A stretch of DNA of 64,000 nt, taken from positions 1-64,000 of the forward strand of contig CAXXJS010000030.1 of NCBI GenBank assembly GCA_963662665.2. Reading direction: 5' to 3'. The notes below the pieces were generated by a model, which was not told the DNA's origin, did not search any database, and saw nothing but the letters and a program-made list of their open reading frames with translations. This stretch comes from Candidatus Latescibacterota bacterium (GTDB lineage: Bacteria; Latescibacterota; UBA2968; GCA-2709665). The first letter of the stretch is position 1; every line of letters begins with the position of its first letter. This document shows positions 1-64,000 of the stretch, piece by piece. The translations under genes and the position numbers were made by a program.

Positions 1-2480
1 ACAGCGAGGATCTTACCGTCCCCCGAATACGCCACGGAGGCGAACGCGCCGCCCTTGTCCAGATCGTCGACAACGCCCTTCGACTCAACGTCCCATAGCT
101 TTATCGATCCATCGGTAACGCCCGCCGCAAGGATGTTCAATTCAGATGAAAACGCCACCGAGCCAACCCCGTCTGTATGTCCTTCGATGGTGGACGCATT
201 TCTTTTTTCGGTCACGTCCCACAACTTGATCGCGCCATCGTCCGAGCCGGAAGCGAGGGTGGTGCCGTCGCGTGAAAAAGTGACGGAATTGACTCTGTCG
301 GTATGCCCTTTCCGGGTGGCGATATTCTCATGTGTCGCCAGGTCCCACAGCCTGACCGTTCTATCCCACGACCCGGAAGCGAGGGTGGAGCCATCCGGGG
401 AAAAGGAAATGGACGCCACCGGGTACGTATGTCCTTCAAGGCGGGCGATCTGAGTGCCTTTTGCTACATCCCACAGGATGACAGTTCCAAGACTGGACCC
501 CTGGGCGAGTATTGCGCCATCCGGCGAAAACGACATAGGGAGGGGGTCATCCAGCCATCCACCGTTGCGCTGCCATTCAAAGGTGTAGACCTTGCGCTTC
601 GTCTCAATGTCCCACAACCTGACGGTCTCGTTTGCATTCGCCGTAGCCAGTAGGGTACCGTTTGGCGAAAAAGCGACTGCTTTGCTCCACCCTTGCTGAG
701 CGATGGCGGCAGTCTGCGTGCTCGTCGCCACGTCACAGAGTTATACGTTGACGTTTTCCCCGTCGTTGAAGTTGAAAATAACATCCGAAAACGCGACGGT
801 TTTTCCGTCGGGCGAAAACGCAAGGGAATTGACCTCCTTCTTGGCGGGAAACAGCGCCAGCGGCCTAGCCGTCGCGACGTCGTAAACCCAGACGCCCGCC
901 TTTTTCGCCACGGCAAGGAGTCGACCGTCCGGTGAAAAGACAACCGCTCTTTCGGTCTGGCTGAGGCGGCCCGTTCCCAGGCGGGCAACTGCGCCGTCGG
1001 GTAGCTGCCATGTAAATGAATCACCGTCCATGCTCGGAGGCGGGACGGATTGTCCATGACTCACCGCGTGAAACGTTTCCGTGTGTTCTCCGATAGATAC
1101 CTTAACGGTGTTTGTGCCCAGTTCGGTACCGAGGGTAAGGATAAGTTCCGCCCGGCCATTGGCATTCGTCGTTACGTTCTTGACCGTGAACCGCTCGTTG
1201 AGCCTCCCCTCTCCCGCAGTGATCGCAAAGACGACGTTCGCATCCGGCAGGGGTTTTCCGTGTTGATCCCTCACTTCAACGACGAGGGGCTGGGGCAACG
1301 TGGAACCGGGCGTACCTCGCTGGTTATCTCCTGAGATTATCTCAAGTGCTTGCGGATGGGGGAGCGTCGATTCGGACTCGATAGCCGAAAGAGTGAATTC
1401 CGTATGGCTCGTGTTCCCTGTTGCGTCAACGACCATGGCCGAAATCGAATGCGCACGAGGATCGGAAAGACTCGAAAAATCTCCCCAATTGTGCAGAGAT
1501 GGAATCACACCGTTATAATCAATCGTAACTGTGGCTTCTCTTTCTCCCGCCAACCCGCGACACGACTTCACTTCAGTTCCACGGCCTTCTGTGAACAGGA
1601 ACACTTGGTGAAGTCCATCAGAATCGCTAGCTTTGAGCCGGACAGCGACGCTCTCCGCGTCTTCGGAATAGGTTAGTGGAGAAACCAGTTCAATGGTAGG
1701 AAGTGCCCCCGCTTCAGTTGGAATATTCGGGTTGAAATAGGTATGCACGGCCAGAAACCCGGCGTTGCACGCGGATAATTGCGATTCTGGCAAGTTCCCG
1801 TACGACATAACGTACGCTTTGGCGCGGAAATCATGCTTCAATCCGAAGGTGTGGCCCAATTCGTGGCTGACGACATTGTGGTTATTCCACGGATCCATTT
1901 CGTTACTGGTAACCAGCGCAAATCCGCCGATTTTTCCATTTTGAAATGCTTTGCCTCCCGCTGCTCTATCAATTACATCTGTACTGATGTCGATTACGAC
2001 AAGGTATATATTCCGTTTCAAGTCAAAGGTCTGCTCTGTCTCGTTCAGGACCTTTTTGAATGTATTGTCAAGATAGTGACTATCGGCGTGTTGCCCATCC
2101 ACTCGATGCACCATCGGCTTCCCCTCTACATCGGTCTCAAAGCGGAATGTCCTGTCCCCGTGGTCCCGCGCCTGCATGGATACAAAGTAGAAGGTCTGAA
2201 CCTCGCGGATCCTGTCCTTCATATTCTGCACCACCTTGGCGCGATAGGGTCGGTCATCGGGCAAAAAGTAGATCATCCGCACCATACGCGGTTCGCCCAC
2301 GTTGAGATCCGCCGCGCGTTTGGCCGCAGGATCGGGATTCTCCCGCCGCCACTGCTCGTAATCGAACGGCACGCAGAAGTGCACACTGTCGGCCAAAGAC
2401 GTCGAAGCTGTACTGCCGGAATGAAGGCAGACCGATGCAATGAGGCACGTCGCCAGATGAATTGCCGCTTTGGAGTTCAT
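1..2480 (-). pseudogene. Secreted metzincin + Big-1 (Ig-like) + WD40-repeat protein, interrupted by an in-frame TAA at 741-743; runs off the window edge
   Basis: ORF 741..2486 has an N-terminal hydrophobic segment, HELGHTFGLKH with a VMSY Met-turn, a Big-1-like segment (GDNQRGTPGSTLPQPLVVEVRD) and the first WD40s. Past the TAA the same frame stays open to position 1 with canonical WD40s (LEGHTYPVASISFSPDGSTLASGSWDRTVRLWD). ATG 2480 lies 8 nt after GAGGA. Confidence 0.85.
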
Positions 2481-2755
2481 TTTCAAAGTCCTCTTTCAAG
2501 CGCCGACTGCCACGTGACTGAACGCCGTTTATGACGGAACGCACGTTGAACTTCAAAAAGGTTTATCACCATCAGTTTTGACGTAAAAAAAAAACCGTCC
2601 ATTCCTCAACCTACCCGTGACGCCGGGCTGACACATCCTGTATTCCTCTTTATACGAATGCGTTTACAGGCCGTAATGACGCCTAAACAGGGACGCATCT
2701 TGTTTCAAGTGGTTGTTGTTGCCGACGAAACATACGTCGTCGGCTCTACCATAAA

Positions 2756-5106
2756 TCAGGGTTCAATTGTGCGGATGACCAACCCCTGCTCATTGCCGAC
2801 GTAGATAGTGCGGTGGGGCACCGAGTCGAAGCGATGACTGGCGACGGGCTTCGCGCTTGCCGTGGGGGGCCGAGCTGTACTTACTGAGGCCGGAAGCCTG
2901 TACGGATCGGCTTTGCTGACATCCACGACGTAACCGAGATCGGCGAGGGATTGGATGGTGATCGCACTGAGGGCATGTTCCTGCTCCATACCCGGTTCCA
3001 TTTTCTCGGCACCGAACTCGCGGTCCTGGCCTCTGAATACGAATGAGTTCCAATGACTTCCTTCTCCACAAACGGCGTCAAAAAGGATGGCACTATCCAG
3101 GGGGACCTTATTTCCACTGCATTCCTCACCGCCCGCGGCGTTGAATGCCTCGATGGCCAGTTCACCACTGAAGTAGGCGTCTCCCAACGATTCATGGACC
3201 AGGCCCACATTCCTCCACAGCGTCCCGTATCCCAGAACATGCGCTATCTCGTGGAGCATCAGGTCCTGCAGGAGGCGCTCCTCCTGATAGAGGGGTTCTT
3301 CAGTCAGCCGGGCAAGGATGGACAGTGCAATCCAAATCTGGCCCACGGCGGGCAACCCGGTCGGATTGCCCGATCTCACGTAGGTCGGCCCACCCCTGCC
3401 GGCAGCTCCGTCAAGTTCAGTCTTGTGAACGAAAATCCGCAAGTCGTCCACAATATCGTTAACGGGTAAACGAACACCACCGTAGACCTCGAGGAAATCA
3501 AACTCATTGATCGAAAAATCCACCTCCGGCAGGCCCTTTGCAATGATGGTTTCTCAGCGTCTGGCCGCCTGCTGCATCGCATCCGTATGCGCAACGGTAA
3601 ATTCGCCAATGAAGACGAGTTCGATATTGAAAGGGTCCTCCCCGCCAGGAGCGACCCGGACGTACGCGCCGGTTGAGCAGTTGTTGTCCACATTGGCCTC
3701 GCCGGGGACGCCATCCACGCAAGCGCCGTAGTAGTTTGTACCGCGAGTCGAAGGCGCGTTCACGCTGATGGGCTTTCGACTGGTACCGGAGCCGGCGGGG
3801 CGGTTGCCAGGTCCACCGTACAGGCCGTCGAGCCCCGTTAGGCCGGGGACCTCGTCGACGCCGACTGGCGCGCGTCGGTGGCATCGATGGTGGCGTCGTC
3901 GGAGCGGTAATAGCGCAGGGTGGTGGAACCGGCTGCTTCCGGGCCCTGATTTCTCACCGTCGCCGTCAGTTCGAACGACTTCTCTGCCACGGCGGCGCTC
4001 GTGCTGGCCCAGGCCAGGCTGACAGCCAGGTCCGGAACTCCGACGTTCACGGGCATTGTCTGTGAGCAATTGTTATGTGTATCGCTCTCCCCGGGGACAG
4101 GATCGACGCAGGCAGTGAAATGGTGGGTTCCAGGATTTGAAGGAATCGAAGGCAAAAGCCAGGCATATCCGAATGTTTCAACGGCAATGCTGCCGATATC
4201 ATAAGTCTGAAAGGGTGTGTCGGTGACGTCGAAAGTCGCGTCGACCGAGAGTAAGTAGCGTAACGAGGTTGCGGCGGCTGGACCGGTACCCAGGTTTTGT
4301 GTCCTGATCCTCGCCGTTTTGCGACTCCCGGGCGTCACGCTTGTGTGGCTGATATGCGGAGAAAAAACAACCAGGTCGGGGGCGCCGTCTTCGTTGCCCT
4401 CTACGTTAACGCGCACACCGCTTGAACATCCACTCAGTTCCAGGCCCCAAAACTCGCAGACTCCGTAGTAATAGGTGCCCGCATACGACGGAGCCGTCCA
4501 ATCAAGCGACACTGGGATGGCCGTGGTTTCCATGTCGACCGACCTCCAATCCGAATGGATGAAGGCATCGCTTGCGTCGATCGTTTCATCGAGAGAGAGG
4601 AAGTAACGCAGATCCACATATAACCCAGTCGTTCGGTTCTGCAAGGTCATCTCCAGTGTGAACGCCTGCCCCGCCGTCAGGCTGGTGTCGCTGACCTTAA
4701 ACGAATGAAAAATGACACCTTTCCATTCTCTCCGTCCTGCCTCGCCACCAGGACTGACGCCTCCGGTAAACGCAGGCGCCTTCTTCCCGAAGTTTTGCGC
4801 AAAGAGCACAAAGTCAGAGAACCCGATCTCGTCGTCGTCGTTCAGATCGTATTGCGCGTCATATCCGTCATCGCCCTGATCCAGGCCGAATTTCTCCGCG
4901 AACTTCAGCAAATCGCCGAATCCGATCGTCCCGTCGCCGTCGAAATCCGGAATAGTCGCGGCATCATCCCCGTCGGCATCAACGGAGATCGCGTGAGACG
5001 TAGTGCCACCGTCCTCTGAACTGGCGCCGATGGCGGCGTGGCGCATAATCGCCAGCAACGCGAAGGTGGCTATGGGCAACAACAATCCTCGTGTTAACGA
5101 CTTGAC
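2756..5106 (-). pseudogene. Secreted dockerin/EF-hand + 3x CARDB-like + leishmanolysin(M8)-like peptidase; frameshift at ~3870 and TGA at 3554-3556
   Basis: ORFs 3838..5169, 3554..4069 and 2756..3523 join into one gene. A frame change in a GCGCGC tract restores DATDAPVGVDEV. AARR*ETII aligns with VARRWMGVI of the paralog at 10564-13239. Motifs: PDFDGDGTIGFGD, YYGACVD..GE....NNCS, HEIAHVLGYG, SHW..E.M. The aligned start position after AAGGAGG is GTC, so the start is uncertain. Confidence 0.85.
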
Positions 5107-5645
5107 CGATCCTCCTTCTAGCGCTATCGTCCGGGCGCGGCGTCTTGCGTCAGGCAGACGAATTGACAATATCGCCTTTCAGGCCCGGCGGAGCCCTTAT
5201 TGAGCGAGTATCTGCCAATGATGCGGAGTTGGGAAGAACCTGCCTTATGTAAATTTAACACATCGTTGCTGAACTCGCTGTGATTTTTCGCGCGTTTTCG
5301 TTGAATTATTGCTGAAGTTCCGGTCCCGCGCAAACTCAGCCGTTTCGCCAATCGAACTTATATGGGTGGGGTCTTGAAGAAGGACCATACTCGGAAACTC
5401 GTTCAGACGGAACCCGCATTTCAGCCGGGGCAGAAAGCCGACGTGTCCGAGCCGACATTCGAGAAATTCCCATCAGTCGCGGGGAGCGCTCTGTTCAATC
5501 CGGATATTCACGGGAGACATTGACGAGGCACTGAGACGCTGGCCGGATGGCCGCGTCGGGCGTAAGGAAATGCGGCCGTGCGGCGATGGCCGATTTGATG
5601 AAATAGACAAGAATCGGGCCGGCGGCTTCGGAAGGAATTCCATAG

Positions 5646-5688
5646 AAAAACGAGGGACGAAGCGCGAGCGGCTTCGACCCTCGTTTTT
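5646..5688. terminator. Intrinsic terminator-like hairpin, array-module copy 1
   Basis: AAAAACGAGGGACGAAGC...GCTTCGACCCTCGTTTTT; homologous to the hairpins at 8691, 10231 and 19071. Confidence 0.7.
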
Positions 5689-5776
5689 GCTTCACAGATG
5701 CAATAACGCGTTAGACGCTGGATCTCCTGTCGTCCAGTCAGGATTGATGGGACCTGCGATGCGGAAACGCGAACGA

Positions 5777-6577
5777 TCATCGGTTTATGGTTCGAACGAT
5801 ACGACCTTACGGGTCAACCACGTAGATCGGTTCATTCATCTGCCCAGCGCCGCAAGTCAGGTCAGGCTCCGCGTGAGAAGGAGAACCTCCTCCCCATGTC
5901 CGCTGGTTATCCGGAAGATCGAGCGTTACGCGCCGGCCCAAGATGCGTTCGGCGCCTTCAAATTGCCACGTTCGGACGCCACCGAGAATGGACGGTGCCG
6001 AAACGGAGATCTTCGCACTCGCCTTTGCGGCGGGATCATGCAGGGTATATGGAGAAGCCTGGGAGACATCCACGCTGTAGCCGAGATCGGCCATGGACTG
6101 CACCGTGAACGCGCTGAGCGCCCTTCCCCCACCCGGCGTCATGAGTTCGTTTCGGGATTCTGGCCCATGACGCCAGAACACAGAACTCCTCCAGTGCGAC
6201 CCATCCATCTTCTGCACCGGCACCTTCGCCCCCGTGCAGTTCCATCCACCCGCCTCGTCAGACGCCGCGACCGCCAGCGCTGCCTTATGGAGGGGGGTGT
6301 GCTCCGTGTACCATTCCCGTGCCATCGGGTCGGCGCCGGCGTCCAGTAATGCCTGGATAACGGCTCGATCCTGGCTGTACTCGGCTGCAAAGTGGAGCGG
6401 CGTTCTTGGCATATTCGCCTCGAGCCATTGGATCGGCCCCAGCGGCCAGGCAAGCGGTTACGCGCCCCACCGTCGCGTCCCGAAAGAACCTTTCCGTATT
6501 CCACTGGTCGCAATCAGGCGGCGCAAACACCACCTGCGAGAATAAAAGCCAGCCAGCAAGGCAATTTTGAGGTCCAT
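5777..6577 (-). pseudogene. Chimeric ankyrin-repeat / M8-peptidase C-terminal pseudogene
   Basis: GGGGAG RBS then ATG 6577 (MDLKIALLAG). Frameshift in a T4 run at ~6545, then DCDQWNTERFF..CLAAGADPMAR. Second frameshift at ~6405, then ankyrin TPLHFAA..LLDAGADP..TPLHKAA, joined directly to an M8 tail homologous to 10564-11150. Premature TAA at 5807-5809 precedes GRIVRTINR*. Confidence 0.8.
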
Positions 6578-6798
6578 TTCTGTCTCCCCGTGATCATCCT
6601 GATTTCACTTACACACCCTTAATCGACTGACTTGCTCTTGTCAGGCACGAATTTCCGGATGTCTACTATGTGGCTTGATGTCAATCGTTCTGAGTACCTC
6701 TGATTTTTTCGAAGACGCCTGAGAGAATCTCTTTCAGACGATTGAGAGACGCCTCGGGGTGAAGATCCAAGGGGTCTGGTCTGCCAGCCTTTACCAAC

Positions 6799-8073
6799 CT
6801 ATCTTCCAATCTGTGGAAGCACATAAGGAGACATGTCAAATTTCCGTTGGTCGAAATAATGTAGTCGATTTGGCATTGTATGTAAAAAACGTTGATAATC
6901 CTGGACCGTTAGCCTTTCAGGGAAATAGCGAACGGCAAACCACACCAACACACTTTCTGCGACGTCTTCTCTTCCTGGGTGTTCTGTAGCAAATTCAGAA
7001 ATGAAAACGCCGTCCAGCTTTTGTGCCTCCAACCAGGAATCGTCTTCTGCATGGTCCTTGTCCAATGATGCATGGGCGCCTTCGTGAATAAGGACCTCCT
7101 CTAACCACCCATCATTGACTACCCATTCTTCTGCAGCGTCCAAATGGACTTGCCCGTCTCGGTTTGCTGATGCCCCTCCGATGTTTCGTCCGATCTGAAT
7201 CTCATGGATATTAGATAGGAAGACAGCTGGCAATCGACCCACGATGTGTGCGTATTGCTCTACTACTTTGCGGGCCGCCGTTTGATTGCGATACTCTGGA
7301 TGAACTGAAAACACTGTCTGCTTCAACCTTGTCGCAAAATGTGCATGGAATTTATAGATGTTTTCCTCAACCCACTCTGCTCCGTTCCAGAACAAACGTA
7401 GTTCTCGTCCTGCGTATTGGATTTCTTGAAATGTAGTTGAATCCGTTGAAACAAGGATTTCCGGTGTGATCCACACAGTTCCCTGGTAGGGTGACTTTCC
7501 ATTGTGTTGGACAATAAGGTCAACTGTTCGATCTCTTTCCATGACAAGATCGATTAACTCAGGTAGAAAAAGGTCATGACTTGCCGTTACGCTTATACTA
7601 CCACGCACATTGAGAAATGCGTAATAACCCTCATTGTCCGCGACCATTGGACGATTGTTGCCATCCTGGAGTTCGACAACGGCACCCGGTAGATTTAGAC
7701 CGTGCCGTCGACCATCTTTCACAATACCTGATAACGTGTAACTTGGAACAGATTTGCCATGGTTTTCGGAAAAAATAAGGAAGTCCGAAAACCCGATCTC
7801 GCCGTCGCCGTTCAGATCATGTGTGGCGTCGTATTTCTCGTCACCCTGGCGCGCACCGAACACACCCGCAAAGATAACGAAATCGCCAAAACCGATCGTC
7901 CCGTCGCCGTCGAAGTCCGGAATGGACGCGGTATCGTCGCCGTTGGCATCAACGGTGATCGCAAGTACCGTCGCGTCGCCGTCGCTTGCATCGGCACCTA
8001 TCGCGGCGTAACATGCGATTGCCAGCAGCGCGAGGGCGGCAATATAGATTAGGCCTTTCGATGAAGTCATCAT
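6799..8073 (-). CDS. Secreted dockerin/EF-hand + carboxypeptidase-regulatory-like beta domain + HExxH zinc-peptidase-like protein
   Basis: 424-aa ORF with signal peptide, PDFDGDGTIGFGDF..DLNGDGEIGFSDF, YTLSGIVKD..LPGAVVEL..DNEGYY, and LIHEGAHASLD..EDVAES. Confidence 0.85.
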   Translation of the reverse strand: MMTSSKGLIYIAALALLAIACYAAIGADASDGDATVLAITVDANGDDTASIPDFDGDGTIGFGDFVIFAGVFGARQGDEKYDATHDLNGDGEIGFSDFLIFSENHGKSVPSYTLSGIVKDGRRHGLNLPGAVVELQDGNNRPMVADNEGYYAFLNVRGSISVTASHDLFLPELIDLVMERDRTVDLIVQHNGKSPYQGTVWITPEILVSTDSTTFQEIQYAGRELRLFWNGAEWVEENIYKFHAHFATRLKQTVFSVHPEYRNQTAARKVVEQYAHIVGRLPAVFLSNIHEIQIGRNIGGASANRDGQVHLDAAEEWVVNDGWLEEVLIHEGAHASLDKDHAEDDSWLEAQKLDGVFISEFATEHPGREDVAESVLVWFAVRYFPERLTVQDYQRFLHTMPNRLHYFDQRKFDMSPYVLPQIGR

Positions 8074-8467
8074 TTGACACTTTCTGATCGTGACTACCGG
8101 ATTTCTACTCAGACCTATTCAATCTGACGGAACCCATTTGCCGAGTTACATCACTGCAACCGCCTCGGTTACGGATGTCGACCTCGTTGTCGGGTATATT
8201 GTGTCCAGCAAAAGTACGCAATGAGAAACCGGCGTTCAACACCGATTACTTGTCGAGTCGTCCGTAATTTGTCCTGGAATCCACTAATTGCGATGTGTGG
8301 AAAGGGGGATAGATTCGATGGTGGGAAATCCCCGCAGGCGCGTTGAGACTTCCGAACCGTGGGAGCAGGTTTCAAACCTTCTCTAACTGTCCTATGTGCA
8401 CGGATGCGTGGGACATCGGATACGGTCTGCCGGATTTCGGGGGCGAGATCCTTACTTCCGAACCTAT
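8040..8467. repeat. Conserved upstream block A (promoter/5' leader + degenerate REP); sister copy at ~16640-17069
   Basis: Alignable over ~430 bp (e.g. GGATTTCTACTCAGACC.ATTCAATCTGACGGAACCC; GAGATCCTTACTTCCG.ACCTA). Both copies precede MMTSSKGLIYIAAL genes. Confidence 0.85.
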
Positions 8468-8690
8468 ACCGGCAGAACGACGTTGAGGCGGGCAGACAGG
8501 CGCTGCAGCCAGGCCCCACCTTCGAGCAAGTTTCCTTAGGGTGCAGGCATACGTGTGGCGATGGCATTTCGCGCCTGGCGATCAACTGACCTGTCATTCT
8601 GAGCGCAGCCTAAGAAACTCCCGCTAATTCCGTTGTAAGTGTGAAAGAAAACTTCGCTTACGATTTTGGGAAAAAGACTGGAATCAATAC

Positions 8691-8742
8691 AAAAAAAGAG
8701 AAGGGTCGAGGCGCGGTTAAGTGGCTTCGACCCTTCTTTTTA
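8691..8742. terminator. Terminator-like hairpin, module copy 2
   Basis: A-run, then GAAGGGTCGAGGC...GCTTCGACCCTTC, then T-run. Confidence 0.75.
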
Positions 8743-8876
8743 TGGAGGTCTGTTCAGATGCGTTTCGCGATTTGGGGCTGGATTCCTGTTGATTTCCACA
8801 CGCCTGACGCGGCAACGCGAGGAATCATCGGCCTATGGTGCGGACGACGTGTCTATGTCCTGAACCAGACCACAGG

Positions 8877-9527
8877 TTATGGTTGTTCCGCTTCCAGAAC
8901 TTCCGGGTCCAGTTGATACCAGAACACCTCACCGGATTCAACGAGATCCCGTATCCGATCATCTCGGCGCAAGCCCACAACAGCGGAAAGTGCCTGCTTA
9001 CCGGTAAACCTGGTCAGGAACTTGGCATTTCGGAGGGCGCGGCTGGTGTCCCGTCCGTTGGCGGTGAAGGAGATTTCCACGGCAATGTAGCAAGGAGCGC
9101 CATTCTGGTCGGTGGCCTCTATAATCAGATCGGCGCGGCGGAAGCTTCTCAACTCATTTGTTGAAACGTTAGACGTGTCGGCGCCGTTAATCAGCTCCCA
9201 CAGATCAAACGCGGTGAGGTCTTTGACCCACCGAAAGCCCATCTCGCTGGCTATGAAGGGTGTCTCCCGAAGCGCGGCACTCCGTGCGTGGGCGCCTTTG
9301 AGTATGCCAACGTCATCCCGGATAGACGCCACGCTATTTTCGAGCGCGCCAAAGCGCCGGTTCGTAGCCTCGACGAACCTGTGCACCTCTGAGACAAACT
9401 GCGTGAACTTTTCAGGCAGTTCAATCAGTTCCTTCGTCAACAACCGGGCACGCAGAGCATCGCCCCATTCGGGATTGTCGTCCAAAATGCGAATGAGGTC
9501 TTCTATCGTATGAATCGTGGTGTTCAC
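8877..9527 (-). CDS. Hypothetical protein, N-terminal coiled coil + PD-(D/E)xK-like C-terminal domain
   Basis: 216-aa ORF with GTG start after TGAGGA. IHTIEDLIRILDDNPEW..LR N-terminus; ADLII....YIAVEIS nuclease-like motif. Confidence 0.7.
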   Translation of the reverse strand: MNTTIHTIEDLIRILDDNPEWGDALRARLLTKELIELPEKFTQFVSEVHRFVEATNRRFGALENSVASIRDDVGILKGAHARSAALRETPFIASEMGFRWVKDLTAFDLWELINGADTSNVSTNELRSFRRADLIIEATDQNGAPCYIAVEISFTANGRDTSRALRNAKFLTRFTGKQALSAVVGLRRDDRIRDLVESGEVFWYQLDPEVLEAEQP

Positions 9528-9780
9528 AGGGTTTCCTCAATTCATCGCCCGATCAGCGGGCCGGGAAAGTAACGCACCTGTATTCGTTGTAAGTCAAATC
9601 AATATACGGGAATCGGGCACACAGGGCAATATAGCGGCTGTAAATTGCGTATTTGATGGTCATTCAAAAAGGCAAACACAGTATGGAAAGGATTCCTCAA
9701 GAAGCAAAACACGCGGACGCGTCAGGCGAAGTGAGGTCCGCGAGGGCAACCCCTCGCAGGCGCGTTGCGGGGTCCGAAGC

Positions 9781-9809
9781 GTAGGGGCAGGTTTCAAACC
9801 TGCCCCTAC
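9781..9809. repeat. GTAG-type REP palindrome; degenerate copies at 8359-8387 and 16962-16989
   Basis: GTAGGGGCAGGTTT-C-AAACCTGCCCCTAC with 14-bp perfect arms. Confidence 0.85.
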
Positions 9810-9885
9810 AGTCCGATGTCCACGGAAGCGTGCGAGATGGGTTACCGCAGGCTGCGATTCGGCGGCGAGATCCTTACTTCCGAAC

Positions 9886-10262
9886 CTAGCGCGGCTTCGC
9901 TATGCTCAGCCACAACCAAACAGGTGGCAATGATCGGGCGAGCCCGTTTGAAGGTTCAATAACTCCCCCCTTGAGGGGGAGTCGAAGAAGCCGAGCCGAT
10001 CCCTGAGCTTGTCGAAGGGCCGGCGACGGCTGATGCGGTGGGGGGATTTCAACGCCTTGCCGTATACAAGCAGCATGAACAAACATGTACGCATCTTGCG
10101 TTGAAGTCTTACTGAAAGACAAAACCGGCAGAACGACGTTGATGCGGGCAGACAGGAGTGTCCGCCTCGCCTTCAGGCAAGTTTCCTCAGGGTGTTGGCG
10201 CAATGCTGAAAACGGTGCTTTGACAAACAAGAAGGGTCGAGGCGCGTGGCTTCGACCCTCCT
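9886..10262. repeat. Intergenic block B (nested hairpin repeat + terminator copy 3), near-identical to 18703-19103
   Basis: CTAGCGCGGCTTCGCTATGCTCAGCCACAACCAAACAGG...TTGACAAACAAGAAGGGTCGAGGCGC occurs in both copies. A deleted version lies at 8468-8545. Confidence 0.9.
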
Positions 10263-10297
10263 ATTGGATGGATGATCGGTTAGAAGCGTTTGGAGAT

Positions 10298-10428
10298 TCC
10301 GGGCTGCAGTCGCCACGGGCACGCGAACCAAACAGAAAAACCCGGTCCGGGTGGACCGCCTCGCCAACCGCGCGAGCCACGGCACAGGCTTTCGGGCCGG
10401 GTGCCTTGAGTGTTGGGGATCTTGGCGT
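10298..10428 (-). pseudogene. 5' fragment of a third MNT-HEPN gene
   Basis: PKACAVARAVGEAVHPDRVFLFGSRARGD matches the start of 19293..20093. The start ATG reads ACG (10426-10428) and the rest is deleted. Confidence 0.85.
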
Positions 10429-10563
10429 GGTAAACGTAGACCTTCCACGTCGCACGGCTGTTTTCCGTCCGCATGGTCGGACCGTCGATAGGAGAATGGT
10501 CAAGTTACGTCCAACTACGTGAATTTGGGGAAACAGGTGGGACCGACGGAAGAACGTCACGTA

Positions 10564-13239
10564 TCATCGGTTTATGGTTCTAACGATACGCCCCTGCGGG
10601 TCAACCACGTAGATCGGTTCATTCATCAGCGCGGCACCGCAGGTGAGCTTTGGCTCGGCGAAGCTAGGCGAACCCGTGGGCCATATCTGCCGGCGATCTG
10701 GAAGATCGGATGTAGTGCCGAGGCCCCAGATGCGTTTGGCACCTTCAAAACGATCCGTACGGCGGCCGTCTCCGAGAATCGAGAAAGGGACATCCCAGAC
10801 GATTCCCTGTCCGTAGATGTCTACGTTGCGTGACGGAGATATAGTGTGCCGTGTGAGATCGAGAACGGGGTCGGGGGCCGAGGGCTGGCTTTCTGCAATC
10901 GTCGCCGCCAACTTACTGCCGGCGGCACCGGGTAGGGTATAGGTATCGGCCTGCGTGGCATCCACGCCGTAGCCGAGATCAGCCAGAGACTGGACCGTGA
11001 TCGCGCTTAGCGAACCGCCACCACTTGGCAACATGAGCTCGTTCTCTAGCACGGAATTCCTCCAGTGCGCCCCATCCATCTGCTGAACAGGAACCCTATT
11101 ACCCGCGTAGTGCCGTCCACCCGCGTCGTTAAAGGCGGTTATCGCCAGCGGTCCGCTGAAGTGCGTGTCGGCATTCGGATCGTACTGAGAGTAATCCTTA
11201 AGGAGGCCGCGGTCTCTCCATAAAGTACCGAATCCCAAGACGTGTGCGACCTCGTGAAGCCCTGTAATCAGCAAATTCGCCCGTTCCAGATTGATTTGAA
11301 TACATCCCAGGACTGGCATATGGGTCGCGTCGCGTAACAACTTTGGTTGACCCCGCCCTGTAGCAATTTCGCTTTCAAACGTGTTCAAATAGATCCGAAG
11401 GTCGTCTATGCGTTCCCCCGCCGGTATCTCAAAGGAATGATCGCCGCACGTACCCGACCAACCCTCGGTAAATTCATGATCCGGGAGGTCCTCCGTAATG
11501 ACCCCCATCCAGCGCCGGGCCACGTATTGGAGTACGTTCTGCTGACGTTCATTGAAAAGGTCAGAGAAAACGAGCTCGATGTCGTAGTCACCCTTGCCGA
11601 ACGTGTCGAAGAGTACCTCAACGCCGCGGCTCTTGAGCTCGGGAATATGATCGAAAACGGAGGCGTTGCCGAGGGGGTTACCCCGAAGCTCCAGACTTTC
11701 CAGTCCAGTCAAGCCCATCAGTGGCGAGACATCGGTAATGCGGTTGAACTCGAGCTCCAACTCAGTCAGACGGATCAGGCCTCCAAGTGCCGAAACGTCT
11801 GTGAGATCGTTTGTTCCCAGACGCAGCCGTGTTAGATTGGTCAAGCCGGCTAGCGGCGACAGGTCCGTGATTTGGTTGTTAGGAAGGTACAGCTCCGCCA
11901 GGTTGGCCAGACCGGCCAGCGGCGATATATCCGTTATGTTGTTCAGTCCAAGATGCAGCTCCGTCAGGTTGGTCAAGCCCGCCAGCAATGAGATGTCCGT
12001 AATGCCGGAATCAACAAGACTCAATCTAGTCAAGTTGATCAACCCCGTCAGTATGGATGCCAGGGTCGACGGATTCATAGTCTCGATTGAACTAATACCC
12101 AGATGTGTTAAGTTCGTCAGGCCTGCCAACATCGACAGGTCCGTGATGGGGTTGCCATCAATTTCTAAAGATGTCAGGTTGGCCAAACCGGCCAGCGGCG
12201 ATATACTCGTGATGTCGTTATACCACATGACCAAGGTCGAAAGGTTGGTCAAGTCGGCTAGCGGCGACACGTCCGTGATGAGATTGCCACCAATTCCCAG
12301 AAATGTCAGGTTGGCCAAACCGGCCAGCGACGAAATATCCGTGATGTTGTTATCCCACATGACCAAGGTCGAAAGGTTGGTCAAGCCGGCTAACGGCGAC
12401 ACGTCCGTGATACTGTTGCCATAAGCCCACAGTTCCGTCAGGTTGGTCAAGCCCGCCAGCGGCGAGATATCCGTAATGTCGTTGAATCCAAGAGACATAT
12501 AGATCAGGTTGGTCAAGCCTTCGAGCGGCGACAGATCGGATGCACGATTGGATTGAATATCCAGCCTTTCCAGATTGGTCAAGCCTGACAGTGGCGACAG
12601 ATCCGATATGTTGTTCCATCCAAAATACAGCACAGTCAGATTGGTCAAGCCTGACAGTGGCGACAGATCCGATATGTTGTTCGACGGAAATTGCAGCACA
12701 GTCAGATTCGTCAGGCCTGAGAGCGGCGACAGATCGGTGATGTGGTTGATATCAAGGTATAACTCCTTCAGGTTGACGGCGGCTTCCAACCCGTTCAGAT
12801 CGCTGATGCCACGCCTGGCCACATAGAGGAAATCATCCAACGACTTCATATCAGCAACGGTGATCTGGGCCCCGGGGCCCTTGCGTAAAGCCTCCGCAAT
12901 CTCCGCCCTCAGGTTGGCGTCGGGGATGGTGACCACCGGGGAGGGTGCGTCTTTACCAAAGTTCTGCGCGAAGATCACAAAGTCCGAGAAACCGATCTCG
13001 CCGTCACCGTTCAGATCATAGGTGGCGTCGTACTTCGCGTCACCCTGCCGCGCACCGAACACACCCGCAAAAATCACAAAATCGCCGAAACCGATCGTGC
13101 CGTCGCCGTCGAAATCCGGAATAGACGCGGTATCGTCGCCGTTGGCATCCATGGTGATCGCAAGTATCGTCGCGGCGTTACATACGATTGCCAGCAGCGC
13201 GAGGGCGGTAATGAACACAGTTCTATTTCCGGATTGCAT
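10564..13239 (-). CDS. Secreted dockerin/EF-hand + internalin-type LRR (~17 x 22 aa) + leishmanolysin(M8)-like peptidase
   Basis: 891-aa ORF. IPDANLRA N-cap, LxxLxLxxNxITDISPLAGLTN repeats, HEVAHVLGFG, AHW..ELM, C-terminal PIYVVDPQGRIVRTINR. Confidence 0.92.
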   Translation of the reverse strand: MQSGNRTVFITALALLAIVCNAATILAITMDANGDDTASIPDFDGDGTIGFGDFVIFAGVFGARQGDAKYDATYDLNGDGEIGFSDFVIFAQNFGKDAPSPVVTIPDANLRAEIAEALRKGPGAQITVADMKSLDDFLYVARRGISDLNGLEAAVNLKELYLDINHITDLSPLSGLTNLTVLQFPSNNISDLSPLSGLTNLTVLYFGWNNISDLSPLSGLTNLERLDIQSNRASDLSPLEGLTNLIYMSLGFNDITDISPLAGLTNLTELWAYGNSITDVSPLAGLTNLSTLVMWDNNITDISSLAGLANLTFLGIGGNLITDVSPLADLTNLSTLVMWYNDITSISPLAGLANLTSLEIDGNPITDLSMLAGLTNLTHLGISSIETMNPSTLASILTGLINLTRLSLVDSGITDISLLAGLTNLTELHLGLNNITDISPLAGLANLAELYLPNNQITDLSPLAGLTNLTRLRLGTNDLTDVSALGGLIRLTELELEFNRITDVSPLMGLTGLESLELRGNPLGNASVFDHIPELKSRGVEVLFDTFGKGDYDIELVFSDLFNERQQNVLQYVARRWMGVITEDLPDHEFTEGWSGTCGDHSFEIPAGERIDDLRIYLNTFESEIATGRGQPKLLRDATHMPVLGCIQINLERANLLITGLHEVAHVLGFGTLWRDRGLLKDYSQYDPNADTHFSGPLAITAFNDAGGRHYAGNRVPVQQMDGAHWRNSVLENELMLPSGGGSLSAITVQSLADLGYGVDATQADTYTLPGAAGSKLAATIAESQPSAPDPVLDLTRHTISPSRNVDIYGQGIVWDVPFSILGDGRRTDRFEGAKRIWGLGTTSDLPDRRQIWPTGSPSFAEPKLTCGAALMNEPIYVVDPQGRIVRTINR

Positions 13240-14261
13240 TTTCTGCTCTCCTGGCTATCGGGATTGAATGAACGCCCCGGTGACTTTAACCAAAATAGCC
13301 CTTCCCCGAAACGTCAACTTCTTTGCGTTATCCACCAATGTGCAATGTAAAGGGAAATACCAGTCAGAACAGGAAATTTGCCCCACGTTCACAAATTGCC
13401 TCGATCTCCAGTTTTTCTCGATTTGACTGCATTTGCCATTAGGTGCACGACGCTCAATTGAGAAATCGACCAACTGAAGTCGCCGGAGTAGCGAATCGGA
13501 GAACGGAGTCATTACGACTGATACCGCCGGGCGTCTATCGGAATGGACTGCAAGATCAACACCTGTTCAACGCCGGGTACGTCGATGACGCATTTGGCCG
13601 CTTGTGCTGAGGAGCAACTGTTGAGATGTATTTCCTTACATGACGGCGGAACATAACCTCGGGTGGCGTTCAGGCTTTGAAAACGGCTACCTTTGGCTAT
13701 CTGAAGCTGTGTACATCCTCTATGATGCAAGTGACGGCAGGCCTCGAAGAGGTCTAAGATAGCGGCGTGCGTTTGTTGGATCTTTAGGCGCGACCCAATT
13801 GGAGCCGACCTCCAGGATGATTGTGTTGTTAATTGCTACAGTTGTCTGCCTCTTACTGATGCAACGTCAGTGTATGCCCGATTGTGAATTCCTCGAAACG
13901 GATGATTACGTCTACGTAATCAGACGGAGTCGATCCCTTTTTGACCGATAGACTCAGTAAGTCGACGTACGCGTTGATTGGGGCCGAAATACCTGGTTGT
14001 GTATTTCGGATGGAAATTTCGAGCTGTTCAATCGGCGAAGGTGGCCCTACTCCATCGTAAGTGTATATTCGCGGCGTATTTGCACCGTACGCCACTCATG
14101 ATGATCTCCGCCGCCAGTCGGTATTCACCGCGGCTTCTCGGCAGCGCTCTCGGAATCCCGCGCCACCGCGAAGACCGACTCGACCGTCGGCGTCGTCCGC
14201 CTCCCCGCTTTTAAACGGCTCCCCCTGCGGTTCGTTTACCATGCCGTGAATCTGGTGGGAC

Positions 14262-16676
14262 TCAAAATGGTTCGCCCCCATAATACCAAAGATTGATTAC
14301 TTCATCGGCGGCTTCTGCAATGCCGGGAGAGGCATCCTCAACAAAGGCTTTTTGCACGTAGCACACGCCCCTCTCCACGCCCGCGCACTCATCATCATGT
14401 TCGAGATTGCTCATCTTCATGTACAGGCTTCCGAAGCCTTTCCGAAATTCCGTGTCTCCCAAGCGTTTATACAAATTCCAGAATAGGCCAGATCCCATGT
14501 TGTAATTACATGACGACCTATAGACGGCGCCACCCTTGAGGTTCTCATCAGGGCTGGCAGTATACGTCTTCTGGTCCAACTCTCCTATGGTGTCGAACAG
14601 ACTACAGCGGGTGTCGCTGGGCGAGGTGGGGGGGGCGCCTACTAGGTTGTCATATGGGAAGTCATCCATGAATGTGGCAGCGCCTTCAGCAATCCAGGTG
14701 AATGGCGTGAAAGTAATCCCTTTTGAATACGCGGCTTGCCACCACGCGGATGGAATACTCCAGTAAGCATGAGCAAGCTCGTGGGTGAGAAGGTAAACGT
14801 CTTCCTCGAATCCCGGGTTAAGCGTAACAATCCCATTTCCAGCGCTTGCTCCTAGCCCCCCCACGGATTCCACGTTGAATATGAACGACATCTTGTAGGG
14901 GTAGGCCACATTCATGAAAGCCTCGTATTGACGGAGTATTTCTTCCATCATGTCTAATGTGCGAAACGTGCCAGGAGTGACGCGGAGAACCGTCAGGGTC
15001 GTTTCCCCGGCCAGGGGAAACACTATTGTCCGCTCTTGCAGATACACCCGATCGGGGTCCAAAAGAATAAGTCGACTTTCCACAGTTTCCGGCGAAAATT
15101 TGGCTATCCGCCACAGCCCCGCTAAAACCACGGTGTCCTTGTCCGTGATGCCTCCACTCAATGAAGGGTGGTCAAGAACCGGTTCGAGATAGCGCCCGTC
15201 CATCTGAAAGTCCAGGAAGTTCAGACAACGCACTGCATAGTAATCAAGAGTTTCGAACGTATCAATAAAAGGCATTTTTAGAATTCGCAAGGTGGTTTCA
15301 ACGCTGCGCTCTCTTCCCGGTCTGCTGGCCATGCGGATCAGCTCTTCAATCATAAAGGCTTCGTCCGCAGTCAGTCCGTCTCCGATCCAGGGTTTCTCCA
15401 GCAAAGCAGAGAACACTTCTTCGGTACGCAGCGCCGCCTTAGTCAAGGTCGACACGGCGTAGGATTCGGATGCGCCGACGCCGTCCCGGATCCAGGACAA
15501 CGCCGCCAGGGCAGCGTATTCATCAGGGTTTTGGGCCCCCACTTCCTCCAACAGCTTTTCGACTCTCGATCTGTCCCAGACCGTCACCAATCTGGACCGG
15601 GAGCAGTTGTTTCGGGTATTGCTCTCGCCTGTAACGGTCGCCACACAAGCGCCGTAGTAGTAAACGCCCTCACTCGACGGGGCGGTCACGCTGAGCGACG
15701 CGGCACTGGCGCCAGACGCCGCAAGGCTACTTACGGCATCGCTGTCAATCAGCGTATCCTGCATGGAAATCGTCCGGTTGGTCGAGCGGTAGAACCGCAA
15801 GGTCGCGGCCGCCGCCGCACCCGTGCCCTGGTTGCGTACCGCAGCCCTCAATGTGAAGGATTGCCCCGGGGTCAGGGTACTGTCGCTGACCGAGGGCGAT
15901 TCAACTATCAAATCCGGGCTACTGGGAGGCGGAGAGGGGGTAAGAGAAACGCGGACCCCCCTTTCCCGGAGCGTCGGGACGTGGGTACTCAGGGATTCAG
16001 CGTTTAGTGGGTTGTCAGTGACGTCAACTGTACCTCCCGTGCCCAGGCTCGTGTTCGCCGACAGGCCAGCGAGGTCGGCAATGTTGTTGCTTGAAAGGAT
16101 CACGTGTGTCAAGTTCGTCAAATCTACCAAGACTGATACGTTGGTGATATCGTTGGAAGCAAGATCCAGCCATGTCAGGTTAACGGCATACTCCAGTCCG
16201 GTCAGGTCGGTGATGTCCGCATCGCTGGCTGCAAGACTGTCCAACGTCGCCAGTTCGGCCGCTGTGACCGGCGCGCCGCTGGCCTTGCCCAGGGCGTCTT
16301 CGATCACAGCGCGAAGGTTGGCGTCGGGGATGGTGACGACCGGTGAAGGGGCATCTCTGCCGAAGTTTTCAGCGAAGATTAAAAAGTCCGAGAAGCCGAT
16401 CTCGCTGTCACCGTTCAGATCATACGTGGCGTCGTACTTCGCGTCACCCTGGCGTGCTCCAAACACACCCGCAAAGATCACAAAATCGCCAAAGCCGATA
16501 GTCCCGTCGCCGTCAAAGTCCGGAATGGACGCAATATCGTCGCCATTGGCAACGACGCTGGTCGCAAGTGCTGGCACATCGCCATCGCTTGCATCGGCAC
16601 CCATCGCGGCGTTACATACGATTGCCAGCAGCGTCAGCGCGGCAATATAGATTAGGCCTTTCGAGGAAGTCATCAT
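14262..16676 (-). CDS. Secreted dockerin/EF-hand + short LRR + CARDB + gluzincin-like peptidase
   Basis: Start MMTSSKG chosen by paralogy with 8073. IPDANLRA cap, ~3 LRRs, PDLIVESPSVS..YYYGACV..NNCS, then THELAHAYW...WIAEGAATF. Confidence 0.88.
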   Translation of the reverse strand: MMTSSKGLIYIAALTLLAIVCNAAMGADASDGDVPALATSVVANGDDIASIPDFDGDGTIGFGDFVIFAGVFGARQGDAKYDATYDLNGDSEIGFSDFLIFAENFGRDAPSPVVTIPDANLRAVIEDALGKASGAPVTAAELATLDSLAASDADITDLTGLEYAVNLTWLDLASNDITNVSVLVDLTNLTHVILSSNNIADLAGLSANTSLGTGGTVDVTDNPLNAESLSTHVPTLRERGVRVSLTPSPPPSSPDLIVESPSVSDSTLTPGQSFTLRAAVRNQGTGAAAAATLRFYRSTNRTISMQDTLIDSDAVSSLAASGASAASLSVTAPSSEGVYYYGACVATVTGESNTRNNCSRSRLVTVWDRSRVEKLLEEVGAQNPDEYAALAALSWIRDGVGASESYAVSTLTKAALRTEEVFSALLEKPWIGDGLTADEAFMIEELIRMASRPGRERSVETTLRILKMPFIDTFETLDYYAVRCLNFLDFQMDGRYLEPVLDHPSLSGGITDKDTVVLAGLWRIAKFSPETVESRLILLDPDRVYLQERTIVFPLAGETTLTVLRVTPGTFRTLDMMEEILRQYEAFMNVAYPYKMSFIFNVESVGGLGASAGNGIVTLNPGFEEDVYLLTHELAHAYWSIPSAWWQAAYSKGITFTPFTWIAEGAATFMDDFPYDNLVGAPPTSPSDTRCSLFDTIGELDQKTYTASPDENLKGGAVYRSSCNYNMGSGLFWNLYKRLGDTEFRKGFGSLYMKMSNLEHDDECAGVERGVCYVQKAFVEDASPGIAEAADEVINLWYYGGEPF

Positions 16677-17070
16677 TCGATCCATCCTGTTCGGGACTAC
16701 CGGATTTCTACTCAGACCCATTCAATCTGACGGAACCCGTATGCCGGGTTACATTACTGCAACCGCCTCGGTTACGGACGCCGACTTCGTTGTCGGTTAT
16801 CGTGCATCCAGCAATGGTACTCAATGCGAAGCCGGCGTTCAACACCGTTTGTTTGGCGACACGTCCAGGATTTGTCGTGGATTCCACTAATTTCGATATG
16901 CGGAAAGGGAAATTGATTCGATGGAGTGAAATCCCCGCAGGCGCGTTGCGGGGTCCGAAGCGTAGGGGCAGGTTTCCAACCTGCCCTAGCAATCCGATGT
17001 CCACGGATGCGTGGGACATAGTATACTGTCTGCCGGGTTTAGGCGGAGAGATCCTTACTTCCGTACCTAG

Positions 17071-18702
17071 GAGTCTGCGCCGCAGGAAAATTCATTTCAA
17101 TGGACATGTAGTTGTAGGTATAATGGGTCGTGTAGTTGGTATATGTCAAGGGTATCGTTGTGTGTTATGTCAGGGGAGGGAGCGATCCATGCCGACAACG
17201 TTTCGACCGTATCACCCGGACCAGATATTGCTGTTGGCGCCGGATCTTCGGGAGTGGGTGCCTGAAGGTCATCTGTCGCACCAGGTGAGCGATCTGGTGG
17301 ATTCCCTGGATCTGGGGTCGTTCTACGCGCCCTATGAAGGCGATGGTCGTCGCAACGCGCCATATGATCCATCGATGATGTTGAAGGTATTGATCTATGG
17401 GTACGCGACGGGAGTGTATTCGTCTCGAGCGATCGCTGGGAAGCTGGAGGAGGACGTGGCGTTTCGTATGTTGGCGGCGGGCAATTTCCCACAACACCGG
17501 ACGATCTGCGAGTTTCGGCGTCGTCACCTGGAAGATTTCGGGCGTTTGTTCGTGGAGGTGGTTGGTGTGGCACGGGAGATGGGCCTGGTACGTTTCGGGA
17601 CGTTATCTTTAGACGGCACGAAGGTACGAGCGAAGGCCAGCAAGCGCAAGGCCATGAGTTACGAGCGGATGTTGAAGGAACAGGCTCGTCTGGAGAAAGA
17701 GATCGGGGCGTTGCTTTCGGGTGCTGTGTCGATTGATGCCGAGGAGGATGCACGTTACGGCGTGGATGTTCGTGGCGACGAGTTGCCGGTCGAGTTGCAG
17801 CGCAGGCAGGCTCGTCTGGCGGCGATCAGGGCGGCGAGGGAGCGTCTGGAAGCATCGCAACGAGCCGTCGACGATGCGCGCGGGCGCAAACCGGGTCAGA
17901 AGCGCAACCCGAAGGGCGGGCGGCCTTACAAAAGAGCCTATGGCGAGCCCGACCCGAAGGCTCAGAGCAACTTCACGGACCCCGAGTCTCGGATCATGAA
18001 GACGAGCGCGGAGGGGTTCCAGCAGTGCTACAACGCGCAGACGGTGGTGGACGCCGAGCGTCAGATCATCGTGGCTGTGCATCTGGGGTCACAGGCCACC
18101 GATCAGGGCTTTATGCTCCCCTTGCTGGATGGTGTGCAAGAGACATTCGGGGTCAAGCCGGACGCGGTTCTGGCGGATGCGGGCTACTGCAACGAGGAGG
18201 ACCTGGCCACGCTTGAGGAGCGTGGCATTGATGGTTACGTGGCGCTGGGGCGGGAGGGCAAGGAAAAGGTGGACGTCGATTCGGAGACGCTTCCGGCGAC
18301 CCATCGCATGGGCGAGAAGCTCACCAGCCCGGAAGGTCGGGGCCTGTATGCGAAGCGCAAGTGGCTCTCGGAGGCGCCCAACGGATGGATCAAGGAGGTA
18401 TTGGGCTTCCGGCGCTTCAGCTTCCGGGGGCTGGAAAAGGTGCGTGCCGAGTGGGATCTGGTCTGCCTCGCGTTGAACGTCAAGCGGATGGCAGCGTTGT
18501 CGATGTGTTGAAGCATGGGTTCGGGTGTCCTGTCCTTATGGACTCGACATACGGGAAACCACGATCCCTGGAATCTCGCCCTCAACACGCCTGCCTGCAA
18601 CGATCACCGTACCCAAAACTCATCATACCACTCCCAACATAACGACCAACCCGACTCACGGACACACCTCGCCCTTTGTAAAAACTCCTGCGGCGCAGAC
18701 TC
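17071..18702 (+). mobile_element. IS1182-family insertion sequence
   Basis: 17-bp terminal IRs GAGTCTGCGCCGCAGGA (17071-17087) and TCCTGCGGCGCAGACTC (18686-18702). CTAG target duplication at 17067-17070 and 18703-18706. Confidence 0.95.
17189..18511 (+). CDS. IS1182-family DDE transposase
   Basis: MPTTFRPYHPDQ..., YDPSMMLKVLIYGYATGVYSSR, LDGTKVRA, TDPESRIMK, LADAGY, GFRRFSFRG; GGGAG RBS upstream. Confidence 0.95.
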   Translation: MPTTFRPYHPDQILLLAPDLREWVPEGHLSHQVSDLVDSLDLGSFYAPYEGDGRRNAPYDPSMMLKVLIYGYATGVYSSRAIAGKLEEDVAFRMLAAGNFPQHRTICEFRRRHLEDFGRLFVEVVGVAREMGLVRFGTLSLDGTKVRAKASKRKAMSYERMLKEQARLEKEIGALLSGAVSIDAEEDARYGVDVRGDELPVELQRRQARLAAIRAARERLEASQRAVDDARGRKPGQKRNPKGGRPYKRAYGEPDPKAQSNFTDPESRIMKTSAEGFQQCYNAQTVVDAERQIIVAVHLGSQATDQGFMLPLLDGVQETFGVKPDAVLADAGYCNEEDLATLEERGIDGYVALGREGKEKVDVDSETLPATHRMGEKLTSPEGRGLYAKRKWLSEAPNGWIKEVLGFRRFSFRGLEKVRAEWDLVCLALNVKRMAALSMC

Positions 18703-19070
18703 CTAGCGCGGCTTCGCTATGCTCAGCCACAACCAAACAGGTGGCAATGATCGGGGGAGCCCGTTTGAAGGTTCAATCACTCCCCCCTTGAGGGGGAATC
18801 GCAGAAGCCGAGCCGATCCCTGAGCATGCGTTGCCCTGAGCCTGTCGAAGGGTCGAAGGGCCGGCGACGGCTGATGCGGTGGGGGGATTTCAACGCCTTA
18901 CCGTATACAAGCAGCATGAACAAACATGTAAGCAACTTGCGTTGAAGTCTCACTGAAAGACAAAACCGGCAGAACGACGTTGATGCGGGCAGACAGGAGT
19001 GTCCGCCTCGCCTTCAGGCAAGTTTCCTCAGGGTGTTGGCGCAATGCTGAAAACGGTGCTTTGACAAACA

Positions 19071-19103
19071 AGAAGGGTCGAGGCGCATGGTCTCGACCCT
19101 TCT
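19071..19103. terminator. Terminator-like hairpin, module copy 4
   Basis: AGAAGGGTCGAG...CTCGACCCTTCT. Confidence 0.65.
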
Positions 19104-19292
19104 CTCTAATAGATGACCGCTCAGACGCATTTGGCGATCTGTAGATGTATCTCAGCGAACTGTAAGGCGGGATCCAGGTCTTTCGGCCCGGAAACGCAAG
19201 GAATCGGGGGCGTATGGTGCGGATGAATCGATCGTTCCGGTCAATCGCGTAATTCGGATTCATCCGGTTTCGTGGACGATTTCTGTTGACAC

Positions 19293-20093
19293 CTAATCGG
19301 AGCCAGGCTCCTCTTCCCCCGTTGCTGTCAGCTCGCGGATTCGGGCGACAATTGCCTCGACGGTCTCGATCACCGCCGAAAGCAGCGCATCACGATCCTC
19401 GATGACAATCTGTACGCCTGCATAGCGGTATTGCACGGCGTATTCGGTCAGCCACGCCAGCCGTTCGCCGGCGGGGGTGCCGATTTCGGCGGGATGCTGC
19501 CTCACGATCGCGGCCAGGTCCGCCAGATCGTGTGTATTACCATAGTCTGCGTCGAGCGCGGAAATCCAGCCCTTCAGGGCGTTTTCAAGTGCCTGTTGTG
19601 CGGTAAACCCAATGAGTTCCTGAGAAGACCGGGGATTTTCCGTGAGCACTTCCAGATCGCTGAGACAGCGCCTGGCATTGGCAATGCGCTGCTTAACGTC
19701 GGGCCAGTTGCTCGGCTCCGGATTGTTGTAATTTGCCTTATCGCCATTGGTGTCGAATCCGTCGCGGACGGCCTGGCCCGCCACGTGGTTGCGCGCGCGA
19801 CGACCGGAATGGAAATCTCTTTCACTCATTTGGACGAGATCGACGCCGATAGAACCGCCGTACAGCTCTGCGGCCTTGCCATGAGCGATCGAACTGGCGC
19901 GCTGGTACGAGCCATTGTCCATGGTATCGGAGTCTGTAATGACGAGCAGATCGACGTCCGAATCCAGAGTGTAGTCGCCCCGTGCGCGCGAGCCGAACAG
20001 GATGACCCGGTCCGGGTGGACCGCCTCGCCAACGGCGCGAGCGACGGCGCAGGCTTTCGGGTCTGGTGAGTTGTGTGTGGGGAGCCTTGCCAT
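19293..20093 (-). CDS. Fused minimal nucleotidyltransferase (MNT)-HEPN protein, copy 1
   Basis: LFGSRARGD..SDVDLLVI (MNT) plus GFTAQQALENALKG..THDLADL..YAVQYRY (HEPN). Confidence 0.88.
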   Translation of the reverse strand: MARLPTHNSPDPKACAVARAVGEAVHPDRVILFGSRARGDYTLDSDVDLLVITDSDTMDNGSYQRASSIAHGKAAELYGGSIGVDLVQMSERDFHSGRRARNHVAGQAVRDGFDTNGDKANYNNPEPSNWPDVKQRIANARRCLSDLEVLTENPRSSQELIGFTAQQALENALKGWISALDADYGNTHDLADLAAIVRQHPAEIGTPAGERLAWLTEYAVQYRYAGVQIVIEDRDALLSAVIETVEAIVARIRELTATGEEEPGSD

Positions 20094-20148
20094 TGTAGAC
20101 GTAATCCTTCTGCGCCGAGAGGCGTTCCGACTTGACTGAGACCTCGGC

Positions 20149-21516
20149 TCAGCCCGTCCAGGGCCCGGTGATGGCCAGGGTGATCCCAGGCGACTGGATA
20201 TTGGCGTAGAGGGTGCGGCCGTTGGGCGAGAACGTGGCGCCGGCGAACTCGGACTCGTTGAAGGCGTTGCGGCCGAGCTTGTAGATCCGCCCCTCCGGAG
20301 TGACCCCCACCAGGTGGTTGTCCCCGCCGCCGTCCTCGCAGAGCACGAGGTCGCCCCAGGGCGCCACCGTCAGGTTGTCGCAGTTCTCCACCAGGTTGCC
20401 GTCGTTGGGTTCGATAAACAGCTCCAGGGTCCCGGGCGAGGCCGTCTCGTTTGGCGTCCCCTCGCCGGGGCCTGGCTTGTAGCGCCACACCTGCCCCTTC
20501 TTCTCCTTGCCGCCGCTGGTGCAAGCGAAGTAGACGGCCTCCCGGCCGTACCACATACCCTCGCCGCGGGCGAATCGGGCGGCGCCCTTGTCGAATCCCT
20601 GGTGGCGCAGGTCATTGTCCGGGGACTCCACGTCCTCCAAGTCGATCCAGGCCGCAGCCAGGCGGTCCCCGGGAGCGACGGTTTGCGACTCGTGGTTGGA
20701 CGTGTCCAGGCTCGGCCGGTCGAGGGCCATGAGCGCCTGCAGCCGGCCACCGGCCGCGAGACGTCCGGGCTTGTCGGGCAGGTAGCGGTAGATGAGACCG
20801 TCCCCGGCGTCCTCGGTCTGATAGACGATGCCCGTCGCCGGATGGACGGCCACCGCCTCGTGGTTGAAGCGGCCCATCGCCTTCAGGGCCACCGGCTCCA
20901 CAAGCCCCGTGGCCGGGCCCGCCGGGACCTCGAAGTTGTACCCGTGGTCCTGTTCGTGGTTATCGTCGGCACGCTGGGTCGTCTCCTCGCAGGTGATCCA
21001 GCTTCCCCAGGGGGTGAGGCCGCCGGCGCAGTTGCGCACGGTGCCGGCGAGGCTGAGGTAATGTTTCTCCAGCTCACCGGCGGGGCCGAGTACGAAGGTC
21101 GTCGTCCCTCCCTGCGGCGGATCGCCGCGGCCAAAGTCGTAGAACCGCTCGCGCGGCAGCTTGCCGAGACGCTCGTTCTCATCGCCGAAGGCGCCGACCT
21201 TGCGGGCCCCCGCAGTGAGTTCGTGGTTGCAGACCAGCAGGGTCCGTCCCTCCGCCGCGGGAAAGGCTGCCATGGCGTCGGGCAGCCCCGGCACCCGCAG
21301 GCCATCGTCCATCTCGCCTCCGGTGCGGGAGATCACCCGGTAAGTGAAGCCCGCGGGCAGGTCGAGGATCCCGCCCGGGTCCGGTCGCATCGGGCCGTAG
21401 CCCGCGGCGATCCCCTCCTCGGGGGCCTGTCCCCAGACCACGTGGAACTGCAGCCCCTGGAATCCCAACGTGACGGCGGCCGCTGACTTCAGGAACTTTC
21501 TTCTGGTGACGGGCAT
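20149..21516 (-). CDS. phoX: Tat-exported PhoX-family (DUF839) alkaline phosphatase
   Basis: TRRKFLK Tat motif; NHE, RNCAGGLTPWGSWITCEE, MGRFNHEA, RGEG, DNLTVAPWG..CED, EFAGATFSP. Confidence 0.88.
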   Translation of the reverse strand: MPVTRRKFLKSAAAVTLGFQGLQFHVVWGQAPEEGIAAGYGPMRPDPGGILDLPAGFTYRVISRTGGEMDDGLRVPGLPDAMAAFPAAEGRTLLVCNHELTAGARKVGAFGDENERLGKLPRERFYDFGRGDPPQGGTTTFVLGPAGELEKHYLSLAGTVRNCAGGLTPWGSWITCEETTQRADDNHEQDHGYNFEVPAGPATGLVEPVALKAMGRFNHEAVAVHPATGIVYQTEDAGDGLIYRYLPDKPGRLAAGGRLQALMALDRPSLDTSNHESQTVAPGDRLAAAWIDLEDVESPDNDLRHQGFDKGAARFARGEGMWYGREAVYFACTSGGKEKKGQVWRYKPGPGEGTPNETASPGTLELFIEPNDGNLVENCDNLTVAPWGDLVLCEDGGGDNHLVGVTPEGRIYKLGRNAFNESEFAGATFSPNGRTLYANIQSPGITLAITGPWTG

Positions 21517-21706
21517 CTACTCACTCCTCCTTCAGTAGTGAACGTACAAATACAAGCTTCCTTCCCACTTACATCGGCGAGACGAGGCGCAGGGAGTTCT
21601 CCGAGAGCAGCCTGCAATGCACCGGCGGCTCCAGGTCCAGTCCGGGTAGCCACGCGCGCAGTGCTTCGCCCGGTGCGTCCCGGCCGGACGCCTCGTCAAC
21701 GGGCTG

Positions 21707-22759
21707 TTATCGCTCCTTCACCGTTTCCGCATTTTCACCGGTCCCTTGATCGGTCCTCGTCTGTTCGTCGAGCCGCCGTTTCTCTTCCATGCGCCTGTTC
21801 AATTCCAATATGGCATTCCGGTATTTCCCGCTGGACTTTCCGGCATAGGCTTCCTGTAATGCGGTTCGCGCCTGGTCGAACCGGTCCGTATACATGTAAC
21901 TCAGTCCAAGATTGTAGAATGCCTTATGTACTACGGGGGAATTGGAATAGGTATCGGTTGCCTCCTCAAAGACGTCGATCGCGGAATCCCAGTTGCCCGC
22001 CTGAACCAATCTGAAGCCGCGTTCCAGTTCCGGCATTTCCTTGCGGGTTTCAAATGAGACGTATACGCGCTCGATATACGGCACAATCATCCGAACAACG
22101 GACCGCACGATATCCGCCCGGCAGGCCGCCAAAAGCCGCCTGCGATCGGCATTGTCGATACTGGCCTCGCTTTGAGTCTTCCCGGACCTTCTCATTGTCT
22201 TACGCCCGGAAAAATTCCTGCTGGCCAGGATTCTCGAAGTTTTCAGGTCCACGATCCGCAGCTGGACCTCTACCCGTGCGATACCCTTCCGGTGGTATTT
22301 TCGACTGGCGGTTTTCTTGTTTGTCTTCTTGTTCGTGCGCTCAGCATCCTCGTCGATTTCCTCTTCATCGTAATCGTATGTCAGGATGCCGCCCGAGATG
22401 AGGACGACGTTTCCGATATCGGTGTTCCGGCCCTGCGCGATCTTCAGGCTCTCGTAGTCCAGAAGTTCAAATCGATCGGATGCTGCAAGGGACTGCGCCA
22501 TCTCAGCGGAGAATCTCAGGATCCAGGTGTCTTTGGACTCCACACCCTGAAGAAACTTGCCTAAATCGCCGAGTCTGGATACGAACCCGCTCCCGGACCC
22601 CTTTATTTCTCCGATTGCGATTTTTTCATATTTGCTAAGGTTGATTTCAGCCGGACGCGTCACGAGGAAGGAGATACTCCTGCCGCCACAGCCCGAAACC
22701 AGAACCGAGATCGTTAAGACCGACCAGAGTGTATGATTAAGCCGGTACGTTTTTCTCAA
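21707..22759 (-). CDS. Lipoprotein with CsgG-like domain and C-terminal TPR
   Basis: Lipobox LVSGC; VEVQLRIVDLKTSRIL; TPR AFYNLGLSYMYTDRFDQA. Confidence 0.75.
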   Translation of the reverse strand: MRKTYRLNHTLWSVLTISVLVSGCGGRSISFLVTRPAEINLSKYEKIAIGEIKGSGSGFVSRLGDLGKFLQGVESKDTWILRFSAEMAQSLAASDRFELLDYESLKIAQGRNTDIGNVVLISGGILTYDYDEEEIDEDAERTNKKTNKKTASRKYHRKGIARVEVQLRIVDLKTSRILASRNFSGRKTMRRSGKTQSEASIDNADRRRLLAACRADIVRSVVRMIVPYIERVYVSFETRKEMPELERGFRLVQAGNWDSAIDVFEEATDTYSNSPVVHKAFYNLGLSYMYTDRFDQARTALQEAYAGKSSGKYRNAILELNRRMEEKRRLDEQTRTDQGTGENAETVKER

Positions 22760-22815
22760 AGCGCTTAGCTCCAGGTGTGATGGGAATTCGTCTGCGCTGG
22801 TCGAACCACGGGTAG

Positions 22816-23595
22816 TTACTCCTCCGTTGCAGTCAGCATGCGGACGCGGTCGATAATCGCCGTTACGGTCCCGGTCACGGCCTCGAGTAGCTCGGAGCGA
22901 TCATGAAGGAGGACTGCCGCGCCAGCATAGTGATATCTTACCGCATACTCTGGCAGCCACGCCAGCCGCTCGCCGGCGGGGGTGTGGTTTTCACCGGGAT
23001 GCTGCCGCACGATTGCGGCAAGCGTCGCCAGATCGTGGGTATTGCCGTAGTCTTCGTCGAGCGCGGAAATCCAGCCTTTCAGGGCATTTTCGAGTGCCTG
23101 TTGTGCGTGAAAGCCAATGGCTTCATGCGCTGCGTTCGCTTCTACCAGAATCTTCAGAACGCCGAGTTCCCGCCGGGCATTGGCAATGCGTTGCTTGACG
23201 TCGGGCCAGTTGCTCGGCTCCGGATTGTTGAAATCTGCCTTATCGCCATTGGTGTCGAATCCGTCGCGGACGGCCTGGCCCGCCACGTGATTGCGCGCGC
23301 GACGACCGTAATGGAAATCCCCTTCACTAATCCTGACGAGATCGACGCCGATAGAACCGCCGTACAGCTCTGCGGCCTTGCCATGAGCGATCGAACTGGC
23401 GCGCTGGTACGAGCCATTGTCCATGGTATCGGAGTCGGTAATGACGAGCAAATCGACGTCCGAATCCGGGCTGAAGTCGCCCCGGGCGCGCGAGCCGAAC
23501 AGGATGACCCGGTCCGGACGGACCGCATCACCAACCGCCCGGGCGACGGCGCATGCATTCGGGTCGGGGGTCAGAAGCGTCGGTGGCGTTGGCAT
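22816..23595 (-). CDS. Fused MNT-HEPN protein, copy 2
   Basis: Paralog of 19293..20093 with a near-identical MNT half. ATG 23595 aligns with the copy-1 start; the ORF extends to 23634. Confidence 0.88.
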   Translation of the reverse strand: MPTPPTLLTPDPNACAVARAVGDAVRPDRVILFGSRARGDFSPDSDVDLLVITDSDTMDNGSYQRASSIAHGKAAELYGGSIGVDLVRISEGDFHYGRRARNHVAGQAVRDGFDTNGDKADFNNPEPSNWPDVKQRIANARRELGVLKILVEANAAHEAIGFHAQQALENALKGWISALDEDYGNTHDLATLAAIVRQHPGENHTPAGERLAWLPEYAVRYHYAGAAVLLHDRSELLEAVTGTVTAIIDRVRMLTATEE

Positions 23596-23957
23596 TGTCA
23601 AATTCACCTGTGAGCTGTACGGATCATGAGGCAACGTCCCCTATCCCCTTGACCTTACCGAGAGGCGGGGAGACGGAAGAGGCAAAACTATAGAGATTGC
23701 CTGCCACGTGAGGTCTCAGTTCAGACCGGAAGCATTGATGAAGAGCGGATCGGGCAAGGATTCCTTCGGCCGTCTACCGTCTCACCACCTTTTACCGTTT
23801 CTCTGCTCTTCTCTTCGTGTCTTTGTGTCTTCGTGTGAGCTGATTATTACTTCTGTCCCTTCGATCGTTTCCGTCCACGTTAGCGTCTTACAGTAAGACT
23901 TCTACGCAGAATGCGTTCAAGTTTTTTCATGCTGCCAGCTAACAAAAAGGCGCTGCG

Positions 23958-24041
23958 ATCCCCCCACCACCGTCGCCGGCCCTTTGACAAGCTCAGGGAT
24001 CGGCTCGGCTTCTGCGACTCCCACTCAAGGGGGGAGTGATT
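23958..24041. repeat. Hairpin/MITE-like repeat (CTCCCCCCTTGAG...CCCTGAGCTTGTC..GGG); inverted third copy of 9961-10048 and 18778-18889
   Basis: The reverse complement aligns with the two array copies. Confidence 0.8.
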
Positions 24042-24138
24042 AAGCCGTTTAAGCGACGCGCGCACTCAATTGCACCAATATGGTTTCGGCTGAGCAAAGC
24101 GAAGCCGCGCTGGTACAGAATCGGTATGAATAGGGCGA

Positions 24139-24375
24139 TCAGACACGTTTGGCGACGTGGGGCTGGATTTCTTCGTACTCGGGGAAGCGGCCTTCCTTGA
24201 TCTTGGAGAAGGCGAGTTCGCCGTCGACGGTGACTTCGAACTTTCCACCGCCGGATGGGATGAGCGTAAAGCCTTCGATATCCTGCTTGAACTCTCTGAG
24301 GAGTCTGTCCGTCAAACTGACGGTCTGGTCTTCGTAGCCTCAAGCCGCGCAGTATTCGATGTCGATTCTGGGCAT
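24139..24375 (-). CDS. SelW/Rdx-family selenoprotein (CxxU), 78 aa
   Basis: AAGGAGG RBS; MPRIDIEYCAA[TGA]GYEDQ...GGGKFEVTVDGELAFSKIKEGRFP. TGA at 24340-24342; downstream hairpin at 24309-24323. Confidence 0.92.
24309..24323 (-). promoter_or_regulatory. Putative bacterial SECIS apical stem-loop
   Basis: CCGUCA-GUU-UGACGG; the loop begins with G, 22 nt after the UGA. Confidence 0.7.
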
Positions 24376-24586
24376 CTGGCGCCTCCTTAGCGTTTGTGGA
24401 TGATTACCCGCTTCGGACTGGAAATGGACGTGATTTCAGCGGTTGATTCAATATATCTCCTCCTGCCGGGATTGTCAACACGGGGTCTCCGCGCATATCC
24501 GGATTCCGCTTGACCGTCCCCATTGAGAGGTTTAGATTGCGTTGGCCATTCAGGTGGTTGTCGAAACGACGAAACAGCGGGAGTAG

Positions 24587-26101
24587 ATGATGTCCACACA
24601 GCAGGCGTACGACGATCTCATCGGCCGGTGGAAGGAACTGCAGTTGCTGGAATCCTGCGCGGCCGTGCTGGGATGGGACGAACGCACGTATATGCCCCGC
24701 GGCGGCGCCGCACACCGGGCGGAGCAGCACGCCCTGCTGGCCGGGATGGCGCACGAGCGTGCAACGGCGCCCGAGGTGGGTGAGTTGCTGTCGCGGGTCG
24801 AGGAGGGCGATGAGGGTTTACGGCCGGAATCGACCCCTGCCGTGAACGTGCGGGAAATCCGGCGAGAATACGACAGAAGGACGAAGTTGCCGAAGACGCT
24901 GGTGGAGGCGCTGGCGAAGGCGACGACGCTGGCGGAGCAGGCCTGGCAGGACGCGCGGGAAGCCTCGGCGTTCGAGCAGTTCCGGCCTCACCTGGTGGAA
25001 GTGGTCGGCCTTACCCGGGAGGTGGCCGAGGCGCTCAGGGATGGTGGCACATTGTACGACGCGCTCCTGGACCGGTTTGAACCTGGAGAGACCTCACACA
25101 ATCTCAAGAGGGTGTTCGGGGCGCTGCGAGACGAACTGGCCCCGCTCGTCGCGGCCATTGCGGAGTCGGGAAGGGCGCCCGACGCGTCAATCCTGACCCG
25201 CGACTATCCCGTGGCGAAACAGACCGCGTTCGGCATCGCCGCGGCGGATGCCATCGGGTTCGACTTCGAGCGCGGGCGGCTGGATGAAACGGTGCACCCC
25301 TTCTGCACGGGGATCGGTCCGGGCGATACCAGGATAACGACGCGATACGATTCCAACCAGTTTGCACAGGCTTTCTTCGGGACGCTCCACGAGGCGGGTC
25401 ACGGCCTGTACGACCAGGGACTGGACCCAGCGCACTCCGGAACGCCAATGGCCGAAGCCGTGTCCCTGGGCATCCACGAGTCCCAGTCCCGGACGTGGGA
25501 GAACTTCGTAGGGCGCAGCCGGTCGTTCTGGACGCATATTTTTCCTAAGGCGCGTGAAGTCTTTCCCGCGGCGCTGGCGAACGTTTCGCCGGAGTCGTTT
25601 TACTTTGCGGTCAATGACGTACGGCCGTCGTTCATCCGGGTGGAGGCGGACGAGGCGACCTATAATCTGCATATTCTGCTGCGGTTCGCGCTGGAGGAAG
25701 CCCTCGTGGAAGGCGACCTTCCGGTAGGCGACGTTCCGGGAGCGTGGAACGAGCGGTTCGAGCAGGACTTCGGGTTGAAGCCGCCGGACGACGCGCACGG
25801 ATGCATTCAGGACGTTCACTGGAGTGCGGGATTGATCGGATACTTCCCCACCTATACCCTGGGCAACCTCTACGGCGCCCAGTTTTTCGAAGCCGCCCGC
25901 CGGGATCTGGGCGATCTCGACGGACAATTCACCGAAGGCGAGTTCCGACCGCTGTTGGGATGGCTGAGGGAAAGGATCCATAGGCAGGGGAAACGCTATA
26001 CGGCTTCGGAATTGGTGGAGAAGGTCACTGGAAAACCCCTGGATCATCAGGCGTTGATGGCGCATCTTAAGGCGAAATTCGGGCCGTTGTATGGGGTTTG
26101 A
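24587..26101 (+). CDS. Carboxypeptidase Taq (peptidase M32)
   Basis: HPF, DTRITTRY, HEAGH, HESQS, IRVEADE, QDVHW, GYFPTYTLG. Confidence 0.95.
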   Translation: MMSTQQAYDDLIGRWKELQLLESCAAVLGWDERTYMPRGGAAHRAEQHALLAGMAHERATAPEVGELLSRVEEGDEGLRPESTPAVNVREIRREYDRRTKLPKTLVEALAKATTLAEQAWQDAREASAFEQFRPHLVEVVGLTREVAEALRDGGTLYDALLDRFEPGETSHNLKRVFGALRDELAPLVAAIAESGRAPDASILTRDYPVAKQTAFGIAAADAIGFDFERGRLDETVHPFCTGIGPGDTRITTRYDSNQFAQAFFGTLHEAGHGLYDQGLDPAHSGTPMAEAVSLGIHESQSRTWENFVGRSRSFWTHIFPKAREVFPAALANVSPESFYFAVNDVRPSFIRVEADEATYNLHILLRFALEEALVEGDLPVGDVPGAWNERFEQDFGLKPPDDAHGCIQDVHWSAGLIGYFPTYTLGNLYGAQFFEAARRDLGDLDGQFTEGEFRPLLGWLRERIHRQGKRYTASELVEKVTGKPLDHQALMAHLKAKFGPLYGV

Positions 26102-27050
26102 GCCATCGGACAGACGGCCCGTGATTCTGGATGCGGACCCGGGTGTGGACGACGCCCTGGCGATGATGCTCGCGCTGGGATCCCCCGAACTGACGGTGCT
26201 GGGCATCTGCACCGTCAGCGGCAACGTGCCGCTGGACGTTGGAACGGAGAACGCGCTGAAGGTGCTGGCATTGCTGGATCGTGACGATGTGCCGGTTTAT
26301 CCGGGCGCGAGCGGTCCGCTACGGAGAGGGGCCGTATACGCCACCGAGGTACACGGGCCTGGTGGATTGGGGGACTCCGGGTTGCCGTCACCCGGCCGTT
26401 CGCCCTCGGGTGACGCGGTCTCGTTTATGGCTGAGACACTGTCGAACCGGCCGGGGGAGGTGACGCTGATCGCGGTGGGGCCGCTGACCAATCTGGCCCT
26501 GGCGGAAGCGCGGGCGCCCGGCGTGTTGAAAATGGCCCGGGAGGTGTGCGTGATGGGCGGTGCGCTTGAAGAGCCGGGCAACGTAACGCCGGCGGCGGAG
26601 TTTAATTTCTTCGCCGATCCCGATGCCGCGAGGCAGGTTGTGCGTTCCGGCGCGCGAATAACGCTGGCGCCTTTAGACGTGACCCATCGGGTGGCGCTGG
26701 AAGCATCGCATTTTGCCGGGATACCGCCAACGCCTGCGGGTCGTTTTGTCAAAGACGCGGTCCGGCCGGCCATGAAACATTCATTAAGGGTTCAGAACCG
26801 GCGTCATTTCTTTCTGCACGATCCGTTGGCGGTGGGGCTGGCGGTCGTTCCGTCTCTCTTCTGCATCGACACGGTTTTTGCGGACGTGGAGACGGAGGGA
26901 GATCTCACATCGGGGCAGGTGGTCGTGGACCGGCGGCCGTTTTCGAATGACGAAAACCGGAAGGGTTGGCCGGTGAGATGCGCGATGGACGTGGACGCCG
27001 ATGAGTTTCTGGCGTTTTTTTTAGGCAGGATTTTTCCTTCATCCGCATAA
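26091..27050 (+). CDS. Inosine/uridine-preferring nucleoside hydrolase
   Basis: DADPGVDD, GPLTNLA, GNVTPAAEFNFFADP, LHDPLA. Confidence 0.93.
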   Translation: MGFEPSDRRPVILDADPGVDDALAMMLALGSPELTVLGICTVSGNVPLDVGTENALKVLALLDRDDVPVYPGASGPLRRGAVYATEVHGPGGLGDSGLPSPGRSPSGDAVSFMAETLSNRPGEVTLIAVGPLTNLALAEARAPGVLKMAREVCVMGGALEEPGNVTPAAEFNFFADPDAARQVVRSGARITLAPLDVTHRVALEASHFAGIPPTPAGRFVKDAVRPAMKHSLRVQNRRHFFLHDPLAVGLAVVPSLFCIDTVFADVETEGDLTSGQVVVDRRPFSNDENRKGWPVRCAMDVDADEFLAFFLGRIFPSSA

Positions 27051-27067
27051 CGGAAGGTGTTCACACG

Positions 27068-27814
27068 TTGAAAGCGATTATCATCGGCGCCGGACGCGGA
27101 ATCCGATTGATGCCTCACACGGAAAACGCGCCGAAATGCCTCGCCGAAGTGAAGGGCCGGCGCATTCTGGATTGGGGCCTCGACGCCTTGCGGGCAGCCG
27201 GATTGCACGAAATCGTCTTTATCGGGGGCTACCGCATCGAGCGGGTGCAGACCGAATATCCGGGTCTCACCTATTGTCACAATGCAGACTGGCCCAATAA
27301 CAATATCCTGATGTCTCTGATGCACGCGGAGTTCCATATGGACGACGGTTTCGTCTGCGCCTATTCCGATATTCTCTACAGGCCTGAGATCGTCGCGAAT
27401 CTGATGGAAAGCGTGCACGAGATTACTCTGGTGTGCGACACGGACTGGCGCGCGCGATACCGAAAGCGGTCCGAGCATCCCGAGAACGACGCGGAGAAGA
27501 TGGCCTCCGTGGGTAACAGGGTGGTTGCCATCGGCCGGAACGTCCCCGGAGAGATCGCCCACGGCGAATATACGGGCATTGCCCGTTTCGGGAGAGAGGG
27601 GACCGTGCAGTTTTGCGACGCCTTCCACCAGGCGAGGGCCGCACACGACGGGCGGCCGTTCCAATCGGCCCTTTCATTTCAGAAAGCGTATCTGATCGAC
27701 CTGTACCAGGAGATGCTGGACGCGAGGGTGCCGATGCACCTGATGGAGACGGAGGGAGGATATATGGAGATCGATACGAATCAGGATTTCAGCATCGCAC
27801 GGGAGGAGTGGTAG
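27068..27814 (+). CDS. NTP-transferase (phosphocholine/phosphonate cytidylyltransferase-like)
   Basis: IIIGAGRGIRL..PKCL; GEYTGI; EIDT..D. Confidence 0.85.
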   Translation: MKAIIIGAGRGIRLMPHTENAPKCLAEVKGRRILDWGLDALRAAGLHEIVFIGGYRIERVQTEYPGLTYCHNADWPNNNILMSLMHAEFHMDDGFVCAYSDILYRPEIVANLMESVHEITLVCDTDWRARYRKRSEHPENDAEKMASVGNRVVAIGRNVPGEIAHGEYTGIARFGREGTVQFCDAFHQARAAHDGRPFQSALSFQKAYLIDLYQEMLDARVPMHLMETEGGYMEIDTNQDFSIAREEW

Positions 27815-27815
27815 T

Positions 27816-28877
27816 TTGGTCGACAACCCTGTCCTGTTTCCAGCCGGCGTTGTGGGAAGTATGCCGCGGTCGCAGTTTGTACGCGACCTGCTGGACCCCG
27901 AAAAAGCGCCCGAAGATCCGTCCCGGTCTTCCATGCTGATGGACGCCTCGGTGGACTACGTTCTGGCGTTGCAGGAAACGGCGGGCCTGGACATTGTTTC
28001 CGACGGAGAGTACCGCCGCCGGTCATACATCGGCATCATTGCGGACGTGGCGGACGGATTTATCCGGGAACGGAAAGAAGGACTCTGGTGGCACACTGTG
28101 GTGGAACCCCTCCGGGTGAGGAGGGCGGGTCTTGCCGCTTCCGAGGCGAAATATCTCCGGGCGCGGACCCGCAAATCGATCAAGGTGTGTCTGCCCTCTC
28201 CATATCTCCTTGGGCAGAGAATGTGGCATCCGGAAAGATCCCGTGACGCGTACCCGACTCGCGAGGCGTTTATGCGCGCGCTGGTTCCGATTCTGCGGGA
28301 CGAACTGCTGCTGCTGCGCGACGCCGGCGCCCATATAGTCCAGTTCGACGATCCCCATCTCTGTCTGTTTGTGGATGCCCGCGTGCGCGGGAGGTATGAA
28401 AATCCGGAACGGGAGATGGACCTCTGCGTGGATCTCATGAACCAGATTGTACACGGTGTTGAGGGATTGGCCACGGCGGTACATCTTTGCCGGAGGAACA
28501 AGGGAAGGGCCGGATGGGTAGGACAGGGCGGATACGGACCAATTCTGCCCGCGTTGCTGCGACTCAACGTGCATCAGTACGTAATGGAATTCACCGTTCC
28601 CGTTGCGGGTGATCTGGATGTCTTGAAACAAATTCCGGAAGCCAGGCAGGTGGGACTGGGTTGCGTGGACTGCAGGTCTGCGCATATCGATCCCGTTGCA
28701 GCCATTGTCCAACGCGTGGAACAGGCCCTGGAATTTCTCCATCCCGACCAGATCGTTCTGAACCCGGACTGTGGGTTCGCGCCGGGAAACGCGGCCGAAA
28801 TTCCCGTTGAGGAGGCCTACGCAAAGCTGTGCAACGAGTCAAGAGCAGCGCGAATTCTGCGTGAGAAATACGGGTAG
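27816..28877 (+). CDS. Cobalamin-independent methionine synthase II family protein
   Basis: VGSMPRS, SDGEYRR, HLCR, E, NPDCGF zinc ligands. Confidence 0.9.
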   Translation: MVDNPVLFPAGVVGSMPRSQFVRDLLDPEKAPEDPSRSSMLMDASVDYVLALQETAGLDIVSDGEYRRRSYIGIIADVADGFIRERKEGLWWHTVVEPLRVRRAGLAASEAKYLRARTRKSIKVCLPSPYLLGQRMWHPERSRDAYPTREAFMRALVPILRDELLLLRDAGAHIVQFDDPHLCLFVDARVRGRYENPEREMDLCVDLMNQIVHGVEGLATAVHLCRRNKGRAGWVGQGGYGPILPALLRLNVHQYVMEFTVPVAGDLDVLKQIPEARQVGLGCVDCRSAHIDPVAAIVQRVEQALEFLHPDQIVLNPDCGFAPGNAAEIPVEEAYAKLCNESRAARILREKYG

Positions 28878-28881
28878 GATG

Positions 28882-29841
28882 TCAGGGATTCTGACGGAGG
28901 TAGAGATAGGATTCATACCTCTGGCGTGAAACTTCGTGCCGGTCCACCGCATCTTTCACAATGCAACCGGGCTCACGGACGTGGGTGCAGTCCCGGAAGC
29001 GGCAGTGGCCGGGCAGGCTCCGGAATTCCGGAAAAAGGCCGTGGATATCTTCCGGGCCGATCTCCCACAGTTGAAATTCCCTTACGCCGGGCAGGTCGCC
29101 AACCATGCCGCCGGTTTCCATTTTGACGAGTTCTGTGTGGGTGGTCGTATGCCGGCCTTCACCGGTGGTCTCGCTGACTTGCCTCGTCCGCAGTTCCAGG
29201 CCCGGCTGCAGCCAGTTGAGCAGGCTGGATTTGCCTGCGCCCGAAGGCCCCATAAAGAGCGAAAGCCGGCCCTTCAGGAGGTCCGTGAATTCTTCCTTGC
29301 CCCTGTCGGTAACGGTGCTGGTGAATACAACCGGGTATCCGATCTGTCTGTAAATGGAAGCCGACGTCTCGAATCCGGCGGGGCAGGGCAGGTCCAGTTT
29401 ATTGAAGCAGATGGCGGCGGGTATTTCATACCATTCTGCAACAGCCAGCATCCGGTCCAGCATATTCCAGTCCGGCGGCGGTTCTGCCACCGAGAAGACC
29501 GGCAGAAGCTGGTCGACGTTGGCGGCGAGGATCTGTTCTTTTCGTGAACTTCCCGAGGCCTTGCGTGAGATCTTGTTCCGTCTCGGCAGAATCTCACGGA
29601 TCAGACCGGTATTTCCATCGCCGACGTCGATCCGAACGCGGTCACCGATGGCAACGGGGTCTACAACGCGCGCGCGGCGGACGGCCTGTACCCGTTTCCG
29701 GCGCGAACCTGGCGCCGCCTGGGGATACTGAAGCTGTTTTCGCAATCGGCTCGAAACGGCACAGTAGACCACCCTGTTACCGGTGGCGACGTGGTAGTGC
29801 CCCCGTTGGTCCCGGATGACAATGCCTTCGGTGTGATCCAT
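28882..29841 (-). CDS. rsgA: Ribosome small subunit-dependent GTPase
   Basis: NKLDL, GPSGAGKSS, GRHTTT, DLPG, CRFRDCTHVREPGC. Confidence 0.95.
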   Translation of the reverse strand: MDHTEGIVIRDQRGHYHVATGNRVVYCAVSSRLRKQLQYPQAAPGSRRKRVQAVRRARVVDPVAIGDRVRIDVGDGNTGLIREILPRRNKISRKASGSSRKEQILAANVDQLLPVFSVAEPPPDWNMLDRMLAVAEWYEIPAAICFNKLDLPCPAGFETSASIYRQIGYPVVFTSTVTDRGKEEFTDLLKGRLSLFMGPSGAGKSSLLNWLQPGLELRTRQVSETTGEGRHTTTHTELVKMETGGMVGDLPGVREFQLWEIGPEDIHGLFPEFRSLPGHCRFRDCTHVREPGCIVKDAVDRHEVSRQRYESYLYLRQNP

Positions 29842-30147
29842 AACTGGTCCAGGAAGTCGGCGAGGTTCGACGGCGATTCCGGCTACGTGGGTTTCCGGCT
29901 TTCCAACCTGCTGTAAAAAGAAGGTTTACGGTCAATATTCACCATCGATGGAGCGTTCTCAAGGCGCGGAAAATACATAGCCGGAAATTCTTTGTCAAGA
30001 GAAAAGACATCATGGCGCCGGTTCCGGACCGCGGCTGTGGAGCGGCCGGTGAATCGGGTTGACTTTCAACTGCCATTTGTATATTCTTCGAAGACAGCGC
30101 CCATCCTAAGCGATTCGTCAGACGCGTTGTTCGAACGGGAGTTTTCC

Positions 30148-30897
30148 ATGGAGCAGGATCTGTCACCAATCTTCAAGCGCTGGATTTTCAATCCTGAAAA
30201 AACATGTGCCAGGAAGATTGTGGGAATCGACGGACGGGAGAAGCTGCAGGTCCGATTCGAACTGGGCCTCCTGCAGATGGAAATGACCGGTCGACCCGAC
30301 GGTACATCTCCGAAGGGATATGAGTCTGCCCTCGATGCATACCTGGACCGCCTGGAAGACCACCGCAGGCAACACGGTACAGACGAGGGATTCCGCCTGG
30401 ATGAGTGTGCGTGCAATGTGTTGTGGACGGAAGGCGTTCAATTCTATCAGCGGTTCATCTGTCTTCTGCACCTGGGCGATTATGAGAGCGTTCTAAGGGA
30501 CACCACACACAATCTGGCGTTGCTGGATCTGGTCAGGACATACGCCGGCAATGATGAGATCATGTGTGAATTTGAGCGTTCCCGGACGTGCGTGCTCATG
30601 GTACACGCCAGATCCAAGGGAGAAATCTGTCTTCAGAACGGAGACTCAGAGGGTGCGCTCGAAGTAGTACGGGAGGGAATCGAAGAGATCCGGTGTTTCC
30701 TGAACGGATCCGGAGATCCGGAGCCTCTCGATTTCACCGAAGAGCTTCGTTCGCTGGAAGATTGGGCGGAAGAGATCCGACAGCGATATCCGGCGCCCGC
30801 CAGGAAGAGCCTTTTCGAACAGATTGAGACGGCGGTTGCCGAGGAGCGATACGAACAGGCCGCAATATTGAGAAACCGTCTGCGCGGATTGAACTGA
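30148..30897 (+). CDS. UvrB/UvrC-motif-containing conserved protein
   Basis: LGLLQMEMTGRPDG core; C-terminal AVAEERYEQAAILRN; GGGAG RBS before ATG 30148. Confidence 0.8.
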   Translation: MEQDLSPIFKRWIFNPEKTCARKIVGIDGREKLQVRFELGLLQMEMTGRPDGTSPKGYESALDAYLDRLEDHRRQHGTDEGFRLDECACNVLWTEGVQFYQRFICLLHLGDYESVLRDTTHNLALLDLVRTYAGNDEIMCEFERSRTCVLMVHARSKGEICLQNGDSEGALEVVREGIEEIRCFLNGSGDPEPLDFTEELRSLEDWAEEIRQRYPAPARKSLFEQIETAVAEERYEQAAILRNRLRGLN

Positions 30898-31092
30898 TTT
30901 CGACGACGACAATTGAATGGGGTTTCCACGAGGCGGCTGCGGCGCCGCGTGGGGGAACAGCCTGTATATTCCGGTCCTGAAAAGCGATGCGTTTTCAGAT
31001 CGGGATTTTTTGTATGTGGCGGCGGTGCGGCTTCTGCTGTTTTTTGTACCGTGGTCGGAGTCGTGCAGACGTGACACGTGGTGGAGGACCGG

Positions 31093-32352
31093 ATGAATCT
31101 CGAGTTCATGATCTCACGCAGGCATTTCCGTTCTCTGCGCGCCCGGAGGCGCATCTCTTTTACGATATGTATCGCCGCGGTCGGCGTGGCGCTGGGCGTG
31201 TCATCGCTTGTGATTGTCATGTCCGTAATGAACGGTTACACAAATATGATTCGCCAGCGTCTGTTGGGCGTGAACGCGCACGTGACCGTGCGCAAGTCCT
31301 ATCGCAAGCCGATTGCGAATTACAAGCCGGTCATCCGCACCTTGGAGGAACACAATGAAGTGCTTGCGGCGTCGCCATATATCCACGCGGAGGGGTTTGT
31401 GTTCCGGAAGCCAGCCGGAGAGGAAGCGGTGAAGTCGGGCGTTCTCGTGCGCGGCGTGGACCCTGCGGGTTTTCTCCGCACCAGCGACGTCGGGTCCTAT
31501 ATCAAGGAAGGGAAAATTGATCTCGGTCCGGGCGAAAAACAGGGTCCGCGGGCGGTACACGGGGTTCTGATGGGCGAGGTTCTGGCGCAGAAACTGGGTG
31601 CGCGCGCCGGCGCCGAGGTTTTCCTGGGTCTGGTTCCGAAGGATGTTTTCGGTGGCAGCGCACGCCGATGGCAGCGTTACCGGGTAACCGGTGTCTTCAA
31701 TACGGGTTATTTCGAGTTCGATTCCCGATTGATCTATATTTCTCTCGCGGCCGCAAGACGGGATCTGGATTGGCAGGACGTCGCAACGGGCATTCGACTG
31801 CGATTGCAGGATCCAATGGAAGCCGACCGGCTCAGCGAGACGTTCAGACAGGTTCTGCGTGAAACGTTTCCGGGGCTGTTTGCCTCATCGTGGACGCGGA
31901 ACTTCGGGAACTTCTACGTGTTGATCCAGCTGCAGAAGTGGACCTTCTTCCTGATTCTGAGTCTTATAGTGGTGGTGGCGGGGTTCAACATAATCAGTAT
32001 TTTAACAATGAATGTGACCGATCGTCGTCGGGAGATAGGAATTCTGAAGGCAATGGGGATGGTCCCGGCGCGGATCGGCCGGATTTTTACCCTGGAGGGG
32101 TTGGTGGTGGGCCTGTCCGGTATCGCGATGGGCAATCTGCTGGGGTTTGCGCTCTGCTGGATTCAGAAGCGGTTCGAAGTGATTCGCATACCGGGGGAGG
32201 TCTACTACGTCAGTTCGCTGCCGGTGGAGATGCGCCCCGAAGATTTCGGCCTGGTTTCCCTGTGCGCAATTCTGATCTGCTACCTCTTCAGCCTCTTTCC
32301 CTCCCGGGATGCCGCGGCGCTGGATCCGGTGGATGCGATTCGCTATGAGTGA
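31093..32352 (+). CDS. LolC/E-family lipoprotein-releasing ABC permease
   Basis: GVALGV..VMSVMNG; VAGFNIIS..RRREIGILKAMG; AAALDPVDAIRYE. Confidence 0.92.
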   Translation: MNLEFMISRRHFRSLRARRRISFTICIAAVGVALGVSSLVIVMSVMNGYTNMIRQRLLGVNAHVTVRKSYRKPIANYKPVIRTLEEHNEVLAASPYIHAEGFVFRKPAGEEAVKSGVLVRGVDPAGFLRTSDVGSYIKEGKIDLGPGEKQGPRAVHGVLMGEVLAQKLGARAGAEVFLGLVPKDVFGGSARRWQRYRVTGVFNTGYFEFDSRLIYISLAAARRDLDWQDVATGIRLRLQDPMEADRLSETFRQVLRETFPGLFASSWTRNFGNFYVLIQLQKWTFFLILSLIVVVAGFNIISILTMNVTDRRREIGILKAMGMVPARIGRIFTLEGLVVGLSGIAMGNLLGFALCWIQKRFEVIRIPGEVYYVSSLPVEMRPEDFGLVSLCAILICYLFSLFPSRDAAALDPVDAIRYE

Positions 32353-32444
32353 CCGTTGGCGCGTACCTGAATCCGGGCACAGGGTGCAGAGGCGCCTGCC
32401 CGCGGTTCTTGACAATGTCGGTTGGCCGGGACGGGTGACAGGCG

Positions 32445-33695
32445 ATGTATGAGTTGACGATTGCACGAAGGTATCTGCGCTCGATGCGCCGCCGCAAGCG
32501 GGTGTCGTTCACGGTGATGGTGGCGGTTATGGGCGTGGGTCTGGGCGTGGCGGCCCTGGTGATCGTCCTGTCGGTGTCGAACGGATTTTCGGCGCTGGTA
32601 TGGGACCGGTTGCTGGGCGTGAACGCGCACGCGACGGTGAGGAAGGAAGGGCGGCAACGGATCGAGGATCCACAGGCGTTGATTGCAGCCCTGGCCGCCC
32701 ATCCCCGGGTTACGGCCGTTTCCCCGTTCGTGGCTTCTGAAGGCGCCCTGTTGCACCGGCCATTTGAAGGCGAAGTATATAGCGCCGGTGTGATGGTCAG
32801 GGGCGTAACGCCGGACGGATTGACGGCGGTAAGCGACCTGGCGGACTACGTCTGGGGAGGCGCTCTGGATCTGGGCGCCCAGGAAACGGGAGGCCGCGGG
32901 CGGGTGTACGGGATCGTGGTCGGGCGCTATCTGGCCGATCAGTTGGGCGTAAGGGTGGGGTCGGAAGTGCATCTGTGGATCCTGCCGCATGAGGTGTTCG
33001 CCGCACAGACCCGGTTTCGCCGATACATAGTCACCGGCATATTCAGTTCGGGGAACCCCGAGTTCGATAGCGGACTGGCCTATGTTTCGCTTGCGGCGGC
33101 CAGGAGGGATCTGGGTTGGGGGAGCGAGATTACCGGAGTCCGCCTTCGGTTCGGTGATCCCTTTAGCGCGCAGGAAATCAGCACAGGCGTTGAGAAGGCG
33201 TCCAGGAGGCTGGATCCGTCGCTATCCGTACATCCCTGGATGCGGGACCACGGCAACCTGTATTTTTCTATTCATCTGGAAAAGTGGGCGAGTTTTCTGG
33301 GTCTGGGGCTGATCGTGGTGGTCGCGGGTTTCAACATCGTCAGCGTGCTTACCATGAACGTGGCCGAAAGGCGCCGGGAGATCGGCATTCTGAAGACCCT
33401 GGGGGTGCCACCGCGAAGGATCGGCCGTATATTCACATGGCAGGGGCTGGCCGTTGGGTTGTCCGGCGTGCTGCTTGGCAATCTTCTGGGCTTTGCCCTG
33501 TGCTGGGCGCAGCAACGTTACGAACTTCTGAAAATCCCCGGAGACGTGTTGATCACCCAGGCGCTGCCCGTGGAGATGCGGGCGTCTGATTTTCTGGCGA
33601 TCTCGGCTTCCGCCGCCCTGGTCTGTTATCTGTTTACGCTGTTTCCGGCCCGAGATGCCGCGGCGCTGGACCCGGTTGAGGCAATCAGGATGTAG
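32445..33695 (+). CDS. LolC/E-family ABC permease, tandem paralog
   Basis: Same motifs as the preceding gene. Confidence 0.92.
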   Translation: MYELTIARRYLRSMRRRKRVSFTVMVAVMGVGLGVAALVIVLSVSNGFSALVWDRLLGVNAHATVRKEGRQRIEDPQALIAALAAHPRVTAVSPFVASEGALLHRPFEGEVYSAGVMVRGVTPDGLTAVSDLADYVWGGALDLGAQETGGRGRVYGIVVGRYLADQLGVRVGSEVHLWILPHEVFAAQTRFRRYIVTGIFSSGNPEFDSGLAYVSLAAARRDLGWGSEITGVRLRFGDPFSAQEISTGVEKASRRLDPSLSVHPWMRDHGNLYFSIHLEKWASFLGLGLIVVVAGFNIVSVLTMNVAERRREIGILKTLGVPPRRIGRIFTWQGLAVGLSGVLLGNLLGFALCWAQQRYELLKIPGDVLITQALPVEMRASDFLAISASAALVCYLFTLFPARDAAALDPVEAIRM

Positions 33696-33810
33696 TGCTC
33701 TGTCCCGGAAATATATCACCGTTCTTCCGCCGATTCATCCCGTCTCGCTACGTTGCCTTCGCTCGCCGACCTTGCGCAGGTCGACTCGCTCAGGCGCCTT
33801 GCCAGCCGGG
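33693..33810 (+). mobile_element. IS630-type MITE remnant; related stub at 42734-42791
   Basis: TAGTGCTCTGTCCCGGAAATA matches the IS630 end TAGTGTTCTGTCCCAGAAATA at 19/21. Internal TCACC..TTCT.CCGCCGATTCATCC..TCGCTACG is shared with 42757-42791. Confidence 0.7.
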
Positions 33811-33883
33811 CGACTCGACGGCCGTCGGTTACGGCGAGCAACCGGTTAGCTCGTCGGAGCGAAAGTGTAACCAAAAGCGCGCA

Positions 33884-34048
33884 ATGGACCCCGATCCGTT
33901 CAAATCGTATCCGCCGGGCGACCCAAGGCGGCCTCCTTCAAGGATCCTCCTGGTTCTTCTGGCCGTTGCCGTTGCGATCGTAGTCACATTGTTCGCCGGC
34001 CTCATTGTTTACTTGCGGGACGTCTGGACTGCGCAGCCGCTGGGTTAG
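33884..34048 (+). CDS. Small single-TM membrane protein (54 aa)
   Basis: MDPDPFKSYPPGDPRRPP followed by a long hydrophobic stretch and a terminator. Confidence 0.5.
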   Translation: MDPDPFKSYPPGDPRRPPSRILLVLLAVAVAIVVTLFAGLIVYLRDVWTAQPLG

Positions 34049-34072
34049 TGCCGCCGGTCCAGGCGCAACGCG

Positions 34073-34102
34073 AAAAGGCCCGGACAACCGTCCGGGCCTT
34101 TT
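34073..34102. terminator. Bidirectional intrinsic terminator
   Basis: AAAAGGCCCGGAC-AACC-GTCCGGGCCTTTT between convergent genes. Confidence 0.85.
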
Positions 34103-34127
34103 GCATATCTCCGTCCCTGAACACCGT

Positions 34128-34865
34128 CTAATACGTAGCCCGTCCGCCGCTGACATCGTAACACTGCCCCGTTGTAAAGGTGGCTTCATCGGAGGCCAGG
34201 AAGTGTACCAGCGCGGCGACCTCGCCGGGTTTGCCCAGGCGTCCCATTGGTATTTTGGATGTCAGAAAAGCGGCCCTGTCCGGATCCAGACTCAGGGTCA
34301 TCTCGGTTTCGATGAGTGCCGGCGCGACGCAATTCACACGGATATTGTCGTCCAGCACTTCCCTGGCCAACGCCTTGGTAAAACAGATGACGCCGGCCTT
34401 CGAGACCGAGTATGCCGCCATGTTGGCGTTTCCTTCCTTGCCGGATATCGAAGCGATGGATACGATCGCGCCACGGTTTCGTTCCGCCATGTGCCCGATA
34501 ACCGCACGCGAGCAAAGAAAGACGCCCTTGAGGTTGGTGTTCACTACTCGGTCCCAGTCCGCTTCACTCAGATCCCGCACCGGCGCCTCAGGACCCACGA
34601 TGCCGGCATTGTTGACGAGGATATCAATCTGACCAAGGCGATCCAGCACGGCGGTCACCATTCGGGTGACGTCCTCACCGCAGGAGATATCCGCCTTCAG
34701 GGTAAGGTTGATGGTGGAAGGTGGGACGTTGGGCGGGTCGAGGTCCGCGATGGCGACGGTTGCGCCCGCAAACGCCAACCGGTCCGCGATGGCGGAGCCG
34801 ATGCCCCTTGCGGCGCCGGTAACGAGGGCAACGCGACCGGTAAGGTCCATAAACGTATGTGACAT
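34128..34865 (-). CDS. SDR-family oxidoreductase
   Basis: TGAARGIG, NNAG, YSVSK, VNCVAP. Confidence 0.93.
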   Translation of the reverse strand: MSHTFMDLTGRVALVTGAARGIGSAIADRLAFAGATVAIADLDPPNVPPSTINLTLKADISCGEDVTRMVTAVLDRLGQIDILVNNAGIVGPEAPVRDLSEADWDRVVNTNLKGVFLCSRAVIGHMAERNRGAIVSIASISGKEGNANMAAYSVSKAGVICFTKALAREVLDDNIRVNCVAPALIETEMTLSLDPDRAAFLTSKIPMGRLGKPGEVAALVHFLASDEATFTTGQCYDVSGGRATY

Positions 34866-34887
34866 GGTCGTACTTTCGATTGGAGAC

Positions 34888-35976
34888 TTACAGGAGTTTC
34901 GTGCCGTCCATGTATTCGATGAATTTCCGGTTCGCCCGTGAGAAGGCATAGTCTCCGAAACGGTCCGGCCCGACCCACCTCACGTCCGAACAGGTCTTCG
35001 CGCACGCTTCGCCGGCTCTGTATTCGCATTGAAAGGCATGCATGGTTACGCTGAAGTGGGTGAAGGCGTGCTTGACGGTTCTGAACCGGACCCGGACGGA
35101 CGCGTCGACACCGGTGGCCTCACGTACCGCGCGAATGCAGGTGTCGCTTAAGGGTTCCTCCTGAAATTGCCGGGCTGAAGGAAATTCCCAGAGCCCGGCA
35201 AGAAGGCCGTTTTCCGGCCGGCGGGCGATCAGGACACTTTCGTTACGGAAGACGATTCCCACGCCCAGCGTGTAGTGGGGACGCGGTTTCTTCGGGGCTT
35301 TGACGGGGAGTGATTCCGCGGCTCCGGCTTGTAATGCGTCGCAATGTTCGGAGATCGGACACGAAGCGCAGCGAGGCGCCCGCGGGCGGCAGACCGTTGC
35401 GCCCAGTTCCATTATCGCCTGGTTGTACTCGCCGGCGTCGCCGCTTTGCAAAAGGTCGTCGGCCAGTTTCTGAAGACTCGTCCTGGTACGTGTCTGTACG
35501 ATGTCGTCCCGGATATCGAAAAGGCGGCAGAGGACCCGGATGACGTTACCGTCGAGTACGGCGTAATCCCGGTCGTAGGCGATGCTCAGGACCGCGGCCG
35601 TGGTGTATGGGCCGAGACCGGGCAGGGATGAGAGATCGTCATAGACATCGGGTACGGCGCCATGGAAACTGTCCACGATGTACCGGGCCGTTTTGTGCAG
35701 GTTCCGGGCGCGGGTATAATATCCGAGGCCCTCCCAGGCCTTGAGAACGCGGTCACTCGGCGCGCGCGCGAGGTCCTGAAACGTGGGGAATTCCCTCAGG
35801 AAACGCGTGTAATACGGGATGACGGTATCGACCTGCGTCTGCTGAAGCATGAACTCCGAAAGGAGAACGTGGTATGGATCGGTCGTATCTCGCCAGGGGA
35901 GGTCCCGCTTTTCACGCCGGTACCAGCCGAGCAGGCCTTGTTTGATCGCGGTTCGTTTTGACGGGTTGACTTTCAT
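34888..35976 (-). CDS. mutY: A/G-specific adenine glycosylase
   Basis: SEFMLQQTQV, WEGLGYY, LPGLGPYT, DGNV, FeS motif CRPRAPRCASCPISEHC, NUDIX-like tail. Confidence 0.96.
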   Translation of the reverse strand: MKVNPSKRTAIKQGLLGWYRREKRDLPWRDTTDPYHVLLSEFMLQQTQVDTVIPYYTRFLREFPTFQDLARAPSDRVLKAWEGLGYYTRARNLHKTARYIVDSFHGAVPDVYDDLSSLPGLGPYTTAAVLSIAYDRDYAVLDGNVIRVLCRLFDIRDDIVQTRTRTSLQKLADDLLQSGDAGEYNQAIMELGATVCRPRAPRCASCPISEHCDALQAGAAESLPVKAPKKPRPHYTLGVGIVFRNESVLIARRPENGLLAGLWEFPSARQFQEEPLSDTCIRAVREATGVDASVRVRFRTVKHAFTHFSVTMHAFQCEYRAGEACAKTCSDVRWVGPDRFGDYAFSRANRKFIEYMDGTKLL

Positions 35977-35994
35977 GATTCCAGGAGGTAAAAC

Positions 35995-36333
35995 TTACTT
36001 CGCGGCGCCTGAACGGTTATCCCTACGGCGACGTTTTTGTTCCGCGATATCACTGGCGTGCCCGGTGACGACTTCCGGCGGGCTGCTTCTGATCAGTTGC
36101 TGGAGCGCCAGCAGGAACAACAGGATATCTTCGCCATAGCCCAGATGCGGGAACAACGCCTCCGGCAGCAGATCCACCGGGGATATTCCATAGAGTATGA
36201 TGAGAATGACCAGCAGTTTGCTGTACCAGGGCACCCGCGGGTCTTTCATCAGGCGCCAGGCGAGTCTGATGTATTGAGGCAGGCGAAACAGAATGGAGAA
36301 GATGCCGCGCATGGCAGTAGCGAGCGGGGTCAC
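35995..36333 (-). CDS. YkvA/DUF1232 family membrane protein
   Basis: DPRVPWYSK..YGISPVDLLPE..LGYGED. Confidence 0.85.
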   Translation of the reverse strand: MTPLATAMRGIFSILFRLPQYIRLAWRLMKDPRVPWYSKLLVILIILYGISPVDLLPEALFPHLGYGEDILLFLLALQQLIRSSPPEVVTGHASDIAEQKRRRRDNRSGAAK

Positions 36334-36376
36334 GAGGACGCGATTCTGATCACTCTAATCCAATTGACGATAGTGT

Positions 36377-37465
36377 CTAGTGTCTTGTCCCATGAATTAG
36401 TTCAAAAAGTCTAGTAATCTTGTCAAGGATCGATTCTGCGGTGGCGGTCCAGACGAACGGTTGTGAGTTGGTGTTGTAATGGTTAGTGAAATCCTGAATG
36501 TTGGCGATGAGGTCTTTCACCTTCTTGAAGGTCCCGCGTCGGATGGCTTTCTGGGTAATGATACCGAACCAGATCTCGATTTGGTTGAGCCAAGACGCGT
36601 AGGTCGGTGTGTAGTGAACGTGATATCGGGGCCTGGCTGCGATCCAGCGTTTGATTTTTTCGTGTTTGTGCGTGGCGTAGTTGTCGACGACGAGATGAAT
36701 GTCAAGGTCCTTCGGGACGTTTTGGTCGATATATTTGAGGAATTGCAGGAATTCCTGGTGTCGATGTCGGGGTTTGCATTGGGCCAGCACCTTGCCGGAA
36801 GCGACCTCTAGTGCGGCGAACAAGGTCGTGGTGCCGTGCCGGATATAATTGTGGGTCACCCCTTCCACATAGCCCAACCCCAAAGGCAATATCGGCTGCG
36901 TTCGTTCCAATGCCTGGATCTGGCTCTTTTCGTCAACGCATAATACCATCGCGTTGTCGGGAGGGTTCAGATACAGGCCGACAATGTCACGTACCTTCTC
37001 GACAAAGAACGGATCATTGGACAGCTTGAAGTGTTTTTGCCGGTGCGGCTGTAGACCAAACGCTTTCCACACGCGCTGAACCGTAGACTTGGACAGTTGC
37101 GTCTGGGCCGCCAGAGAGCGGCAGGTCCAATGGGTGGCTCCCGACGGCTTGTCTTTGAGCGTTGTATAAATCAGCGCGGCGATGCGCTCATCGCTGATCG
37201 ACCGGGGCCCCCCGGGGCGCAATTCATCATAAAGCCCCATCAGACCTTGTTCTAAAAACCGACGGCGCCACTTCCCGACTGTGGCTCCCGACAGACCAAG
37301 CTGTCGTCCAATCTGCTGATTCGACAGCCCTTGATCACTCATCAGAACGATCTTCGCCCGACGTACATGACTGTGCGACATGCTTCTTGAACGGGAAATC
37401 GTTTCCAATTGTGCCCGAACCTCATCCCCAATACTCAGTGGCGCTAACGGACGTCCCCTGGCCAT
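36377..37465 (-). CDS. IS630-family transposase
   Basis: HTH; VDEKSQIQAL; YIRHGTTTLFAAL; DNYATH; SWLNQIEIWF. The stop codon overlaps the terminal TA. Confidence 0.96.
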   Translation of the reverse strand: MARGRPLAPLSIGDEVRAQLETISRSRSMSHSHVRRAKIVLMSDQGLSNQQIGRQLGLSGATVGKWRRRFLEQGLMGLYDELRPGGPRSISDERIAALIYTTLKDKPSGATHWTCRSLAAQTQLSKSTVQRVWKAFGLQPHRQKHFKLSNDPFFVEKVRDIVGLYLNPPDNAMVLCVDEKSQIQALERTQPILPLGLGYVEGVTHNYIRHGTTTLFAALEVASGKVLAQCKPRHRHQEFLQFLKYIDQNVPKDLDIHLVVDNYATHKHEKIKRWIAARPRYHVHYTPTYASWLNQIEIWFGIITQKAIRRGTFKKVKDLIANIQDFTNHYNTNSQPFVWTATAESILDKITRLFELIHGTRH

Positions 37466-37540
37466 AGATTCCTCCTTTCGCTATAAGAAATCTATGGCAA
37501 ATAAACTATTTTTGCAACTTATTTCTGGGACAGAACACTA
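36378..37540 (-). mobile_element. IS630-family insertion sequence
   Basis: Imperfect terminal IRs TA-GTGTCTTGTCCCATGAATTAGTT and AACTTATTTCTGGGACAGAACAC-TA; TA at both ends within CTAG. Confidence 0.93.
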
Positions 37541-37565
37541 GTGTTCTGTCCCAGAAATAAGTTGC

Positions 37566-38558
37566 CTAAATTCCACCGAGGAAAGATCTGACCCTTGGGT
37601 GGTTCAAAACGTCCGGATTGATGATGTGCGCAGGTTTCCGGCCCTCCATGGCGTCGGTGAGTTGCCCGAAGGTCCTGTGGTCCAGGCGTACCGCCGAAGC
37701 GTCGGTCATTCCGGCGTTGTGGTTGGTACAGATGATGCGAGGGTGGCCCTTGTGGATGGCTCGGGGGCCGTCCACGGGGTCGTCTACCACGTAGTACCAG
37801 AGTCGCTTTTCGACAATGGCGCGGTTGACGGCGACGTCGTCAACGAGGGTGCCCCGGGAGGGGTTGATAAGGGAGGCATGGGGCTGCATGGCGCACAGGA
37901 GTTCGTACGTGACGATGGTGTCGGCTCCGGAAACGTGCAGCGAGACGGTGTCGCATTCCCTGAACAGGTCTATGGGATCGCCGACAGGCTCCGCCCCGAA
38001 CCGGGACGCCAGTTCGGCAATGTCCGGCCGCACGTCGTATACGAGCAGGCGCCCTCTTTCACCCAGAAGGGGCTTTGCGCGTTCGGCGACGGCCTGACCG
38101 ATGCGGCCGAATCCGAAAAGGCCCAGCGTGGTTTCGGCGGCTTCGTACGTTCTGATGAGAGAAAAGTCACCGCTGTGGGAGAGTCGGTTCAGGGTGTAGA
38201 CTCTTTTCAGCGTTGCCATCCACTGGGCAATGGCGTATTCGGCTACCGTGACCAGGTGCTCCGGGGAAATGGTTACGATAACCCCGTGTCGCGTGGCGAT
38301 CTCCAGATTGACCTTTTCGTAGCCCACACCCCAGCGCGAAATGATGCGCAGGTCCGCTGCGGTCTCGTAGAAACCCTCGTGAATGAGCGCGGAACTCGCG
38401 ATAACGCCAACCACGCCATCGGCATCGTTTTCCGTAAGTTCGCCAGTGTAGTATTCCACACTGGCATAGTTGGCCAGACCCGCCAGGTGGTTCTGTCGGC
38501 TTTCCGAGTCGAATTCGGGGTTCTGCATGTTGGCTGACAGCAGGAATCTTCGTGACAT
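37566..38558 (-). CDS. D-2-hydroxyacid dehydrogenase family protein
   Basis: SRWGVGYE, GLFGFGRIG, INPSRG, HNAG. Confidence 0.88.
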   Translation of the reverse strand: MSRRFLLSANMQNPEFDSESRQNHLAGLANYASVEYYTGELTENDADGVVGVIASSALIHEGFYETAADLRIISRWGVGYEKVNLEIATRHGVIVTISPEHLVTVAEYAIAQWMATLKRVYTLNRLSHSGDFSLIRTYEAAETTLGLFGFGRIGQAVAERAKPLLGERGRLLVYDVRPDIAELASRFGAEPVGDPIDLFRECDTVSLHVSGADTIVTYELLCAMQPHASLINPSRGTLVDDVAVNRAIVEKRLWYYVVDDPVDGPRAIHKGHPRIICTNHNAGMTDASAVRLDHRTFGQLTDAMEGRKPAHIINPDVLNHPRVRSFLGGI

Positions 38559-38660
38559 GCAACTCCTCGGTAATTGAAGTGAGGTGGCGCCAGCGTAATC
38601 GAATAGCCGTCGGCATCCGGTTCAGGGCCGGACCGAAGCTGGAATCACCAGGACGGAAAT

Positions 38661-40334
38661 TCAGGGGTTGTCCGGCTGCGTCTTTGCCCGGTCCGCGATT
38701 TCCTGCAGGATGTCGCGCAAGGCGCTGCGTTGCACCTTTCCAGTGGAAGTCATTGGCAGGCGGTCGGCGTTGAACGGTATGGTCCTGCACGGCGCCTCGT
38801 AGGGGCTCAGATCCGGTACGTTCCCCGCGCGTCCCGCATTCCGGATCCTTCCGGCGGCTTCTTCCTGCATATCGGGAGCCATACCGTTGCGGAAGACGAG
38901 CGCGGCGCAGACGTCCTGCCCCCAGCGTTCGTCTTTAAGGCCGGTGACGTAGGCCGCGGCAAGCTCGGGAAAGGCTTCTACCAGTGCGTTTTCTACGGCA
39001 ATTGGCGAGATGTTGACGCCGCCTTTTATGACGATTTCCTTTTTTCGGCTGTGAACGAAGTAGCAATCGCGGCCGCCAATGGCGCGCCGGAAACCGATAT
39101 CGCCCGTGTGGAACCAACCCTCCCTGAAGACTTCGTCGGTGGCGGCCTGCTGGTTGAGGTAGCCGCCCGACACAACCGGCCCGCGAACCAGGATTTCACC
39201 AGGTTCGCCAGGCGGTGGATTCCCCTCCAGGCGTATATTGTTGTTTTCGAGTTCCACACCCGCGGCGTTCCGCACGAGCGCCTCCCGGTAGTCGTCCTCG
39301 GGCAGGTCCGGCGGAACACCGGTGACTCGAAGGCTGACTTCGGTGGTGCCGTAACCCTGGATCAGGCGCACGCCGAATCGATCGTAGAACCTCAGGGCAG
39401 GGCCCGCGGGAACGGGCGCGCTGCCGATCATTATCTTTTTCAGCGCGGAGACGTCGTGTCCCGCCGCGTCAAACGCGTCGGCGTCTGCAAGCAGATCCCG
39501 CATGATCGTGGGAACAATGCTGCTGGAAGTGGCTCTCTCGTCTGCAATGACGGGCCAGAACCGCGAAGCGCTGTACCGGGAGTTGAGAATGAGCGTGCCG
39601 CCCGCCATGAATAGTGCGATCGAGAAGACGGATGAGTTGACGTGATGCAGCGGCAGAACCAGGCTGAGGCGTTCGTTTTCGTCGAAGTGCAGCCAGCGGC
39701 AAATGCCATCCGCGTTGCTTGCGATGCTCTGTCGCGTGAGCAGAACACCCTTGGGGGTACCGGTCGTTCCGGACGTATACAGAACGATCCCGGTGGCCTG
39801 TTCAGCGACAGGGTCCCCGCTCCACTCGGGTTCCAACGCCTTGGTCTCACTTGCCGCGCCCGCGAGAAGGCTGTCAGTATCCGCGGTTGGGATTTCGGGT
39901 GCGATCTTCCGCTCTGAGTCCAGGTGGTCCGGAAGGACGCAAAGCAACCGGACGCGGGAGTCTTCGAGTTTGTACCGTTTTCGTTCGGGACCGTCGCGCC
40001 TGAGATCCAGAGGGACGGCGGTCGCCCCAAGACGGAAGAGGGCCTGGGTGATCAGGAGTATTTCGGGACAATTGGGCATGGCCAGGGACACCCTGTCTCC
40101 CGGGCCGATGCCGTATTCACCTTGAAGTGTGCAGGCCAGCGCGGCCGTGAGCCGGTTCAGGTCGCCGTACGTGAGAACAGAACGCCTCTCCCGGTCCACG
40201 TCGCGAAAAACGATGGCCGCACGATCATCCCGAAGGGCGGCACGGTGTTGAAGAAGGTGAGTAAAGTTCTTCCACGGGAAGCGATAGACGTGAGAGCGTC
40301 CGTTCTTTGTACAGGTGAAAATCTGTGGATCCAT
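38661..40334 (-). CDS. Class I adenylate-forming enzyme (acyl-CoA synthetase-like)
   Basis: YTSGTTGTPKG, GYGTTE, WFHTGDIG, TSTGKVQR. An alternative start lies at 40361. Confidence 0.9.
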   Translation of the reverse strand: MDPQIFTCTKNGRSHVYRFPWKNFTHLLQHRAALRDDRAAIVFRDVDRERRSVLTYGDLNRLTAALACTLQGEYGIGPGDRVSLAMPNCPEILLITQALFRLGATAVPLDLRRDGPERKRYKLEDSRVRLLCVLPDHLDSERKIAPEIPTADTDSLLAGAASETKALEPEWSGDPVAEQATGIVLYTSGTTGTPKGVLLTRQSIASNADGICRWLHFDENERLSLVLPLHHVNSSVFSIALFMAGGTLILNSRYSASRFWPVIADERATSSSIVPTIMRDLLADADAFDAAGHDVSALKKIMIGSAPVPAGPALRFYDRFGVRLIQGYGTTEVSLRVTGVPPDLPEDDYREALVRNAAGVELENNNIRLEGNPPPGEPGEILVRGPVVSGGYLNQQAATDEVFREGWFHTGDIGFRRAIGGRDCYFVHSRKKEIVIKGGVNISPIAVENALVEAFPELAAAYVTGLKDERWGQDVCAALVFRNGMAPDMQEEAAGRIRNAGRAGNVPDLSPYEAPCRTIPFNADRLPMTSTGKVQRSALRDILQEIADRAKTQPDNP

Positions 40335-40391
40335 AGAGATTGAACCGCGTGCCTGCGACAACGTATGAGGCGGGGAGACTCAGAACCCGCC

Positions 40392-41471
40392 TTATCCGCA
40401 TCGGGCCTTGTGGACGAGATGATGGTCCGCCAGGACGAGCGCGATCATGGATTCAACCATCGGCACCGCGCGCGGCAGAACGCAGGGATCATGGCGGCCG
40501 CGCCCCGATAACGTGGCCGGGTTACCGTGAATATCCACGGTTTCCTGAGATCTGAGGATGGTTGCGGTGGGTTTGAAGGCGGCTCGGACAACGATGTTCT
40601 CGCCATTGGAGATGCCTCCCTGAATACCTCCGGAACGGTTGGTGCGCGTCCTTATCCTTTCCCCGTCGTTGAAGAACGGGTCGTTGTGGCTGGAACCGGT
40701 TAGCGTTGTGCCGTCAAAACCGGATCCGATTTCAAATCCCTTGCAGGCTGGCAGAGAGAGAATGGCTTTGCCCAGGTCGGCTTCAAGTTTGTCGAATACG
40801 GGTTCACCGAGACCCGGCGGCACGTTGCGGGCCACCGCCTCTACGACGCCTCCTAGCGAGTCGCCGTCTTTGCGGGCCTGTTCGATCTGCTTGATCATCC
40901 GGCCCGCAATTTCGGAGTCGGGACAACGCACGATATTGGATTCGACCTGGTCCCTTGTGACGACGTCGGGGTTTACGCCGGCCGTCAGGTCGCGTACGCG
41001 CTTGACAAAGGCCAGGATCTCAACGCCAAGCGTCTGGTGCAGGATTTTGCGTGCGATCGCTCCGGCCGCCACGCGCCCGATGGTCTCACGCGCGCTCGCC
41101 CGCCCGCCGCCTTTCCAGTCGCGGATACCGTATTTAGCCTGGTAGGTGTAGTCGGCGTGGGACGGACGGTATTTGACCCGCATTTCCTCGTAGTCTCTGG
41201 ATCGGGAGTCTCTGTTCCGGACAAGCAGCGAAATGGGCGTGCCAAGGGTCTTGCTTTCGAAGATTCCGGATAGAATTTCAACGCGGTCTTCTTCTTTTCG
41301 CTGGGTGGTGATTCTGCTCTGGCCGGGTCTGCGGCGGTCCAGTTCGTTCTGGATTTCGCGCGGCGTGATATCGAGACCGGGTGGGCAGCCGTCAATAACG
41401 ACGCCCACGCCGCCGCCGTGGGATTCGCCCCAGGTGGTGATACGGAAGAGGTGGCCAAAAGTGTTGCCCAT
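40392..41471 (-). CDS. aroC: Chorismate synthase
   Basis: [33 protein letters not shown]. Confidence 0.97.
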
Positions 41472-41695
41472 GCGGCGTTCGCTCCTTGGTGTATTCGGCT
41501 GGATTTCCGTTCGCGAGGGCGCGCCCGATCCCGCCGGAAACGGCATCAATTTACCGAATCCCCAAATGCGGGTCAAGCAAAAGTCTGTGCGTGGGAACGC
41601 CATTTCCGGCCCGGCCAGCAATGGCGGAAGCCCCGATCCGCGATATCTTGACAGCGTCGGTATGCGGTCCTATCTTGTCACGGATGGAGGTTCGC

Positions 41696-42478
41696 ATGGC
41701 TGAGAGTTACTCGGGTATTCTCGAAGAAATGACAATCGACCAGGTTCGTGGGCTGAAGCCGGACGTTGCCGTGATTCCGATCGGGTCAACCGAACCGCAC
41801 GGCCCGGCGCTGCCGTACGGGACCGACAGCTATCGGGCCGAGGCGATCGCCTACGGCGCCACCCGCGAGTCCAACGGGCAGGGGGGCCGCGTGGTTTGTC
41901 TGCCCACCGTACGCATCAGCCTGAACAACAATTTTCGCGCTTTTCCTTTCGCCTGCCGCATGCAGGTGTCTACGTTCATGGCGCTGCTGAAGGACCTCGT
42001 GAAAATGTGCGAGGCGGATGGCATCGAGAAGGTGGTATTCGTCAATGCACACGGGGGCAATCCCGATGTGATCCGGGCGGCGATGCGCGACCTTGCTGCC
42101 GAGGACGGCGCATTCGTCTGCCTGATCCAGGCATCTTCCTGCGCGTCGCTGGAGGCGCGGCAGGTTTGCGAAAAACCAAGCGACCACGCGGGCGAGGAGG
42201 AGACGTCACAAATGCTATACCTTCGACCGGACCTCGTCCAATCGGCAAAGATCGGCGACAATCCGCGCATGCGGCCTGCGCTGGAGGTCCTCACGGAATT
42301 TCAGGTGGATTTCGTGAGACCCTGGCATCTTTACATGCCGGCGTCCGCCGGGGGCGATGCAAGCCTGGCATCACCGGAAAAGGGAAGGGTCGTTATCAAT
42401 TCAAGCATCGAGGGTACGGGCAGGTTTCTGGCCGAACTGTCCGGGGCTGACAGGAATCGCAATTTCCCCTACCCCTAA
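41696..42478 (+). CDS. Creatininase family protein
   Basis: PIGSTEPHGPALPYGTD, NAHGGN, DHAGEEETS. Confidence 0.92.
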   Translation: MAESYSGILEEMTIDQVRGLKPDVAVIPIGSTEPHGPALPYGTDSYRAEAIAYGATRESNGQGGRVVCLPTVRISLNNNFRAFPFACRMQVSTFMALLKDLVKMCEADGIEKVVFVNAHGGNPDVIRAAMRDLAAEDGAFVCLIQASSCASLEARQVCEKPSDHAGEEETSQMLYLRPDLVQSAKIGDNPRMRPALEVLTEFQVDFVRPWHLYMPASAGGDASLASPEKGRVVINSSIEGTGRFLAELSGADRNRNFPYP

Positions 42479-42840
42479 CCTTGATCCGTAGTTCTTCGGG
42501 GAAGTAAAACCGAATATATGCACGTAGATAAAGGCGATTCAACCTTGATTCGTTATTTTTCCGGGACGTAAATTCGAATTTAGGCAAGTGGATAAGGGTG
42601 ATTTAACGGCTGATTACCAGGATACACCAGGTCACTGGACGTGAACTGAAAAAACGTCCTTTTTGACGACCGTTTCGCCCCGTTTCAGGGGCTTTCGTCG
42701 CGTCGCCGAGTTGCTGTTTTTTTTAATCGGGGCTAATGTCCTGTCCTTTAAATTTCTCACCCTTCTCCCGCCGATTCATCCTGTCGCTACGCGACTGACG
42801 GAAGATTCTGTTTTTAATGTGGTCGACGTCAGAGGAATCC

Positions 42841-43938
42841 ATGACTGATTACAAGGATTTGGGGGTAAAACCGTTTATCAACGCCAGCGGTACCATTACA
42901 ACCCTCGGCGGCAGTCTGATGACCTCCGAAGTGCTGGAGGCCATGCGTGAGGCGGCGGGGGCGTTTGTGGATCTTCCGGAACTGAACGAAAAGGTGGGCG
43001 AATACCTGGCCCGAAAAATCGGCGTAGAGGCGGCATTCGTATCCTGTGGAGCGGCCAGCGGGGTTCAGCTTTCGGCGGCGGCGTGTTTGACGGGTACGGA
43101 CACCGAACGGGTTCGGACGCTACCACGTACGGAAGGATGGCAGAACGAGTTTGTGGTCAGCCTTGTAGACTCCCATACGTACATCCACCAGGGGATCGAG
43201 ATCTGCGGGGGAAGGCTGGTTCGAGTGGGCAGCACGTCGGAGGTGACCGCCAGCGACATTCTGGGCGGGATCACGGAGCGGACGGCGGCCGTCGTCCATT
43301 TCCTGGGGACGCAGAGCAAGGCCCAGCTCAAAGAGGTGATCGAAGGGGCGGACGGCATGGGGGTCCCGGTGGTGGTCGACGCCGCGGCCCAGCTTCCGCC
43401 CAGGACAAATCTGACCGAGGTTGTGGAAATTGGCGCGAGCCTTGTGGTCTTCAGTGGCGGCAAGGGTCTGAGGGGGCCGCAGTGCACGGGACTGGTTCTG
43501 GGTAAAAGGGAGTACGTGGACGGGGTCAGGTTGAACGCCAGCCCCTTCAGCGCGGTGGGGCGCGGGATGAAGGTGGGCAAGGAAGAAATCCTCGGGCTGG
43601 TGGCTGCCGTGGATTTGTTTCTGGCGGGGAGCGACGAGGAGGACCTGGCCACCTGGAATCAGCAGGCGAAGCGGGTGGTAGAGGTTGTATCCGAAATACC
43701 GGACGCCGGGGCTTACGTGTTGGGAATGGGCCAGCAGGCGTCTCCGGATTTTGCCCCCAGGGCATACGTGGATCTTCCGGATGAGGAAACAAGAGACGTG
43801 ATTCGGGCGATGAGGGAAGGCGATCCACCGGTGGTGGTCCGTTCAAGCGGGAAGGGAATCGTCGTGGATCCGATGACGCTGGCACCCGGCGAGGAGGAGA
43901 TCGTCGGTCGTCGCTTGAAGGAGGTGTTGAGCCGATGA
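42841..43938 (+). CDS. SelA-like PLP enzyme (DgaE-like ammonia-lyase family)
   Basis: INASGTITTLGGS, VDAAAQLPP, FSGGKGLRGPQ, GRGMKVGKEE. At ~365 aa it lacks the N-terminal domain of true SelA. Confidence 0.85.
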   Translation: MTDYKDLGVKPFINASGTITTLGGSLMTSEVLEAMREAAGAFVDLPELNEKVGEYLARKIGVEAAFVSCGAASGVQLSAAACLTGTDTERVRTLPRTEGWQNEFVVSLVDSHTYIHQGIEICGGRLVRVGSTSEVTASDILGGITERTAAVVHFLGTQSKAQLKEVIEGADGMGVPVVVDAAAQLPPRTNLTEVVEIGASLVVFSGGKGLRGPQCTGLVLGKREYVDGVRLNASPFSAVGRGMKVGKEEILGLVAAVDLFLAGSDEEDLATWNQQAKRVVEVVSEIPDAGAYVLGMGQQASPDFAPRAYVDLPDEETRDVIRAMREGDPPVVVRSSGKGIVVDPMTLAPGEEEIVGRRLKEVLSR

Positions 43939-44771
43939 TCGACGCGCATCTGCACATTGGACATCAGGGCAGGAGTATCGAGAATACGATCCGGCATATC
44001 GACGGTATCGGGGCCGGGAAAGCCGTATTCCTGCCGATCGAGACAGCCGACCGGGAATACGAGTGGCTCACCGAAACGGTGGTTCGGGCTTATGAGCAGT
44101 ACCCGGACAGAGTCATTCCCTTCTGCCACGTGGACGTGACGCGGGAAGACGCGGTTGCGGAACTCGAAAAACGCGCCGCAACGGGAGTTTTCAAAGGATA
44201 TGGAGAACAGAAACAGCACGTGCCATTGAATCATCCGGGGCTGGAGCGCGTGCTTGCGTTCTGCAACGAGATGCGCTGGCCCGTTACCTGGCATTTTCAG
44301 GAGGGTAGCCGGGGATATAACCAGGGAATCGGGTACCTTGAGACGCTGGTGCGCAAGTTTCGGGAAATCCGGTTCATCGGCCACGCGCAGTCATGGTGGG
44401 CCAATATCAGCGCAGTCGTGCCGCCGCCGGAGGAAACGCTTTACCCCCGGGGGCCGGTGGTTCCGGGCGGGCTGGCGGACCGGCTGCTTTCCGACTACGA
44501 AAACGTCTATGCGGACCTGTCCGCCGGTTCGGGGTTGGGGGCGATCACACGGGACGAGGCGTTTGGCGGAGACTTCCTGATGCGTCACCGGCGAAAGCTG
44601 TTATTCGCCACCGATTGCCCGTGCGCCGACGGACGGGGAGGCGATTACCCGCCGGGGTGCTTTGCGGCGCAGAGCCTGCCGTTTCTGAAACGGTTGGTGG
44701 AAGACCCGGAAGCGCTCCAGGACATTCTGCATCGGAACTCGGCTCGCGTTATTGGACTGGAGGAAGATTAA
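43935..44771 (+). CDS. Amidohydrolase_2 family protein
   Basis: IDAHLH, GYGEQK, IGHA, LLFATD. Confidence 0.88.
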   Translation: MIDAHLHIGHQGRSIENTIRHIDGIGAGKAVFLPIETADREYEWLTETVVRAYEQYPDRVIPFCHVDVTREDAVAELEKRAATGVFKGYGEQKQHVPLNHPGLERVLAFCNEMRWPVTWHFQEGSRGYNQGIGYLETLVRKFREIRFIGHAQSWWANISAVVPPPEETLYPRGPVVPGGLADRLLSDYENVYADLSAGSGLGAITRDEAFGGDFLMRHRRKLLFATDCPCADGRGGDYPPGCFAAQSLPFLKRLVEDPEALQDILHRNSARVIGLEED

Positions 44772-44777
44772 TCGATC

Positions 44778-46229
44778 ATGTCGATCGCGATAAAAGATAC
44801 CGATCTGAACGTATTGAACATGAAAGCGCGGATGCCGTTCCGGTACGGGATCGCGTCTCTCGTTGCCGTGCCCCATCTGTTCGTCCGGGTGACCGCGGAG
44901 ATAGACGGACGCCCGGGGGTCGGGCTGGCCGCGGATGGGCTCCCGCCCAAATGGTTTACCAAGAACCCGGACGCGTCTTTCGAGGACGACCTTGAAGAGA
45001 TGCTGGCGGTCATCCGGCAGGCATGCCGTCTGGCTTTAGTGGCGGGCCCCGTCAGAACCGTCTATGAACTCTGGCGTGAAATCTACGAAGGTCAGAAGGA
45101 ATGGGCGGCATCGGGAAACTATCCGCCGTTGCTTTGGGGGTTCGGCGTGAGCCTGGTGGAACGGGCTCTGATAGACGCGTTCTGCCGGGTAACCGGATCC
45201 ACGTTCGAATATGCGTTGCGGAAGAATGCGTTCGGCATTCGGCTGGGCGACGTACATCGCGGCATGGAGGGGGTCGAACCACGGGCGCTGCTGCCCGAAC
45301 GGGCGAGCAGGTCAATTATTGCCCGCCATACGGTGGGGCTGACCGATCCCCTGACCGACGCGGACGTCCCCGGAGATGAACGCGTGGACGACGGGCTGCC
45401 GCAATCTCTCGAAGCCAGCATACGGGCGTACGGTCTGACGCACTTGAAGATCAAATTGTGCGGTGATGCCGCTCAGGACGCAGAACGGTTGAAACAAATC
45501 GCCGGGTTGATGGAACGGCATTCCGGATCCGACTATGCATTTACGCTGGATGGGAACGAGCAATACACGGAAATCGATCCATTCCGGTCGTTGTGGGAGG
45601 CGGTTGCGGCGGACCCGTCGCTCCATCGGTTCATGGATGGGCTGTTGTTTGTGGAGCAGCCGTTGCGGCGCGACGTTGCCCTGGACGATGGCGTGGGCGC
45701 CGCGCTGCGGGACTGGACGGGCAGTCCGCCGATGATCATCGATGAGTCCGACGGGACGCTGACCAGCGCGGCGGAAGCACTGGAACTGGGATATGCCGGA
45801 ACAAGCCACAAGAACTGCAAGGGAATCATCAAGGGCGTCGCGAACGCGTGTCTCATTGCGGACAGGCGGCAGAAGAACCCAGGCCGGGAGTACGTACTCA
45901 GTAGCGAGGACCTGGGGAACGTCGGCCCGGTCGCGCTGCTGCAGGACCTGGCGGTGGCGGCATGCCTGGGGGTGGGGCATACGGAGCGCAACGGTCATCA
46001 CTATTTCACGGGCCTGAGCATGTATCCTCCGGACGTACAGTTGACGGTTCTCCAGCATCATGGCACGCTTTACCGCCGTCATAAAACCGGGTTTCCAACG
46101 CTGAACTTACAGGATGGACGGCTGAACATCACCAGCGTCGTGGATGCTCCGTTCGGGTACGCCTTCGATCTGGATACCACGAGGTTTACGCCTTTGGAGG
46201 ACTGGTCGGCGGCGTCTCTTGAACTCTGA
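44778..46229 (+). CDS. Enolase-superfamily protein
   Basis: KIK, TLDGNE, VEQP, IDESD, SHKNCKG. Confidence 0.75.
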   Translation: MSIAIKDTDLNVLNMKARMPFRYGIASLVAVPHLFVRVTAEIDGRPGVGLAADGLPPKWFTKNPDASFEDDLEEMLAVIRQACRLALVAGPVRTVYELWREIYEGQKEWAASGNYPPLLWGFGVSLVERALIDAFCRVTGSTFEYALRKNAFGIRLGDVHRGMEGVEPRALLPERASRSIIARHTVGLTDPLTDADVPGDERVDDGLPQSLEASIRAYGLTHLKIKLCGDAAQDAERLKQIAGLMERHSGSDYAFTLDGNEQYTEIDPFRSLWEAVAADPSLHRFMDGLLFVEQPLRRDVALDDGVGAALRDWTGSPPMIIDESDGTLTSAAEALELGYAGTSHKNCKGIIKGVANACLIADRRQKNPGREYVLSSEDLGNVGPVALLQDLAVAACLGVGHTERNGHHYFTGLSMYPPDVQLTVLQHHGTLYRRHKTGFPTLNLQDGRLNITSVVDAPFGYAFDLDTTRFTPLEDWSAASLEL

Positions 46230-46310
46230 GTGCCCCCGTGCGGATCCTCGGCCGGATAGCGTCGCGCGCAGTTGGCCGCTCTTGAGATTGACTGACGGCG
46301 AAACCCCGTT

Positions 46311-47678
46311 TTGCGGGAGACAGGTTTGGAACAGATCGACTGGTACGCGGTCCGCGAAGAGGTGACGGGATATCTTCAGGACCTGATTCGCCTGGACACG
46401 ACCAATCCGCCCGGGAACGAGATTCTCGCGGCGGAGTACCTTGCCGGGGTGTTGCGGAGCGAGGGTTTCGATCCCCGGGTGACCGAGTCTCAGCCGGGGC
46501 GGGGTAACGTTACCGCCCGGCTGGCTGGCGGCAAAGAGCCGCTGATGATACTGGGACACACGGACGTGGTGGCGGTGGAACCCGACAGATGGCGGCATCC
46601 GCCGTTCGGCGGAGAGTTCCACGACGGGTACATCTGGGGTCGGGGCGCGCTGGATATGAAAAACATGGTGGCTGCCGAATTGATGGTCTTCCTGCTGCTG
46701 AAGCGGCGTGGCATCAATTTGAAGCGGGATGTAATTTTCGCGGCCACCGCCGATGAAGAGGCGGGCAAGGGAGACCACGGCATCGGCTGGCTGCTGGACA
46801 ACCATCCGGAGCAGGTGGAGGCGCCCTTTGTGCTGACGGAAGGCGGTGGCGCGGACTTTCGGGTGGGTAACGTCCGTTTCTATACGTGCCAGACAGGGCA
46901 GAAGGGCATCTGCAGATTTCGGATGGTGGCCCATGGGCGACCGGGACACGGATCCAGGCCGCACCGGGAAAATGCCGTGGTGACGTTGTCCGATGCGGTC
47001 GCCGCGCTGGGACGTGCCGTGTTGCCAATGCATCCCTCCGCGACCGTAAGGGCTTTCCTGGAGGGTATCGCCGAAACGCAGGATTCCAGCACCGCGGCGC
47101 ATCTGCGTCGGGTCCTGGAGCCTGCGCACAGCACCGCGGCGCTCGAGTCCCTTCCCGTGGCAACCGAGATCGCGTCGAACCTGCGTGCGTCTCTGCGAAA
47201 CACCGCTTCCGTGACTATGCTGCAGGCGGGCCGGAAGATCAATGTGATCCCGGCGGAGGCCACCTCGTGGGTGGACGGGAGGCTGGCGCCGGGACAGACC
47301 GATACAAGCTTCTTCGACGAGATCCGGTCGCTTGTTGGTGACGACGTGCGCATCGAGGTGGACCAGTACAGCCCGCCGCTGGAGGCCGGGACCGACTCGC
47401 CGCTGTACCGGACGATTGTGGACGTAATGGCCGATTATGACCCGGCGGCGCGCGTTGTGCCGTCGCTGTCCACGGGAGGGACGGACGCCAAGCACATCTG
47501 TCCGCGCCGGCCGGGAACACAGGTGTACGGTTTTATGCCCTACAGGGGAGCCCCGGGAGAAGAGGAATGGCAGTTGATTCACGGGCATAACGAACGCACC
47601 TCGGTGGAGAACCTGTTGTTCGGCACCCGGGTGCTGTACGATATCGTACAACGTTTCTGCGGAATTGCAGGCGGATAA
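46311..47678 (+). CDS. M20-family metallopeptidase
   Basis: GHTDVV, GRGALDMK, DEE, IHGHNE. Confidence 0.93.
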   Translation: MRETGLEQIDWYAVREEVTGYLQDLIRLDTTNPPGNEILAAEYLAGVLRSEGFDPRVTESQPGRGNVTARLAGGKEPLMILGHTDVVAVEPDRWRHPPFGGEFHDGYIWGRGALDMKNMVAAELMVFLLLKRRGINLKRDVIFAATADEEAGKGDHGIGWLLDNHPEQVEAPFVLTEGGGADFRVGNVRFYTCQTGQKGICRFRMVAHGRPGHGSRPHRENAVVTLSDAVAALGRAVLPMHPSATVRAFLEGIAETQDSSTAAHLRRVLEPAHSTAALESLPVATEIASNLRASLRNTASVTMLQAGRKINVIPAEATSWVDGRLAPGQTDTSFFDEIRSLVGDDVRIEVDQYSPPLEAGTDSPLYRTIVDVMADYDPAARVVPSLSTGGTDAKHICPRRPGTQVYGFMPYRGAPGEEEWQLIHGHNERTSVENLLFGTRVLYDIVQRFCGIAGG

Positions 47679-47710
47679 CGTCTCGCTGAGAACCGATCAG
47701 GGGGATTTTG

Positions 47711-48685
47711 ATGCGTGTCATGGTAACGGACTATGCGTGGGCCGACCTCAACGTTGAGCAGGACGTACTGGGAGAGCTTGGCGTGGAGCTTGTGCCCGCG
47801 CCGGACGGAAACGAATCCACACTGGCGGGGCTGGCCGTGGGCGCCAGCGGCATTATGACCTGCTGGGCCCAGACCACGAGGCGGGTCATTCAGGCCGCGC
47901 TGCCCGACCTGAAGGTAGTGACGCGTTACGGGGTGGGATTGGACAATATAGACGTTGCCTATGCTACCGCGCAGCGGATACCCGTGGCATACGTGCCGGA
48001 CTATTGTATGGTGGACGTCGCGGAGCACGCGATGGCGCTGTTGCTGGCGCTTTCTCGCAAGGTGGCAGGGTTCGACCGGACGGTTCGTGAAGACGTATGG
48101 GATATCCAGGCCTGTCTGCCGCTCAATCGCCTGACCGGGCGGACGCTGGGGCTGATCGGTTTCGGGCGCATCGCACGGGAAGTCGCGAGTCGCGCGAGGG
48201 TATTCGGGCTTCGCGTGCTGGCGACCGCCCCGTCGCGGACGCCCGGATCCGCGTTGTCCGGTGACGTTCAGGCCGTGACGCAGGATGAATTGTTGCAGAC
48301 GTCGGACTTCGTCTCGATTCATTGTCCATCCACGGAAAAGACGCGGGGACTGATTAACGGGGACGTCCTCCGAAAGATGAAGCCCACGGCCTGCCTCATC
48401 AATACGTCGCGAGGCGATATTGTGGATGAGACCGCGTTGGCCGATGCGCTGGACGCGGGCGAGATCGCAGGGGCCGCCCTGGACGTCCGCGTACAGGAAC
48501 CGCCGGGCGACGACGACCGGCTTATCGGGATGCACCAGGTAATCCATACGCCGCATGCGGCGTTCTATTCAGCGGAATCTCTGATCGAGCTGCGGGAACG
48601 CGCGGCTATGGAGACCCGCAGGGTCCTGCAGGGAGAAGATCCGGAAAACCTGGTGAATCCGGAATACAGGCAAAGCGGCACGTGA
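47711..48685 (+). CDS. D-2-hydroxyacid dehydrogenase (CtBP/SerA-like)
   Basis: RYGVGLDNID, GLIGFGRI, INTSRG, TPHAAFYS. Confidence 0.92.
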   Translation: MRVMVTDYAWADLNVEQDVLGELGVELVPAPDGNESTLAGLAVGASGIMTCWAQTTRRVIQAALPDLKVVTRYGVGLDNIDVAYATAQRIPVAYVPDYCMVDVAEHAMALLLALSRKVAGFDRTVREDVWDIQACLPLNRLTGRTLGLIGFGRIAREVASRARVFGLRVLATAPSRTPGSALSGDVQAVTQDELLQTSDFVSIHCPSTEKTRGLINGDVLRKMKPTACLINTSRGDIVDETALADALDAGEIAGAALDVRVQEPPGDDDRLIGMHQVIHTPHAAFYSAESLIELRERAAMETRRVLQGEDPENLVNPEYRQSGT

Positions 48686-48789
48686 CGTCAATGCGTACGG
48701 CGTGCCGGTCTTCGCGGGGTCCTGGAAGGACGCGTCGCGGGGGTGGCCGCGCCGACGGTGTCTTCCCCGATTCTTGCAATGGTATCGTG

Positions 48790-50157
48790 ATGTCCGAGAA
48801 ACCCAATATTCTTGTTCTGATGTGCGACCAGCTACGCCGCGACGCGCTGTCGATTCACGGCGACGTGAACCTGCGAACGCCGAATATCGACGCGCTGGCA
48901 ACCAGGGGCGTCAGGTTTTCGAATGCCTGTTCAACCTATCCGATATGCGTGCCGTTCCGTTTCACGTTTATGACCGGCGAGTATGCGCACAGCCGGAAGG
49001 TCCCCGGTATCGAGTACCGCATGTCACCCACCGAATACACGTTGGCCGACGCGTTCAACGAGGCGGGGTACGAAACGGTCTACGTGGGAAAGTGGCACCT
49101 GGACGGCGGCCACGGGCGGATGGGTTCCGCGCTCGAATGCGGCCGTACGCCGGTACCCCGGGCGTACCAGGGCCGGTGGGAGAAGTGGTTCGGATTCGAG
49201 CTCAGAAACGCGCCCTTCGACACGTATTATTTCGAGGACGACGATCCGGCGCCAAGGCCCATCCGCGGTTATCAGACCGACGGGTTATATGATATCGGGA
49301 TGGACTACCTTGCCGGAGAACGGGATACGTCGCGGCCGTTTTGCATGGTCATCTCCGTGGAGCCCCCGCACGATCCGTTCGAAGCGCCACCCGATATCCA
49401 GGCGGCGTGGGAAGCCCGGGAAATTGAACTGCCGCCCAATTTCGAGGCGTCCGACGACGCGCGGCGCGACGCACTTGTACTGGATCGAAAGCGATATTAC
49501 GCGATGGTGGAGAATCTCGACGCCAACGTGAAGCGGATGACGGATTTTCTGACGGCGCAGGGGCTGGCGGAGAATACGGTGGTGATGTTCGTCTCGGATC
49601 ACGGCGAACTGGGCGGCAGCCACGGCTTGAAAGGGAAGCAGTGGCCGTATGAGGAATCGGTGGGAATTCCGGCGATAGTCCAAGACCCCCGTTTTCCAGG
49701 CCGTGCGGGCGCCGCCATCGAAGATCCGGTCTGCACGGAGGATTTCTTCCCGACGCTACTGGGTCTGGCGGGGCTGACCCCCGGCGAACATCTGCCTGGT
49801 ACAGACCTGTCTCCGCTGATTCGAGATGAGACGGAGTCGCTGGATCGGGAGGGCGTGATGCTGGAATTCGTGGCCGAACTCCGCAAGGGGATGGCGTTCA
49901 ACCGGTGGGTGTGGCGCGGGTTTCGCAGCCGGCGGTACAAATATACCGTCCGGGGAGACAAGATGGGCGCGGGCGCCTGGCAGTTTTTCGACCTGGAAGC
50001 CGATCTCTATGAACGCCGGAATCTGATCGATCACCCCGGCTTTCAGGGCGAAATCGCACGTCACCACGGGCTTCTCAGGGAACGGCTGATTGCAACAGGC
50101 GACCATTTCGTACTTCTGCCCGCGTTTGGATGCGAGGGAGTGAATATGTGGCAGTAG
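48790..50157 (+). CDS. Sulfatase (formylglycine type)
   Basis: PNIL..DQLR, CVPFR (CxPxR), GKWHL, SDHG. Confidence 0.94.
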   Translation: MSEKPNILVLMCDQLRRDALSIHGDVNLRTPNIDALATRGVRFSNACSTYPICVPFRFTFMTGEYAHSRKVPGIEYRMSPTEYTLADAFNEAGYETVYVGKWHLDGGHGRMGSALECGRTPVPRAYQGRWEKWFGFELRNAPFDTYYFEDDDPAPRPIRGYQTDGLYDIGMDYLAGERDTSRPFCMVISVEPPHDPFEAPPDIQAAWEAREIELPPNFEASDDARRDALVLDRKRYYAMVENLDANVKRMTDFLTAQGLAENTVVMFVSDHGELGGSHGLKGKQWPYEESVGIPAIVQDPRFPGRAGAAIEDPVCTEDFFPTLLGLAGLTPGEHLPGTDLSPLIRDETESLDREGVMLEFVAELRKGMAFNRWVWRGFRSRRYKYTVRGDKMGAGAWQFFDLEADLYERRNLIDHPGFQGEIARHHGLLRERLIATGDHFVLLPAFGCEGVNMWQ

Positions 50158-50196
50158 GGCTTGGGAAAGGATATCCGGTGTGTCTTCTTCAATGAA

Positions 50197-51237
<1,041 letters not shown>

Positions 51238-51287
51238 CGGGTGGATCCGCGCGTTCGGTCCCGTTTCCAGGGATGATCCGCACGGCC

Positions 51288-51668
51288 TTAAAGAGAGGGT
51301 GTCTCGGCGAGTGAGGGGTCTTCTTCGATGCGTTCGGCCGGGGCGTCGCCCCAGAGGCGGTCGAGGCGATAGAACGCGCGTGCCTTTGGCTGGAAGATGT
51401 GTACGACAACGTCGATATAGTCGAACAGAACCCAGGTGCGTGATTCCAGGCCCTCAATGTGCCACGGCCGGTAGCCCGCCGCCTTCGTGCCTTCCTGCAA
51501 CCCGTCGGCGAGGGCCTTGACGTGTACAGCCGAATTGCCCGTGCAGATGAGAAAGTAGTCCGCGACGTCGGAGACCGTGCGCAAATCGATCAGAAGAAGG
51601 TCTTCGCCCTTTCGGGACTGAAGGCATTCGACACAGATATCCAGAATTTCGCGTATCTGATTGGACAA
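51288..51668 (-). CDS. rsfS: Ribosome silencing factor
   Basis: ADYFLICTG, WVLFDYIDVVVHIF..R.FYRLDRLW. Confidence 0.95.
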   Translation of the reverse strand: MSNQIREILDICVECLQSRKGEDLLLIDLRTVSDVADYFLICTGNSAVHVKALADGLQEGTKAAGYRPWHIEGLESRTWVLFDYIDVVVHIFQPKARAFYRLDRLWGDAPAERIEEDPSLAETPSL

Positions 51669-51731
51669 TGCGGTTCCGCTCCGTGCGGAGATTAAGATAA
51701 CTCACGGTCATCGGATGTGCCGCGTCTGACG

Positions 51732-52265
51732 TTATTGTCGCGGCCGATCGCGGGAGATGGCACCCAGACGGTCATAATCCCTGCCGATGATGACCGCGAC
51801 CTGTTCGATGCGATAGGGGTCATGGACGATTTGTTGAATATGCGTCCGAAGCCCCATTGCGCCGGCCACCCTGCGTGCGTTTTCAAGGTTGCCCGTCCGG
51901 TCGATGACGATGGTTTCGGGATAGTTGAAACTGTCGGCGTTCTTCCACGTCATAACGTCGAAGCCGGCATCCCGCAGATGACGACTCACTTTTTCCGCGA
52001 TACCGGAAACCCCGCAGCCGTTGAGTACTTCAATCCGGATTACCTTGAATGAATCCGGCTTTGGACCGGCGAGTGTTTCCGGCTTCAGTTCGGCGGGAAG
52101 GTCAGGCTTCGGTTCGACGGGAGGTCCGGGCTTAGCCCCGGTAACAGCTTCAGGCGATGGTTCGGCGAAAGGAGATTTCGACGGCAGCCGGCGCTGGATA
52201 TCGAGGACGACGAGCGTGGCAAAGGCCAACGCCGCCAGAGCGGACAACACGATTTTTCGTGACAT
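51732..52265 (-). CDS. LytR C-terminal domain membrane protein
   Basis: N-terminal TM; IEVLNGCGVSGIA..NAD..VIIGRDY. Confidence 0.88.
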   Translation of the reverse strand: MSRKIVLSALAALAFATLVVLDIQRRLPSKSPFAEPSPEAVTGAKPGPPVEPKPDLPAELKPETLAGPKPDSFKVIRIEVLNGCGVSGIAEKVSRHLRDAGFDVMTWKNADSFNYPETIVIDRTGNLENARRVAGAMGLRTHIQQIVHDPYRIEQVAVIIGRDYDRLGAISRDRPRQ

Positions 52266-52343
52266 CTGCTATGCCCGAAAAACGAAACGGGACACTGCCC
52301 GGACCCGGTGTCCCGTTAGAAAAAGCGACCCGCACCCGACATC

Positions 52344-52838
52344 CTAATACCGATATCTTCCTCTGGATCGATAATAGGGCGAATTGCTGATCTGGATTTC
52401 GATTTGGATGTTTTCTCTGGGCTGGTAAAACATGCCGACGTATGGAATGACAAGCTTCGTGCTGTTACCCAGGGAGGACCCGAACGCGGAGTTGCCCTGA
52501 AGCACGTGTTCGAGGCCGACCTGCGCTTCGAACAACAGGGGCGTTTTCGAATTTGCACGGTAGCTGATGGTATTCAGATAGTACTGGCTCGCGCCGCCGA
52601 ACGCGCCTGAGCGAAAGTTGAATCCGACCGTGTTCTTGAAGGAGAGCCGGCCGGAATCGAACAGGCCGTTGATTTTTTCGCCCAGCCCGAAGGGTTTGGG
52701 ACCAAAGTCGACTGTATTGAGGGCGAAAGGGTTCGCCGGCCGGCGTTCCGGCCGATCATCCGCGGAAGCCAGAGAGGCTGTCATAAAGACAACCGCCAGT
52801 ACACCCGTGAGCATTTTCATTCGGTCATCCTCCTCCAT
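52344..52838 (-). CDS. Hypothetical secreted protein
   Basis: Signal peptide (ASLASA) followed by a beta-rich body. Confidence 0.65.
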   Translation of the reverse strand: MEEDDRMKMLTGVLAVVFMTASLASADDRPERRPANPFALNTVDFGPKPFGLGEKINGLFDSGRLSFKNTVGFNFRSGAFGGASQYYLNTISYRANSKTPLLFEAQVGLEHVLQGNSAFGSSLGNSTKLVIPYVGMFYQPRENIQIEIQISNSPYYRSRGRYRY

Positions 52839-53033
52839 TCCCGGCCTGAATTCAATCAGCAGATTGCGACAAAAGGATACGACAATTGTATTTTCTTGTC
52901 AAGGGGTATCGACGCCAACCGGCATCCTGCGATTATTGGACGTTTAACAGGTGAAAATCGTTCCATAATCCATCTGCCGGCGCTACCGCGCCCGTGAACG
53001 GCCCGGCGCACCGGAACGTTACGTGGAGATCGT

Positions 53034-54155
53034 CTACGCCTTTTTCATAAGGTCCGCGAACCGGTCGAAGAGATATTCGGCATCGTGAGGGCCGGCGGAA
53101 GCTTCCGGGTGATATTGTACGCAGAAGATGGGCAGGCGCTTGTGTCTCAACCCTTCAAGGGTGTTGTCGTTCAAATTGACGTGGGTGATTTCCACGTCCC
53201 GCTGATCCAGCGAATCCGCGTCGACGGCGAACCCGTGGTTCTGGGAGGTTATTTCCACCCTGCCCGTATCCAGTTCTCTGACAGGCTGGTTGGCGCCCCG
53301 GTGACCGAACTTGAGCTTGTATGTTTTCCCGCCAAGGGCCAGACCCAGAAGCTGATGGCCAAGACAGATGCCGAACGTGGGTTTCAGGTGCATGAGCTGT
53401 CTGATGTTTTCCACCGCGTACGTGACCGGCTCGGGGTCGCCGGGCCCGTTTGACAGGAAGATTCCGTCCGGATCGATTTCGAGCAGTTGATCCGGCGGCG
53501 CGTCCGCAGGGAAAACAGTGACGTCGCAGCCCCGGCTGACGAGGTGCCGCAGGATGTTCCGCTTAACGCCGAAATCATATACGGCCACACGGAAGAGGGG
53601 TTCTTCGCGCAGCGTTTCCGCCCGCCCGTTTTCATAGTTGAACAGTCCCTCGGTCCAGCGGAAGGGTTCGCTGCAACTGGCAGCGCGGGCAAGGTCCCGT
53701 CCCTCCATACCCGGCATCTTCCGGGCCTTTTCTACGAGACGCTCCCGGTCCCGGTCGACCGTGGACAGGACGCTCTTCATGGCGCCTTCCGTGCGGATAC
53801 GCCGCGTGAGCGCCCGGGTGTCTATCCCCTGTATGCCCAGGACGTCGTGGCGTTTCAGGTAGTTGCCGAGGGATTCGCTGGAGCGCCAGTTGCTGGGCAG
53901 TTCGCAGTATTCCCGGACGACGAATCCTTCAACCTGGGGCCGCGCGGACTCGACGTCGTTCGCATTAACGCCGTAGTTACCAATGAGGGGGTAGGTCATC
54001 GTGACAATCTGACCAGTGTAAGAGGGATCGGTGAGGATTTCCTGATAGCCGGTGATGCTGGTGTTGAAGACGACCTCGCCCACGCATTCACCGGGCGCGC
54101 CGAAGGACTCTCCTTCGTAACAGGTGCCGTCTTCCAGGGCAAGTATTGCTTTCAT
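53034..54155 (-). CDS. carA: Carbamoyl-phosphate synthase small subunit
   Basis: GEVVFNT..GYQE..TDPSY, SNGPGDP, GICLGHQ, QYHPEA. Confidence 0.97.
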
Positions 54156-54224
54156 GGTCGGGGGTCGCTCCTCAGGGGTGCTGCATTCAGGTCTGTTTGA
54201 TGGTCTCCGGTTCGGTGTCACGCA

Positions 54225-55544
54225 TCAGACGGCACAGGCCGCACAATCTGTGTGTTCGCCCGCGTTGTGGGTCACGCGTCCGCCGAGGATCGTGAGAATG
54301 GCCCTGCCGGTTAACGTGTGCCCGTGAAAGGGCGTGTTCCGGGATCTGGAACGGAACGTGTTTGCATCGACGGTCCAGGTCCGCGTTGGATCGATGACAG
54401 TGACGTCTCCCGGGGCGCCGGGAGACAGGGTGCCGCCGGCTATGCCCAGGATTCGGGCGGGCGCCGCGGTGAGTTTGCGGATAACTTCGGATGCGGAAAG
54501 GATGCCGGGTTCAACAAGATGGGTAAAAAAGGTCCCCACGGCGGTTTCAAGCCCCAGGATTCCGTTGGGAGCGTCGGGGAAGCACTGGAGTTTTTCCGTA
54601 ACCGTGTGCGGCGCATGGTCTGTGGCAAGTGCATCGATAGTGCCGTCGGTGAGTCCCTCGAGCAGGGCATCGCGATCGTCGGCCGAACGCAGTGGAGGGC
54701 TCATCTTGCCCTGAGTTCCGTAAACGCGCACGTCTTCGTCCGTGAGCGCGACGTGGTGCGGCATGGCTTCGCATGTAACGTCCAGACCCTCCGACTTGGC
54801 GCGGCGAACGAGATCCACGGCGCGCCGAACGCTGATATGGAGAATGTGCAGGCGCCCGCCGACCGAGCGCAACAGGTTGATGTCCCGCTCGACCATCGCC
54901 GCCTCGCCTTCAGCCGGCATGCCGTCAATTCCCAGTTCGCGCGACACGGCGCCTTCGTGCATGTGCCCGCCCTTTGTGAGCGCCAATACCTCGGAGTGGG
55001 GGCAAACCGGAAATCCGTGCCGTTCCGACAGTCGCAGGAGATCGCGCATCACGGCGTCGGATTCTATAGGCAGACCGTCGTCGGAGAAGCCGACGGCGCC
55101 GGCATCCAGAAGAACATCGACGTCGGTGAGTTCTCCTCCCTTCATCCCTTTTGTCCCGCAGGCGATCGGATAGACCCTGGCATCCGCCTTTTTGGCTTTA
55201 TTCAGAATGTACTCGACGGTTTCCGGGGAATCGATTGGCGGGTCGGTGTTGGGCAGGCAGGCGACCGATGTAAATCCTCCCGCCGCCGCCGCCCTACACC
55301 CGGTTTCCACTGTTTCTTTCTCGGGAAACCCCGGGTCCCGCAGGTGGACGTGCATGTCGATCAGCCCGGGCGCGACCAGGTTTCCGGCAACGTCGATGAC
55401 ATGGGCGCCGGCCGGGGGTTCGATTCCTGCGCCAATACGGTCGATGCGGCCGTTGCGAATCAAGAGGTCAGCGTACGCGTCCCCTGCGTTGGCGGGATCG
55501 ATGACCCGTCCGTTTTTGAGGAGAATTGGGGTGGCCGTGCTCAT
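54225..55544 (-). CDS. pyrC: Dihydroorotase
   Basis: DMHVHLRDPG, FSDDG, ATDHAPH, SRNTPF. Confidence 0.95.
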   Translation of the reverse strand: MSTATPILLKNGRVIDPANAGDAYADLLIRNGRIDRIGAGIEPPAGAHVIDVAGNLVAPGLIDMHVHLRDPGFPEKETVETGCRAAAAGGFTSVACLPNTDPPIDSPETVEYILNKAKKADARVYPIACGTKGMKGGELTDVDVLLDAGAVGFSDDGLPIESDAVMRDLLRLSERHGFPVCPHSEVLALTKGGHMHEGAVSRELGIDGMPAEGEAAMVERDINLLRSVGGRLHILHISVRRAVDLVRRAKSEGLDVTCEAMPHHVALTDEDVRVYGTQGKMSPPLRSADDRDALLEGLTDGTIDALATDHAPHTVTEKLQCFPDAPNGILGLETAVGTFFTHLVEPGILSASEVIRKLTAAPARILGIAGGTLSPGAPGDVTVIDPTRTWTVDANTFRSRSRNTPFHGHTLTGRAILTILGGRVTHNAGEHTDCAACAV

Positions 55545-55719
55545 TGGGAGGCGGTGTGACGGCGGTGAGGGATTTTGAATGCAAAGTTACCGGTGGGCGC
55601 CATATCTGTCAAGCGGATTCCATTGAACAGAGGTGAATCGGCTTCGCGCGGCTTGCTGTTTCACGGGACCGTGCGTATCTTCCTTGAGAATCGACGTCGA
55701 AAACGAATGGAGGCATACG

Positions 55720-56850
55720 ATGGTTTCGATATTTCTGATAGCGCCTGTTTTTCTGGCTTTGTTGATGGGTCCCGCGGGGGCCGCCGCCTCGGAAGGGGAC
55801 GATTCGAAGTTGTCCCATATTGCATTGCCAGGGCCTGAAGATCTGGAGATTGCCGCGGACGAAGACGAGGCGTTTTTGGAGGATGTGCTGCGCGGCATCT
55901 TTCCGGAAGGAACCGGGGGGTTGACGGACGAGCAGAAGGGAATCGCGATACTTCGGTACGCATCGTCGGCGCTCGAACTGAAAAACAACGGAGGGTCAGC
56001 CACGAAGATTATCAGGGAGGGTTATGCGATCTGTGGCGGGCTCTCGCACGTGCATCGGGTGCTTTGCCGGATGGTGGGACTGCCCGCCCGGTATATCGGC
56101 GCGTTCAATCTCCGTCCAATCATGGGCAGCCACGCGATCAGCGAGGTGTATTACGGCGGGAAATGGCGTCTGCTGGACCCCACTTTCGGCCTGTTCTTCT
56201 ATTCGAAAGAGCAATATGACGGCACGGGAGAAATCGCGTCGTTTTACGATCTTGTGATGGCGCCGGACCAATGGACGCCGTTCAAGGTGGTGGAACGGCC
56301 CTGGGTTGGCCGGTACGACGATGAGGTGCGGGCGTTCGGGGTTGCGGCGGCGGAAGCGGATTATCTGAAGGATGTGTACCGGACGTCGATCCTGGAACTC
56401 TACGGGAAGTACGCGGCCGAGACATTTCCGATTGCCTACGGACACCGCGACCCGGTTTCCTATCCGGTCGACGCGGACCTGAGGGAACGGGAAGAGATGC
56501 GGGTTGGCGAGGCGGACGGAAACGCCCGGGACGTGCTGAGGCTGGTGTCGAACGGGTCCGATTACGTGGGCGGCCACTATCTGGGCGGGTCGTATCCGCC
56601 CGGATTTCATACCTGGTCGATCAGGACGCCGGGGCCGTGTCGTGTGCGGATCGAGTATTTCAGTACGCACGACGACCCGCCCGGTCTCAAGCCGACGCCA
56701 TTGAAGGCCGCGCGAATCGTCTCCGTTCAAACGGAGGGGAGAAGGGTCGCTATGGACCTCCAGGTGATCGGGCCGGAGGCGATTGTGTCGATCTATTGCC
56801 CCGAAGGAACGTTTGCCGTGGATGCCATTCGGGCTGTGCGTGTGCGTTGA
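55720..56850 (+). CDS. Secreted transglutaminase-like domain protein
   Basis: Signal peptide; Cys-His-Asp pattern AICGG..HAISEVYY..W.LLDPT. Confidence 0.8.
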   Translation: MVSIFLIAPVFLALLMGPAGAAASEGDDSKLSHIALPGPEDLEIAADEDEAFLEDVLRGIFPEGTGGLTDEQKGIAILRYASSALELKNNGGSATKIIREGYAICGGLSHVHRVLCRMVGLPARYIGAFNLRPIMGSHAISEVYYGGKWRLLDPTFGLFFYSKEQYDGTGEIASFYDLVMAPDQWTPFKVVERPWVGRYDDEVRAFGVAAAEADYLKDVYRTSILELYGKYAAETFPIAYGHRDPVSYPVDADLREREEMRVGEADGNARDVLRLVSNGSDYVGGHYLGGSYPPGFHTWSIRTPGPCRVRIEYFSTHDDPPGLKPTPLKAARIVSVQTEGRRVAMDLQVIGPEAIVSIYCPEGTFAVDAIRAVRVR

Positions 56851-56916
56851 ACAGGCGCACCCTCGAACCCGCGCCAGGATATTATTAATGAAATCTTTTC
56901 GTCAAGGAGTCAAATA

Positions 56917-59424
56917 ATGGCCCGTATTCTGCGTGACGAACGTCCCCGGCTGTATCGTCCGGTCGACGATCTGAGGTATACGTTCAGTCCGCCGGAGGAT
57001 TTGGCGCGAGGACGTATTCTGGAAAACATCCTCGCGGACTGCGAGGAATACTATCCTCAGCGTCCGTGGAAACGGATCCCCGAACGGTCGGACAGCCCGC
57101 ACCCTTACCATCAGTTGTACCTCACGTTCTATACAGGGATGCACGCAACGGCGCTCATGGAGAACTTTGCGTTTGCGTGGAAGCTGACCGGAGACCCGCG
57201 CTGGCTGAAACGAGCGAGAGACTGGATGCGGGCGGCGGCGGATTGGGAACACAGTGATCGTGTGGAGGAGCATTTCTATACTGCAAATCGCTATATGCAG
57301 GCGTTTGCGCTCTCGCTGGACCTGCTGGACGACGTGTTGCCGGAAGGTGAGAAGGAACGGGCAACCGCGTGCCTCGTCCGGTTGATGGAGCGCTGGTGGC
57401 CCGACGTGGAACGGTCCAGGCATTCGTCCGACGGACGGCACCACGCCGTCGTCGACAATGGACACTTCGGCGTGGCGGCACTGCATCTGCTGGGAACACA
57501 TCCCGATGCGGAAGCGTGGGTGGCTGCTGTCATCGACAGGTTTCGCAACGGGGTGATGCCCCATGGCTGCGGGCGGGACGGCGAGCCCGGCGACGGCGCC
57601 AGTTTCTGGCCGTGGGAGAATCTGTGGATGCTTCACTTCGCCGACGCGCTGAGAAATGTGACCGGTGAGGATCTCTACAAGGCGTTCCCGAAGCGCCTGG
57701 AACGGCCCCTGAAGTGGTTCCGTTACCACCTGGCGCCGCCGGAGATGATCGAAGACATGGTCTATTATCCGCAGAATTCAAACGTGATTACAGGCAGTCA
57801 GCTCAATGCATGTTCGGTGACCCTGCTTCGCCTGGCGCAGGAGGCGGGAGACGGGGAGATGCGGGACGTAGCGCTTGCCGATCCGAGACTGGGGCGGCTT
57901 TACAGATTCGGGATGGGCGTGAAGGGCACCACGGCCGAGTGCATCGTCTCGTACGGTCCCTACGCGTATTGCTATTGCGATCCGGCGTTCCGGCCTTTGC
58001 GCCGCAGGAAGGCATTGCCGCTGTCCAGGACGTTCATGCGGGCGCACTACGGCGAGGCGGGGCTCCTGCGCAGTGGATGGAACAGGGACGCGGTTGTCTG
58101 CAGCGTGACCGGATACAAGGGCGGGGGCGCCCACGGGTATTTGAACCTGCACGTGCAGTGGTCCGGATATCCGGTCCTGCAGTCGATCTCCGCGGAAGAA
58201 GCGCAGCCGGTGGCGTGCGGGAGTCTTCCCTTCGTGGGCGGACAGAACGAGATCGTTGCGTTTCTGAAGCGGCTGGATACGGATGAGCGGCTCGACCGGC
58301 TGCGCGTCCGGTCCGTTCGAACGGACCAGGAATACTGGCTATTGAAGGGGGCGTCTCCGATCATGGTGACGGCATTGAGACGCCGGCGTCGTGGGGTGAA
58401 GTTTATGAAAGGGCGGGGCGGGGGATTTGCACGATTGAATGGACGGGACTGTCTGCAGTACGAACGCGAGCCGTACTTCAATCCCAGGGCCGGTGAATTG
58501 AAGTTGCGTTTCCGGCTGAACGGTGAGACCAGGGAAGACGGCCCGGGGGTTCTTTTCAATACGGGAATCGGCGTGGGGCGCGTGATGGGAAACCGCGTGA
58601 ACAATTATTCGCTGGCTATAATGGAAGGCAACGCGCTCACGTTTGTCGTGCAGAGCCAGCGGAACACGTCTGTAGAGGTGACGTCGCCCGTGAAAATCGA
58701 ACCCGGCAGGTGGTACGACGCGGCCATACGATGGGGCGGGTTCAACCGCCGGGGCGACAGGCCGTTCATCGAGATCGAAGTTGACGGTCGCCAGGACCGG
58801 TTCGACGATCCCGCGGTTTTCGGAGAACTGGGGGTGGATTCGCAGAATCTCGAGTCGCGCGCCGAGCCCAGGACGTTCTTCATCAAGTCGAATACGGTAC
58901 TGGCCTTCGGCGGCGCGGTCCAGATGCCGGGGACGGGGTTGAAATGCGATCTCGAAATGCTGGACCTGAAGTGCCCCGGGCGCCGGCGACTGATGGTGGA
59001 TTTCGAGACGGACCTGGGGCCCGAAACAGGAAGCGCTGCGCTTGGATGGAAGCTGAACCCGGTGGACCTGCGCGACGTGCGGTCGGACCGCGCGCAATTC
59101 GGGGCGGGGGACCGGACCGTCGACGTGCTGCCGCTTTATGGCGACGATGCCGCGTTTGAGCAGGAGGAAGTCCCCTTCGCGCCCGCCGGACTGGCGGCAG
59201 GGAGCCTGAAGAGCTTCGTCCCGGGCGGCCGGGACGCCAGCACACGCGTGCGACTGTCGACATCAGGAGATATCCTGGTGTTTGCTTTCGTAGACCGCCG
59301 GGCGGAGGCGCAAGTCGTGCCTGGCGAGGACGGGTTTGAGATTGCCGCCGGAAAAGAGCGGTACGCGTTCGACGTGAACAGGAAGGGCGAGGAGATCCTG
59401 TCTATGCGTCGTACACCCGGTTAG
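56917..59424 (+). CDS. Heparinase II/III- or polysaccharide-lyase-like protein with LamG-like insert
   Basis: Alpha-toroid-like N-terminus (AFAWKLTGD..A..W), LLRSGW, beta-sandwich IEPGRWYDAAIRW. Family assigned by resemblance only. Confidence 0.6.
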   Translation: MARILRDERPRLYRPVDDLRYTFSPPEDLARGRILENILADCEEYYPQRPWKRIPERSDSPHPYHQLYLTFYTGMHATALMENFAFAWKLTGDPRWLKRARDWMRAAADWEHSDRVEEHFYTANRYMQAFALSLDLLDDVLPEGEKERATACLVRLMERWWPDVERSRHSSDGRHHAVVDNGHFGVAALHLLGTHPDAEAWVAAVIDRFRNGVMPHGCGRDGEPGDGASFWPWENLWMLHFADALRNVTGEDLYKAFPKRLERPLKWFRYHLAPPEMIEDMVYYPQNSNVITGSQLNACSVTLLRLAQEAGDGEMRDVALADPRLGRLYRFGMGVKGTTAECIVSYGPYAYCYCDPAFRPLRRRKALPLSRTFMRAHYGEAGLLRSGWNRDAVVCSVTGYKGGGAHGYLNLHVQWSGYPVLQSISAEEAQPVACGSLPFVGGQNEIVAFLKRLDTDERLDRLRVRSVRTDQEYWLLKGASPIMVTALRRRRRGVKFMKGRGGGFARLNGRDCLQYEREPYFNPRAGELKLRFRLNGETREDGPGVLFNTGIGVGRVMGNRVNNYSLAIMEGNALTFVVQSQRNTSVEVTSPVKIEPGRWYDAAIRWGGFNRRGDRPFIEIEVDGRQDRFDDPAVFGELGVDSQNLESRAEPRTFFIKSNTVLAFGGAVQMPGTGLKCDLEMLDLKCPGRRRLMVDFETDLGPETGSAALGWKLNPVDLRDVRSDRAQFGAGDRTVDVLPLYGDDAAFEQEEVPFAPAGLAAGSLKSFVPGGRDASTRVRLSTSGDILVFAFVDRRAEAQVVPGEDGFEIAAGKERYAFDVNRKGEEILSMRRTPG

Positions 59425-60007
59425 AGTGATGTTGTTCTGAGGTGTAAATTTACCGTCATACCCTAATGTTCCGTTCAATAGAAAGACAGCTATCCATACG
59501 AGTGAAAAATATCAGGGCGGAGCGGATAATATGGCCAAGACATTGACGAGGGATTTTGCAAATAACGGAAGCGAGCATTCTTTGGCTGTGCAGATACTGG
59601 GAGGGATACCGAGGTCGATGATGCCGGAACTAGATGTACCGGTCCGCGCGAAGCCTTGTCGGTTGACGGCACAACAATGGCGGCGCCTCCGCGGCGTTTA
59701 ATCTGTCTTTCTCGAGTGTTTCGATACGAAACATTGCCCCTTCTGCAGCAGATCCGAGGTAATCTCAATTCGGTTTACTGGCCGGCTGTGATGTTGTGTC
59801 GCCTATTATGGATCGGAAGACCTTTGCCGATTGGGATATGAAGTTTGCCTCGGGGTGCCGTTCCTGATGCGCAAGACCTCACTCTGAGTGGTAAAAGTTC
59901 GAATTTAAGCGTTGTTGTTGAACGACGGAGAATGTAGTTTTGCCAAATGGCAGACGTTCGATGTGCTCCGAGACCGGAAAACCAACGTCGTAGGGGGATC
60001 GATATTT

Positions 60008-63000
60008 ATGAGACAAGTACGTCACCTTTCTGTCCGCGTGCCATGGCATGACCGTACATGGGATGGCCGCGTCTGCGATTCACCGGTAGAAAACAGCTCC
60101 TGTTTAGCCCTGAAGTTCATCGCCGAAAACCGCAAGGATGATGTTGAGCAAGGATTCGCGGGCGAATCGTTCGACAAATTGCAGCCAAAGCACCAACCTC
60201 CATGTGTAAGAGTTAGTGCTAGCTTTCTAAGTCGTCACGAGCAAGCGTTTGAAAGCGTGATGGACTATTCGACCTCGAGCAAGGAACACGCACACATTCT
60301 CCCTCGTACTATTCATGTGCCTGCGTGGGGCGCGTTGGTGATACCCTACCGCTGGATGTTGAAAGAAAGTGGATTCAAGATTGCGGAAGAACTTGAGTTG
60401 GATGCCCGTCGCGACAGGGAGCCTAAATACCCGGCGTGGCTAAAGCACACGAGTTGGATTCAAGACTTTTCGAATCAGCAGGCGCTCCTAGCCGCCTTCG
60501 CTGGTCCGCTTGCAGAGGAAGAAAGTCTGATCCTGTTTTACTCGACGCGGACCCCGCTTTCCGAAAACGGACGCCGCGTTCTCTTGGGGGCGGCTCTTCT
60601 TCGAAAGAAGCACGAGCTCAGCGAGTACCCGTATGATAATACGAAAGACGGGCGGCTGCGTGCCACGGTCTGGGAGCGAGCCGTTCAACATAGTCTTCGT
60701 CCGAAGGGTAGTGTGGAAGGTTTCGACGGCGGGTTTGTAATGCCCTACCATGCGTTGATTAGGGAATTGGAGAGACGGCCAGAACTTAAACCGGACGACT
60801 ATGTAGCCTTCGCGCCGGATGATGCGCGAATTCAGTTCTCCTATGGGAGCGAACACGTCACTCACGGTGTCGCCGCTGCGACGCTCCTGGCTGCGCGTGA
60901 TGCGCTTAAGCGTACGGCGAATGTCCTTGAGGGACCGTGGGAGCGTTACATTGGTTGGATTGATGAACGGTTAGGTCGACTTTGGAAACTTCAGGGCCCT
61001 GCTCCCGGTCTGGGTATTGTTCTATCTGCACTTCATCCGGGTTTCAACGGCACGCTGTTCGCAATGGCTTTAAACGAAGAACTAGAAGAGAACGCCGATC
61101 CCTGGCCCGTGGTCGACAGCATACTCTCGGGTGGCCGGCAGCCGCCCAAACGTTCACCGGTCGTTACAAGTATGCTCCGCAGACGCTGGAAGCAGCAAGT
61201 AATGAAGAAACCGCTTCAGTTCGACTTCCTTAAACTTTTGGCACGTATGGAGTTGACCAAGGATCAGGCGGTGCGGTCGTTGGCGTACGATTCGAATGAG
61301 GTCTTGGCCAATCCGTATCGATTGTTCGAAAGTGACCGTATGCAGGTCGAGTCGATCTCATTCGGCGTGGTAGATCGTGGTTTGTATCCGGGAAACGAAG
61401 TGGCAACTGCCCATCCCCTCCCCAAAGCCTGTAATCCAGATCTTCTAGAGTATGACAATGCGCACCGACTAAGGGCAGCGACCGTGGAAATACTCGAACG
61501 CAGTGCAGAGGATGGGCACACCTTGCTTCCTATTGAAATTGTGACTAAGGCGAGTCGTGATCTTTCCGCTGTACACGAGCTACCACTCGACATGGATATG
61601 GTAGACATATGTCGCGACGACTTCGAACCGGTGATTTCAGTGATCGGCGATGAGAAGGAAATGTTGGTTCAGCTTGACCGCTACGTGGATAGCGGGAAGC
61701 TTATTCGGTCAGCCGTCGACGATCGAATTTCGAATGTACCCGAGTCGCCCAAGATTGATTGGCGTATGCTGGTTGACAGAAAATTCGGTCTGATTGGCGA
61801 AGGCGACGCCGACGAGAGTCGTGCCCGCACCGAAAAAGCAATCGCGCTGGAACGACTGGCTACGAGCCAGATGGCGGTACTCATCGGCCCCGCAGGGACG
61901 GGAAAAACAACTGTATTACAGCTGTTGCTGGATGAACGGGAAGTCGTAGGAGACCGCGTGCGCCTTCTGGCTCCCACAGGAAAGGCACGCGTGCGTCTAG
62001 ACCAAGAAACCGAACGCGAAGGAGAAACTCAGACCGTTGCCCAGTTTCTACTCGGATTGAATCGATACGACTCGAAGACCGGGCGGTATTGTGCAAACTC
62101 ATCTGAAGCAAAAACTGAGGCAACTACTTGCGTGGTGGACGAATCGTCAATGTTAACGGAGGACATGCTCGCAGCCATCGTAGATTCATTGCCGGGGAGT
62201 TGCCGGCTGATCCTTGTGGGCGACCCATATCAACTACCCCCAATCGGTGCGGGCTGCCCGTTTGTTGATATCATTGAATATTTGCAGCGCGTAAAGAACG
62301 GAACTGGTGTGGCTGAACTGAAAACGCCCCGCCGCCAAGAAAGCGAGGATGACACTGCAGCACTTTGTAGGTCTGATGTTCAACTCGCGGCGATCTTCTC
62401 TGGTCGGAAGTTGCCGCCAGGCGAAGACGAGATTGCCGTGAATGCAGTCAATGGCTCCGATGACGATACGGTAAAGTACCGTCAGTGGGAGAATCCAACA
62501 GAACTTCCGGACCTTATCGATAGTGTCCTCGCCGAAGATCTCGAGGTAGAAGATGAAGATCTAGTGTCTGCGTTTGAGGCGTCCTTAGGGGCAGAATATC
62601 GCAACAAACAGTACTTGGACTTCCGCCGGGGCAGCGCCAGTGGGGTGGAAAGCTGGCAGATCCTGAGTGTCAACCGCAATGGTCTGGGAGGGTCCATTTT
62701 TCTGAACCGGGGGATCAAAGAGCGACTGCGGAGCGAACGTCTATCCCAGGCAGTGGACTCGAACAACGTCCCTCACTATCGAGACTGGATGCGCTTCACC
62801 AAACCCCGTGGTCCTGAGCAAATCGTCTATGGCGACAAGGTGATCTGCGTGCGCAATCACAATCGAAATCCGTGGGTTTACAATGAGAATGCAAACGGGG
62901 AACGTGAGTTCCTCGCAAACGGTGAGATTGGGATAATTATTGGCCAGAAGAAATGGGGAAGGAGCAATCCGAAATTCACCCATGTGGAATTCGCGGATCG

Positions 63001-63763
63001 AAGCAACCGCAACTTTTCATTCACCCCATCAGACTTTTCCGAGGATGGTGAGCCCTACCTAGAACTAGCTTATGCTCTTACGGTGCATAAGGCCCAGGGC
63101 AGCGAGTTCGGTAGCGTCATTCTGGTGCTGCCGTCCCATAGTCGAATGGTTTCTCGTGAGATGATTTATACTGCTTTGACGCGCCAGAAGCGGCGCATTT
63201 GGATTCTCCACCAAGGACCGTTCGACAGGTTTCTGGCACTCCGTCATTACGTGTTCTCGAACATCGCGTCGCGCTTCACGAACCTGCTCCGGACGCCGGC
63301 ATACGAGGCGGTTCGGTTGCCGGCAGATTTACCCGTTGGCCTTAGTGGATCGAAGCGTGATTTTCTTGAAGAAAGGCTTATTCACCGGACTATTCGAGGC
63401 GAGATGGTAAGTTCGAAGAACGAGTTGGTTATCGCGAATATTCTTTATGACTTCGAGAGGGAAGGGCAACTCACTTACGAAGTTGAACCGCCGCTGAACT
63501 TCGATGGCGCCGGTGGACGGCATTCGGATTTCCGAATTTATGCAAAGGGACAGAATTGGTTCTGGGAACACTGTGGGATGCTGGACAACGTACATTATCG
63601 CAATCGCTGGAACAGTAAAAAGAAACTCTATGCGGAAAATGGCTTCACTGTGTTTTCGAGCGAGAATACGGGTGGTCGATTGATCGTAACGAAGGACGGC
63701 CCGGAACAGGGTTTGGATACAAAAGCGATTGAAGAACTCGCACGAGCGCTTTTTGTGAGTTGA
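60008..63763 (+). CDS. Large RecD-like SF1B helicase with C-terminal PD-(D/E)xK-like nuclease
   Basis: GPAGTGKTT, LLAPTGKA, VVDESSML, VGDPYQLPPIG, TVHKAQGSEF, YTALTR. C-terminal SKNELVIANIL..SDF..WEHCG. ATG 60008 follows GGGGGA; the ORF is open from 59912. Confidence 0.9.
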   Translation: MRQVRHLSVRVPWHDRTWDGRVCDSPVENSSCLALKFIAENRKDDVEQGFAGESFDKLQPKHQPPCVRVSASFLSRHEQAFESVMDYSTSSKEHAHILPRTIHVPAWGALVIPYRWMLKESGFKIAEELELDARRDREPKYPAWLKHTSWIQDFSNQQALLAAFAGPLAEEESLILFYSTRTPLSENGRRVLLGAALLRKKHELSEYPYDNTKDGRLRATVWERAVQHSLRPKGSVEGFDGGFVMPYHALIRELERRPELKPDDYVAFAPDDARIQFSYGSEHVTHGVAAATLLAARDALKRTANVLEGPWERYIGWIDERLGRLWKLQGPAPGLGIVLSALHPGFNGTLFAMALNEELEENADPWPVVDSILSGGRQPPKRSPVVTSMLRRRWKQQVMKKPLQFDFLKLLARMELTKDQAVRSLAYDSNEVLANPYRLFESDRMQVESISFGVVDRGLYPGNEVATAHPLPKACNPDLLEYDNAHRLRAATVEILERSAEDGHTLLPIEIVTKASRDLSAVHELPLDMDMVDICRDDFEPVISVIGDEKEMLVQLDRYVDSGKLIRSAVDDRISNVPESPKIDWRMLVDRKFGLIGEGDADESRARTEKAIALERLATSQMAVLIGPAGTGKTTVLQLLLDEREVVGDRVRLLAPTGKARVRLDQETEREGETQTVAQFLLGLNRYDSKTGRYCANSSEAKTEATTCVVDESSMLTEDMLAAIVDSLPGSCRLILVGDPYQLPPIGAGCPFVDIIEYLQRVKNGTGVAELKTPRRQESEDDTAALCRSDVQLAAIFSGRKLPPGEDEIAVNAVNGSDDDTVKYRQWENPTELPDLIDSVLAEDLEVEDEDLVSAFEASLGAEYRNKQYLDFRRGSASGVESWQILSVNRNGLGGSIFLNRGIKERLRSERLSQAVDSNNVPHYRDWMRFTKPRGPEQIVYGDKVICVRNHNRNPWVYNENANGEREFLANGEIGIIIGQKKWGRSNPKFTHVEFADRSNRNFSFTPSDFSEDGEPYLELAYALTVHKAQGSEFGSVILVLPSHSRMVSREMIYTALTRQKRRIWILHQGPFDRFLALRHYVFSNIASRFTNLLRTPAYEAVRLPADLPVGLSGSKRDFLEERLIHRTIRGEMVSSKNELVIANILYDFEREGQLTYEVEPPLNFDGAGGRHSDFRIYAKGQNWFWEHCGMLDNVHYRNRWNSKKKLYAENGFTVFSSENTGGRLIVTKDGPEQGLDTKAIEELARALFVS

Positions 63764-63813
63764 TTGGAGACGGACCTCAGCCCTAATTTGCCAAGTAATG
63801 TACCGCCCCGTTC

Positions 63814-64000
63814 GGATGGAAGTTGAACCCGGAGGACCTATGCGACGTGCGGCCGATCCTGGTTAAATTCGGGGTGGGGGAGCGGACGATCGACATGGTG
63901 CCGCTTTGCGGCGAGGATGCCGCGTTTGAGCAGGAGGAAGTCCCATTCGCCGCCGCCGGACTGGCGGCTGGAAGCCTGAAGAGCTTTGTCCCGGGCGGAC
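63814..64000 (+). repeat. Diverged direct repeat of 59044-59230 (3' part of the lyase-like gene); runs off the window edge
   Basis: Ungapped match at offset 4770 with 28 mismatches in 187 nt by manual count. No start codon; in-frame TAA at 63796. Confidence 0.92.

Follow-up and report, generated by a model that had tools for sequence, protein, structure and literature searches.

A tandem array of leader-bearing zinc metallopeptidase genes in a Candidatus Latescibacterota bacterium and its probable birth-and-death evolution

The window, i.e. the whole stretch of 64,000 nucleotides analysed here from a Candidatus Latescibacterota bacterium, contains one end of a hypervariable tandem array of zinc metallopeptidase genes, which has probably been shaped by birth-and-death evolution through unequal homologous recombination and gene conversion. 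Each intact gene encodes a signal peptide of the Sec type, a dockerin-like module of about 70 residues with two calcium-binding segments, and a body that differs from gene to gene, in which a binding domain (LRR, CARDB, transthyretin-like, WD40 or ANK) is paired with an HExxH catalytic domain belonging to one of several unrelated kinds. The recombining repeats are probably the NTase-HEPN genes and their remnants, the upstream blocks, the leader and, in the M8-like domain, its 3′ tip; recombination between them would duplicate or delete units, pair 5′ modules with new bodies and leave the broken copies g1, g2 and g3, and insertions of IS and small repeat elements would add to the turnover. A programmed cassette system is not favoured, and birth-and-death evolution stands as the best reading.

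Gene content of the array

Seven co-oriented genes (g1-g7) occupy positions 1-16721, where every large ORF in the ORF listing of the window is on the minus strand; the lon flank of the array is not seen in the window. The first-pass annotation had described six co-oriented secreted genes carrying a zinc-peptidase domain or a fragment of one, four of them with a common leader that switches abruptly to different bodies, and a reticulate rather than tree-like sharing of domains. This picture was borne out: HExxH motifs are found in five of the six peptidase genes, the exception being g3, the repeat search and self-blastn agree on the four leaders, the bodies of g2, g4, g6 and g7 are as described, and the leader is shared by g2, g4, g6 and g7, the LRR by g6 and g7, CARDB by g2 and g7 and the M8-like domain by g2, g3 and g6. 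The anatomy was thus drawn correctly, but not the state of the genes, as three of them (g1, g2 and g3) are decayed by stop codons, a frameshift or reduction to a leaderless fragment.

The intact g4 (6799-8073, minus strand) consists of the leader, a transthyretin-like (CarboxypepD_reg) domain and a HEGAH domain whose residues H218, E219 and H222 do not vary among 37 sequences; P0001 is 96% identical to g4. No Pfam family covering the HEGAH domain was found and the fold search gave no placement for it: the g4 model has a pLDDT of 91, its PDB fold matches span the transthyretin-like domain only, and matches to ERAP1 have a probability of 0.2-0.44. In g7 (14262-16676, minus strand; probable start at 16676 of an ORF extending to 16721) the leader is followed by a short LRR, CARDB and a HELAH M1-like gluzincin, in which residues H263, E264, H267 and E295, namely those of the HExxH motif and a downstream Glu ligand, each reach 90% conservation or more across 29 sequences. 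All 25 PDB matches listed by Foldseek at E<=1e-3 for the g7 model (pLDDT 89) are M1 peptidases, with a TM of about 0.38, so that the body is predicted to be an M1-like gluzincin of clan MA with the thermolysin-like catalytic fold. Among g7 homologues, Pfam PF01433 is found on the most distant one only (P0167).

The third intact peptidase gene, g6 (10564-13239, minus strand; 891 aa), joins the leader to an LRR array and a HEVAH M8-like peptidase. Its LRR part has 13 in-register 66-nt copies by repeat search and 13 LRR_4 stretches by Pfam, where 17 repeats had been counted earlier. The M8 zinc motif reads HEVAHVLGFG ... GAHW ... ELM in g6 and HEIAHVLGYG in g2, with the HExxHxxGF pattern, a further His, which we take to be the third zinc ligand, and the Met-turn. 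Against PF01457 (cut-off 21 bits), g6 scores 16.9 bits and g2 gives no match; a relative (L013:7446-9719) reaches 23.7 bits and the family is precomputed on P0012, P0054, P0107 and P0114. Sequence searches of PDB with the g4 body, the g7 body and the g6 M8 domain returned nothing meaningful. Matches in the protein atlas all score <0.9 and are leads only. Between g6 and g4, g5 (8877-9527, minus strand) encodes a 216-aa protein inside a duplicated spacer module; no family was found for it in Pfam, NCBIfam or PADLOC, and an 85% identical homologue adjoins an NTase-HEPN gene in L010.

Decay takes a different form in each of the three remaining genes. Positions 3-2486 (minus strand) hold g1, with its own signal peptide, a HELGH metzincin, Big_1 and WD40; the WD40 part at 3-731 continues beyond the edge of the window, and the ORF at 741-2486 is closed by an in-frame TAA at 741-743, a site at which the intact L035 homologue has K. 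The g1 homologues in L001 and L035 carry a dockerin at the C-terminus. The pseudogene g2 (2756-5169, minus strand; probable start near 5106) comprises the leader, CARDB repeats and a HEIAH M8-like peptidase, in which the reading frame shifts near 3866-3875 and an in-frame TGA at 3554-3556 replaces a codon that is W in g6; intact homologues of about 900 aa are P0118, P0047, P0097, P0091 and P0120. The third, g3 (5807-6412, minus strand), is a fusion of an ANK remnant and the C-terminal half of an M8-like domain; it has neither leader nor HExxH but keeps the GSHW ... ELM part, and a premature TAG lies 10 codons ahead of the usual end. Sequencing errors are a conceivable source of the lesions of g1 and g2. 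Stop-codon recoding was rejected, since TAA for K in g1 and TGA for W in g2 are different codons and the other genes are intact. Decay is also seen in relatives, where LRR-M8 genes are frameshifted in L002/L004 and in L001.

Leader and spacer modules

The four leader copies lie at 4785-5084, 7755-8054, 12954-13253 and 16358-16657, with 69-85% nucleotide identity to the reference copy and self-blastn E-values of 1e-20 to 0, in agreement with the positions given by the first-pass annotation. Type I dockerins (PF00404) are recognised by two tandem calcium-binding loop-helix segments of the form D-x-D/N-x-D-G-x-I-x-x-x-D-F, and the calcium-binding segments DFDGDGTIGFGDF and DLNGDGEIGFSDF are present in each of the four leaders of the window as well as in the leaders that stand N-terminally at related loci. 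PF00404 scores are 19.1 bits for g4 and 17.8 bits for g6, both under the Pfam gathering cut-off of 22.9 bits, and relatives exceed it (L002:19781-20200 with 23.2 and L005:12610-14079 with 23.4). A first scan of genome contigs, for which the g7 body was the sole query, gave no confirmed relative; a second scan, with alignment, used leader patterns and found the leader at 61 loci of 28 assemblies, 24 of which are labelled Latescibacterota/Latescibacteria, 3 Gemmatimonadota and 1 uncultured bacterium. Two to six dockerin modules, all co-oriented, are present at 39 of the 61 loci, some of which overlap one another. At the protein level the leader was detected at E<=1e-5 on at least 281 of 2691 candidates, a set for which no description was found in the searchable literature. 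Among the best 120 of these proteins the bodies are LRR+M8 (50), LRR (34), CARDB+M8 (6), g7-type (4), CARDB (3), g4-type (1) and other (22), and 92 of the 106 that are >=400 aa long have HExxH. The leader had been proposed as part of a constant promoter/leader of this locus; heading hundreds of proteins across the lineage, it is instead a lineage-wide N-terminal tag and not an expression site particular to this locus.

Spacers had been said to reuse the same parts in the same order; shared modules are present in three of the seven (upstream of g7, g6-g5 and g5-g4, by self-blastn); the g7-g6, g4-g3 and g2-g1 spacers have no copy elsewhere in the window, and the g3-g2 spacer has relatives in other genomes only. 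The shared modules are composed of NTase-HEPN gene remnants, a repeat element of about 240 bp and a non-coding upstream block. This block A lies upstream of g4 (8074-8466) and g7 (16677-17070), with a partial copy of its distal part at 9744-9888, all on the minus strand. A coding role for block A was rejected on its substitutions by phase (20/23/26), no family was found for the ORFs over it (8169-8597, 9886-10230 and 18898-19263), and the about 6 copies in the sequence data examined are too few for a covariance model. The repeat element (9889-10123, about 235-258 bp) has copies at 18707-18964 and, inverted, at 23885-24120, and is absent from the g4 module. Next to it, block B′ (10124-10306, minus strand), with a palindromic hairpin at 10230-10262, has a copy at 18965-19147 and partial ones at 8468-8543 and 8699-8780. 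An NTase-HEPN N-terminus remnant follows at 10295-10445 (minus strand), with 71-77% amino acid identity to both intact copies of the fusion gene: copy 1 (19293-20093, minus strand), which belongs to the repeated unit, and copy 2 (22816-23634, minus strand), 83% identical to it in nucleotides and beyond the range of the first-pass annotation. Upstream of g2 lies a different, class-2 module (5170-5735, minus strand), 70-74% identical in nucleotides to L013 2555-3091 and 6878-7242 and, in OZ242180, common to LRR-M8 genes located after NTase-HEPN genes.

In the NTase-HEPN genes both domains reside in one protein of 266-272 aa that scores 31.5-32.3 bits against MntA in NCBIfam (cut-off 60). Their identification as a type VII toxin-antitoxin MntA/HepT was rejected on account of this single fused protein and the missed cut-off, and PADLOC gave weak candidate-system matches only (PDC-S09).

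That no recombinase is visible needs one correction, namely an IS1182-family insertion sequence (17071-18702, plus strand) with a transposase at about 17189-18511; as to integrases, invertases and reverse transcriptases the claim stands. The element is 1632 bp long, with 17-bp perfect inverted repeats, a transposase scoring 370 bits against NF033551 (cut-off 270) and a CTAG target duplication at 17067-17070 and 18703-18706, and the corresponding empty site is found at 9885-9892; it is a plain insertion into one spacer module, 394 bp upstream of g7.

Recombination in related genomes and competing readings

The array adjoins lon in four related Latescibacterota genomes and lies between phoX and lon in three of these; in the window phoX (20149-21516, minus strand) forms the conserved flank, with 90-96% amino acid identity in L002, L013 and L006. 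Between conserved flanks cargo and copy number vary, an outcome of the kind that the first-pass annotation had named as support for its model. Five leader genes separate phoX from lon in OZ244744, six in OZ242180 and two in OZ242358, with differing cargo, and in OZ250150 the g7 orthologue adjoins lon and g1-like and LRR-M8 genes follow another order; the compared genomes represent different species, between which such differences could have accumulated slowly. One rearrangement can be mapped. A stretch of 12.2 kb in OZ242180 is absent from OZ242358. As far as about position 9200, the NTase-HEPN gene of OZ242358 matches copy 1 with about 100% identity; from there on it matches, with 98-100% identity, the sequence that follows copy 3, hence the difference maps to a homologous crossover inside the NTase-HEPN repeats.

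Exchange of 5′ modules is another line of evidence, in keeping with the first-pass idea of a constant promoter/leader before different bodies. Block A and a leader of the MMTSSKG type precede the unrelated catalytic bodies of g7 (gluzincin) and g4 (HEGAH); OZ244744 has the same arrangement in two LRR-M8 genes and in the gene of a HELMH protein of about 500 aa. Across the interval from -390 to about +30, the identity of g7 with g4 and with three OZ244744 genes is 75-97%; with its own orthologue it is at background level (0.28-0.43) there and then rises to 80-97%. Its 5′ flank is unrelated to that of the 82% identical L001 orthologue, and the start of the signal peptide differs from that of g7 in all three full-length orthologues. 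Leaders themselves are mosaic, as two OZ244744 genes share a signal peptide but differ in their first dockerin halves.

The first-pass annotation had proposed a diversification locus. On this rival reading, a selected contingency locus, the conserved 5′ modules and the NTase-HEPN repeats would owe their presence to the frequent recombination that they promote, by which a population would express many binding-protease combinations. If this is true, a symbiont population would continually show its host new pairings of eukaryotic-like binding domains and docked metalloproteases, leaderless fragments would be donor cassettes, and a conserved 5′ stretch of about 130 nt and the NTase-HEPN repeats would be kept for driving recombination. 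One 5′ module on unrelated bodies, variable cargo and copy number between conserved flanks, a leaderless g3 that could serve as donor and a PHI test on 20 leaders (p=0.004) all agree with such a locus. So does the unusual conservation of the last 130 nt or so ahead of the start codon, 92-97% between species against about 81-83% (nt) for neighbouring genes, which also counts against birth-and-death evolution and which neither an RNA family nor a structure explains: Rfam gave no match at E<=0.1 in positions 1-25000, the folding z-score of the stretch is -1.5 with 15 of 200 shuffles folding equally well, and none of 41 pairs shows a compensatory change in five sequences. A consensus scan was uninformative for promoters (17 promoter-like hits against 10.9 +/- 3.3 in shuffled sequence) and terminators (17 against 19.3 +/- 4.1). 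Nevertheless, we consider a contingency locus unlikely. Neither the window nor the four related loci yielded a dedicated recombinase, the leader is genome-wide rather than tied to the array, and the g7 architecture is kept at 82-92% identity in three other genomes. The idea of a single expression site fed by silent cassettes fails as every intact copy has its own 5′ module, and that of fast diversification finds little room, the sole mappable rearrangement being an ordinary homologous crossover. The 5′ modules of g4 and g7 are about 16% diverged, comparable to orthologous sequence between species, therefore their exchange would be an old evolutionary event, known from comparison alone, rather than fast switching, and recent homogenisation is argued against as well, a point that also weighs on the birth-and-death reading.

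At the opposite extreme, plain tandem duplication followed by divergence without exchange, with the leader under purifying selection, would account for co-oriented arrays, for leader substitutions that fall mostly on third codon positions (6/8/26 by phase) and for the positive correlation between M8-domain and leader identity (r=0.60 in 66 pairs). It is a quite improbable reading all the same, for the 5′ flank of g7 matches paralogues and not its orthologue, leaders are mosaic, unrelated catalytic families stand behind the same upstream block, the nearest relatives by M8 domain and by leader disagree for 9 of 12 LRR-M8 genes, and the PHI result speaks for exchange here too.

An integron-like or other cassette-capture array, or the target of a diversity-generating retroelement, is very improbable. 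Co-oriented genes and spacers with a palindromic hairpin recall such arrays, and NTase-HEPN genes are common in them, but by Pfam no integrase or reverse transcriptase was found in the scanned window ORFs or in 56 ORFs of related loci, the units measure 2-3 kb and carry their own 5′ modules and leaders, and the mapped crossover was homologous and within a gene. An integron was specifically rejected for want of an IntI-type integrase domain and for the units' own upstream modules, a diversity-generating retroelement for want of a reverse transcriptase domain and as the window repeats are LRR units and spacer modules; nor was an invertase found in the window or the four related loci. Finally, an assembly artefact that merged dispersed paralogues into a chimeric mosaic is hardly credible. 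Repeats of 200-700 bp at 70-90% identity can mislead short-read assemblers, yet these identities are well under 100%, four independent chromosome-level assemblies place an array of this kind at the same position, the inverted repeats of the IS are intact and accompanied by a target duplication and a matching empty site, and the g6 of the window is found on a 2.43-Mb contig in the protein collection.

Relation to known systems and possible function

The array has a partial counterpart in the leishmanolysin (GP63, peptidase M8) genes of Leishmania, which form tandem arrays. Both share tandem repetition, the HExxHxxGF-type motif, the downstream H and the ELM Met-turn pattern; the genes described here are, however, bacterial and fused to LRR or CARDB, their relation to PF01457 is weak and no PDB sequence resembles them. 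Polymorphic toxin (Rhs/CDI) loci and the internalin family of Listeria combine a constant N-terminus with variable C-termini and orphan fragments, and the array resembles them in that a constant 5′ part is joined to variable bodies, leaderless fragments lie downstream and change comes about by homologous recombination; its LRR part matches internalin models, with scores far under their cut-offs. It differs in having no toxin-immunity pairs, a constant part that is only a putative export-and-docking tag and a putative promoter region for each copy.

As in cellulosome-type dockerin enzymes, a signal peptide and a duplicated calcium-binding segment accompany many catalytic bodies and domains are shuffled among paralogues. 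However, the dockerin-like module is here N-terminal, directly after the signal peptide, and C-terminal only in the g1 type, the window dockerins fall under the Pfam cut-off, and the cargo consists of zinc peptidases with LRR, CARDB or WD40 instead of glycoside hydrolases. Dockerins are reported for Latescibacteria in the part of PMC7424252 that cites Farag et al. 2017. Eukaryotic-like repeat proteins with LRR, ANK, WD40 and TPR are described in sponge-associated bacteria including Latescibacterota, in PMC12993501, a paper from which the words dockerin and peptidase are absent; the same repeat classes are expanded in the same phylum, but in our array the repeats are joined to HExxH domains, stand behind a shared leader and belong to a hypervariable locus.

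The encoded proteins may be exported, dock to a cohesin-bearing partner, recognise targets through their repeat domains and cleave external, possibly host, proteins. Among the genomic marks of host-associated bacteria, sponge symbionts for instance, eukaryotic-like repeat proteins are the best known, and their roles are mostly obscure. The joining of LRR, CARDB, WD40 and ANK to at least five kinds of HExxH domain, behind one leader with a putative role in export and docking, would give a testable idea of such a role, namely targeted proteolysis docked at the cell surface. The array itself is a natural experiment: its flanks are fixed, relatives differ in what lies between them, and the recombination responsible is mappable.

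Gene architecture and decay of the array

Every substantial ORF in 1–16721 lies on the minus strand, and downstream of phoX (20149–21516, minus), the flank lying upstream of the array in transcription order, the genes follow as NTase-HEPN (fusion gene copy 1, 19293–20093, minus), g7, g6, g5, g4, g3, g2 and g1, all on the minus strand and numbered by rising coordinate. Four of them begin with a common leader, a signal peptide plus a dockerin-like module, which Pfam and direct reading show followed by a short LRR, CARDB and a HELAH domain in g7 (14262–16676), a long LRR array and a HEVAH M8-like domain in g6 (10564–13239), CarboxypepD_reg-like and HEGAH domains in g4 (6799–8073), and CARDB repeats with a HEIAH M8-like domain in g2 (2756–5169). 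The leader copies form a repeat family (4785–5084, 7755–8054, 12954–13253 and 16358–16657; self-blastn within the window, E-values 1e-20 to 0), essentially where the first-pass annotation had placed them. The 216-aa protein of g5 (8877–9527) matched no family in Pfam, NCBIfam or PADLOC; its homologue (85% identical) at the related locus L010 adjoins an NTase-HEPN gene and M8-like genes.

Decay is seen in three of the seven array genes. g1 (741–2486, continuing as 3–731 off the window), with its own signal peptide, HELGH metzincin, Big_1 and WD40, is broken mid WD40 blade by an in-frame TAA at 741–743, a position held by K in the intact homologue of locus L035. g2 carries a frame change near 3866–3875 and a TGA at 3554–3556, where g6 has W; intact proteins of ~900 aa with its architecture are found elsewhere. 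g3 (5807–6412) is a remnant, with ANK pieces in two frames fused to an M8-like domain reduced to its C-terminal half, neither leader nor HExxH, and a TAG ten codons ahead of the usual end. Genes g4, g6 and g7 are intact, each with close full-length relatives: g4 is 96% identical to the homologous protein P0001, and g7 is 92%, 84% and 82% identical to P0032, P0025 and P0048, with unchanged architecture.

The g7 body has a confidently predicted fold (pLDDT 89), for which every Foldseek match listed against PDB at E<=1e-3 (25 counted) is to an M1 zinc peptidase, with a modest TM of ~0.38 for the predicted model; H263, E264, H267 and E295 each reach at least 90% conservation among 29 sequences. 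This type of body also occurs in many genomes as a stand-alone protein of ~405–437 aa. For the HEGAH domain of g4, 1356 relatives were found at E<=1e-3, and its HExxH is invariant in 37 sequences; it belongs to no Pfam family, and the PDB fold search with g4 gave no convincing match outside the transthyretin-like domain. Pfam support for M8 is weak in g6, whose 16.9 bits fall short of the cut-off of 21; a relative exceeds the cut-off (23.7 bits), and the zinc-motif pattern of the M8-like domains fits M8.

Array variation and recombination

The flank of M32 peptidase, TPR protein and phoX is conserved in OZ244744 (L002 and L004), OZ242180 (L013 and L005) and OZ242358 (L006), where the array ends at lon; beyond it lie an enolase-family gene, an oxidoreductase and a ceramidase-like gene, except that the enolase-family gene was not detected in OZ244744. 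Between the flanks, OZ242358 has two leader genes and one NTase-HEPN gene, OZ244744 five leader genes (two frameshifted) with three modules of NTase remnant, block B' and block A, and OZ242180 six leader genes and four NTase-HEPN genes. In OZ250150 (L001) the lon end is visible, preceded by a g1-like gene, a frameshifted LRR-M8 gene, the g7 orthologue and another LRR-M8 gene; the window holds g7, LRR-M8, g5, g4, g3, g2 and g1, its lon flank lying outside. Array content and order therefore vary between conserved flanks, an outcome that the first-pass annotation had named as favouring its model. A chimeric assembly, which would make the mosaic an artefact, is unlikely because the same kind of array occurs in four independent chromosome-level assemblies.

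The first-pass annotation had suggested a recombinational diversification locus under a constant promoter and leader. The array units each carry their own upstream region, scans of ORFs in the window and at four related loci revealed neither an integrase nor an invertase nor a reverse transcriptase, and there is no sign of fast switching, the g4 and g7 5' modules differing by ~16%. Flanks of different species are 81–83% identical, a similar divergence, and the exchanges are therefore evolutionary events.

Birth-and-death evolution by homologous recombination is the best explanation. OZ242358 and OZ242180 are 89–96% identical across the locus, with a 12.2-kb difference; the OZ242358 NTase-HEPN gene is ~100% identical to OZ242180 copy 1 up to ~position 9200, past which the sequence is 98–100% identical to that following copy 3. 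The switch marks a homologous crossover between NTase-HEPN repeats. From -390 to ~+30, g7 shows 75–97% identity to g4 and three OZ244744 genes and only background identity to its own orthologue, which reaches 80–97% from ~+30 onwards; the first 14 residues of g7 are those of g4, and all three full-length g7 orthologues start differently. Two OZ244744 genes have a common signal peptide and different first dockerin halves. Of 12 LRR-M8 genes, 9 have different nearest relatives for the M8 domain and for the leader, and the PHI test on 20 leaders (1000 permutations; a pair of C-terminal dockerins and an identical duplicate removed, first 10 codons skipped) gave p=0.004.

Spacer modules and mobile elements

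Reuse of the same parts in the spacers, also claimed earlier, holds upstream of g7 and in the g6-g5 and g5-g4 spacers; only these three share modules. Block A (~390 nt, 84% identical) lies directly upstream of g4 (8074–8466) and g7 (16677–17070), with a partial copy at 9744–9888, and is non-coding (substitutions by phase 20/23/26, against 6/8/26 in the leader). The ~130 nt directly preceding the start codon of block-A genes (window 16677–16811 and 8074–8208; L002 9913–10057; L004 12281–12425; L001 1–92) are 92–97% identical between species, above neighbouring protein genes; this stretch gave no Rfam match, significant folding energy or covariation. Block B', with a palindromic hairpin, occupies 10124–10306 and 18965–19147, and 10295–10445 holds 150 nt left over from the N-terminus of an NTase-HEPN gene. 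NTase and HEPN domains are usually the two proteins of a toxin-antitoxin pair; in the paralogues at 19293–20093 and 22816–23634 they are fused in one protein, and up to four copies are interleaved with peptidase genes in OZ242180, serving as crossover sites.

A repeat element of ~235–258 bp (9889–10123, 18707–18964 and, inverted, 23885–24120) is missing from the g4 module and found in other genomes at L009, L012 (two copies) and L016. The element, found in either orientation, contains the palindrome ACTCCCCCCTTGAGGGGGAGT internally and lacks obvious inverted repeats at its ends; it could represent a small RNA gene or a non-autonomous mobile element. Upstream of g7 and 394 bp away from it, an IS1182-family element (1632 bp, 17071–18702; 17-bp perfect inverted repeats, CTAG duplication) has inserted, apparently recently, between block A and this repeat element; the uninterrupted junction is visible at ~9885–9892. 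The L001 array is also interrupted by a related DUF772 transposase (707–2230). Elsewhere in the window, a second transposase (DDE_3 and HTH domains, IS630-like; 36377–37465) adjoins a 64-nt perfect-type palindrome (37508–37571), direct repeats of 185 nt with 85% identity (59044–59228 and 63814–63998) flank a superfamily-1 helicase-like gene (1283 aa, 59912–63763), and tandem paralogous MacB/FtsX-type permease genes (31078–32352 and 32445–33695) share ~67% nucleotide identity in parts.

The leader across the lineage

With the g4 leader (112 residues) as query, 281 longer proteins were found at E<=1e-5 among 2691 candidates. Scanning species-representative genomes gave 103 confirmed stretches, the best 80 of which fall into 61 loci of 28 assemblies, labelled Latescibacterota/Latescibacteria (24), Gemmatimonadota (3) and uncultured bacterium (1); 39 of the 61 loci, some overlapping one another, hold 2–6 dockerin modules, always co-oriented. 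The bodies of the best 120 leader proteins comprise 50 LRR+M8, 34 LRR, 6 CARDB+M8, 3 CARDB, 4 g7-type and 1 g4-type, with 22 lacking any window domain. HExxH is present in 92 of 106 of the best leader proteins of at least 400 aa, and further HExxH families behind the leader carry HELMHRW and HEYFH motifs. In g1-type proteins (metzincin, Big and WD40) the dockerin is C-terminal (L001 3464–6520; L035 6674 to ~10165); the same docking module therefore serves either protein end.

Sponge-associated Latescibacterota have LRR, ANK and WD40 proteins (PMC12993501), the words dockerin and peptidase being absent from that article, and dockerins in Latescibacteria are cited from earlier work in PMC7424252. 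No description of dockerin-tagged or LRR-linked leishmanolysin-type proteins in a sponge or Latescibacter context was found in the literature covered, largely outside subscription journals. In the proposed chain of function, the leader proteins would be exported by Sec, dock through the putative dockerin-like module, recognize targets through LRR, CARDB, WD40 or ANK domains and perform zinc-dependent proteolysis. Occurring on many proteins and loci, mostly with HExxH, the leader is best read as a general tag of putative exported metallopeptidases in this lineage.
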